Shown here in pieces: positions 1-24,000 of a stretch of 24,000 nt of DNA (positions are counted from its first letter, which is position 1; the number at the start of each line of letters is the position of its first letter). The position numbers and the translations under genes are program-made. Below the pieces are notes generated by a model. It was not told where the DNA came from and did no database searches. It saw only the letters and a list, made by a program, of their open reading frames with translations. The DNA is from Candidatus Stoquefichus massiliensis AP9 (GTDB lineage: Bacteria > Bacillota_I > Bacilli_A > Erysipelotrichales > Coprobacillaceae): the NCBI RefSeq assembly GCF_000455285.1, contig NZ_HG005296.1, forward strand, positions 31,549 through 55,548. The letters are read 5' to 3'.

Positions 1-1083
1 CCAGCTACTCTATGGTTAAAGCAAGGTGTATTTTATATTGCATCACTCATCGTGATTTTTATTATATATAAAGTTGGAAATGAACAGATTTATGATAAAA
101 TTTGGATTATCTATGGTGTATTAATGATCCTACTTGTTATTTTAGCCATTGAACATTTTATTTATACACGCATTTGGTATGGACATCATATCATTCCTTT
201 TGTTAATACTGCTGGAGGGGCGACTTCGTGGTTCAATTTACCATTCTTTAGTTTACAGCCTTCAGAATTTATGAAGATTGCGATCGTTATTGCACTCGCG
301 AGAATTACTAAGGAATATAATGATTATTACTTAGTAAGAACTTTTGAAACAGAACTCAAATATATTTTAAAATGCATGGCCGTGGTTTTACCACCAGCCT
401 TACTTGTTTATTTACAAAATGACTCAGGAGTCGTTCTCATTATTCTTGTAGGCGTTGTCTTTGTTTTGTTTTCTAGTGGATTACGCGGACAATGGTTTAC
501 TGTAGGAATCATTATAGTTGGTATTGTTATTGCAGTTGGAACTTATTTATTTATGTATCAGCCTGATATTTTTGCAAAAATTATTAGTGGACATAAATTG
601 GATCGTTTTTATGGCTGGGTAGACCCTGAAGGAACTGTTGGTAATCAAGGATTCCAATTGTTTTATTCATTGTTATCCTATGGGACAGCAGGCTGGTTTG
701 GTCATGGATTTCAAGCAGTTATCAAGGCTTTTCCAGAAGCGCAAACGGATTTTATATTTGCTGTTATTTTAACTGATTATGGTTATATTGGTGGATTATT
801 AACGGTATTAGCAATTGTAGGTTTAGATCTTGTTATCCTAAAAATTGGTTTTGATTCAACAAATGATCATGACAAGTACTTTACAATGGGTATTTTTGGT
901 ATGCTGATATTTCAGCAATTATGGAATATGGGAATGATTTTAGGTCTCCTACCAATTACTGGTATTACACTTCCTTTTATTTCTTATGGTGGCTCATCAT
1001 TATTATCATATATGATTGCCATTGGAATGTTTATAAATATGAGTAGTCAAAATAATATTGTTAAAAATAGACTTATACTTTAA
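1..1083 (+). CDS. FtsW/RodA/SpoVE (SEDS) family cell-wall polymerase, 5' end cut by window edge
   Basis: Frame 1 is open from base 1 (PATLWLKQGVFYIASL...) into the listed ORF 52..1083. Polytopic membrane protein with SEDS-type C-terminal region (GHGF..., LPITGITLPFISYGGSS). Confidence 0.85.
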   Translation, partial: PATLWLKQGVFYIASLIVIFIIYKVGNEQIYDKIWIIYGVLMILLVILAIEHFIYTRIWYGHHIIPFVNTAGGATSWFNLPFFSLQPSEFMKIAIVIALARITKEYNDYYLVRTFETELKYILKCMAVVLPPALLVYLQNDSGVVLIILVGVVFVLFSSGLRGQWFTVGIIIVGIVIAVGTYLFMYQPDIFAKIISGHKLDRFYGWVDPEGTVGNQGFQLFYSLLSYGTAGWFGHGFQAVIKAFPEAQTDFIFAVILTDYGYIGGLLTVLAIVGLDLVILKIGFDSTNDHDKYFTMGIFGMLIFQQLWNMGMILGLLPITGITLPFISYGGSSLLSYMIAIGMFINMSSQNNIVKNRLIL

Positions 1084-1109
1084 AGGGAACTTAGTCATTC
1101 CCTTTTTTT
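1083..1109 (+). terminator. Intrinsic terminator after the SEDS gene
   Basis: Stem AAGGGAA (1083..1089) / TTCCCTT (1098..1104), 8-nt loop, then a T-run to 1109. It overlaps the last codons of the convergent pseudouridine synthase gene. Confidence 0.55.
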
Positions 1110-1912
1110 ATAACTTTCAATTGTTTTGTCACGGGATGTTGAAAAGCAATCATAACACTTTCCAAATCAAAAGCACCTTTTTTATGACCATATAGTTCGT
1201 CACCAACTAAGGGATGACCAATTGCTGCCATATGAACTCGAATTTGATGAGTTCGTCCAGTTTCTAACACAAATTGTGCAAGTGATGTCTGTCCATCATA
1301 TGATAAACAACGATAATGTGTACAAGATGGTTTACCACGTTCATCTATGGTTCTTGTTATGCCTTGTCCTTCACAATAAATTGGCAGACGAATTGTTCCT
1401 TGTTCAACATAACCTTCAACATGTGCCTGATATTGGCGATAAATATGTTTGAAATCTTTCATCATCAAATCATGAATCTCACGATATTTTGCAACAATTA
1501 ATAGTCCAGACGTTTCTTTGTCTAATCTATTTACAAGATGAACTGTAGAAGAAAGATGAATTTGCTGATAATAATAAGTTAATGCATTAGCTAAGGTATA
1601 ACGTGGATGAGCTTTTGTTGGGATTGATGGTAATCCTTTAGGTTTATTAATAACTAATAGATAATCGTCTTCATAAACTATATGTAGGGGGATATTAACT
1701 GGTTCCATACTATTATTTTCATCTGGATAAACAAAAGTAACCACTTCTCCAGCCTGTAATAAATATCTAACAGTACAATGTCTATCATTCACAAGAATAT
1801 CGCCTTTCATTTTGATATCTTTGAGTCCTTTTCGACTGATACCATGTCGATATGCAAAATCATCAATCCTTGATTGATGATCTTTTTTTTCTACAATCCA
1901 TTGTCTTTTCAT
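1091..1912 (-). CDS. RluA-family 23S rRNA pseudouridine synthase (RluD/YjbO-like) with N-terminal S4 domain
   Basis: 273 aa. Shows the HRLDKETSGLL-type catalytic Asp motif (VNRLDKETSGLLIV) and GRTHQIRVH near the C-terminus. ATGA overlap with the upstream NAD kinase stop. Confidence 0.9.
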   Translation of the reverse strand: MKRQWIVEKKDHQSRIDDFAYRHGISRKGLKDIKMKGDILVNDRHCTVRYLLQAGEVVTFVYPDENNSMEPVNIPLHIVYEDDYLLVINKPKGLPSIPTKAHPRYTLANALTYYYQQIHLSSTVHLVNRLDKETSGLLIVAKYREIHDLMMKDFKHIYRQYQAHVEGYVEQGTIRLPIYCEGQGITRTIDERGKPSCTHYRCLSYDGQTSLAQFVLETGRTHQIRVHMAAIGHPLVGDELYGHKKGAFDLESVMIAFQHPVTKQLKVIKKGND

Positions 1913-2685
1913 TCGCTTAAATATGCTCTCTTTAATCTTTCAATATAAGCCACACGCTTATATTGAATAAATCTTGCTCGCTGTTTTGCTAAAGAAATAT
2001 CAACAGAGCCAGCTCCTGATAAATCAACAACCTTTGTATCTATACCCAGAATTGCTCCATCAAAATTCTCTGATTCTAAATGAATAATATGAGTCCAATC
2101 CAAAATCAAAGGTGAACCTAAAGAACGATAAGCATTATGATGAATACCAGCAATTTCACTTAACTGCATTAAACCAGCACCTGAATTAATAACTGCCCCA
2201 CCTAGTGATTTATTATATGCCGTTGAACCTGATGCTGTTGATACGCATAATCCATTTCCTCTAAATGTTTCAAAAAAATCACCATTAATATAAACCCCTA
2301 ACACTTGAGAACGTCGATTGTTTTCTAATCTCACTTCATTCAAAGCCATATATGTCTGATTATGTGTTTTCACTTCTAACAAACAGCGATTATATGTTTT
2401 AAATTCATCATGACGAATATCCGCAACCAATTCCATATATTCATCTTTTTGATAATCTGTTAAAAAGCCTAATGTACCACTATGAATACCAATAAATGAA
2501 ACTTTATCTAATTGATGAATATATTTATGGACACTATAAAGGACTGTTCCATCCCCTCCAACACTAATGACAAGTTCTGGATATTCTTCATCATAAGTCA
2601 TAAAAGTATCAAGTTCATTTTTTATTTTTTGTTCTAATGTTTTTGAACATTGATCTGGTTTACAAACAGTTGTATATCTTTTCAT
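1909..2685 (-). CDS. nadK: NAD(+) kinase
   Basis: 258 aa with the GGDGT motif (ISVGGDGTVL) and the conserved NE..LE and TASGSTAYNKS(L)GG region typical of PpnK/NadK. Confidence 0.9.
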   Translation of the reverse strand: MKRYTTVCKPDQCSKTLEQKIKNELDTFMTYDEEYPELVISVGGDGTVLYSVHKYIHQLDKVSFIGIHSGTLGFLTDYQKDEYMELVADIRHDEFKTYNRCLLEVKTHNQTYMALNEVRLENNRRSQVLGVYINGDFFETFRGNGLCVSTASGSTAYNKSLGGAVINSGAGLMQLSEIAGIHHNAYRSLGSPLILDWTHIIHLESENFDGAILGIDTKVVDLSGAGSVDISLAKQRARFIQYKRVAYIERLKRAYLSE

Positions 2686-2763
2686 TTTCCTACCCCACTT
2701 TTCTTTATTATATAATAATTGAAATATAATTCAATAAAAGATAAAATAAGATTGGTGATCAAT

Positions 2764-3324
2764 ATGGAACAAATAGAAATAGAATATAAAATATTAATAA
2801 CAGAAGATATCTTTTATCAGATTTTAAGCGATTATCATGAACAAATTAAACATGATTATATTCAAATCAATGATTATTTTACGCATCCTCTTTTACAGCA
2901 AAAAAAATATATGTTACGTATCAGAACAAAAAATAATCAATACGAAATGACATTAAAAAGACCTCTTCATAATCATCGTTTAGAAACCAATATTATTTTA
3001 ACTCCTCAGCAAAAAGAAGACTTTTACAATATGAGAAGCCTTCATAATGAGATTACTGATATTCTTAGACAAGAAAATATTCCCATCCAGGAGTTACAGC
3101 AACAATTTTCACTCACAACACATCGTTATGATATTCCCTTATTAGAAGGTATGTTGTCATTAGATATGAATACTTATCTTAATCAAGTAGATTATGAATT
3201 AGAATTTGAAGTTTTTAATGAGCAGGAAGGATATCAGAAATTCTTAGATATTATCAAACCGTATCAGCTTCATTATACAACGAATTGTGACAGTAAAATT
3301 AAAAGAGTCTTAGATGCAATCTAA
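2764..3324 (+). CDS. CYTH-domain protein (YjbK-like triphosphate tunnel metalloenzyme)
   Basis: N-terminal EIEYK signature (MEQIEIEYKILI) and C-terminal YELEFEV strand typical of CYTH. I moved the start from the TTG at 2719 to the ATG at 2764, where the conserved domain begins. Confidence 0.7.
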   Translation: MEQIEIEYKILITEDIFYQILSDYHEQIKHDYIQINDYFTHPLLQQKKYMLRIRTKNNQYEMTLKRPLHNHRLETNIILTPQQKEDFYNMRSLHNEITDILRQENIPIQELQQQFSLTTHRYDIPLLEGMLSLDMNTYLNQVDYELEFEVFNEQEGYQKFLDIIKPYQLHYTTNCDSKIKRVLDAI

Positions 3325-3333
3325 GACTCTTTT
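3301..3333. terminator. Bidirectional hairpin between convergent CYTH and YitT genes
   Basis: Perfect 13-bp stem AAAAGAGTCTTAG (3301..3313) / CTAAGACTCTTTT (3321..3333), 7-nt loop, with A/T runs on both sides. Confidence 0.6.
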
Positions 3334-4204
3334 AATCGATAGGTGCCTGATAAAACCCACCAAAGAAATTTTCAGTTTTCACAACATTAATAATAGCTTT
3401 TGGATCTACATCACGAATTAAATCAACAATATCCTGAACTTCATAACTAGAAACAACAGTATGTAATAAATTCATTGGTTTTTGACTATATCCACCCATT
3501 GCATCTACACAAGAAATACCATGACGATAATTCGCAACATATGCATCTATAACACGTTTAGAATGAGTTGTTGTGATTTGTAAGGTCATACGTTCATAAC
3601 GATGATAGAATGAATCTATTGTTCTCGTTGAGATGAATTGAAATAAGATAGAATACCCTGCATGTTCCCAGCCAAACATATACCCAAATATCACTAAAAT
3701 CAAAGTATTAAATACAAAGACATATTCCCAAATAGAACGTCCTTTACGATTCGATACGTATAAAGCTATAAAATCCGTTCCACCAGTCGAAGCATTTCCT
3801 TTTAATGCTAGCACAGTTAATAAACCATATGCAAAACCACCAAAAGCGATATTTAATAAAATATCATCAAATAAAGGTGGAAAATCAATAAATCGTAAAA
3901 ACAAACTGGCTAAAAAGACTTCTAATAATGAAAAGAACGTAAACTTTGGACTAATACTCTTATAGCATAATATAGCAACTGGAATATTCAAAAGAATCAT
4001 TCCAAGTGATACAGAAAATTGAAATCCTGCTAATGAGGTGATTTTATTAATCAAAATAGCAACCCCAGTAAAACCACTAGATAATAAATCAGCTGGTTCA
4101 ATAAATACCTTAATCACATAAGCCTGCATAAAAGCAGCAATAATCACACAGATGAGTGTAATCAATAATCTTATCTGTTTATTTTTTCTTAGTCTTCTCA
4201 TCAT
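3332..4204 (-). CDS. YitT-family membrane protein (YitT membrane domain + DUF2179-like C-terminal domain)
   Basis: 290 aa. Has an N-terminal basic stretch, then several TM helices and a soluble C-terminal domain (ITTTHSKRVIDAY...VVKTENFFGGFY). ATGATGA overlap with the cutC stop suggests translational coupling. Confidence 0.75.
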   Translation of the reverse strand: MMRRLRKNKQIRLLITLICVIIAAFMQAYVIKVFIEPADLLSSGFTGVAILINKITSLAGFQFSVSLGMILLNIPVAILCYKSISPKFTFFSLLEVFLASLFLRFIDFPPLFDDILLNIAFGGFAYGLLTVLALKGNASTGGTDFIALYVSNRKGRSIWEYVFVFNTLILVIFGYMFGWEHAGYSILFQFISTRTIDSFYHRYERMTLQITTTHSKRVIDAYVANYRHGISCVDAMGGYSQKPMNLLHTVVSSYEVQDIVDLIRDVDPKAIINVVKTENFFGGFYQAPID

Positions 4205-4941
4205 AAACTTTCTATTAACTTCCTTACTAAATCAGCACTTACAATTTCATAATCCATAATATGAGGCTTATCAACATATGCAAAACTCACATGATGTAAA
4301 GCTGTTGTAGGATCCATCATCCAATCTTTACATGAACTATGAACCTGTGATATTCCTGTTTTTTCCATTATTTCTTTTGCATTACTTGCATTTATACCAC
4401 TACCTGCAAGAATTTCTATACGATTTCCATAATCTTTTTGTAATTGTTTAATGATTTCAATACCATCGGTTGCTTTTGTTTCAAGTCCACTTGTTAAAAC
4501 ACGATCAACACCTAATTCTATCAATGTTTCAATGGCTTCAATCGGATCTTCAACACAGTCAAAAGCACGATGAAAAACAACTTCACCTTGAAAATCTTTA
4601 ATAATAGAAATCATCTGCCCTGTTCGTTTTCGATCAATATGTCCTGATTCATCTAAACATCCAAAAGCAATTCCATCAGCACCATGTTCTAACAACATCA
4701 CAGCATCATGTTTCATAACTCTAAACTCATCATCTGTATAATGAAAACCCGCCCCACGTGGGCGTACCATTGCAATAACTTTTAAATCAGTATCTTTCTT
4801 TGTTAAAACAAGTGTTGCTAAACTTGGTGTTAAACCTCCTAAATGCAATGCACTGTTCAACTCAATACGTGACGCTCCACCACGATAAGCATTTAAAGCA
4901 TCTTCATAACTACCACAACAAATTTCTACAGTTTTTTCCAT
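4201..4941 (-). CDS. cutC: CutC-family TIM-barrel protein (annotated copper homeostasis protein CutC)
   Basis: 246 aa. The N-terminus EICCGSYEDALNAYRGGASRIELNSAL is the characteristic CutC start. RBS AGGAGG lies 8 nt upstream and overlaps the M20 stop codon. Confidence 0.85.
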   Translation of the reverse strand: MEKTVEICCGSYEDALNAYRGGASRIELNSALHLGGLTPSLATLVLTKKDTDLKVIAMVRPRGAGFHYTDDEFRVMKHDAVMLLEHGADGIAFGCLDESGHIDRKRTGQMISIIKDFQGEVVFHRAFDCVEDPIEAIETLIELGVDRVLTSGLETKATDGIEIIKQLQKDYGNRIEILAGSGINASNAKEIMEKTGISQVHSSCKDWMMDPTTALHHVSFAYVDKPHIMDYEIVSADLVRKLIESL

Positions 4942-4953
4942 AAACTCAACCTC

Positions 4954-6060
4954 CTATAAATTTGCAAGATAATAGATTCCAAGTGCATATATTTTGGCAT
5001 TTGCTACAATATCATCAATCTTCATCCATTCATTAGGTTGATGACCAATGCCTTTTTGTCCTGGAAAACTTGGTCCAAATGGTACAATATTGGGCATAAG
5101 TTTTGCATAAGTTCCACCTGTTGTCGTCACTGGAGTTCCATCCATATTAGTAATTGTTTCATAAGCAATTTGCAAAGCCTTTACCATTGGACAATCTTTT
5201 TCAAATCGAACAGGGAGATAATGATGAACACATTCAACCTTGAAGTCTCCTGCTTTCTCTTGAATAGTCTTCAGCATATCATCAAGACAGGCACTTGCTG
5301 GATAAGAGAAAGTTACTGAGAATATGAGACGATGATGATTATGCTTCAATTCATAATTACGCATCTCATTCATACCAAATTCTTCATCATAGTCATCAAC
5401 ACCTAGTCTTTCACCATTAGGCTTGGCATTCATAAAATAAGTATTCACAAATGTAAAGAAATCATTAATATTTTTTTCATCAGTTGAAATCTCTATAACT
5501 GCTCTACCGCGTTCTCCATAAACAACAGGATACTTACAATCAGGTGTCCACCCCATAATTGGTGGCTTTTGATGTTTTAAATAATATTCTAAATCTTCAA
5601 ATCCAGATTCTTCATCACAACCAAAAATAATGCGTACTGGTCTCTTTAACTCTATCTGTAATAATTTTAACGCATATAAAGCATATAAACAACTCAATAG
5701 TGGTCCCTTATTATCTAAAATACCTCGAGAATAGATAAACCCATCTTTTTCATAGCCACTAAACGGTGGTTGTTTCCATCCTTCGCCAACTGGTACAACA
5801 TCTAAATGACCAATAATCCCAATATAATCATCACCTTCACCATATTGAGCCCAACCAATATAATGATCTAAATTTTCTGTATGAAAGCCTAATTCCTGTG
5901 CAAGTTTCAATACTTCATCAAGAGTTCGTGCTATATCTTTACCAAAAGGTGCATGTTTTTCTTTTTCACCTTTCACACTAGGCATACGAACAATTTTCTT
6001 AATATCTTCAATCATTTGAATAGATAATTGATCTATTTGATTTGTTATTAATGTTTCCAT
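4954..6060 (-). CDS. M20-family metallopeptidase (dipeptidase / amidohydrolase type), cytoplasmic
   Basis: 368 aa. Metal ligand motifs are present: GHLDVVP, GILDNKGP, CDEESG and a C-terminal GHQPNE. No signal peptide. The start lies 1 nt after the upstream gene's stop. Confidence 0.8.
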   Translation of the reverse strand: METLITNQIDQLSIQMIEDIKKIVRMPSVKGEKEKHAPFGKDIARTLDEVLKLAQELGFHTENLDHYIGWAQYGEGDDYIGIIGHLDVVPVGEGWKQPPFSGYEKDGFIYSRGILDNKGPLLSCLYALYALKLLQIELKRPVRIIFGCDEESGFEDLEYYLKHQKPPIMGWTPDCKYPVVYGERGRAVIEISTDEKNINDFFTFVNTYFMNAKPNGERLGVDDYDEEFGMNEMRNYELKHNHHRLIFSVTFSYPASACLDDMLKTIQEKAGDFKVECVHHYLPVRFEKDCPMVKALQIAYETITNMDGTPVTTTGGTYAKLMPNIVPFGPSFPGQKGIGHQPNEWMKIDDIVANAKIYALGIYYLANL

Positions 6061-6061
6061 A

Positions 6062-7018
6062 TTACTTCTCTTCCAATGGTGCCATTCTCGTTTTCATATA
6101 CTGATCAAGCCATTCCTGGCTCGCAACCTCATGCACACATTTCCCATCGATCATTTTTGTTAAGTAAACAGTTGGCTCTTGTAAAGCCGTTGCCACTGCA
6201 AAAGAGAAACCTTCAATATTTGTCGCAACACCCCATTCACCTTTATGATTCATTGCTATTAAAGAAAGATCTCCAGCTTTTCCTCGTCTTTGTTTTAATT
6301 CTCTATCCAAATCACAGACAGCTTTTTCACAAGCCGCTTGTGGGTGCATTCCCTCTTTCATCAATCTAACAATTTCATAAGAAATACAACCTTTCATTAA
6401 ATCTTCACCTAACCCTGTTGCACTTGCTCCACCAACTTGAGAATCAACATAGAATCCAGAACCTACAATTGGTGAGTCTCCAACACGCCCTTTTTTCTTC
6501 ATAAATAAACCACTCGTTGATGTTGCTGAAGTCATTTTTCCAAATTCATCTAAACATACCATACCGACTGTATCATGACCAGAATAGGGTTTGATTTCCT
6601 GTTCACGGACTTCTTTCATACGATTTTTAAAGTGAATTTTTGCACGTTCTGTAAGCATGTTCTTTCTTTCAAAGCCTTCTTTATGAGCAAACTTCTCTGC
6701 CCCTTCAGCAACTAACATACTATTTACTTTTTCTTGAGATAAACGTCTTGCAATGGAAATCGGATTAGCAAAATCTTTAATCGCTGCTACAGCACCCATA
6801 TCAAAAGTATCTCCATCCATAAAAGCCGCATCTAATTCAACTTCCATTTCTTCATTAGGAAGTCCACCATAACCTACTGATTTATAATACTCAAAATCTT
6901 CTACTGCCTTAATAGCTGTTTCAATAGCATCACCAGCATCTCCATGATTTGCTAAAATTTCACTTGCTTCACTAATTCCCTCAGCTGCCATACGCCATGT
7001 CGCAATAATACCCCACAT
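6062..7018 (-). CDS. Glycosylasparaginase-like Ntn hydrolase (Asparaginase_2 family; N4-(beta-N-acetylglucosaminyl)-L-asparaginase / isoaspartyl peptidase type)
   Basis: Autoprocessing/nucleophile motif GHDTVGMV followed by GRVGDSPIVGSGFY and GASATGLGEDLM. From memory this closely parallels eukaryotic and bacterial aspartylglucosaminidases (HDTIGM...GRVGDSPIPGAG). I set the start at ATG 7018 (MWGIIATW), preceded by AGGAGGT at 7026..7032. The listed TTG at 7039 lies inside that RBS. No signal peptide. Confidence 0.8.
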   Translation of the reverse strand: MWGIIATWRMAAEGISEASEILANHGDAGDAIETAIKAVEDFEYYKSVGYGGLPNEEMEVELDAAFMDGDTFDMGAVAAIKDFANPISIARRLSQEKVNSMLVAEGAEKFAHKEGFERKNMLTERAKIHFKNRMKEVREQEIKPYSGHDTVGMVCLDEFGKMTSATSTSGLFMKKKGRVGDSPIVGSGFYVDSQVGGASATGLGEDLMKGCISYEIVRLMKEGMHPQAACEKAVCDLDRELKQRRGKAGDLSLIAMNHKGEWGVATNIEGFSFAVATALQEPTVYLTKMIDGKCVHEVASQEWLDQYMKTRMAPLEEK

Positions 7019-7062
7019 ACATTTTACCTCCTTTAACAAACAAAACTGAGAATATCCCAGTT

Positions 7063-7386
7063 TTATTTTTTTGCTTTCTTCATTTCTTTAATTGCTGTTT
7101 TTAAAACCTTTTCACCATCCATTAATCCATAATCAGCAGAATCAATCACCGCAATTGGTTTTCCATTTTGACCATATCGATCAATTGTATCCTGTAATAA
7201 ATATTTTACTTGAGGTCCAAGTAAAATGCAATCAGGATTTTTAGATTCAATAATTTCTCCTAATGTTCCAATTGGAAACGCCTTGACTTCAAATGGTAAA
7301 TGATGTGCATTTGCTACATCCTGCATATTTTGGGCTAATAAACTTGTTGACATTCCATTACTACAAAATAAATAAATCTTTTTCAT
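7063..7386 (-). CDS. PTS EIIB component, lactose/cellobiose/chitobiose family (copy 1)
   Basis: 107 aa. MKKIYLFCSNGMSTSLL contains the phosphorylatable Cys, followed by the LLGPQVKY motif. Confidence 0.9.
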   Translation of the reverse strand: MKKIYLFCSNGMSTSLLAQNMQDVANAHHLPFEVKAFPIGTLGEIIESKNPDCILLGPQVKYLLQDTIDRYGQNGKPIAVIDSADYGLMDGEKVLKTAIKEMKKAKK

Positions 7387-7389
7387 TCT

Positions 7390-7728
7390 TTATTCCTCCT
7401 CTAATATTTTTGTTTCAAGACCAAAAATTCTTTGATAACAGGCATTCATCTCTTCAGCAAGAACTTTAAACTGTTCAACAGACATCACTTGATCTTGTGC
7501 ATGAATAAGTAAAAGATGATAATCATTTAAAATCCAGTTTACTTCTTCTTTGGTCAATTGATTTTGAATATCATAAACTTGAGCAAACTTATCATCGCCT
7601 TTACAAATAGACTGATTTGCTTTTTCAAAATCATTTTTTCTTGCTTCTTGAATAGATTTCATATAGTAAGCTTTTGCTTCACCAACTATTGAAATAATCA
7701 AGAAACATTTCTTAATTGATTCGTCCAT
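7390..7728 (-). CDS. PTS EIIA component, lactose/cellobiose/chitobiose family
   Basis: Small helical protein with an IHAQDQ motif carrying the conserved His. I prefer ATG 7728 (RBS AAGGGGTG 8 nt upstream) over the GTG at 7737 in the ORF track. Confidence 0.85.
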   Translation of the reverse strand: MDESIKKCFLIISIVGEAKAYYMKSIQEARKNDFEKANQSICKGDDKFAQVYDIQNQLTKEEVNWILNDYHLLLIHAQDQVMSVEQFKVLAEEMNACYQRIFGLETKILEEE

Positions 7729-7796
7729 CTTCTTCACCCCTTATCAATCACAATACTATTGTACTCTTCTTTTCTCTTTTATTCTTTTAACTGTTT

Positions 7797-7813
7797 TTCC
7801 TAGCACTTAGGAA
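7797..7813. promoter_or_regulatory. Operator palindrome S1 (TTCCTAGCACTTAGGAA) serving the EIIA operon promoter
   Basis: 17-bp inverted repeat with T/A-run flanks (7794..7816). It lies 33 nt from a minus-strand -10 TACAAT at 7758..7763. Confidence 0.6.
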
Positions 7814-7830
7814 AAATATACTTATAAGAT

Positions 7831-7847
7831 TTCCTAATAACTAGGAA
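7831..7847. promoter_or_regulatory. Operator palindrome S2 (TTCCTAATAACTAGGAA) serving the M3 peptidase promoter
   Basis: 17-bp inverted repeat, 32 nt from a plus-strand -10 TATACT at 7880..7885. Its centre is 34 bp from the centre of S1. Confidence 0.6.
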
Positions 7848-7913
7848 AAACATTTCAAATATCTTTTTGTTATTTCCTTTATACTTATCAATAGAACAAA
7901 GGAGGTATAACAT

Positions 7914-9638
7914 ATGAATTATCAATGGTCATTAGATGCATTATATAAAGGATATCAAGATCCTCAATATCAAAAAGATTTCTCTCTATATATAAAGTTA
8001 TCAACACAATTCTCTCAATATATAAAAACAATGAATGATAACGAATCATCCATAAAAGAAGGATTAAAACTATTAGAAAAAGAATATGATTATAGTTATC
8101 GTTTAAAGATGTATTCTTTACTTATTCAAACAATGGATTCTACAAATAAAGAGGCAATAAGAGAACTTCAAAAAATATCAGATTTACAATCTTCATATTC
8201 TTCTTTTATTATCAAAATCGAGAATCATTTAGGATCACTCAATATACAATCAGCAGATCCATTCCTTTTAGAATATCAATATTATTTAAAAGGATTGAAA
8301 GATAAACAAAAACATACTCTCAACTCTTTACAAGAAGATATTCTTTCTGCCTTGTATCCCTCAACATTAAAATCAATGAGTGATATGTATTATCATTTAA
8401 CATCATGTGCACATCTTGAATGTTTAGGTCAAGATATGACACTCACGCAAATCAAAAACTTATGCCATGATCCATCACAAAATATCAGAAAAGAAGCATT
8501 CTTAAAAGAAATGGAGTGTTATCAGCAAATTGCGGAACCATTAAGTTTTGCTATGAACAATATCAAAAAGCAACAGCTTTATATATCTCGTTTAAGAGGA
8601 TATCAGGATCCTTTAGATAAGATGTTAAAAGAGAGTGGTATGAAAAAAGAAACATTAGATGCTATGATATCTTCAGTTGAAGACTATCTACCAATATTTC
8701 AAGAATACCTATATAACAAAGCCAAAAAATTGGGACATGAAAATGGAATGCCTTGGTATGATATTTATGCAACGATTGATGAATGTCAATATCATTTTAC
8801 CATTGATGAATGTGAAGATATCATTCTTCATTGTTTTAAAGACATTGATAATTCTTTATACCAAATGACAAAAAGAGCTTTTGATGAGAAATGGATTGAT
8901 TATCCAAGTCGCAAAGGCAAACAAGGTGGTGCTTTTTGTGAAAATCTTGCTTGGATTCAAGAAAGTCGTTTAATGACAAACTACAATTCAACACTGAGTG
9001 ATGTTGTGACTGTTGCCCACGAATTAGGACATGCCTATCATGGTCATATGATTGAACATCATCGTCCTTTAAACCGTGAGTATTGTATGCCTTTAGCTGA
9101 AACTGCCTCAATGTTTAATGAAAATATTATTTATCATTCTTTTTATCAAAAAGCTGATCAAAAGAATCAAATGTTAATTTTAGATATTCAATTATCAGCA
9201 TTATGTCAAGTTGTTTGTGATATTTATGCAAGATATACTTTTGAAAAATCAGTTTTTGAAAATATTGAAAAAAATTTCTTATTTGCTGAAGATTTAAATA
9301 AACTCATGATTGATGCATTAAAAAAAGCATTTGGAAAGGGAATGGATGCAAAGTGGTTACATCCATATCGTTGGATAACAAAAGTTCATTACTATATTCC
9401 AGATATAGCATATTATAACTTTCCTTATACATTTGGCGCTTTATTTGCTAGAGGTTTATATGCTATATATCAAAATGATCATACATTCTTTAAAGATTAT
9501 CAAGAACTACTCAAAGCTTCTACAACACATACTGTTGAAGAAACTGCTATGATTGCTGGTATTGATTTAACAAAAAAAGATTTCTGGATTCAATCTTTAG
9601 AATCCATTTATCAGCAAATGTTACAATTCATGAAATGA
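7914..9638 (+). CDS. pepF: M3B-family oligoendopeptidase (PepF-like), cytoplasmic
   Basis: 574 aa. Zinc motif HELGH (VAHELGHAYHG) with a downstream Glu (LAETASMFNE). N-terminal W.LD.LY pattern as in PepF. RBS AAAGGAGG at 7898..7905. Confidence 0.85.
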   Translation: MNYQWSLDALYKGYQDPQYQKDFSLYIKLSTQFSQYIKTMNDNESSIKEGLKLLEKEYDYSYRLKMYSLLIQTMDSTNKEAIRELQKISDLQSSYSSFIIKIENHLGSLNIQSADPFLLEYQYYLKGLKDKQKHTLNSLQEDILSALYPSTLKSMSDMYYHLTSCAHLECLGQDMTLTQIKNLCHDPSQNIRKEAFLKEMECYQQIAEPLSFAMNNIKKQQLYISRLRGYQDPLDKMLKESGMKKETLDAMISSVEDYLPIFQEYLYNKAKKLGHENGMPWYDIYATIDECQYHFTIDECEDIILHCFKDIDNSLYQMTKRAFDEKWIDYPSRKGKQGGAFCENLAWIQESRLMTNYNSTLSDVVTVAHELGHAYHGHMIEHHRPLNREYCMPLAETASMFNENIIYHSFYQKADQKNQMLILDIQLSALCQVVCDIYARYTFEKSVFENIEKNFLFAEDLNKLMIDALKKAFGKGMDAKWLHPYRWITKVHYYIPDIAYYNFPYTFGALFARGLYAIYQNDHTFFKDYQELLKASTTHTVEETAMIAGIDLTKKDFWIQSLESIYQQMLQFMK

Positions 9639-9743
9639 TTAGAATCATACGAACATGATATTCAAATGAATAAACTCGCTGTTATCATCAACTTATAATG
9701 ATAACTAATATGATAGATGAGAACCTCCCTTTCTCATACAAAC

Positions 9744-9769
9744 AAAAACTGTATTTTTACAGTTTTTTT
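9744..9769 (+). terminator. Intrinsic terminator after the M3 peptidase gene
   Basis: Stem AAAAACTGTA (9744..9753) / TACAGTTTTT (9758..9767), 4-nt loop, T-run to 9769. Confidence 0.65.
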
Positions 9770-9814
9770 AATATTGTTTTTATGTGGTTGTCTTTTATTA
9801 TATTGAATATATAG

Positions 9815-9838
9815 AAAAAAGCACATCAAAGTGCTTTA
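9815..9838 (-). terminator. Probable intrinsic terminator after the M42 gene pair
   Basis: Minus strand reads AAAGCAC-TTTGAT-GTGCTTT followed by TTT (plus-strand arms 9818..9824 and 9831..9837). It overlaps the TAA stop at 9836..9838. Confidence 0.45.
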
Positions 9839-10927
9839 TCCGATTCCATGATTGAATTGTTTATATTTATTCCAGTCTAATCTTCTACATAACTCAGCAA
9901 TAGCTTCAACAGTTTGTACATAATCTTTACGATGAATGATTAAGCGATGAGAATGCATATAACGTGTAGGAATACTTAAGGTCATACAAATAACCCCATC
10001 ATATGCTTTATGAATATTATCTGCATCTGTTCCTCCTACTGTCATCATATCATAATTGATATCTAAATGAAGATCTTTACAAATAGACTCCATCTCTTTT
10101 AATAGCGCTTTATGTCCAATGATTCCAGCATCCATAATACTTAAGACAACTCCCTTACCAAGTTTTATTTGTCCTTGATCTACAGGTGTATCCATAGCTG
10201 TTGTCACGTCTAAAGCAATAGCAACATCAGGATGAATCATATTGGCAGCAGTTCTTGCTCCTCTTAATCCAACTTCTTCCTGAACAGTTCCGACAGCATA
10301 GACATCAGCTTCTATATCATCATGGGATATACGTTCTAAAACCTCAATAGCTGCTGCTGCACATAAACGATCATCCCAAGCTTTACCCATTAAATAATTA
10401 GGATTATTCATGATTTCAAACTGAGTATCTGGTGTAATCATATCACCAATTTGAATTCCTAAATCCAATACTTCTTGTCTGTTATCAACACCTAAGTCTA
10501 AGAATAAATCTATTGGTTTGATAACTTTTTCTTTGACTTCTTTTTTGAGTCCATGTGGTGCACTACTACCAATCACACCATGATATCTTTTTCCACTTGC
10601 TGTTGTAATATAGAATGTTTGTGAAGGTAGAACATGTCCCCACCAACCACCAACAGGCAAAAGTCTAATAAATCCATTTTCATCTATTTCTCTCACCATG
10701 AAACCAACTTCATCCATATGACCTGCAATCATAATCTTAGGTCCATGATGACCTTTTTTAACACCAATAATAGATCCTAAGTTATCATATGTGATTTCAT
10801 CACATATAGGTTTCATGTATTTTTTCATAATTCTACTGACTTCTTTTTCACATCCTGATATTCCATGAGCCTCACTCATTTCTTTAATCATATCAAGATT
10901 CATTTTTCCATAGGGTTCCTTTAACAT
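9836..10927 (-). CDS. M42-family aminopeptidase (FrvX/YsdC/PepA-like), paralog 1
   Basis: 363 aa. All M42 metal/catalytic motifs are present: GHMDEVGF, AWDDR, VQEEVGLRGA, ALDVT and a C-terminal YMHSH. RBS AAGAGG 7 nt upstream of ATG 10927. Confidence 0.85.
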   Translation of the reverse strand: MLKEPYGKMNLDMIKEMSEAHGISGCEKEVSRIMKKYMKPICDEITYDNLGSIIGVKKGHHGPKIMIAGHMDEVGFMVREIDENGFIRLLPVGGWWGHVLPSQTFYITTASGKRYHGVIGSSAPHGLKKEVKEKVIKPIDLFLDLGVDNRQEVLDLGIQIGDMITPDTQFEIMNNPNYLMGKAWDDRLCAAAAIEVLERISHDDIEADVYAVGTVQEEVGLRGARTAANMIHPDVAIALDVTTAMDTPVDQGQIKLGKGVVLSIMDAGIIGHKALLKEMESICKDLHLDINYDMMTVGGTDADNIHKAYDGVICMTLSIPTRYMHSHRLIIHRKDYVQTVEAIAELCRRLDWNKYKQFNHGIG

Positions 10928-10938
10928 ATCATAGCCTC

Positions 10939-11991
10939 TTATCTATTTTCTTCTTTAAATGCTTGAATTTGCTTTTCATCAAGTGAAGTCAATACTTGAA
11001 TGATCGCTTTTTGAGCACTATTATAATCTCTTAAATCAATCATAGAATTTCCAGTATGAACACCTCTAGCACAAATACATGTACTCAAAGTTGGACATCC
11101 TGCAAATAATTTATGAATCCATGCTGAATCAGTTTGTCCCATATTATAGAAATATTGATAGTCTATATCATTTTTCTGACAAATTTCAACAAGATAATTT
11201 AATAATGCACGATTAGGCATCATCCCTTTATCATAATAACGAATTAAAATTCCCTTTCCTAATTGACCAATTTCATTGTCTTTTCCTTGATAGTCATCAG
11301 CAAATGAACAATCCATCACAATCCCCATATCAGGATGAATAAGACCAGTTGCTGTCGTTGCTCCACGCATTCCTACTTCTTCCTGTACAGTTGCCCCAAT
11401 ATACAAATCATAATCCAATTCAATATCTTTTAATGCCTTTAATACTTCAATTGCCATGATACAGCCATAACGATTGTCCCATGCTTTAGATACAATACGA
11501 TTTTCATTGAAAATTGTAAAAGAACCATCAAGAACAGCACTATCTCCTACATGTATTCCCATGTTTTCAACTTCCTCTTGTCCTGATGCGCCAATATCTA
11601 TCAACATCTTCTTTTCATCACATGCCTCAATATCCTTTAATGAACAGCCAATAATACCAATAACTTCATTTCCATCCTGTTTCAATACACGTACACGACT
11701 AGATAATAAAACCTGATTATCTATTCCACCAATTTTGATAAACTTCAATAAACCATTTTTGGTGATTTCTGTAATCATTAAACCGACTTCATCCATATGA
11801 CCACATACCATAACTCTTTGTGCATTTTCTTTTTTACTCTTTTTCACTGCAAAAAGACTTCCTAAGTGATCATAAACAATTTCATCACAATAAGGCTCTA
11901 AATAAGATTTCAATAATAAAGATACTCGTCTTTCATCACCTGCAATACCTACAACTTGTGTCATTTCTTCCATTAATTTTAAACTATCCAT
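10939..11991 (-). CDS. M42-family aminopeptidase, paralog 2
   Basis: Motifs GHMDEVGL, AWDNR, VQEEVGMRGA, VMDCS and GVHTGNS. The ORF track starts at 12009. I prefer ATG 11991 (MDSLKLMEEM, RBS AAAGGCAGG 6 nt upstream) because the predicted -10 (12015..12020) puts the transcript start at about 12008. Confidence 0.8.
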   Translation of the reverse strand: MDSLKLMEEMTQVVGIAGDERRVSLLLKSYLEPYCDEIVYDHLGSLFAVKKSKKENAQRVMVCGHMDEVGLMITEITKNGLLKFIKIGGIDNQVLLSSRVRVLKQDGNEVIGIIGCSLKDIEACDEKKMLIDIGASGQEEVENMGIHVGDSAVLDGSFTIFNENRIVSKAWDNRYGCIMAIEVLKALKDIELDYDLYIGATVQEEVGMRGATTATGLIHPDMGIVMDCSFADDYQGKDNEIGQLGKGILIRYYDKGMMPNRALLNYLVEICQKNDIDYQYFYNMGQTDSAWIHKLFAGCPTLSTCICARGVHTGNSMIDLRDYNSAQKAIIQVLTSLDEKQIQAFKEENR

Positions 11992-12053
11992 AACATACCT
12001 GCCTTTCATACTCTATTATAAATCCAAATAGCTACTCACATATGTAAGTTTCT

Positions 12054-12069
12054 TTCCTATTAAACGGAA
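12054..12069. promoter_or_regulatory. Degenerate operator S3 (TTCCTATTAAACGGAA) upstream of the M42 pair
   Basis: The TTCC-N8-GGAA core is kept, with 3 mismatches to the other sites. It lies exactly 33 nt from a minus-strand TATAAT at 12015..12020. Confidence 0.4.
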
Positions 12070-12072
12070 AAA

Positions 12073-12101
12073 AAGAACATGATTTTAATAACCATGTTCT
12101 T
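12073..12101 (-). terminator. Intrinsic terminator after the GrdB-like gene
   Basis: Minus strand reads AAGAACATG-(11-nt loop containing the TAA stop)-CATGTTCTT followed by TTTTT. Plus-strand arms are 12073..12081 and 12093..12101. Confidence 0.6.
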
Positions 12102-12606
12102 TTACAAACGCACTCACATCTTCTTTATTCACTAATCGTTTTGCGAGAGTGACCATATTCGATAGAGCCTGATTTAAACCAGTTCCACCCTTTTTAGGCA
12201 TTTTTAAAATATATACCTTATCTTTATAATCAGCAATAGCTGTTTCACATTCTTGTGACATGATGGCAAAGGCTGGAATATTTGTATGTTCCTGAATTGT
12301 TAATGCTGTCTTAGCTGCCATGATACCATATTCTCCATAATTGAAACATGGTCCACAAATGACAACATCCGGTTGAATCTTTTTCGCCATGGCTGCAAAC
12401 TTTTTAGAAACAGTTTCCGGATCATTCATAAATGTTCCATTCCCACAGTATAAAGTTCCAATAATTTTCCCACCAGCATCTTTCACCTGTTTTTCAAACA
12501 TATTACAAGATCCCATTGCTATCATTTTACCACCTAATGCTAAATCTGCACTCTCTTTTCCGCCTAAACCAGCTTGAGTTTGATCAAATATCATCAATAC
12601 CTTCAT
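12085..12606 (-). CDS. Stand-alone GrdB-N-terminal-domain protein (glycine/sarcosine/betaine reductase component B family, no selenocysteine-containing half)
   Basis: 173 aa. MKVLMIFDQTQAGLGGKESAD, then GTLYCGNGTF, then QPDVVICGPCFNYGEYG. From memory this follows the N-terminal third of GrdB/PrdB-type proteins (VHY.NQF.GGIGGEEKAD ... PD.fIAGPAFNAGRYG). RBS AAGGAG 7 nt upstream. The start lies 23 nt inside the EIIB copy 2 gene. Confidence 0.6.
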   Translation of the reverse strand: MKVLMIFDQTQAGLGGKESADLALGGKMIAMGSCNMFEKQVKDAGGKIIGTLYCGNGTFMNDPETVSKKFAAMAKKIQPDVVICGPCFNYGEYGIMAAKTALTIQEHTNIPAFAIMSQECETAIADYKDKVYILKMPKKGGTGLNQALSNMVTLAKRLVNKEDVSAFVKEHGY

Positions 12607-12937
12607 CTTTCTTCTCCTTGTTTTCTTTCATTGCTAAAAGAGCTTGCTTCAAGACTTTATCACTATTTAACATTCCATAATCCTCTTGTGAAATCATCAT
12701 AATAGGAATCTTTAAATCTTTAAATCTCTGTCTTGTCTCTTCTAACAAATATTTGACTTGAGGCCCTAGAAGAATAGCATCAGGCAATGATTGCTTTTCT
12801 ATCACACTTGGCAGTTTTCCATGAGGATAAGCGACAATCTCAATGGGTAATTGATGCCTATTGGCACATTCCTGCATCATACTTGCCAGCATACTTGTTG
12901 ACATTCCCTGACTACATAATAAATATATCTTCTTCAT
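12584..12937 (-). CDS. PTS EIIB component, lactose/cellobiose/chitobiose family (copy 2)
   Basis: 117 aa. MKKIYLLCSQGMSTSML with the active Cys, plus LLGPQVKY. About half the residues match copy 1 by eye. It has an extra acidic C-terminal tail (KEKKDEGIDDI). Confidence 0.9.
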   Translation of the reverse strand: MKKIYLLCSQGMSTSMLASMMQECANRHQLPIEIVAYPHGKLPSVIEKQSLPDAILLGPQVKYLLEETRQRFKDLKIPIMMISQEDYGMLNSDKVLKQALLAMKENKEKKDEGIDDI

Positions 12938-12993
12938 CGTTCCTTATTCTCCTTTATTATAAATCAATTTCTTTTTTTATATTTCAAATTCTT

Positions 12994-13009
12994 TTCCTAA
13001 CACTAGGAA
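12994..13009. promoter_or_regulatory. Operator palindrome S4 (TTCCTAACACTAGGAA) upstream of EIIB copy 2
   Basis: 16-bp perfect inverted repeat, 32 nt from a minus-strand TATAAT at 12956..12961. The right half contains the TAG stop (13003..13005) of the S66 peptidase gene. Confidence 0.55.
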
Positions 13010-13965
13010 AGAATTCTGAGTTGTTTGTTTTCCATATCAACCTGAACTCTTCCACCAATTGGTAAAGTCATCATTGGTGTTGTATGACCAAAATCCATAT
13101 TATACATAATTGGTATATGTTTTAAAACTTGTTTAGACTCTAAAATTTTTAATAATTTATCATCTGTAATGAAACTTCCTTTTTGCATTCTCCCTATTAA
13201 TAATGCTTTCACTTTATCAAAGCCTATACATTGTGTTAAAGATTCTAAGTTTCTATCAAATTCAAATAAACTATATTCTTTTGCAACTTCACAATCCTCT
13301 TCAATTAAAATAATTTTATTTTCTAATGATGGCATATATTCTGTTCCTTGTAAAAGCTGAAATGTATTTAAATTACCTCCAATAAGAATCCCTTCAACAT
13401 TTTTTCCATGATAGACTTTCCAGCCATTATTTTTATAAAAATGGCGATGATTTTGATCCAAATACCACGCTTCATCTGACCATTCTTTTGAAGCTTTAAG
13501 TGTACAGTCATTTTCCATCAGAACCTTTTGAAATGATTCTAAAGAATATTCAAACCCCTTTTGCATAGCAAAACTTGAATAATGCAAACCTAAATATGTT
13601 ATCATTCCTGTTTTTGTATATATTGCATTGAGGAGAGCAGTTATATCTGAATATCCACAAAGAATTGTAGGATTTTCTTTGATAAGATGATAATCAAGAT
13701 AAGGTAGAATTTGATTCACTTGGAAACCACCTGTTGCAGTTATTATCACTTTTACATGAGAATCTAAAAATGCATTTTCTAAATCTTCTTTTCTATTTTG
13801 AATACTGGTTGTTAGAAATTCATTGCTTTCATAAAAATGTTTTCCATAATCCACAAAAAAACCTAAAGATTCTAACTTTTCTCTTGCTAGAATCATTGAA
13901 TCGCCTAATTGTACAGCACTCATTGATGGCGCAATCACTCTTATAAGATCACCTTTTTTAAGCAT
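13003..13965 (-). CDS. S66-family LD-carboxypeptidase (LdcA/MccF-like), cytoplasmic
   Basis: Nucleophile elbow GYSDITAL, and a C-terminal FGHTTP motif with the catalytic His. I set the start at ATG 13965 (MLKKGDLIRVIAPS), with RBS AAAAGGAG 7 nt upstream. The listed start 14025 adds 20 non-conserved residues. Confidence 0.8.
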   Translation of the reverse strand: MLKKGDLIRVIAPSMSAVQLGDSMILAREKLESLGFFVDYGKHFYESNEFLTTSIQNRKEDLENAFLDSHVKVIITATGGFQVNQILPYLDYHLIKENPTILCGYSDITALLNAIYTKTGMITYLGLHYSSFAMQKGFEYSLESFQKVLMENDCTLKASKEWSDEAWYLDQNHRHFYKNNGWKVYHGKNVEGILIGGNLNTFQLLQGTEYMPSLENKIILIEEDCEVAKEYSLFEFDRNLESLTQCIGFDKVKALLIGRMQKGSFITDDKLLKILESKQVLKHIPIMYNMDFGHTTPMMTLPIGGRVQVDMENKQLRILS

Positions 13966-14031
13966 AAGAAATCTCCTTTTCGACAGTTCTCTTGATACAT
14001 AAGAAAAATATTTATTAATTTTCATGTCATC

Positions 14032-14040
14032 ATTATATCA
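14032..14040 (-). promoter_or_regulatory. Extended -10 promoter element (TGATATAAT) for the S66 peptidase gene
   Basis: The minus strand reads TGATATAAT. No TTCCTA/TAGGAA palindrome is found 32-33 nt upstream (14071 onward), unlike all neighbouring promoters. Confidence 0.45.
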
Positions 14041-14193
14041 CAATTAGCAACCTCAAGAAACGCCAAAAATTATCATTTTACAATAATTAATTCATGAAAT
14101 ATATCATACTGACTCTTAACTTAAGTCAATCATAAATCCATTGATATGTTTACAGTTCCACCTCAATAAAACAGTATTTATGATAAAAAGAAA

Positions 14194-14218
14194 ATAGAAA
14201 AACGGACAAAATGTCCGT
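14194..14218 (-). terminator. Intrinsic terminator after EIIC
   Basis: Minus strand reads ACGGACA-TTT-TGTCCGT followed by TTTTCTATTTT (plus-strand arms 14202..14208 and 14212..14218), immediately after the EIIC stop at 14221. Confidence 0.65.
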
Positions 14219-14220
14219 CA

Positions 14221-15585
14221 TTATAAATCAGAAAGATCTAAATCATCAAATGAAATATCTTCATCATCCTCATCTTCTGCTTCTAATTCCTCTTTTAAAT
14301 ATTGTTTATCTAACGCCTTAATAAATGGGAAATAAACAAGACAGCCTAAGACTAATAAGAAGATTTGCCAGATTGCAGCAATTGGCGAACCTGTTGATAA
14401 CCATCCAGAGAAACCAATTGGCGTTGTCCATGGTAGATTCACTCCTGTTGTTCTTGGAATGATTTCCCAAAGTGTTGCTAAGTAAGATAAAACTAAGTTC
14501 ATCATTGGTACTAAGATAAATGGTATAGCAATAATTGGATTTAAAACAATTGGTAAACCAAAGATAATAGGTTCATTGATACCAAATATTCCTGGAACAA
14601 TACTTAATTTTCCTAATTGTTTAATACGCTGAGATTTACAAAATCCTAACATCACAATAACCAAAGATAGAGTAGAACCTCCACCTCCAAAATTACAGAA
14701 GAAATTAGAGAATGGATTTGTAAAGATATGTGGTAATGCTTTTCCTGCTTCAAATGCAACTTGTTGTTCAATTGTTAAGACATTTCCAATAAAATATACA
14801 GAGTTTGCTACTGCAGGTCCATTAATACCAAAAAACCATAAGAATGTACATGCAAATGAATAAATAGCATTTGCAGCTAATGTATCTCCTAATCCTTTAA
14901 GTGGTATTTGTAAGATTTCCAATACAAATTGATGTGCTGTTCCAAACGAAGTCAAACCAAATAAAATACGTACTAAGAAGAATATTGTCATAACGAATGC
15001 ACTTGGTATTAATGCAGCAAATGAATCACATACTGCTGGAGGTACCCCTTTAGGCATCTTAATCGTCCATCCCTTTTTATAAACCCATGTAAAGATTAAA
15101 ACAGAAATAAGAGCACACACAAGTCCCATAAAAATTCCATCAGCACCAATATATCTAAATGCTAATCCATCAATTCCGTTTTCAGCAGCATCACTACCTT
15201 TTAGCAAGCTGACACCTGGAATTGATCCAATTCTTGTGTTTGTCAGAATAACAAAAGCAACTAACGAAACAACTGCTCCTTGAATTTTATCTCCTTTTAA
15301 TTCTCTTGCAAATGCATAACCAGTCCCAACGCAAGTCAGTAGACCAGTCATATTAAATGTTGCTCTTGAAACATTTGTAAACCAAGTTCCCCAGTTTTCT
15401 CCAAATACACTTGTCATCATATCTTCCCAGCCTGGAATTGGGAAGTTAGCAATTAACAAGAAGATTGATCCAACAATCAATAATGGAGTCGTGATTAAGA
15501 AACCATCACGAATAGCGATTAACACTCTATTTTTACCAAGTTTATCAGCAATTGGCATTAATACGCTTTCTAATTTGTTAAACAT
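14221..15585 (-). CDS. PTS EIIC permease, lactose/cellobiose/chitobiose family, with strongly acidic C-terminal tail
   Basis: 454-aa polytopic membrane protein. The N-terminus MFNKLESVLMPIADKLGKNRVLIAIRDGF is typical of ChbC/CelB/LicC-type EIIC. RBS AAAGGAGG at 15593..15600. Tail is EELEAEDEDDEDISFDDLDLSDL. Confidence 0.9.
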   Translation of the reverse strand: MFNKLESVLMPIADKLGKNRVLIAIRDGFLITTPLLIVGSIFLLIANFPIPGWEDMMTSVFGENWGTWFTNVSRATFNMTGLLTCVGTGYAFARELKGDKIQGAVVSLVAFVILTNTRIGSIPGVSLLKGSDAAENGIDGLAFRYIGADGIFMGLVCALISVLIFTWVYKKGWTIKMPKGVPPAVCDSFAALIPSAFVMTIFFLVRILFGLTSFGTAHQFVLEILQIPLKGLGDTLAANAIYSFACTFLWFFGINGPAVANSVYFIGNVLTIEQQVAFEAGKALPHIFTNPFSNFFCNFGGGGSTLSLVIVMLGFCKSQRIKQLGKLSIVPGIFGINEPIIFGLPIVLNPIIAIPFILVPMMNLVLSYLATLWEIIPRTTGVNLPWTTPIGFSGWLSTGSPIAAIWQIFLLVLGCLVYFPFIKALDKQYLKEELEAEDEDDEDISFDDLDLSDL

Positions 15586-15653
15586 ATTTTTTCCTCCTTT
15601 TCAAATCTGTCTACATTATAACAATCAACAATATCTTATTTTTCTAAAAAGTT

Positions 15654-15670
15654 TTCCTAACATATAGGAA
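15654..15670. promoter_or_regulatory. Operator palindrome S5 (TTCCTAACATATAGGAA) upstream of EIIC
   Basis: 17-bp inverted repeat, 33 nt from a minus-strand extended -10 TGTTATAAT (15615..15623). It sits 4 nt downstream of the RDD gene stop. Confidence 0.6.
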
Positions 15671-15674
15671 ATAT

Positions 15675-16277
15675 TTAATCTTCTCCTGTTATAACTAATT
15701 TTGTTTTTGCAATATAATCATGAAACATCTTTCTTTGTGGTGATGCACATGCCCACAACATAGAAACCGCTGTGATAATACCAAATAGATAAACATAAAT
15801 ATGATTCAAATCTTTACCAACCAAAATATTAATGATCTGATGAAAATAACTAGAACTTGCTGCAATATATCCTTCAACAATCATAACGCCAATGACTTCA
15901 CGTTTCAGTAAAGTTTTAAGATCAACATCATTGTCATCATTTTTTACAACTTTAATATTCATAATCTTTTTAGCAAAAGTTTGTCCTGGATAGATCTTGA
16001 GTGGAACAATGATAAAATAAGCAAGATAAACAGTAATCGCAAGTATTCCTGCTAAAATACTATAAGGCATAGGTAATAAAGTAATATTTTGAGTAATTTC
16101 TAAATCTTGAAAAAAGATTGAATAAATGAAAACAACAGGAATTCCTGCCAGCATACTTGCTGCGTACCAGTCAATCACATAAGCAAATAAGCGTTTAAAG
16201 TTATTTACTGTTGTCGGATTTGATTCTATGATTCTTGTATTATTTAATGCTGCATAATTAATTGTAGGTTTTTTCAT
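15675..16277 (-). CDS. RDD-family-like integral membrane protein
   Basis: About 200 aa from ATG 16277 (MKKPTINY), with RBS AAGGAGA 6 nt upstream. FKRLFAYVIDWY... followed by 3-4 TM helices fits the RDD architecture. The start overlaps the regulator's last 20 nt. The listed 16361 start runs deep into the regulator gene. Confidence 0.5.
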   Translation of the reverse strand: MKKPTINYAALNNTRIIESNPTTVNNFKRLFAYVIDWYAASMLAGIPVVFIYSIFFQDLEITQNITLLPMPYSILAGILAITVYLAYFIIVPLKIYPGQTFAKKIMNIKVVKNDDNDVDLKTLLKREVIGVMIVEGYIAASSSYFHQIINILVGKDLNHIYVYLFGIITAVSMLWACASPQRKMFHDYIAKTKLVITGED

Positions 16278-18192
16278 GCGTTTTCTCCTTTGTGATTTTA
16301 CAAATAAATTCATTATAATTTTTTGATTCCAATAAATCTGAAAAATGTCCAGCTTCACCAATAGCTTGACTCAACCAATCAAAGAACATTTTTAAAATAT
16401 CATGATCTTCTTCATTGATTGCAAGCAATATCACTAATTTCACTTTAAATGAACCCCAATCAATAGGATTTTTAAGGATTGCAACAGATAATGTTGGTGT
16501 ATTCACATAGTCTCCAAATGAGTGTGGTGTTGCAAATGAATAAGCAAATGATGTTGGCGACATATCCTCTCTTTTGAGAACACCTTTTTTAAAAAACTTA
16601 TTGACGACTCCACCTTCATAAAGCTGATCACATAAATATTCAATAACATCATGTGAAGTTTTTTTATCTAAATCCATATAAAAATATTTAGGATCTATTA
16701 ATTGTGTAATCTTCTGATTAAAAACAATTTGAAATCTTTTCTTTTCTAATTTTGATAAAGCCTGAAAAATCATTGATTCATCTTCATTATTAATAAACAT
16801 ACTAACTTGAATTGTTAAGATATCTAATTCATGAGAAAGAGGTGTTGTTGTGATTAAAAGATCGGGATTTAAAGCTAAGACTTTGGCTTCTTCAAATAAT
16901 GACAAAGTTTCTACTATTTCAAGTCTTTCTCCAAATGTTGATTCAATCTTTTTTTGACCTAAAGATGAAAAGTTTTGATCATAAGGAATAATCATGACTG
17001 CCTTAAATTTACTATTTCTATTTAATCTTTCATAAGCTGCTCCAAAATGTAATGCAATAAAACCCATTTCTGATTCATTAATTTGTATATTTAATCTTTC
17101 TTCTAAAGCTTTTCCTACTGAGACACCCATCTCAAAGACTAATGGATAATTTCTTTTAATATCATGAATAAAAAGATTATCAGCATTAACATGATGTTTA
17201 TATCTATCTATAAGTCCTTGTAAATGCATCTTTAACCCTGCCATAAAATCATCATCTTCATGAAATTGTACATGTAATTTCTTTTCTATTGGTGTGACGA
17301 CTTCTTCTAGTAATTGATCCATATCAATATGAGTCTCTTCTATTTCTAAATAATCAGGTTGATATTGTCCACTCTTATTAGAAAATAGCAAAGCTAATAA
17401 ACATGTTTCATCTTCATGAATTTCTATAGGAATATCTTGTTTCAATCTTTCAAAATATTCTTTAGCAATTTTGTATTCAATACTCTTTAATAATTTTTCA
17501 TTTTTTCTTTCTGTTGTATAAAAACGACAATTTAGCATTCTTTCAATACTAATACCAATATGTAAAATGAGCATAGGAAACATTGTATCTTTAATGATAT
17601 ATTGATTTTCTTTTAATACATCAACAAGTATATCTGTCGCATTGATTAAATCAAAATCTTTATAAAACATTGCTAATTTATTTAAATTCAAGAAATTACC
17701 TTGTGTTTCATTAGATAATAACTCTTTATATAATTTTCTTTTTTCTATTTCATCACCTTTTAAATAGATATAATTCTTAGAACGAACAAGTTTAAGATGA
17801 GGATATCTTTCTAATGTCTTACGGACTTTCTTTATATCATTTTCAATCGAATAACCACTTACAAAGATATCTTCTTGTAAAAATGTTAAATTCACACCAT
17901 CTTCATGAATTAACAATTGTTGGATTAAATATGTACATCTTTGAGCTGGTGTTTGAGGAATATCAACTTGAGCATCCACATAGATTTGATTATATTTATC
18001 TAAATCAAGAAAATAACCTGTTCGAATATTAGACAAAATCAACTCCTCTTTAAAATGTTTATTAATGGCATCAATATCTGAACGTATAGTCCTATCTGAA
18101 ACACTCATAAGTCTTGCAAGTTCCTTACCTGTAATCCATTCTTTATTCTCATAAAAGATAGATATAATGCGTTCCTGTCTTTTGTTGAGCAT
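16258..18192 (-). CDS. PRD-domain PTS regulator, LicR/MtlR/ManR type (HTH + Mga-like HTH + 2 PRD + EIIB-like + EIIA-like domains)
   Basis: 644 aa. N-terminal winged HTH (ITGKELARLMSVSDRTIRSDIDAINKHF), central PRD-like helical repeats, and a C-terminal EIIA(Mtl/Fru)-like region (SFATPHSFGDYV...VILLAINEED). Confidence 0.85.
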   Translation of the reverse strand: MLNKRQERIISIFYENKEWITGKELARLMSVSDRTIRSDIDAINKHFKEELILSNIRTGYFLDLDKYNQIYVDAQVDIPQTPAQRCTYLIQQLLIHEDGVNLTFLQEDIFVSGYSIENDIKKVRKTLERYPHLKLVRSKNYIYLKGDEIEKRKLYKELLSNETQGNFLNLNKLAMFYKDFDLINATDILVDVLKENQYIIKDTMFPMLILHIGISIERMLNCRFYTTERKNEKLLKSIEYKIAKEYFERLKQDIPIEIHEDETCLLALLFSNKSGQYQPDYLEIEETHIDMDQLLEEVVTPIEKKLHVQFHEDDDFMAGLKMHLQGLIDRYKHHVNADNLFIHDIKRNYPLVFEMGVSVGKALEERLNIQINESEMGFIALHFGAAYERLNRNSKFKAVMIIPYDQNFSSLGQKKIESTFGERLEIVETLSLFEEAKVLALNPDLLITTTPLSHELDILTIQVSMFINNEDESMIFQALSKLEKKRFQIVFNQKITQLIDPKYFYMDLDKKTSHDVIEYLCDQLYEGGVVNKFFKKGVLKREDMSPTSFAYSFATPHSFGDYVNTPTLSVAILKNPIDWGSFKVKLVILLAINEEDHDILKMFFDWLSQAIGEAGHFSDLLESKNYNEFICKITKEKTHEKTYN

Positions 18193-18254
18193 ATATATAC
18201 CTCACTTTCCTACTCATTATAACAATTTTCTTTATTATTCTCTGTTATCTTTAT

Positions 18255-18271
18255 TTCCTAACTATTAGGAA
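18255..18271. promoter_or_regulatory. Operator palindrome S6 (TTCCTAACTATTAGGAA) upstream of the PRD regulator gene
   Basis: 17-bp inverted repeat, 33 nt from a minus-strand extended -10 TGTTATAAT (18216..18224). Geometry is identical to the EIIC promoter. Confidence 0.6.
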
Positions 18272-18670
18272 ATAATTATTAAATTTTAACATTTATTTCC
18301 TAATAGAATATACAAACAAAAGAAAATCAGGTCAAGAACTTTTCATTCTAAAATGATACTCTCATAAAAAAAGAACGACAGTGATATATAAGTGTTACCT
18401 ATACTATCACCATAGTTCAATTTTCATATAGTATGAATGATTTCTTTGTCTAACATTTCTATTGATTATTAACCTTTTTATTTATTTTCCAATATCCTCT
18501 TTTACTATATCCTAGATTCTTTAATTTCTCAATCGAATTGAAGTCGAATTCCTACTCACACCTACAAGTTTAGAGACTGGACATTTATTCTAACAAAAAA
18601 AGCCATTATGACATTAACTTATCATATATAGCTCCATTGAGTAAAACAATAAATTTTCACTTTTAACGAC

Positions 18671-19132
18671 TTAATCACACTTTTCAGGGCATTCCTTTGT
18701 TTGATCTTTATAATATTCTTTCTTTATATCAGTAAATTGTGGACAGAAGTCACTATTATCACATTCTTGAAGTCTTCTTAATTCACGAGGAATAAAAGCT
18801 CTAATTTCTTCTGCATTATAACCAACTTGAAATCTTCTTTCATCTATAATAATAGGTCTTTTCAATATAGATGGATTTTCTTGTATAAAATGAATCAACT
18901 GATTCACTGACATATCGTCAATATCAACCTTATTTTCTTTAATGATCTTGGATCTTTTAGAAATAATATCATCAGTACCATTCTCACTTCTTTCAAGAAG
19001 TTCTCTTAATTCTGCTTCTCTTAATAATGTTGAAAAAATATTCTTTTCTACATAAGGAATTTGATGGTCTTTTAGCCAGGCTTTGACCTTTCGGCATGAG
19101 GCACAGCTTGGTGCGGTATATATTCTAATCAT
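18671..19132 (-). CDS. spx: Spx/ArsC-family redox-sensing transcriptional regulator with Cys-rich C-terminal extension
   Basis: MIRIYTAPSCASCRKVKAWL (CxxC), then RSKIIKE and RPIIIDERRFQVGYNAEEIRAFIPR, aligning along Spx as I recall it. It is 153 aa versus about 131 aa for B. subtilis Spx. RBS AAGGAG 8 nt upstream. Confidence 0.85.
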   Translation of the reverse strand: MIRIYTAPSCASCRKVKAWLKDHQIPYVEKNIFSTLLREAELRELLERSENGTDDIISKRSKIIKENKVDIDDMSVNQLIHFIQENPSILKRPIIIDERRFQVGYNAEEIRAFIPRELRRLQECDNSDFCPQFTDIKKEYYKDQTKECPEKCD

Positions 19133-19201
19133 AACATCATCTCCTTGCCTTACTATTATACATCATTTTCTACATTTATGAAATTCTTTTTTGATATTCT
19201 A

Positions 19202-19230
19202 TTGATTTTTGATAGAAACAATTCTATAAT
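19202..19230 (+). promoter_or_regulatory. Sigma-A-type promoter of the trpS leader
   Basis: TTGATT (19202..19207), 17-nt spacer, TATAAT (19225..19230). Confidence 0.6.
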
Positions 19231-19236
19231 GTCATT

Positions 19237-19450
19237 AAGACAAAGAAGGAATGAAGTAGTTTATAACAGATGCAGATAGAAAACTTGTGGTTGATGGAAA
19301 CAAGTCATTATTATAGATGAATTGGGATTCTGGAGTTATAGATGGCATGAGTCATTTATCGTTAATCGCGTTAAGATGAAAGAGCATATCAAATGATATG
19401 AATAAAGGTGGTACCGCGTTTATAACGTCCTTTTAGAGGGCGTTTTTATA
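19237..19450 (+). promoter_or_regulatory. T-box riboswitch leader, tryptophan specifier
   Basis: Stem I base TATAAC (19262..19267) / GTTATA (19335..19340). UGG followed by A (19331..19334) sits at the 3' end of the specifier loop. T-box sequence AAAGGTGGTACCGCG at 19404..19418. Terminator AACGTCC (19424..19430) / GGGCGTT (19438..19444) plus a T-run. Directly upstream of trpS. Confidence 0.85.
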
Positions 19451-19468
19451 TTTAAGGAGGAAATTGAT

Positions 19469-20458
19469 ATGAAAAGAATGTTAAGTGGAATTAAACCAAC
19501 TGGTCGTGTGACTTTAGGAAACTATATTGGAGCTATTAAACCTTTTGTTTCTTATCAGGATGAATATGAAATGTTTATCTTTATTGCGAATCTTCATTCT
19601 ATGACCATTTATCAGGAACCAGCTGAATTAAGAAAAAACACAAAAGATTTAATTGCTTTATATATTGCAGCTGGATTAGATCCAGAAAAAGTGACTTTAT
19701 TTTTACAATCTGATGTTTTAGAACATGCTCAACTTGGTTGGTATTTAGGGTGTATGGTAACAATGGGTGAATTATCACGTATGACTCAATATAAAGATAA
19801 AGTTGCTAAAAACGAGGTTATTGGAGCTGGTATATTTAATTATCCTTCGTTAATGAATGCTGATATCTTAATGTATGATCCTGACTATGTGCCAGTTGGA
19901 GAAGATCAAAGACAGCATGTTGAGTTATGTAGAGATATTGCTGAAAAATTCAATTCTCGTTATAGCGAAACATTTAAACTACCTGAACCATTAATAGCTA
20001 AGGTTGGTGGAAGAATCATGGATTTACAGAATCCAACAAAGAAAATGTCTAAGTCTGATGAAGCTGGAAAAGGAACGATTTATATTTTAGATGATATCAA
20101 TATTTCTAAAAAGAAAATCAAATCCGCTGTTACTGATAGCGATGCACATATTCACTATGATCCAGAAAACAAACCAGGTATATCTAACTTACTAGAAATC
20201 TATTCTATTCTTTCTAATCGTTCTATTGATGATTTAGTAAAACAATATGATGGAAAAGGATATGGTGAATTTAAAACTGATCTTGCCGAAGTTGTAGGTA
20301 CTGAACTTGAAAAAATACAAGCACGTTATAAAGAAATCACAACAGGAAGTTATTTAGATGATATTTTAGAAGCAGGTGCTAATAAAGCAAGACCTATTGC
20401 TAGAAAGAAATTGGCTAAAGTTGAAAGAAAAATTGGTATTACTATTAAAAAAAGATAA
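19469..20458 (+). CDS. trpS: Tryptophan--tRNA ligase
   Basis: 329 aa. N-terminal SGIKPTG..TLGNYIGA (HIGH-like region), GEDQRQH, and a KMSKS motif (KKMSKSD). RBS AAGGAGG upstream. Confidence 0.95.
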   Translation: MKRMLSGIKPTGRVTLGNYIGAIKPFVSYQDEYEMFIFIANLHSMTIYQEPAELRKNTKDLIALYIAAGLDPEKVTLFLQSDVLEHAQLGWYLGCMVTMGELSRMTQYKDKVAKNEVIGAGIFNYPSLMNADILMYDPDYVPVGEDQRQHVELCRDIAEKFNSRYSETFKLPEPLIAKVGGRIMDLQNPTKKMSKSDEAGKGTIYILDDINISKKKIKSAVTDSDAHIHYDPENKPGISNLLEIYSILSNRSIDDLVKQYDGKGYGEFKTDLAEVVGTELEKIQARYKEITTGSYLDDILEAGANKARPIARKKLAKVERKIGITIKKR

Positions 20459-20486
20459 GAAGATTTCAATGAAATCTTCTTTTTTC
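20457..20486. terminator. Bidirectional terminator between trpS and the hydrolase gene
   Basis: Stem AAGAAGATTT (20457..20466) / AAATCTTCTT (20472..20481), 5-nt loop, T-run 20482..20485, A-rich on the other side. Confidence 0.7.
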
Positions 20487-21236
20487 TTACTTGATAAAGT
20501 TTTTAACAACCATAGCAAATTCCTCTGCTTGTGATAACAATGCAGGATGCTCTCCTATTTTGAACATGTAGATTTGACCATGTCCAACGATTTTTATCAT
20601 TTTCTGATATTCTTCATATAAATCAGATCTAAGCATTTTATCTTCAAAACTTCCAGTTAACAATAACGAATTTTTAAAGCAACTCAGTTTTTTATGAAAC
20701 AACGGCTTTTGCAGTTTAGCCAATTGCAATAATGATTGTGTGTTCGCTTCAACAACATCACGCCAATCATCTCCTTGACACCATTGATAAAATTGACAAG
20801 CCAAAGGATCATTCACTGCAAATTGACGTTCATGTATTAATTCCTCAGAAAAATAATCATGTAACTTTCTTCCATCAAAACTATCTGCAATCACTGCTCC
20901 AAATAAATCTGGTCTTTCTAAAGCAGCATTCATTGCTGACCATGCACCACCACTTGTTCCAATTAAATGAACATTTTGATAATCCAAATGTTCTATTAAT
21001 GCAATGGTTTGCAATGCCTGATCATACCATAATTCTATTGGAAATTGCTCAACCCTTTCAGATTGGCCATTGCCTAGAAAATCTATCATAATCATTTGAA
21101 AATCATCCTGATAGAGTGGTAATAGTAATTCAAACATTTTTGATGATGCTGTATCTCCATGTAAAAACATAAGTGGCTGTCCACTGCCTAAAATTTGATA
21201 ATATATTGATTTGTTATGATATTGAAAATATGACAT
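20487..21236 (-). CDS. Alpha/beta-fold serine hydrolase, substrate unknown
   Basis: 249 aa. HG oxyanion region (MFLHGDTASS), nucleophile elbow GTSGGA, and a C-terminal GEHPA His. RBS AGGAGGA at 21244..21250. Confidence 0.8.
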   Translation of the reverse strand: MSYFQYHNKSIYYQILGSGQPLMFLHGDTASSKMFELLLPLYQDDFQMIMIDFLGNGQSERVEQFPIELWYDQALQTIALIEHLDYQNVHLIGTSGGAWSAMNAALERPDLFGAVIADSFDGRKLHDYFSEELIHERQFAVNDPLACQFYQWCQGDDWRDVVEANTQSLLQLAKLQKPLFHKKLSCFKNSLLLTGSFEDKMLRSDLYEEYQKMIKIVGHGQIYMFKIGEHPALLSQAEEFAMVVKNFIK

Positions 21237-21242
21237 TTTCTT

Positions 21243-21353
21243 GTCCTCCTAATCTTAATTGTTGATTAGCAGGACTTATAACACTTAAGTCCTGCTTAGT
21301 GTTATGGCATCCAGATCCCCATGATGATTCACCTCTTTGTTCACATCATAACA
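21243..21353 (-). promoter_or_regulatory. Candidate attenuation leader: extended -10, 6-codon uORF (MGIWMP), two mutually exclusive hairpins, anti-RBS pairing
   Basis: Minus-strand elements in order. TGTTATGAT at 21345..21353. RBS GAGGTG at 21330..21335. uORF at 21302..21322. Stem a/a' is ATAACACT (21298..21305) / AGTGTTAT (21278..21285). Stem b/b' is AGCAGGACTTA (21286..21296) / TAAGTCCTGCT (21268..21278). GTCCTGCTAA (21266..21275) can pair 9/10 with TTAGGAGGAC (21243..21252). Confidence 0.3.
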
Positions 21354-21379
21354 TAGAATATAATTCATTTCTATATATC

Positions 21380-21946
21380 TTATCTTTTTTGAATTAACTC
21401 TTTATATAAGAGTTCATGCAATGAAGAATAGCCTTTATCAATTTTATGTTTTAATGCTAAATATTGTTCACTAGGTCCTTCTTCTTTAATATTTAATTGA
21501 TCACATAATTCTAAAAACAACTCATAGTGAACAACAAATATTTCATCAATCACTTCTTCTATACAAATTTTCTTCATTCTCTCTTCTCTTGTTAAACCAA
21601 ACTCCTTTTCATACGCTTCCTCTATAATACGATAATCAAAATAAGTAAACCCTAATGACATCACAATATGATTAATCATATCTCTTTGTACATAAGATAC
21701 AGTTCCTCTCCGTGATATTCTTTGATCCTTTATCTCAATAACAACACTATAATGTCCATCACCCACTATAAAGCAACTATCCTCTTTATTTGATAAAGAC
21801 ATTTGTGCATAAATAAAATCATGTAATTGTTCTAAAGTCACACGATAAATTGGTAAATAATAAAACTCTTCATAACAATCATCATCTTGCCATTCATAGG
21901 GTTCAAGTAACTCCTCATCATCATATACAAAATTAACTAAAAACAT
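21380..21946 (-). CDS. YjbA-like protein (UPF0736/DUF3603-like), function unknown
   Basis: 188 aa, acidic. The N-terminus FLVNFVYDDEELLEPYEWQDDD resembles, from memory, the VWVNWFEGEENGYNV..YEWRKDD start of B. subtilis YjbA. yjbA also neighbours trpS in B. subtilis. RBS AGGGGG 6 nt upstream. Confidence 0.5.
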   Translation of the reverse strand: MFLVNFVYDDEELLEPYEWQDDDCYEEFYYLPIYRVTLEQLHDFIYAQMSLSNKEDSCFIVGDGHYSVVIEIKDQRISRRGTVSYVQRDMINHIVMSLGFTYFDYRIIEEAYEKEFGLTREERMKKICIEEVIDEIFVVHYELFLELCDQLNIKEEGPSEQYLALKHKIDKGYSSLHELLYKELIQKR

Positions 21947-22092
21947 ATTTAACCCCCTGTTTTCTATTTTATGTTTAGTATTCCTTAAAAATGATTAAAT
22001 ATAAATCTTTCTAGGTTTTTTCATAAATTTCGTATATAATAGTTTTAAGAAATGATATCTTTTATAAGCATTAATATGAGAGGAGTTATCTT

Positions 22093-22929
22093 ATGGAGTT
22101 ATTACAGAATATTCTTGTTTATGGAATTTTAGGAGCAATACAGGGCTTTAGTGAACCTATTCCTATTTCAAGTAGTGGACATTTGGTTATATTTAAAAAT
22201 ATCTTTGAACACTTTGGGTGGAATTTTCCTAAAACTGATATTACTTTTGAAGTTCTTGTTAATACTGGATCATTATTAGCGATTATGTTTTACTACCGTA
22301 AAGATATCGCAAGACTGTTTGTTTCTTTCTTTAGCTATATTTTTAAAGCTGAGAAAAGAGATGCTGTACTACCTGATTTTCGCTATTGTATGTTGTTGAT
22401 AGTGGCAACTATCCCTGCAGCCATTGGTGGTGTTTTATTGAATGATTATATTGAAGAAGCTTTTTCTAATGTCAAACTAGTTGGGTGTACGCTACTCATA
22501 ACTGCTGTCTTTTTAATGCTTATTCATAAATATGGCTATAAAGGAAAAAGAACAAAAAGAAAATTAAACTTATGGGATGCTTTACGTATGGGATGTTTTC
22601 AATTAGTTGCTCTATTACCAGGTATTTCTCGTAGTGGTTCAACCATTACAGGTGGTATGTTAGGTGGATTAGAGCAAAAGACAGCAAGAGATTTTTCTTT
22701 CTTTATGTTTATGCCAGTAAGTTTAGGGGCAATTATTCTTAAAATAAAAGATTTTGCAACCCCTGCTTTGTCTACACTTTGGTTACCATATTTGATTGCT
22801 TTTATAATTAGTGGTATTGTGACTTATTTAGCATTACAATTATTATTTAGTATTTTAAATAAACATAAAATGAATTATTTTTCTGTATATTGTTTAGCAA
22901 TGGGATTGTTTGCATTAATCGTACTTTAA
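22093..22929 (+). CDS. uppP: Undecaprenyl-diphosphate phosphatase (BacA/UppP)
   Basis: 278-aa membrane protein with ISSSGH and PGISRSGSTI signature motifs. Confidence 0.92.
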   Translation: MELLQNILVYGILGAIQGFSEPIPISSSGHLVIFKNIFEHFGWNFPKTDITFEVLVNTGSLLAIMFYYRKDIARLFVSFFSYIFKAEKRDAVLPDFRYCMLLIVATIPAAIGGVLLNDYIEEAFSNVKLVGCTLLITAVFLMLIHKYGYKGKRTKRKLNLWDALRMGCFQLVALLPGISRSGSTITGGMLGGLEQKTARDFSFFMFMPVSLGAIILKIKDFATPALSTLWLPYLIAFIISGIVTYLALQLLFSILNKHKMNYFSVYCLAMGLFALIVL

Positions 22930-22956
22930 AAGATGGTTGAAATTCAACCATCTTTT
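22928..22956. terminator. Bidirectional hairpin after uppP
   Basis: Perfect palindrome AAAAGATGGTTGA (22928..22940) / TCAACCATCTTTT (22944..22956). It contains the stop codon of the convergent 127-codon ORF. Confidence 0.55.
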
Positions 22957-23327
22957 AACATACTATTTTCTTTATGCTTAAGATACATAGCAACTGCTTT
23001 TTTATAAATTAATTTTTGTTTAAGTAGATTCATATAATATTCATTATAATCATCTAATTGTTCCAAATCTATCCAACAACAATAACCATTTTTTTGATTA
23101 ATTGTTGGATATAACCATTGACTATTGATTAAAATAGGCTTTTTATAGCCTATTTTACCTTTATTTTTGATGATATAACTTTGAATATTCTCAATGATTA
23201 TTTCACTATGTCCATCAGCATAGTACACCCTTAAATAAACATCATAACGTTCAACTAATACAATAACATTATGACTTAGATACAATAACTTCGACTTCAA
23301 TAAGTGCACCTTTAGGAAGTTTTGCAA
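22944..23327 (-). CDS. Hypothetical protein, start uncertain
   Basis: A 127-codon open frame in very AT-rich DNA, where random stops are frequent, argues for coding. No family recognised. The listed start is TTG, 59 nt inside ridA. There is no in-frame ATG until far downstream. Confidence 0.35.
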   Translation of the reverse strand: MQNFLKVHLLKSKLLYLSHNVIVLVERYDVYLRVYYADGHSEIIIENIQSYIIKNKGKIGYKKPILINSQWLYPTINQKNGYCCWIDLEQLDDYNEYYMNLLKQKLIYKKAVAMYLKHKENSMLKDG

Positions 23328-23646
23328 CTTCTACTGCACTTCTCGCAGGATATGGCTCTACAAAATATTCTGCATAAATACCATTCACTGTTGCAAAGTC
23401 ATCCATATTGTCTAAAAATACTGTTGTTTTCACAACATCTGCAAAACTAAGTCCTTGACTTTCTAACAAACCTTTAACATTTTCTAATGATTGTCTTGTT
23501 TGTGCTTCAATTCCTTCAGGCATTTCACCAGTTTTTGGATTTAATGGGATTTGCCCTGAAAAGAAAATAATGTTTCCTAAATCAACACCTTGACTATATG
23601 GACCAATTGCACCTGGTGCCTTATCTGTTTTTACAACTTTTTTCAT
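23269..23646 (-). CDS. ridA: RidA/YjgF/TdcF-family reactive-intermediate deaminase
   Basis: 125 aa. APGAIGPYSQG, KTTVFL, ARSAVEVAKLPKGALIEVE are typical RidA motifs. A strong RBS lies upstream. Confidence 0.92.
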   Translation of the reverse strand: MKKVVKTDKAPGAIGPYSQGVDLGNIIFFSGQIPLNPKTGEMPEGIEAQTRQSLENVKGLLESQGLSFADVVKTTVFLDNMDDFATVNGIYAEYFVEPYPARSAVEVAKLPKGALIEVEVIVSKS

Positions 23647-23690
23647 TTTTATAATTCCTCCTTGTATATAGTAGTATTATAACAAAAATA

Positions 23691-24000
23691 TCATATATAT
23701 TCCATTATCTCTTCACTCTTTAATGAACAATACTCCAAATAACGTAAAAATAACATATTGACAATTAAAAAGAAGTGACCTGTACAACAATAACTCTTAT
23801 CTTGAAAACCAGTATGAAAATAACTTGTTTTAAAACCAATGTATTCATTAACATTTTGAGATAAAAGATTTTTATTATCAATCCCGATTCCAACTGTCTT
23901 TATTTTCATTCTTTTTAACACTTTTGAAAGCATAACAATCATTTCATTGTCACCAGATAATGAAATCAAAATAAACAAATCATCTCGTGAAGCATTATTC
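23691..24000 (-). CDS. RpiR/MurR-family regulator, C-terminal SIS domain only (5' part beyond window)
   Basis: The frame stays open to base 24000 (..NNASRDDLFILISLSGDNEMIV..). The pattern DDLFILISLSG..E.I.....K..G.K...I is the SIS phosphosugar-binding fold of RpiR-type regulators. Confidence 0.6.
   Translation of the reverse strand, partial: NNASRDDLFILISLSGDNEMIVMLSKVLKRMKIKTVGIGIDNKNLLSQNVNEYIGFKTSYFHTGFQDKSYCCTGHFFLIVNMLFLRYLEYCSLKSEEIMEYI

Follow-up and report, generated by a model that had tools for sequence, protein, structure and literature searches.

A probable GlcNAc-Asn catabolic regulon of Candidatus Stoquefichus massiliensis that combines a Lac/Cel-type PTS, a glycosylasparaginase-type hydrolase and peptidases

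The locus described here is probably a GlcNAc-Asn catabolic regulon of the gut bacterium Candidatus Stoquefichus massiliensis, of the type represented by the enterococcal glycosylasparaginase (ega) locus. GlcNAc-Asn is the stub that endo-β-N-acetylglucosaminidase and protease action leaves on host and dietary N-glycoproteins. In the proposed mechanism, a lactose/cellobiose (Lac/Cel)-type EIIC with its EIIA and EIIB would import GlcNAc-Asn, possibly also di- or tripeptides bearing it, and the PTS would phosphorylate the sugar, presumably at O6; we infer a 6-phospho intermediate in Stoquefichus. Residues flanking Asn, if any, would be removed by a cytoplasmic M42 pair, an M20 dipeptidase and an M3B peptidase. 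The Ntn hydrolase would then cut the β-aspartyl-glycosylamine amide, giving aspartate and 6-phospho-GlcNAc-1-amine, and the latter would decay or be converted to GlcNAc-6-P and ammonium. GlcNAc-6-P would pass to NagA and NagB, encoded outside the window (the whole 24,000-nucleotide stretch of DNA analysed). A LicR-type PRD activator acting on TTCCTA-N4-5-TAGGAA would activate its own gene as well as at least four transcription units.

Profile searches (Pfam, NCBIfam) confirm a set of 15 genes with its PTS and hydrolase families (Table 1), bearing out the positions and family labels of an earlier sequence-only reading; all lie on the minus strand except the M3B gene. The two EIIB copies are 54% identical to each other. 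The RDD gene likely starts at the ATG at 16277, which yields 200 residues, the length of its homologue in the closest related locus (L001), and a 20-nt overlap with the 3′ end of the regulator gene. A crude hydropathy check finds no N-terminal hydrophobic segment in any hydrolase of the window, in agreement with their claimed lack of signal peptides; the hydrolases are cytoplasmic. The two M42 proteins hit PRK09961 and PRK09864, aminopeptidase models derived from E. coli, with scores below the cut-offs. Ten housekeeping genes flank the cluster (FtsW/RodA, RluD-type, NAD kinase, CYTH, ArsC/Spx, TrpS, alpha/beta hydrolase, UppP and RidA among their products), and no GH1, GH4, GH170, MurQ or NagA/B is found among the flanking genes of the window.

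Table 1. Genes, terminator-like hairpins and operator-like palindromes of the cluster (window coordinates).
Feature	Position	Strand	Evidence or remark
YitT-family membrane protein with DUF2179	3332..4204	-	Pfam
CutC-family TIM-barrel protein	4201..4941	-	Pfam
M20 dipeptidase, Sapep/PepV subfamily	4954..6060	-	TIGR01887, 350 bits (cut-off 208)
Glycosylasparaginase-type Ntn hydrolase (Asparaginase_2), 318 aa, start MWGIIATW	6062..7018	-	Pfam
PTS EIIB (Lac/Cel type), copy 1	7063..7386	-	Pfam
PTS EIIA (Lac/Cel type)	7390..7737	-	Pfam
Two operator-like palindromes, 7797-7813 and 7831-7847	7797..7847		In the 176 bp separating the divergent EIIA and M3B genes
M3B oligoendopeptidase, HELGH motif, divergent from EIIA gene	7914..9638	+	Pfam; TIGR02290, 465 bits, below cut-off 562
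Terminator-like hairpin	9818..9837	-	End of M42 unit, convergent with M3B
M42 (TET-type) aminopeptidase, paralogue a	9836..10927	-	Pfam, NCBIfam
M42 (TET-type) aminopeptidase, paralogue b	10939..12009	-	Pfam, NCBIfam
GrdB-related protein without selenocysteine (GrdB_like_no_Se), 173 aa	12085..12606	-	NF041545, 246 bits (cut-off 175)
PTS EIIB (Lac/Cel type), copy 2	12584..12937	-	Pfam
Operator-like palindrome TTCCTAACACTAGGAA	12994..13009		Upstream of EIIB-GrdB-like-M42-M42 unit; overlaps S66 stop codon
S66 peptidase, MccF-like	13003..14025	-	Pfam; PDB sequence search
Terminator-like hairpin	14201..14219	-	Directly 3′ of EIIC gene; equivalent hairpin in L001
PTS EIIC, lactose/cellobiose/chitobiose family	14221..15585	-	Pfam; TIGR00410, 398 bits
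Operator-like palindrome TTCCTAACATATAGGAA	15654..15670		Upstream of EIIC gene
RDD-family membrane protein	15675..16277	-	Pfam; three TM-like segments
LicR/MtlR-type PRD activator (HTH_11/Mga, two PRD domains, EIIA-2 = EIIA(Mtl) domain)	16258..18192	-	Pfam
Operator-like palindrome TTCCTAACTATTAGGAA	18255..18271		Upstream of regulator gene; predicted autoregulation

With the GrdB-like gene as marker we assembled 80 species-level related loci, 48 of them with full flanks. EIIC is present in 47 of these 48, M20 in 44 and the Ntn hydrolase in 41, and every one has at least one metallopeptidase (M20, M42 pair, M3B, M19 or M81), so that the PTS-peptidase linkage is conserved in related genomes; PTS-Ntn-M20 synteny spans many families of Bacillota. 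The corresponding figures among all 80 loci are 74–77 for EIIC, 60–64 for Ntn, 63 for M20 and about 60 for EIIB. Gene order is likewise retained: M20 adjoins Ntn in about 60 loci, CutC comes after M20 in 38–42, and in 36 the GrdB-like gene is followed by two adjacent M42 genes. In nearly all 80, the GrdB-like gene itself comes immediately downstream of a co-oriented EIIC gene, and no other partner is as closely linked to EIIC. RDD occurs in 42 loci and, where LicR is there too, comes immediately after it; YitT, found in 28–30, stands at the operon end or else diverges from LicR across the palindrome. In six Clostridium loci an AspA-type lyase adjoins the cluster, consistent with aspartate as the product.

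Five copies of the palindrome TTCCTA-N4-5-TAGGAA lie in the window, where 0.01 would be expected, all of them between genes and upstream of cluster genes. It stands at the same EIIC-upstream position in 13 related loci, and across the loci it precedes IIA, IIC, IIB, M42, M3B, GH170 and LicR/YitT; seven Erysipelotrichaceae loci carry M3B with the palindrome pair in the common divergent region. Its presence follows that of the LicR-type gene (34 of 37 loci with the gene, 4 of the 44 that lack it; p = 6e-15, Fisher test), making the LicR-type activator the candidate binding protein. The cluster genes are a real regulon, as had been claimed: with a gene set syntenic in dozens of species and an operator-like palindrome common to its units, the clustering is not chance.

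The Ntn hydrolase belongs, by sequence, to the glycosylasparaginase clade. Its best solved relative is the Elizabethkingia glycosylasparaginase (8e-60; isoaspartyl peptidases score 1e-33 to 1e-34), it retains the motifs for catalysis and Asp binding (the Trp of TW, HDT as nucleophile site, RVGDSP and ATG-GE), and it is 100% identical to a Candidatus Stoquefichus massiliensis protein named N(4)-(beta-N-acetylglucosaminyl)-L-asparaginase by NCBI. Clade and motifs, the conserved PTS-Ntn-M20 linkage and the ega precedent together support what the sequence-only reading had suggested, that the PTS takes up GlcNAc-Asn and Ntn then cleaves it; the uptake route and the dependence on glycosylasparaginase are carried over from the published locus with its like core of gene families. 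The neighbouring M20 protein is about 80–100 aa shorter than the subfamily profiles.

Glycosylasparaginases act only on Asn whose α-amino and α-carboxyl groups are both free, a requirement that would make trimming of flanking residues necessary; asnA2-pepV linkage is recorded in lactobacilli, and Becerra et al. proposed an equal trimming role for PepV (PMC6960285). This bears on a possible, if doubtful, alternative, in which the true substrates extend beyond the free glyco-amino acid to short N-glycopeptides, for example X-Asn(GlcNAc)-X, which the PTS would import with phosphorylation of the sugar and on which the TET-type M42 pair, M20 and M3B would act obligatorily before Ntn. It would be favoured by the invariable metallopeptidase of the full-flank loci, by peptidase genes placed behind the same operator as the PTS genes, and by a resemblance of M20 to Cys-Gly-3M3SH dipeptidases, which accept bulky side-chain adducts (5.9e-49, well below the model's cut-off). 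To our knowledge, however, no PTS has been shown to carry a peptide, and M20 is the sole peptidase of a minimal Enterococcus locus. Also against it, pepV is dispensable for growth of L. casei on the glyco-amino acid (PMC6960285), a point that, with the location of nagA and nagB outside the window, weighs on the GlcNAc-Asn regulon as well. The glycopeptide alternative extends that regulon and does not contradict it, and it is plausible that short glycopeptides would be imported and then trimmed in the cytoplasm.

The window EIIC is 64–66% identical to EIICs of Enterococcus/Lactobacillaceae loci with the layout GntR-M20-NTN-IIC-GRDB-M42-M42; for M42-linked EIICs the range is 65–90%, against 47–49% for those of compact Ntn operons. 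The EIIC of the minimal Enterococcus locus is 47% identical, so several EIIC subfamilies exist. The window Ntn, in contrast, is nearest (84–86%) to that of compact operons without M42, and five full-flank loci with EIIC-GrdB-like-M42-M42 (L002, L008, L016, L019 and L025) have no Ntn ORF within 10 kb, from which the M42 module may serve another substrate. These data would suit two systems under one regulator, Ntn-M20-CutC-YitT for GlcNAc-Asn and EIIC-GrdB-like-M42-M42 for a different, M42-cleaved sugar-amino acid conjugate; the latter module is then likened to the unexplained M42 genes of the E. coli frv, sgc and fry PTS operons, to which the PRK09961 and PRK09864 matches, below cut-offs, also point. 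We consider such a division unlikely. The window has a single EIIC, which both modules must use, and one operator is common to all its units; in Enterococcus/Lactobacillaceae loci a single GntR regulator precedes NTN, IIC, GRDB and the M42 pair, grouped together on one strand; Ntn may be encoded elsewhere in the five genomes; and L019 has a 65% tblastn match to Ntn. The GrdB-like protein corresponds to the N-terminal domain of glycine reductase selenoprotein B; its AF2 model (pLDDT 95.6) has a flavodoxin-like alpha/beta fold, with no PDB match above TM 0.5.

The claimed absence of a phospho-glycosidase holds for GH1 and GH4 in the window, extends to GH170, and is true of 32 of the 48 full-flank loci (neither GH170 nor GH4); it fails among the 80, where GH170 (MupG family) occurs in 17, joined there with the Ntn-M20 set, and GH4 in six. 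An ordinary chitobiose or β-glucoside PTS, with its phospho-glycosidase elsewhere and the peptidases and Ntn as unrelated neighbours, could draw on these genes, on the match of EIIC, EIIB and EIIA to cellobiose and chitobiose models, and on the L. paracasei diacetylchitobiose system, a cellobiose-type PTS with GH170 (PMC12791066). We regard it as very improbable given the PTS-Ntn-M20 synteny across Bacillota families, the common operator, the 32 full-flank loci without either glycosidase and the E. faecalis precedent for GlcNAc-Asn.

The S66 gene had been counted as an LD-carboxypeptidase of the set. Its product is instead MccF-like (Lmo1638/BA_5613, 3e-92, in a PDB sequence search), and LdcA orthology is ruled out by the distant LdcA matches (1e-13 to 1e-15). 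S66 is present in 0 of the 80 related loci and has a predicted extended -10 promoter of its own; in L001, the EIIC, terminator, operator and EIIB sequence fits within 135 bp, where the window has 1283 bp. It is most likely an unrelated, lineage-specific insertion and probably not a functional regulon member. Salvage of a GlcNAc- or MurNAc-containing peptidoglycan fragment, its stem peptide trimmed by S66 and M20, is weakened by this and least credible of all: the MupG-family genes of some relatives could also be cited for it, but GH170 serves chitobiose catabolism too (PMC12791066), the window has no MurQ, and Ntn keeps its glycosylasparaginase signature.

The window locus is an expanded variant of an ega-like system, not a new principle, since experiments published in 2023–24 showed a GlcNAc-Asn system of this kind in Enterococcus faecalis. 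The ega locus (OG1RF_10933-10939) is reported to encode a GntR regulator, a dipeptidase, EgaG (the glycosylasparaginase) and EIIB and EIIC of Lac/Cel type, and to carry a GrdB-related pseudogene; CelA1 reportedly serves as the EIIA when the PTS takes up GlcNAc-Asn, and the system depends on its glycosylasparaginase (Combret et al., Res Microbiol 2024;175:104169, PMID 37977353). On that account, both loci have Lac/Cel EIIB/EIIC, a glycosylasparaginase-type Ntn hydrolase, an M20 dipeptidase (about 70–100 aa shorter in the window) and a GrdB-related gene directly after EIIC, and neither includes a phospho-glycosidase; GlcNAc-Asn uptake through the PTS is reported for ega and proposed for the window. 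The window differs in its LicR-type activator and TTCCTA-N4-5-TAGGAA operator where ega has a GntR-type regulator, in having its own EIIA where E. faecalis borrows CelA1, in its two EIIB genes and in an intact GrdB-like gene, which as a pseudogene in OG1RF is not strictly needed there; to the ega core as reported it adds the M42 pair, M3B, CutC, YitT, RDD and the inserted MccF-like S66. Identity to Enterococcus-genus counterparts is 37–66%: in GntR-M20-NTN-IIB-IIC-GRDB-M42-M42 loci it is 50–66% for EIIC, Ntn, GrdB-like and M42a, 44% for M42b and 37% for M20. The putative orthology to EgaC and EgaG is drawn from these other enterococci.

PTS genes beside cytoplasmic M42-family aminopeptidases are also a feature of E. 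coli, whose frv, sgc and fry operons carry M42 or M24 peptidase genes with PTSs of fructose/mannitol type; we know of no Ntn hydrolase in them and of no established substrates. Closer in chemistry is the alf-2 cluster of L. casei/paracasei BL23, for fucosyl-alpha-1,6-GlcNAc-Asn (Becerra et al., mBio 2020, PMC6960285), correctly described in the sequence-only reading as pairing a glycosylasparaginase (AsnA2) and a cytoplasmic M20 (PepV) with an MFS transporter. It shares those two enzymes with the window, and the window is proposed to share its kind of substrate, an N-glycan core glyco-amino acid, and its aspartate product; the MFS permease AlfH, GH29 fucosidase AlfC, ROK kinase SugK, AsdA and GntR regulator are found in alf-2 only, the window PTS replacing permease and kinase. 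The L. paracasei BL23 chb cluster for N,N′-diacetylchitobiose (Garcia-Telles et al. 2026, PMC12791066) shares Lac/Cel-family EIIA, EIIB and EIIC, a small accessory gene directly after EIIC (ChbD there, GrdB-like here) and, as proposed for the window, a GlcNAc β-glycoside derived from N-glycans or chitin; it encodes ChbE, a GH170 phospho-glycosidase, but neither an Ntn hydrolase nor peptidases, whereas the window has both of the latter and no GH170.

Pfam and NCBIfam scans of 3332-18271 return the same gene set as the sequence-only reading and recover every family that it had listed (see table). EIIC and EIIB of the Lac/Cel family are both encoded in the cluster (PF02378, PF02302), and the regulator has the architecture of a LicR/MtlR-type PRD activator, in which DNA-binding HTH and Mga-like parts are followed by two PRD domains and, at the C terminus, by an EIIA(Mtl)-like domain; Pfam detects no EIIB(Gat)-like domain in the PRD2-EIIA interval. 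A crude hydropathy check shows no N-terminal hydrophobic segment on any hydrolase, in agreement with the earlier statement that they lack signal peptides, and these enzymes are accordingly predicted to be cytoplasmic. The ten genes flanking the cluster are housekeeping genes. Elsewhere in the window, the T-box leader (Rfam RF00230, 110 bits) directly 5' of the tryptophanyl-tRNA synthetase gene is ordinary and unconnected with the PTS regulon, an ArsC/Spx-family protein has an unusual Cys-rich C-terminal extension (…ECDNSDFCPQF…ECPEKCD), and an acidic ORF of 188 aa has no Pfam match.

Features of the PTS–peptidase cluster and its surroundings in window numbering; all cluster genes lie on the minus strand, with the M3B oligoendopeptidase as sole exception
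Feature	Position	Strand	Assignment or context
YitT		-	with DUF2179; Pfam/NCBIfam
CutC		-	Pfam/NCBIfam
M20	4954-6060	-	Sapep/PepV dipeptidase subfamily; TIGR01887, above cut-off
Asparaginase_2 Ntn hydrolase	6062-7018	-	Pfam/NCBIfam
EIIB + EIIA, lactose/cellobiose class		-	Pfam/NCBIfam
Two palindromes	7797-7847		divergent EIIA/M3B region
M3B oligoendopeptidase		+	Pfam/NCBIfam
Terminator-like hairpin	9837-9818	-	after second M42
Two M42 aminopeptidases, adjacent		-	Pfam/NCBIfam
'GrdB-related putative oxidoreductase', 173 aa	12085-12606	-	NF041545, above cut-off
EIIB copy 2		-	54% identical to copy 1
Palindrome	12994-13009		before EIIB-GrdB-like-M42-M42 unit
S66 insertion	13003-14220		~1.15 kb; lineage-specific
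S66 peptidase		-	Pfam/NCBIfam
S66 extended -10 promoter-like sequence	near 14040		TGTGATATAAT
Terminator-like hairpin	14219-14201	-	after EIIC
EIIC, Lac/Cel family		-	PF02378; TIGR00410, 398 bits vs cut-off 236
Palindrome	15654-15670		before EIIC
RDD membrane protein		-	Pfam/NCBIfam
Regulator (LicR-type)	16258-18192	-	HTH, Mga, two PRD, EIIA(Mtl) domains; Pfam/NCBIfam
Palindrome	18255-18271		before regulator gene
ArsC/Spx-family protein	18671-19132	-	
T-box leader	19234-19435	+	
Tryptophanyl-tRNA synthetase gene	19469-20458		
Acidic ORF	21380-21946	-	

The Ntn hydrolase matches the Elizabethkingia glycosylasparaginase with an E value of 8e-60, whereas isoaspartyl peptidase/asparaginase structures reach 1e-33 to 1e-34, and the alignment keeps the Trp of TW, the His-Asp-Thr autoprocessing/nucleophile site, the RVGDSP Asp-binding segment and, in the oxyanion region, Thr-Gly. 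This gap between structure matches, together with the retained motifs, places the protein by sequence in the glycosylasparaginase clade, as the sequence-only reading had proposed, and rules out a plain plant-type asparaginase. Substitutions relative to the Elizabethkingia enzyme are WRM in place of WNF and MKKK in place of YKMH before RVGD. Translation begins at the ATG at 7018. The resulting 318-aa form is 100% identical to an NCBI protein of Candidatus Stoquefichus massiliensis named N(4)-(beta-N-acetylglucosaminyl)-L-asparaginase; by exact-sequence look-up it is recorded only on a 1.8-kb Logan contig, which shows no gene context, and the 325-aa ORF form, with its different start, was unmatched. 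The window M20 protein (368 aa) is ~80-100 aa shorter than the PepV/Sapep profiles (447-466 residues), which it matches in two stretches, and its Enterococcus counterparts reach 431-465 aa; because the median of the related M20 cluster is 374 aa, the short form is a conserved feature rather than a truncation. An AF2 model of the GrdB-like protein (pLDDT 95.6) gives a flavodoxin-like α/β fold with no informative PDB neighbour, and searches on GrdB-related proteins, CutC with asparaginase and glycosylamine products found nothing relevant. Among the homologues, the ENA metagenome protein P0146 (457 aa) carries a C-terminal GrdB-like portion fused to a complete Ntn hydrolase; we rejected it as a Rosetta-stone link because its linker resembles a translated intergenic spacer, and it probably reflects loss of a stop codon or an error in gene calling rather than a true fusion. 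Two further Ntn homologues (P0122 and P0148) carry internal tandem duplications.

A species-representative genome set holds 154 confirmed occurrences of the GrdB-like marker gene, and the best 80 of these species-level loci, picked by GrdB-like protein alignment, were examined with flanks of at most 10 kb per side, scoring gene content by tblastn and unbiased ORF clustering. Within the full-flank subset (48 of the 80), EIIC is found in 47 loci, M20 in 44, the Ntn hydrolase and EIIB in 41 each, EIIA in 35, RDD in 27, the M42 pair in 26, CutC in 25 and YitT in 17, with at least one metallopeptidase in all 48. The PTS–peptidase linkage, whose conservation in relatives had been set as a test, is therefore retained. 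The tightest association across loci is the GrdB-like gene immediately 3' of EIIC on the same strand, and the M20 gene adjoins the Ntn gene in about 60 loci. One locus (L051) has two tandem IIC-GRDB pairs, and three from Clostridium (L032, L033, L047) place a second GRDB copy right before NTN-M20, beside a divergent sigma-54 activator gene; these duplications tie the GrdB-like gene to both EIIC and the Ntn hydrolase.

The system occurs in Erysipelotrichales, Lachnospiraceae, Clostridium, Peptostreptococcaceae, Enterococcus and Lactobacillaceae, in four recurring layouts. Lachnospiraceae, Thomasclavelia and several Clostridium species have a compact LicR-RDD-IIA-IIB-IIC-GRDB-NTN-M20-CutC-YitT operon, which may also include GH170. 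Erysipelotrichaceae have a split, window-like arrangement, comprising in this order a divergent YitT, LicR-RDD-IIC-GRDB-M42-M42 (sometimes then M81), M19 and M3B on the opposite strand, and IIA-IIB-NTN-M20. A layout with a sigma-54 activator is found in Clostridium sensu stricto, and GntR-M20-NTN-(IIB)-IIC-GRDB-M42-M42 in Enterococcus and Lactobacillaceae; among the best 80, the GntR regulator is confined to Enterococcus and Lactobacillales loci. Erysipelotrichaceae loci (L003, L005, L006, L011, L012, L015 and L016) add an M19 dipeptidase (seven loci) and an MlrC-like M81 (four), such that the peptidase complement is variable yet always present.

The palindrome TTCCTA-N4-5-TAGGAA is present in five copies in the window (0.01 expected from shuffles), all five intergenic and each 5' of a cluster gene. 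It recurs in 34 of 37 related loci with a LicR-type gene and in 4 of 44 without one (Fisher p 6e-15, which overstates independence, the species being related), lying upstream of IIA, IIC, IIB, M42, M3B, GH170 and LicR/YitT. We define it here as a new, predicted operator, to which the LicR-type regulator would bind. Promoter-like hexamers are not enriched in the window (85 found against 96 expected from shuffles), and units were therefore defined from the palindrome and the terminator hairpins and by reference to the closest relative (L001). The hairpins after EIIC and the second M42 lend support to a minimum of four transcription units that would share a single regulator. The common operator-like motif and the conservation are two independent lines that mark the cluster as one unit.

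GlcNAc-Asn and its peptides are remnants of host and dietary N-glycoproteins, left after bacterial endoglycosidases and proteases have acted. We propose that GlcNAc-Asn is taken up by the PTS with phosphorylation of the sugar, in this organism presumably at O6 of GlcNAc; that the M42 pair, M20 and M3B would trim residues flanking Asn, so that the Ntn hydrolase sees free alpha groups; and that cleavage would release Asp and 6-P-GlcNAc-1-amine. The latter would give GlcNAc-6-P and ammonium, with GlcNAc-6-P entering NagA and NagB encoded elsewhere. In E. faecalis, the glyco-amino acid is reportedly phosphorylated on uptake, and EgaG is reported to release aspartate and 6-phospho-glucosaminylamine. 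Consistent with aspartate being produced, an AspA-type (aspartate ammonia-lyase/fumarase-type) lyase gene, Lyase_1 with FumaraseC_C, adjoins the PTS–peptidase cluster in six Clostridium loci (L018, L019, L025, L032, L033 and L047); four of these (L018, L032, L033 and L047) also have a gene for an MFS transporter close by.

Glycopeptides may be the true substrate, a candidate extension of this explanation to which the evidence leans. Its fullest form, a first PTS peptide pathway, strikes us as a doubtful prospect: the Lac/Cel-family EIIC would import short Asn(GlcNAc) glycopeptides and phosphorylate their sugar, and dedicated cytoplasmic proteases (M42 as a hetero-oligomeric TET assembly, M20 and M3B) would trim these to 6-P-GlcNAc-Asn for the glycosylasparaginase. 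Handling of the 6-phospho-glycosylamine, or the transport step, would fall to the GrdB-like protein and/or CutC as novel enzymes or chaperones. If true, such a pathway could also account for the presence of M42 genes in PTS operons of E. coli, which has long lacked an explanation. A division into two modules, with the M42 module serving a different conjugate, would suit the five full-flank loci that have M42 but no nearby Ntn ORF and the split among EIIC subfamilies, but the window has a single EIIC and an operator common to all its units. An ordinary chitobiose or cellobiose PTS is unlikely given the conserved linkage, the common operator and the E. faecalis precedent. A chb/cel-type operon includes a phospho-beta-glycosidase (GH1, GH4 or GH170), whereas domain scans find none in the whole window, and GH1, GH4, GH170, MurQ and NagA/B are missing from the ten flanking genes. 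The earlier claim that no phospho-glycosidase is present holds for the window and for the 32 of 48 full-flank loci with neither GH170 nor GH4, but it does not extend to all relatives: GH170 (MupG family) occurs in 17 of the 80 loci, often behind the same operator, and GH4 in 6. Given that the L. paracasei diacetylchitobiose system is a cellobiose-type PTS with GH170 (PMC12791066), the relatives with GH170 may also take chitobiosyl-Asn or chitobiose.

The S66 protein was misnamed as an LD-carboxypeptidase: its closest matches are the MccF-like proteins Lmo1638 and BA_5613 (E 3e-92), with LdcA remote. MccF-type enzymes are immunity or detoxifying hydrolases for aspartyl-adenylate antibiotics. 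By tblastn the gene is absent from all of the best 80 related loci, and the interval from EIIC terminator to operator, which holds it in the window, is 1283 bp there and 135 bp in L001. Its stop codon falls inside a palindrome, and the gene is best read as an unrelated insertion. Muropeptide salvage is therefore unlikely, weakened by the MccF-like nature of S66, its absence from the 80 related loci and its own promoter-like sequence, and the window differs from muropeptide recycling, where an LdcA-type LD-carboxypeptidase accompanies a MurNAc-6-P etherase or MupG, in having (as the sequence-only reading correctly stated) neither MurQ nor MupG in gene scans.

Among known systems, the L. casei alf-2 cluster for fucosyl-GlcNAc-Asn had been described accurately: it encodes the MFS permease AlfH, AlfC, AsdA, AlfR2, PepV, AsnA2 and SugK, and its authors noted genetic linkage of asnA2 with pepV among lactobacilli (Becerra et al., mBio 2020, PMC6960285). 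The window has no equivalent of AlfH, the GH29 alpha-1,6-fucosidase AlfC or the ROK kinase SugK, with no MFS, GH29 or ROK domain in the 25 proteins scanned. The ega locus of E. faecalis (OG1RF_10933-10939) carries a PTS. A paper on E. faecalis transcription calls it the recently named 'enterococcal glycosylasparaginase locus' and lists a GntR regulator (OG1RF_10933), a dipeptidase (OG1RF_10934), EgaG (OG1RF_10935), lactose/cellobiose EIIB and EIIC, and a putative oxidoreductase pseudogene for which the GrdB literature is cited; a later paper from the same group identifies CelA1 as the EIIA that serves N(4)-(beta-N-acetyl-D-glucosaminyl)-L-asparagine transport, and further E. faecalis work (Combret), by its title, links use of GlcNAc-Asn to infection. 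The mechanism put forward by the sequence-only reading is thereby already established in a locus that shares the core families; for the window, PTS uptake of GlcNAc-Asn and glycosylasparaginase cleavage are supported by this precedent, by the Ntn clade and by the conserved linkage. As the GrdB-related gene is pseudogenized in OG1RF, the strain used for the ega expression measurements, the GrdB-like protein is probably dispensable for simple GlcNAc-Asn use.

E. faecalis proteins are absent from the top 120 matches of a homology search seeded with Enterococcus Ntn, which hold other enterococci and Vagococcus only, and we infer orthology to the characterised proteins through these other enterococci. 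Other Enterococcus species carry GntR-M20-NTN-IIB-IIC-GRDB-M42-M42, and in one such locus (L039) identity to the window is 65% for EIIC, 60% for Ntn, 50% for GrdB-like, 60% and 44% for M42 and 37% for M20. Across the Enterococcus proxies for ega, Ntn is 58-60% identical; a minimal locus (L081) consists of GntR-M20 and NTN-IIB-IIC alone, and the 47% identity of its EIIC to that of the window shows that several EIIC subfamilies are tied to the same Ntn hydrolase.

Systems of the ega kind are thus widespread in gut Bacillota, and the remaining interest lies in the conserved peptidase complement (glycopeptides via PTS?), the EIIC and GrdB-like pairing, CutC and the newly defined operator. These offer testable candidates for PTS entry of glycopeptides, the fate of the 6-phospho-glycosylamine and the role of M42 in PTS operons. 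Compared with the Enterococcus version, those of clostridia and Erysipelotrichales are richer, with a LicR-type activator and definable operator, conserved accessory genes (GrdB-like, CutC, RDD and YitT) and up to five extra peptidases. The original observation is confirmed, and its principle was already published. Window and ega have EIIB, EIIC, Ntn, M20 and GrdB-like families in common, the GrdB-like gene lying downstream of EIIC, but ega has a GntR-family regulator and uses CelA1, whereas the window encodes a LicR-type PRD activator with a predicted operator of its own, a dedicated EIIA and two copies of EIIB: it is an expanded, differently regulated version of the ega-type system.

Follow-up and report, generated by a model that had tools for sequence, protein, structure and literature searches.

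Four tightly packed minus-strand genes in the window (the whole 24-kb stretch of DNA that was analysed), encoding PTS EIIA, PTS EIIB, an Ntn hydrolase and an M20 peptidase, quite probably form a system for PTS-dependent use of GlcNAc-L-asparagine, probably together with short GlcNAc-peptides, set free from N-glycoproteins. GlcNAc-Asn is what finally remains of every N-glycoprotein, and the genes most likely allow a gut Firmicute to import and split this remnant of N-glycoprotein digestion. The identity of the gut bacteria that consume GlcNAc-Asn, and the route they use, matter for cross-feeding on glycoproteins from the host mucosa and the diet. The proposal draws on the gene identities, catalytic residues, a conserved linkage and a shared operator.

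Gene organization of the locus

The four genes, and the other window features considered here, were as follows.

7390..7728, minus strand: PTS EIIA, lactose/cellobiose (Lac/Cel) family; 112 aa, ATG at 7728 and stop at 7390 (Pfam PTS_IIA, 1.6e-21)
7063..7386, minus strand: PTS EIIB, lactose/cellobiose family; 107 aa (Pfam PTS_IIB, 3.9e-15; NF007796, 4e-25)
6062..7018, minus strand: predicted cytoplasmic glycosylasparaginase (GA), EgaG/AsnA2 type; 318 aa (Pfam Asparaginase_2, 7.5e-67)
4954..6060, minus strand: M20 metallopeptidase, PepV/Sapep type, with half-size lid; 368 aa (Pfam Peptidase_M20, 8.5e-28)
4201..4941, minus strand: CutC-family TIM-barrel protein (Pfam CutC, 1.1e-58)
3332..4204, minus strand: YitT-family membrane protein with DUF2179 (Pfam YitT_membrane, 3.9e-46; DUF2179, 2.1e-14)
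12085..12606, minus strand: GrdB-N-terminal-like protein; 173 aa (Pfam GRDB, 7.9e-26)
14221..15585, minus strand: PTS EIIC, Lac/Cel family (Pfam PTS_EIIC, 6e-61)
16258..18192, minus strand: PRD-containing activator with HTH, Mga, two PRD and EIIA_2 domains (Pfam)
7797..7847, unstranded: two TTCCTA-N5-TAGGAA palindromes between the EIIA operon and the divergent pepF

Start and stop sites were read from the sequence and the list of open reading frames. EIIB runs from ATG at 7386 to TAA at 7065-7063. The GA frame opens at TTG 7039, and an in-frame ATG at 7018 lies 7 nt behind AAAGGAGGT. We took ATG 7018 as the start, which gives a 318-aa product and a gap of 44 nt after EIIB. The TAA stop of GA (6064-6062) is separated by exactly 1 nt from the ATG of M20 (6060). 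Both spacings agree with those given in the earlier note. The ribosome-binding site of cutC overlaps the M20 stop, and the operon ends with yitT, which shares 4 nt with cutC. EIIA carries the histidine motif IHAQD, and the N-terminal Cys of EIIB lies within FCSNGMSTS. No phospho-glycosidase or sugar kinase is encoded in the whole window. Six peptidase genes, including M20, two M42, S66 and PepF, lie around the PTS genes.

The Ntn hydrolase is predicted to be a glycosylasparaginase

A phmmer search of PDB with GA gave 8e-60 and 206 bits for the Flavobacterium glycosylasparaginase 1p4k, versus ~116-122 bits for isoaspartyl peptidases (ASRGL1, EcAIII precursor) and 65 bits for taspase. The HDTVGM motif pointed out in the earlier note was present as G-H-D-T-V-G-M, with H148, D149 and T150 numbered from ATG 7018. 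These three residues align with H150-D151-T152 of the Flavobacterium enzyme and are nearly invariant in GA alignments A1 and A2. T168, R178, D181, T201 and G202 fill the columns of Flavobacterium T170, R180, D183, T203 and G204, which we take to be the aspartyl-binding and oxyanion-hole residues. The sugar-stacking Trp is kept (W8, aligned with W11), and M10 replaces F13, the second GlcNAc-stacking aromatic of the W11/F13 pair. All 75 rows of the cytoplasmic clade have this Met, among them the AsnA2 type, for which activity has been measured.

GA shares its fold, H-D-T, nucleophile Thr, Asp-binding Arg and Asp, oxyanion Thr-Gly and sugar-stacking Trp with the enzymes of Flavobacterium/Elizabethkingia meningoseptica (1p4k, 2gaw, 9gaa) and with human AGA (1apy). 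Those enzymes are secreted or lysosomal, whereas GA has Met in place of Phe13 and, as had been noticed earlier, no signal peptide; in the alignment its residue 4 stands opposite residue 7 of the mature Flavobacterium protein. The cytoplasmic GA clade is separate from the secreted/lysosomal enzymes (branch length 2.02, SH-aLRT 100). GA is 57% identical to the Lacticaseibacillus alf-2-type AsnA2 and 59-62% identical to the proteins of Enterococcaceae loci with the ega layout, and proteins 83-88% identical to it carry the NCBI name N(4)-(beta-N-acetylglucosaminyl)-L-asparaginase. The window enzyme is thus, by prediction from its sequence, of the glycosylasparaginase type and not an isoaspartyl peptidase; it is predicted to be cytoplasmic and to self-cleave between D149 and T150.

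It is scarcely credible that the enzyme is instead an isoaspartyl peptidase/L-asparaginase of the EcAIII/IaaA type, which would clear beta-aspartyl peptides together with the M20 dipeptidase. Both kinds of enzyme belong to the Pfam family Asparaginase_2, and the sole NCBIfam match of GA was the beta-aspartyl-peptidase model NF007589. However, that match reached 124.4 bits against a cut-off of 567, and the PDB scores favoured glycosylasparaginase by more than 80 bits. The H-D-T and the sugar-stacking Trp, the names of the close relatives, and the measured glycosylasparaginase activity of the orthologous AsnA2 type (PMC6960285) also argue against it.

The M20 peptidase has a half-size lid

The M20 protein matched TIGR01887 (Sapep family) with 1.6e-104 and 350.6 bits (cut-off 207.95). 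This match fell in two stretches, as did those to PDB entries 3khz and 1lfw, which left ~100 chain residues unmatched. The AF2 model had a pLDDT of 94.2, and Foldseek matched it to 3ki9 (TMq 0.86) and 1lfw (0.84). H85, D116, E150, E151, D174 and H340 were assigned by alignment as metal/catalytic residues and are invariant in alignment A3. The catalytic domain and these residues are the same as in PepV (1lfw) and S. aureus Sapep (3ki9, 3khz); however, M20 is without their full double-module lid, ~68-100 lid residues being missing. It is ~68 aa shorter (a 68-column gap) than the enterococcal and Lacticaseibacillus long forms, and the remaining lid in the AF2 model is one alpha/beta module of the size of the DapE dimerisation domain. 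M20 is also without the carboxylate-binding Arg (Sapep R350); PepV-type dipeptidases hold the substrate carboxylate with such residues. S252 occupies this position in M20, and Ser was found there in every short form. PDB entry 3khz is titled as an R350A mutant.

EIIC and the regulator share an operator with the EIIA operon

EIIC lies 6.5 kb from GA, behind the same exact palindrome as the EIIA operon. The palindrome also occurs upstream of the PRD regulator (18255-18271); its copy upstream of EIIC is at 15654-15670. A search of the window for TTCCTA-N5-TAGGAA allowing up to two mismatches gave four matches, all with 0 mismatches, versus a mean of 1.37 at up to two mismatches in shuffled sequences. 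The window EIIC is 47-70% identical to EIICs directly beside GA in other genomes, and the window EIIB is 59-67% identical to the EIIB of compact operons elsewhere. Because EIIC is non-adjacent and the organism's own genome has 51 EIIC matches, the pairing rests on the shared operator and orthology. EIIC 14221..15585 is likely the membrane partner of the window EIIA and EIIB, and the PRD-containing activator is likely the regulator of the regulon.

Linkage of GA to a Lac/Cel PTS in other genomes

Related loci (L numbers) came from a search with an 8-row alignment and from genome searches, and their neighbourhoods were rebuilt by tblastn with the window proteins. Of 65 loci that could be classified, 39 had a Lac/Cel EIIC no more than 6 kb from GA, although the class with no PTS nearby is unreliable, since the window's own EIIC is more than 6 kb from GA. 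The PTS-linked loci span Bacillota, Pseudomonadota (Gammaproteobacteria), Actinomycetota (Collinsella) and Spirochaetota. The order PRD regulator-(RDD)-EIIA-EIIB-EIIC-GrdB-like-GA-M20-CutC-YitT recurred in Clostridium neonatale, C. sartagoforme, Lachnospiraceae, Hungatella and others. EIIB and EIIC orthologues adjoin GA in L001-L011 and in Enterococcaceae loci, and EIIA orthologues stand upstream of EIIB-EIIC-GA in L002-L009. In L001-L007 and L009 the GrdB-like gene is placed between EIIC and GA; in Enterococcaceae L090, L091 and L094 it follows EIIC. A PRD regulator heads the compact operon in L002-L006, L009-L011 and L031.

M20 was within 4.5 kb of GA in 29 of the 39 PTS-linked loci, and the M42 pair recurred in L010, L011, L013, L019, L092 and L093. 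CutC was found within 3 kb of GA in 33 of 89 loci, ten of them without a nearby PTS EIIC, and YitT follows CutC in L002, L003, L005-L007, L009, L011, L031 and L068. The only outcome of a literature search for a described link of CutC to N-glycans or asparaginase was a STRING-type prediction in Xanthomonas. The PTS-GA core has apparently spread by horizontal transfer among Clostridia, Erysipelotrichia, Collinsella and several Gammaproteobacteria. What the window adds is that an ega-like core is widespread, usually with CutC, YitT, GrdB-like, RDD and short-lid M20 genes. The practical value lies in these five as testable candidates; GA itself is ordinary.

Proposed pathway

What follows is our inference on the substrate, on its phosphorylation and on the part played by M20. 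Phosphate would pass from EI/HPr to EIIA (His in IHAQD) and on to EIIB (Cys in FCSNGMSTS). EIIC, under the same operator, would import the glyco-amino acid and phosphorylate the GlcNAc 6-OH, as suggested by known PTS-family chemistry. GA, self-activated at D149/T150, would cut the beta-aspartyl-glucosylamine amide to give L-aspartate and (6-P-)GlcNAc-1-amine. The amine would then decay, unaided or helped, to GlcNAc-6-P and ammonia, and NagA/NagB, encoded elsewhere, would pass the product to glycolysis; no sugar kinase would be needed. Two nagA genes were found in the organism's own genome. The translationally coupled M20 most likely removes the flanking residue from Asn(GlcNAc)-containing dipeptides. 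Its role remains a proposal, since a pepV knockout of L. casei had no growth defect on 6'FN-Asn (PMC6960285). That the short M20 is without the carboxylate-holding residues of PepV-type dipeptidases also speaks against the proposal. No GH18 or GH85 endoglycosidase was found in the organism's own genome; the substrate must therefore come from other organisms or the host.

The earlier note had proposed that GA acts on the phosphorylated PTS product. GA is genuinely linked to a Lac/Cel PTS, and the link is conserved; action on the PTS product is therefore reasonable to suppose. Sequence comparison of PTS-linked with permease-linked enzymes, however, revealed no special adaptation of the active site to a 6-phosphate. 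R9, K46 and R125 were considered as a signature of a 6-phosphate pocket, being invariant in 39 of 39 PTS-linked GAs and present in 5 of 23 without a nearby EIIC. This candidate was rejected: an independent-pairs test could draw on only five pairs (median p 0.5), Arg also stands at the K46 column in the Flavobacterium enzyme, and all three residues occur in the alf-2-type GAs of L095 and L096, which are linked to an MFS permease and a kinase. As PTS-linked and permease-linked GAs are told apart by no set of residues, the sequence gives no positive indication that phosphate is recognised.

These comparisons bear on two other readings of the locus. GA might hydrolyse unphosphorylated GlcNAc-Asn, the adjoining PTS serving another beta-glucoside (e.g. 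chitobiose) or the phosphate being removed first. The sameness of R9/K46/R125 in PTS-linked and permease-linked enzymes fits this idea, as does the action of an AsnA2-type enzyme, 57% identical to GA, on unphosphorylated substrate (PMC6960285). We nevertheless judge it very improbable: the compact operons are without a phospho-glycosidase, phosphatase or sugar kinase, the GA-EIIC linkage is kept in several phyla, and the ega PTS is reported as a GlcNAc-L-Asn transporter (PMC11976118). The second reading, which is unlikely, takes short glycopeptides (Asn(GlcNAc)-Xaa, Xaa-Asn(GlcNAc) or slightly longer) as the true substrates. These would be imported by the PTS and trimmed inside the cell by M20, the two M42 aminopeptidases, the S66 carboxypeptidase and PepF, with GA acting last. 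The six peptidase genes of the window and the recurrence of M20 and of the M42 pair beside GA speak for it, as does the proposal of Becerra et al. that PepV acts in this way (PMC6960285). Against it, the substrates known for Lac/Cel EIICs are of disaccharide size, the pepV mutant was without phenotype on 6'FN-Asn, and use of the free glyco-amino acid through this PTS has been reported for E. faecalis (PMC11976118). The glycopeptide reading extends the use of GlcNAc-Asn proposed here rather than excluding it.

We also put forward, tentatively, a more specific proposal. The cytoplasmic enzymes of the EgaG/AsnA2 clade may constitute a subfamily of their own, in which an opened sugar pocket (Met for the stacking Phe) accepts O6-substituted substrates, so that PTS-linked members would cut 6-phospho-GlcNAc-Asn directly. 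The co-inherited CutC might resolve 6-P-GlcNAc-1-amine, and the short-lid M20, without the carboxylate-binding Arg of PepV, might be a dedicated rather than a general dipeptidase, acting on glyco-dipeptides. If true, CutC would gain its first real biochemical function.

Comparison with the ega and alf-2 systems

The earlier note had regarded the substrate as one not described for this family. This did not hold, because PTS-dependent use of GlcNAc-L-Asn via ega has been published, according to PMC11549559 and PMC11976118. The E. faecalis ega locus (Combret et al. 2023, Res Microbiol 175:104169) comprises, according to PMC11549559, a glycosylasparaginase, Lac/Cel EIIB and EIIC, a GrdB-like "putative oxidoreductase" and a dipeptidase, and its PTS is reported to take up GlcNAc-L-Asn (PMC11976118). 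The PTS route for GlcNAc-Asn is thus not new, and the window is a variant of the known ega system. The Enterococcaceae loci read M20-GA-EIIB-EIIC-GrdB-like, which matches the ega layout given in PMC11549559. The window proteins are 59-62% (GA), 42-46% (EIIB), 47-49% (EIIC), 38-44% (GrdB-like) and ~40% (M20) identical to those of Enterococcaceae ega-type loci.

The differences from ega concern regulation, composition and layout. Whereas ega is controlled by the GntR repressor EgaR (PMC11549559), the window has a PRD/EIIA_2 activator with palindromic sites; no GntR gene was found in the window, and GntR is present in L030 and L095. The ega locus is without its own EIIA and shares CelA1, according to PMC11976118, whereas the window has a dedicated EIIA. 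M20 is a full-length protein of 454 aa in L030 (ega type) and the 368-aa short-lid form in the window. CutC and YitT, both in the window, had no match in Enterococcaceae L090, L091 and L094. In contrast to ega-type loci, the window genes are scattered over three or four transcription units, with pepF, the two M42 genes and S66 interspersed.

The pairing of GA with M20 has already been described in the alf-2 operon of L. casei (alfHC / asdA-alfR2-pepV-asnA2-sugK; Becerra et al. 2020, PMC6960285). Its AsnA2 undergoes self-cleavage at the Thr, hydrolyses GlcNAc-Asn in vitro and tolerates an O6 substituent (PMC6960285). Both systems have a cytoplasmic GA and an adjacent M20 (PepV), and the window proteins are 57% (GA) and 35% (M20) identical to those of the alf-2-type locus L095. 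Uptake differs: alf-2 relies on an MFS permease, after which a fucosidase and a ROK kinase act, whereas the window has a PTS. No MFS permease, GH29 fucosidase or ROK sugar kinase was found in the window; all are present in L095 and L096. The gene order is pepV then asnA2 in alf-2 and GA then M20 in the window, and the alf-2 PepV, unlike the window M20, has retained the full lid and the Arg that precedes Y-P.

Organization of the GA operon

Six closely spaced genes run on the minus strand from 7728 to 3332, as seen in the ORF list and the sequence read.

Genes of the operon
7728-7390, minus strand, EIIA; 3 nt before the next gene
7386-7063, minus strand, EIIB; 44 nt before the next gene
7018-6062, minus strand, Ntn hydrolase (GA); 1 nt before the next gene
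6060-4954, minus strand, M20 peptidase; 12 nt before the next gene
4941-4201, minus strand, CutC; 4-nt overlap with the next gene
4204-3332, minus strand, YitT-family membrane protein; end of the gene run

The Ntn hydrolase ORF opens with TTG at 7039, and an in-frame ATG at 7018 lies 7 nt behind AAAGGAGGT; this ATG, the probable start, leaves the 44-nt gap after EIIB. Sequence reading revealed a histidine motif (IHAQD) in EIIA and an N-terminal Cys in EIIB. No glycosidase or sugar kinase gene was found across the whole 24-kb window. All observations in the earlier note on the packed EIIA-EIIB-Ntn-M20 genes and their 44-nt and 1-nt gaps were borne out. The HDTVGM motif that it reported in the Ntn hydrolase was found, as G-H-D-T-V-G-M, and the product has no signal peptide: its residue 4 pairs with residue 7 of the mature enzyme from Flavobacterium.

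The gene set is in pieces in this genome. EIIA-EIIB-GA-M20-CutC-YitT form one operon, and the regulator, RDD, EIIC, S66, second EIIB, GrdB-like and both M42 genes are located 2-11 kb upstream, past a divergent pepF. The palindrome TTCCTA-N5-TAGGAA occurs in four exact copies (7797-7813, 7831-7847, 15654-15670 and 18255-18271): two before the EIIA operon, with pepF on their other side, one before EIIC and one before the PRD regulator gene. Because the EIIA operon, EIIC and the regulator have this exact palindrome in common, the separated pieces were assigned to one regulon.

Identity of the Ntn hydrolase

When all PDB sequences were searched with GA, the top matches were Flavobacterium/Elizabethkingia glycosylasparaginases (8e-60, 206 bits). 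The scores were 116-122 bits for human ASRGL1 and EcAIII-type isoaspartyl peptidases and ~65 bits for taspase. GA has H148-D149-T150, T168, R178, D181, T201-G202 and W8 in the aligned columns, which in the Flavobacterium enzyme are the autoproteolytic triad, nucleophile, aspartate-binding Arg/Asp, oxyanion hole and sugar-stacking Trp. With the NCBIfam beta-aspartyl-peptidase equivalog the score was 124 bits; its cut-off is 567. The name N(4)-(beta-N-acetylglucosaminyl)-L-asparaginase is carried by proteins of Coprobacillus, Faecalibacillus, Longibaculum, Peptacetobacter and Clostridium that are 83-88% identical to GA. Taken together, these sequence comparisons identify the Ntn hydrolase as a predicted glycosylasparaginase, in line with the initial guess.

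A short-lid M20 peptidase

The M20 protein belongs to the PepV/Sapep subfamily (TIGR01887, 350 bits). Its metal and catalytic residues (H85, D116, E150/E151, D174 and H340) are all kept and are invariant in the M20 alignment. It has 368 aa, versus 441-454 aa in the Lacticaseibacillus and enterococcal partners, and lacks ~68 aligned columns of the PepV-type lid. At the site corresponding to Sapep R350, all short forms have Ser and the long forms Arg; 3khz (titled R350A mutant) has Ala there and 3khx has Arg. In the AlphaFold model, which is confident (pLDDT 94.2), the lid consists of four strands and two helices, and what remains of it resembles a single DapE-type dimerisation module in size. 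The closest folds were Sapep (TMq 0.86) and PepV (TMq 0.84). Short-lid M20 proteins characterise the operon type with a PRD regulator. The most economical guess is that it trims Asn(GlcNAc) dipeptides.

GA neighbourhoods in other genomes

We collected 80 loci from a scan of species-representative genomes and searched them by tblastn for counterparts of the 15 proteins of the window. A compact operon, PRD regulator-(RDD)-EIIA-EIIB-EIIC-GrdB-like-GA-M20-CutC-YitT, recurs in Clostridium neonatale, C. sartagoforme, Lachnospiraceae, Eubacterium, Hungatella, Butyricicoccus and a Coprobacillaceae chromosome; an M42 gene pair is added in Erysipelothrix, Bulleidia, Clostridium sp. Ade.TY and Sarcina. 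Tandem M42 aminopeptidases (9836-12009 in the window) were found within or beside the PTS-GA operon at L010, L011, L013, L019, L092 and L093, including two Enterococcaceae genomes; owing to this recurrence, the pair is part of a conserved accessory set. The order in Enterococcaceae L092 and L093 is M20-GA-EIIC-GrdB-like-M42-M42.

A Lac/Cel EIIC lies immediately upstream of a cytoplasmic GA (55-58% identical) in Serratia, Providencia, Trabulsiella, Scandinavium, Vibrio scophthalmi, Histophilus somni and an Oceanospirillales MAG (L033, L040, L044, L053, L041, L038 and L032). EIIB follows downstream in 4 of the 6 named Gammaproteobacteria; tblastn with the window proteins gave no EIIB match in the Trabulsiella and Scandinavium loci. 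Of the 65 classifiable loci, 39 carry a Lac/Cel EIIC no more than 6 kb from GA; in 29 of these 39, M20 is no more than 4.5 kb from GA.

A CutC-family gene is present within 3 kb of GA in 33/89 loci. These include 10 of the 26 without a nearby PTS EIIC (Erysipelotrichaceae, uncultured Clostridiales, Thermotogota); L073, a Bacteroidota locus whose flanks are short, has one too. The observation covers 4201-4941 in the window and L020, L028, L039, L047, L059-L062, L064 and L073. We know of no established enzymatic function for CutC; our guess is that it handles the glucosylamine product.

In an Enterococcus-related genome (L088/L089), the GA gene is split between two reading frames that overlap (residues 1-176 and 173-315), and in another such genome (L082) the gene has an internal TAA. 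The GA locus is decaying in some lineages.

Phylogeny and host genome

A maximum-likelihood tree was built from 85 enzymes, excluding rows <280 aa, duplicate L081 and split L088/L089. A single 75-row clade takes in every row from Bacillota, Pseudomonadota, Actinomycetota, Thermotogota and Spirochaetota. It contains all PTS-linked enzymes and is divided from the Bacteroidota, Ignavibacteriota and Armatimonadota rows by a branch of length 2.02 (SH-aLRT 100). PTS linkage is scattered within it, with at least 7 changes forced by starred branches. The Gammaproteobacteria enzymes with upstream EIIC form a single well-supported clade. The window GA is placed among rows from Clostridium neonatale, Butyricicoccus and Lachnospiraceae (L001, L002, L003; 80-84% identity) although its genome is Erysipelotrichales-like, suggesting that the operon spread recently among gut anaerobes by horizontal transfer.

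One Asparaginase_2 gene, 51 PTS EIIC matches and two nagA genes were counted in the 3.5-Mb genome, which is 99.4% complete. Because no GH18 or GH85 endo-beta-N-acetylglucosaminidase was found in it, the organism is probably a scavenger of GlcNAc-Asn or glycopeptides freed by other microbes or the host.

A proposed phosphorylated substrate

Clade-defining changes include M10 at the Flavobacterium sugar-stacking Phe position. All 39 PTS-linked enzymes have the basic residues R9 (beside the stacking Trp), K46 and R125, which occur in only 5/23 enzymes without nearby EIIC. A phylogenetically controlled test gave no significance, with too few independent pairs, and the idea of a phosphate pocket formed by these residues was rejected: both Lacticaseibacillus enzymes of alf-2 layout have R, K and R at these columns.

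L. casei AsnA2 is self-cleaving, hydrolyses GlcNAc-Asn at 20.9 umol/mg/min, and accepts an O6 substituent, cleaving 6'FN-Asn, a compound left uncut by human AGA, at 0.26 umol/mg/min (PMC6960285). Since AsnA2 tolerates this substituent, the pocket of the clade seems to be open around O6; a substrate with a 6-phosphate is plausible without special adaptation. Given PTS-family chemistry and operons that encode no kinase, phosphatase or phospho-glycosidase, we infer that PTS-linked GA acts on the phosphorylated form.

Comparison with ega and alf-2

The earlier note's proposal that GA acts on the phosphorylated PTS product is reasonable as a functional inference. A pathway of this type has been in print since 2023, and the pairing of GA with M20 since 2020. 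The E. faecalis ega locus (Combret et al. 2023), as described in a citing paper, comprises EgaG, lactose/cellobiose PTS EIIB and EIIC and a putative-oxidoreductase pseudogene, and a second promoter drives a GntR regulator and a dipeptidase (PMC11549559). The M20-GA-EIIB-EIIC-GrdB-like order of Enterococcaceae L090, L091 and L094 corresponds to the ega layout so described. In the L. casei alf-2 operon, pepV adjoins asnA2, and a pepV mutant was unimpaired in growth on 6'FN-Asn (PMC6960285). Two Lacticaseibacillus loci match alf-2 exactly in layout (GntR-PepV-AsnA2-ROK kinase with divergent MFS permease and GH29 fucosidase). Compared with these published systems, the window holds a rearranged and enlarged variant with a PRD activator, its own EIIA, a short-lid M20, CutC and YitT.

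Follow-up and report, generated by a model that had tools for sequence, protein, structure and literature searches.

In Bacillus subtilis, the operator of the activator MtlR lies upstream of the −35 box and stops 7 bp short of it; mtlR itself is preceded by such an operator as well, and MtlR activity is controlled by HPr together with the cognate EII (PMC3217849). In Enterococcus faecalis, the ega locus is described as serving the use of GlcNAc-L-asparagine (Combret et al. 2023, via PMC11549559 and PMC11976118). Here we analysed a 24-kb window (the whole stretch of DNA under study) from Candidatus Stoquefichus massiliensis. A PRD-containing activator of the MtlR/LicR/CelR type, 644 aa long and encoded at 16258..18192 on the minus strand, is the predicted binder of a palindrome that lies upstream of six promoters in the gene cluster around it. 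We estimate a probability of about 85% that this palindrome, TTTCCTA-N4/5-TAGGAAA, is the operator of the activator and serves an ega-like regulon. Such a switch is of a known kind and this is a well-supported new example of it, with no new mechanism.

We found five exact copies of TTCCTA-N4/5-TAGGAA in the window, namely S1 (TTCCTAGCACTTAGGAA, 7797..7813), S2 (TTCCTAATAACTAGGAA, 7831..7847), S4 (TTCCTAACACTAGGAA, with an N4 spacer, 12994..13009), S5 (TTCCTAACATATAGGAA, 15654..15670) and S6 (TTCCTAACTATTAGGAA, 18255..18271). A Markov simulation gave an expectation of 0.007 exact copies per 24 kb, and 100 dinucleotide shuffles of the window contained none. Scanning the whole window revealed no further full copy, in agreement with a preliminary description of this DNA, and the six sites and six −10-like hexamers that this description listed are all present at the positions that it gave. 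The census of sites for this organism covers 24 kb of one genome, too short a stretch to uphold the earlier statement that these copies define the regulon, and more sites or other regulators may exist beyond it. The remaining site, S3 (TTCCTATTAAACGGAA, 12054..12069), has two mismatches to the palindrome. Because chance alone should produce about three such two-mismatch matches per 24 kb (Markov simulation), the sequence of S3 by itself is not significant. Its position supports it, with a TATAAT hexamer at 33 nt, and its promoter-proximal half (TAGGAA on the transcribed strand) is intact. What makes S3 convincing is only that orthologous M42 promoters carry full sites: these are exact at the M42a promoters of nine related genomes (L011, L012, L016, L020, L022, L023, L025, L026 and L054), and the closest relative has a site with one mismatch. 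The earlier reading of S3 as a degenerate site stands on position and orthology, but is weak as sequence. No match to the cre (CcpA) consensus TGWAANCGNTNWCA was found in the window when up to one mismatch was allowed.

The spacing between palindrome and promoter is nearly invariant. From the end of TAGGAA to the −10-like hexamer, the gaps for S1 to S6 are 33, 32, 33, 32, 33 and 33 nt, so that the previously proposed distance of 32 or 33 nt was reproduced at all six promoters when we re-measured it. Every one of the six lacks a −35-like hexamer at 17-nt spacing, in line with the initial impression that −35 boxes were weak or absent, and in each case the inverted repeat sits directly upstream of the −35 position. 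The centre of the site, at about −54, matches neither the class I (−61.5) nor the class II (−41.5) textbook spacing.

S1 and S2 lie in the intergenic region between two divergent transcription units. S1 is the predicted operator of the leftward promoter with TACAAT (7758..7763, minus strand), which precedes an operon for EIIA, EIIB, a glycosylasparaginase-like Ntn hydrolase, an M20 (PepV-like) dipeptidase, CutC and YitT (3332..7737, minus strand). S2 is the predicted operator of the rightward promoter with TATACT (7880..7885, plus strand), which precedes the gene for an M3-family oligoendopeptidase (7914..9638, plus strand). The same divergent two-site arrangement between M3 and EIIA recurs in L012, L020, L022 and L023. 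S3, a predicted weak operator, lies upstream of TATAAT (12015..12020, minus strand) and of two M42 aminopeptidase genes (9836..12009, minus strand); the true start codon of this pair, preceded by AAAGGCAGG, is probably the ATG at 11991.

S4 is the predicted operator of a unit (12085..12937, minus strand) that comprises EIIB2 (12584-12937) and a GrdB-related putative oxidoreductase (12085-12606; NF041545 match of 246 bits against a cut-off of 175) and is followed by a terminator at 12103-12071. Its TATAAT hexamer (12956..12961, minus strand), 32 nt from the palindrome, precedes the EIIB2 start codon (12937) by 18 nt. The implied transcript start falls within AAAGGAG, and the leader would be only about 11 nt long and lack the best ribosome-binding site. 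This difficulty, raised as a caveat in the preliminary description, is real; the closest relative (L001) keeps an orthologous S4 site and the identical short-leader arrangement. S4 also includes the stop codon of an S66 LD-carboxypeptidase-like gene (340 aa, 13003-14025, minus strand), which lies between the EIIC gene and S4, has its own promoter and is probably outside the control of the palindrome.

S5 and S6 share an extended −10 element, TGTTATAAT, at 33 nt. S5 starts 5 nt past the end of the RDD gene, and with its −10 element (15615..15623, minus strand) is predicted to control a PTS EIIC of the lactose/cellobiose family (14221..15585, minus strand), which has its own terminator (14219-14201). 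S6 and its −10 element (18216..18224, minus strand) precede the regulator gene, which is co-transcribed with a gene for an RDD-family membrane protein (15675..16361, minus strand), and S6 is a predicted autoregulatory operator of this unit. The autoregulation proposed earlier gains support from this position and from 38 of 80 genomes that likewise have a site directly before the regulator gene. The earlier gene assignments hold overall, except that the S66 gene and the EIIC terminator had been missed and that the Ntn hydrolase can be specified as glycosylasparaginase-like, its best PDB match being a glycosylasparaginase (E 7.6e-60).

The cluster holds two EIIB and two M42 genes, showing that local duplication has happened, and the six promoters might accordingly be duplicated copies or a small repeat element whose likeness reflects descent and not selection. 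This is very improbable. The six promoter sequences are unrelated to one another both in the stretch from palindrome to −10 box and in the outer flanks. Across 150 unique promoters, information is confined to three elements: the palindrome, a weak TTA 7–9 nt further downstream, and the −10 box. The motif persists where regulators share only 40% identity. A duplicated-promoter origin fails because the flanks are not conserved.

Conservation across genomes ties the palindrome to the regulator. Among 80 genomes selected for encoding a regulator orthologue (40–79% identity), 77 have exact copies of the palindrome nearby. The spacing was measured at 169 exact sites in 81 sequences; at 157 of them, a −10-like hexamer begins at a downstream offset of 32 or 33 nt, and every other offset accounts for 0–17. 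In the DNA ahead of the regulator gene, de novo enumeration returned a single enriched inverted repeat, TTCCTA (40 of 79 loci). In about 23 further genomes the site precedes a MupG-family gene located directly upstream of the regulator gene, the arrangement found at most Lachnospiraceae loci. The RDD gene follows the regulator gene in 49 of the 80 loci, and the EIIA-to-YitT gene order is repeated after the regulator in most of them. Genes preceded by sites encode the regulator, PTS components, M42 and M3 peptidases, YitT, glycosylasparaginase, MupG/GH170, ChbG and HAD proteins. When metagenomes were scanned for the motif first, 93 of 120 hits adjoined the same gene cluster. By contrast, approximately 0.7 Mb of unrelated flanking DNA contained no exact palindrome; a motif equally frequent in unrelated intergenic regions had been named beforehand as a result that would count against the proposal. 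The co-occurrence in 77 of 80 genomes and the spacing at 157 of 169 sites support, as independent comparative tests, the earlier claim that the adjacent PRD regulator uses the palindrome as an activator site.

The domain content of the regulator is consistent with this role. Pfam places HTH_11 (E 3.9e-13), HTH_Mga and Mga within residues 4–158, recognizes two PRD stretches and finds PTS_EIIA_2 at residues 498–630. Residues ~390–497, where an EIIB(Gat)-like domain is expected in this family, gave no Pfam hit. All 14 orthologues that were compared keep the HTH stretch VSDRTIRSD and the histidines H211, H323, H382 and H557. These histidines, the first three in the PRDs and H557 in the EIIA domain, are candidate phosphorylation sites; a second PRD1 histidine is not conserved among the same 14 proteins.

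The databases label this protein a 'BglG family transcription antiterminator', and the palindromic sequences can form 7–11-bp hairpins of −6 to −9.5 kcal/mol, both of which speak for a palindrome that acts as a nucleic-acid hairpin, either a RAT-like antiterminator target or part of a terminator. Of the readings that we considered, this is the least probable, with hardly any likelihood left to it. Each site stands upstream of its −10 box and so falls outside the transcript that it would control. Their stems are not followed by a T-run, and they have no Rfam match. Pfam found neither a CAT RNA-binding domain nor a sigma-54 AAA+ domain in the regulator, which has HTH DNA-binding domains instead, and its NCBIfam matches to LicT, GlcT and BglG are restricted to the PRD region, at 37–62 bits against cut-offs of at least 300. 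Furthermore, in 34 of 35 near-sites the changes are confined to a single half, and compensatory pairs are absent, a pattern that fits recognition by a protein better than a hairpin. A RAT-type antiterminator target was rejected on the combined basis of site position, missing T-runs, missing compensatory changes and the lack of an Rfam hit.

Another question is whether the protein that recognizes the palindrome might be a factor other than the PRD regulator, for instance a repressor or a regulator of the GntR type whose gene lies elsewhere in the genome. A GntR regulator is reported for the ega locus of E. faecalis (PMC11549559), binding by the PRD regulator is a prediction, and our view of this genome spans 24 kb. 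We nevertheless regard another factor as unlikely. Among transcription factor genes, only that of the PRD regulator recurs in the cluster and accompanies the motif, doing so in 77 of 80 genomes as well as on most of the 93 metagenome contigs, and neither the window nor the conserved cluster contains a GntR gene. A location 33 nt upstream of the −10 box in promoters lacking a −35 box is a position for an activator, not a repressor. In addition, a paralogue with 23% identity and the same HTH stretch is found at a different operon, of the cellobiose type (EIIB-EIIC-EIIA-GH1), where palindrome and spacing are unchanged. An identical operator at the operon of so distant a paralogue raises the question of specificity if both are present in one genome.

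With the PRD regulator as the binding protein, the locus could work as follows. A regulator dimer would bind through its N-terminal HTH domains to the site at approximately −62 to −46. The promoters appear to be of the sigma-A type, with a good −10 box that is sometimes TGn-extended, and at these −35-less promoters the bound activator may recruit or stabilize RNA polymerase. By analogy with Streptococcus mutans CelR, the PTS would set the activity of the regulator: phosphorylation by HPr/EI may turn it on in the absence of preferred sugars, and the cognate EIIA/EIIB, also by phosphorylating it, may keep it off when no substrate is being transported. The predicted targets are the regulator-RDD unit (autoregulation), EIIC, EIIB2 with the GrdB-like gene, the M3 oligopeptidase, the two M42 aminopeptidases (through the weakened S3) and the EIIA-EIIB-glycosylasparaginase-M20-CutC-YitT operon. 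Together, these genes would make up an ega-like system that takes in glycoprotein-derived compounds of the GlcNAc-asparagine type through a PTS and breaks them down.

The enzymes placed under this one operator include cytoplasmic peptidases (two M42, one M3 and one M20) alongside a Lac/Cel-family PTS and a glycosylasparaginase, and in relatives the operator also precedes genes for a GH170/MupG-family 6-phospho-glycosidase and a ChbG deacetylase. One possible, though doubtful, explanation is that the PTS imports peptide-bearing sugars beyond GlcNAc-Asn, which are then trimmed in the cell; N-glycopeptide stubs such as GlcNAc(-GlcNAc)-Asn-peptide are candidates. In E. coli, PTS genes adjoin M42 peptidase genes (frvX, sgcX and ypdE), a long-standing and unexplained pairing that such import, if true, would account for.

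The analysis provides a precise and testable operator, TTTCCTA-N4/5-TAGGAAA at 32–33 nt from a −10 box, for a family of PRD activators that is widespread in gut Clostridia and Erysipelotrichia and is usually misnamed 'antiterminator'. It allows the regulon to be read straight from the sequence of hundreds of genomes. The combination of a PTS, a glycosylasparaginase and several peptidases points to PTS-driven scavenging of glycoprotein-derived GlcNAc-asparagine, possibly also of glycopeptides, by gut commensals; in these lineages, the ega-type pathway known from Enterococcus would stand under a regulator of another kind. With their rigid spacing and no −35 box, the promoters also offer a clean model for contact between a Gram-positive PRD activator and RNA polymerase.

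Among known systems to compare are the LevR-type PRD activators, such as CelR of E. faecalis or Listeria. These also control Lac/Cel PTS operons through a pseudo-palindromic upstream site (PMC11976118), but they contain an AAA+ sigma-54 domain and work from a distance of about 100 bp upstream of −12/−24 promoters, whereas the regulator described here lacks that domain and its sites stand at a fixed 32–33 nt from TATAAT-type −10 boxes. The gene content resembles that of the ega locus, which, as described in PMC11549559, includes a glycosylasparaginase, Lac/Cel-family EIIB and EIIC, a putative GrdB-like oxidoreductase and a dipeptidase. Unlike in that account, where the regulator is of the GntR type, a PRD activator and a palindrome are found here, along with an EIIA, CutC, YitT, the RDD protein, two M42 peptidases and one M3 peptidase; the substrate here is a prediction. 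With MtlR of B. subtilis and Geobacillus, the regulator shares the character of a DNA-binding PRD activator at sigma-A promoters (here predicted), control by HPr and the cognate EII (likewise predicted), an operator with a palindromic core right next to the −35 position on its upstream side, and a further copy before the regulator gene, as at mtlA and mtlR. It differs in that the 42-bp conserved block of MtlR is replaced by a different, shorter palindrome of 17–19 bp, that the promoters have no −35 box at all, that there are six of them instead of two, that the PTS family (Lac/Cel here) and the substrate are not the same, and that this system is known from sequence alone. [quoted passage not shown] CelR H284, the second PRD1 histidine, has no conserved counterpart here, and the targets are peptidases and a glycosylasparaginase, not a phospho-beta-glucosidase. 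The candidate phospho-histidines H211, H323, H382 and H557 align with H226, H332, H391 and H576 of S. mutans CelR (PMC4157138), and the very same palindrome serves as the upstream site of the GH1-containing operon at which the 23%-identical paralogue is encoded.

Using a pattern search for TTCCTA-N4/5-TAGGAA, we found five exact copies in the window, S1 (7797-7813), S2 (7831-7847), S4 (12994-13009), S5 (15654-15670) and S6 (18255-18271), exactly where the preliminary description had placed them. No exact copy arose in 100 dinucleotide-preserving shuffles of the window, and 0.007 copies were expected per 24 kb in a first-order Markov simulation, which rules out a chance origin. The degenerate copy S3 (12054-12069) has two mismatches; as chance alone would give about three such matches in 24 kb (Markov) and an unrelated one lies at 19167, S3 is not significant as a sequence. 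Read gene-ward, the last A of TAGGAA lay 33, 32, 33, 32, 33 and 33 nt from a TATAAT-like hexamer for S1-S6, in agreement with the earlier claim of a 32- or 33-nt distance. The earlier impression of weak or absent -35 boxes also held, since none of the six promoters had a -35-like hexamer at 17-nt spacing; the -10 boxes of the S5 and S6 promoters were TGn-extended. Setting the hexamer at positions -12 to -7 puts the centre of each site near -54, as had been proposed, and its ends at about -62 and -46. A generic promoter scan of the window gave 86 matches versus 98 expected, and hence no excess.

Pfam and NCBIfam assigned identities to the genes around these sites. On the minus strand lie the genes for the regulator (644 aa; HTH_11, HTH_Mga, Mga, two PRD stretches and EIIA_2), an RDD-family membrane protein (15675-16361, directly 3' of the regulator gene and slightly overlapping it), a Lac/Cel-family EIIC, an S66 LD-carboxypeptidase-like protein, EIIB (EIIB2), a GrdB-related putative oxidoreductase (12085-12606, 173 aa; NF041545, score over the cut-off) and two M42 aminopeptidases, as well as the series EIIA, EIIB, Asparaginase_2/Ntn protein, PepV-like M20 dipeptidase, CutC and YitT; the gene for an M3 oligoendopeptidase is on the plus strand. 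The genes previously listed as controlled units were thus all present, but that list had missed the S66 gene, which lies with its promoter within 13003-14041, between EIIC and S4. The S66 gene has its own promoter, TGATATAAT, at about 14031-14041, carries no palindrome and is missing from the closest relative (L001), in which the S4-type promoter comes directly after EIIC. This suggests that the S66 gene is a lineage-specific insertion that does not belong to the regulon. Its true start is likely M21 (MLKKGD...) and its stop codon falls inside S4, so that, judging from this arrangement, the S66 transcript would continue across S4 into EIIB2. A good terminator lies 3' of EIIC at 14219-14201.

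To find out how far the motif accompanies the regulator, we retrieved 80 genomic loci with an alignment of 14 regulator orthologues; these loci, with regulators of 40-79% identity, belong to Erysipelotrichales, Clostridiaceae, Lachnospiraceae, Peptostreptococcaceae and one Streptococcus. The scan of related genomes that the preliminary description had proposed as a check returned the motif, as exact TTCCTA-N3-6-TAGGAA, in 77 of the 80 loci, with one to five copies each. Across these loci the conserved gene order was regulator-(RDD)-EIIA-EIIB-EIIC-GrdB-like-glycosylasparaginase-M20-CutC-YitT, extended in an Erysipelotrichaceae variant by the M42 pair and M3. Among 169 exact sites from the 80 loci and the window, a -10-like hexamer (no more than one mismatch from TATAAT) started 32 nt after the site in 56 cases and 33 nt after it in 101, and every other offset accounted for 0-17 cases. 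N4 and N5 spacers were both found, and both used either offset. When 150 unique promoters from the window and the 80 loci were aligned on the promoter-proximal half-site, only the palindrome (including the T/A that flanks it), the -10 box and a weak TTA carried information; the flanks were otherwise unrelated, which rules out promoter duplication as the source of the likeness. Lying 7-9 nt 3' of the palindrome, at about -39 to -37, the TTA (T 73%, T 71%, A 59%) is 20-21 nt from the -10 box, too distant for a -35 element of the usual kind; it may belong to an activator or polymerase contact. De novo enumeration in the 160 nt 5' of the regulator gene returned TTCCTA as an inverted hexamer in 40 of 79 loci and no other enriched inverted hexamer, with control regions reaching at most 2.

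The -10 box associated with a site pointed at the regulator gene in 38 loci, EIIA in 35, M42a in nine, YitT in five, M3 in four and glycosylasparaginase in two, and others pointed at EIIB and EIIC. Further targets were, in Lachnospiraceae and [Eubacterium] hominis, a MupG/GH170-family gene immediately 5' of the regulator gene, together with genes for a YdjC/ChbG deacetylase (L006) and a Cof-type HAD phosphatase (L026, L054). The M42a sites bear on S3: they are exact in nine genomes and have one mismatch in L001, so S3, although not significant by itself, is best read as a decayed copy of a real site. A single palindrome can also serve divergent genes, with -10 boxes 32-33 nt off on both sides, as between yitT and the regulator gene in two loci (L014, L015).

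Several neighbouring features deserve mention in their own right. The RDD gene directly follows the regulator gene, with a slight overlap, in 49 of the 80 loci. EIIB tethers or modulates MtlR at the membrane, and by analogy the RDD protein could do the same for the PRD regulator. The GrdB-like gene is near-constant in the cluster (70 of 80 loci); its product is similar to glycine reductase selenoprotein B in the N-terminal part of the latter only, lacks selenocysteine and had no match to solved structures in a PDB sequence search. CutC and YitT (window 3332-4941) are conserved regulon members, found in 43 loci each, and neither is known to act in GlcNAc-Asn catabolism. In Erysipelotrichaceae yitT is often divergent from the regulator gene, with its own or a shared palindrome. 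Relatives have this divergent yitT where the window has about 360 gene-free nt beyond S6. There, a half-site, TTTCCTAATAGAA (18295-18309), lies 25 nt distal of S6 and is identical in L001 despite diverged surroundings; its TAGAAT is 32 nt from S6 and faces away from the regulator into the gene-free stretch. This element could represent an auxiliary site, a small RNA or the remnant of a promoter.

Rather than being equally frequent in unrelated regions, the motif kept to the cluster: in about 0.75 Mb beyond the surroundings of cluster genes, exact sites occurred only before cluster-adjoining MupG, ChbG and HAD genes, and unrelated flanking DNA had none. We also searched metagenome contigs with the composite TTCCTA-N4/5-TAGGAA-N32/33-TATAAT, which matched at least 120 stretches. 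Among the matches listed, cluster-gene homologues adjoined 93 of 120; many of the other 27 were environmental contigs (Ga-series records), and chance matches are expected at such a collection size.

An inverted repeat could also act as an RNA hairpin, and the palindromes can fold (-6 to -9.5 kcal/mol). Their position, however, is upstream of the -10 boxes, with no T-run behind them; of 35 near-sites with correct -10 spacing, 34 deviated in one arm only and one had a compensatory change. Rfam matched only a T-box before trpS in the window and nothing at the palindromes. Position, missing T-run, one-sided variation and the lack of an Rfam match together rule out an RNA hairpin, RAT or terminator. 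Pfam found neither a CAT RNA-binding domain nor a sigma-54 domain in the regulator, and with the evidence for a DNA site the lack of CAT makes its database label, 'BglG family transcription antiterminator', misleading. The T-box leader (19234-19435; RF00230, 110 bits), with a terminator at 19424-19444, precedes a tryptophanyl/tyrosyl-type tRNA synthetase gene (19469-20458).

The domain architecture of the regulator matches that of a DNA-binding PRD activator of the MtlR/LicR/CelR type. H211, H323, H382, H557 and the HTH stretch VSDRTIRSD were invariant in the 14-orthologue alignment, which fits a DNA specificity unchanged over the whole family. The Bacillus subtilis MtlR operator, present before both mtlA and mtlR, ends 7 bp 5' of the -35 box, and MtlR depends on phosphorylation via HPr, with its own EII acting as an inhibitor (PMC3217849). 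In Streptococcus mutans CelR, activation depends on H226, H332 and H576, and EII(Cel) exerts its inhibition through H284 and H391 (PMC4157138). A similar dephospho-EII/phospho-HPr logic may apply here, with a regulator dimer on the palindrome substituting for the absent -35 contact. As the window has no match to a cre/CcpA site, catabolite control probably acts via the PRDs.

Several motif-first matches (L121, L128, L131, L180, L190) adjoined regulators only 22-24% identical to that of the window. The L180 regulator shares the domain set of the window's regulator, has an almost identical HTH stretch (GKEL..VSDRTIR) and is divergent to an EIIB-EIIC-EIIA-GH1 cellobiose-type operon; beside this operon (L180 3514-3600), one palindrome, TTCCTATACCTAGGAA, has a -10 box on either side at 32-33 nt. 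This operator type is thus common to a broader LicR/CelR subfamily, which reinforces the link between regulator and site, yet poses a question of specificity. Some genomes have a paralogous PRD regulator-M42-EIIB-EIIC cluster near the main one (L059 2346-7304, L143 7027-11907) that recalls E. coli frvABXR; among the matches listed, no exact palindrome was near the L059 copy. Taken together, these comparisons confirm the palindromes and their spacing and support their interpretation as predicted activator sites.

The S66 and MupG-family genes suggested muropeptide recycling as a role for the cluster. We ranked this below GlcNAc-Asn use because the Ntn protein is far closer to solved glycosylasparaginases (E 7.6e-60) than to isoaspartyl peptidases (only about 1e-33), because the S66 gene seems to have been inserted in this lineage only and has a promoter to itself, and because a Lacticaseibacillus paracasei GH170/MupG-family enzyme hydrolyses PTS-imported 6-P-chitobiose (PMC12791066). 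The last activity agrees with the presence, in relatives, of palindrome-associated MupG-family and ChbG genes. Glycopeptides are a speculative substrate, prompted by the additional cytoplasmic peptidases.

Full-text literature searches returned no paper on this cluster or on a CutC/asparaginase/PTS operon, and no description of the motif with a PTS activator; the motif may be identical to a published pneumococcal or S. mutans CelR box. The Enterococcus faecalis ega locus encodes, besides a GntR regulator, the glycosylasparaginase EgaG, EIIB and EIIC of the Lac/Cel type, a dipeptidase and a putative oxidoreductase, and its PTS imports GlcNAc-L-asparagine (PMC11549559, PMC11976118). On that account the conserved core here encodes the same enzymes, and 'putative oxidoreductase' is a description also borne by the GrdB-like protein there, whereas the regulator is a PRD activator here and a GntR protein in ega. 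The kind of element, a PRD-activator operator with autoregulation, is already well known; what is new is the motif, with a match to a published CelR box possible, its rigid spacing, the content of the regulon and the exchange of regulator type compared with Enterococcus.
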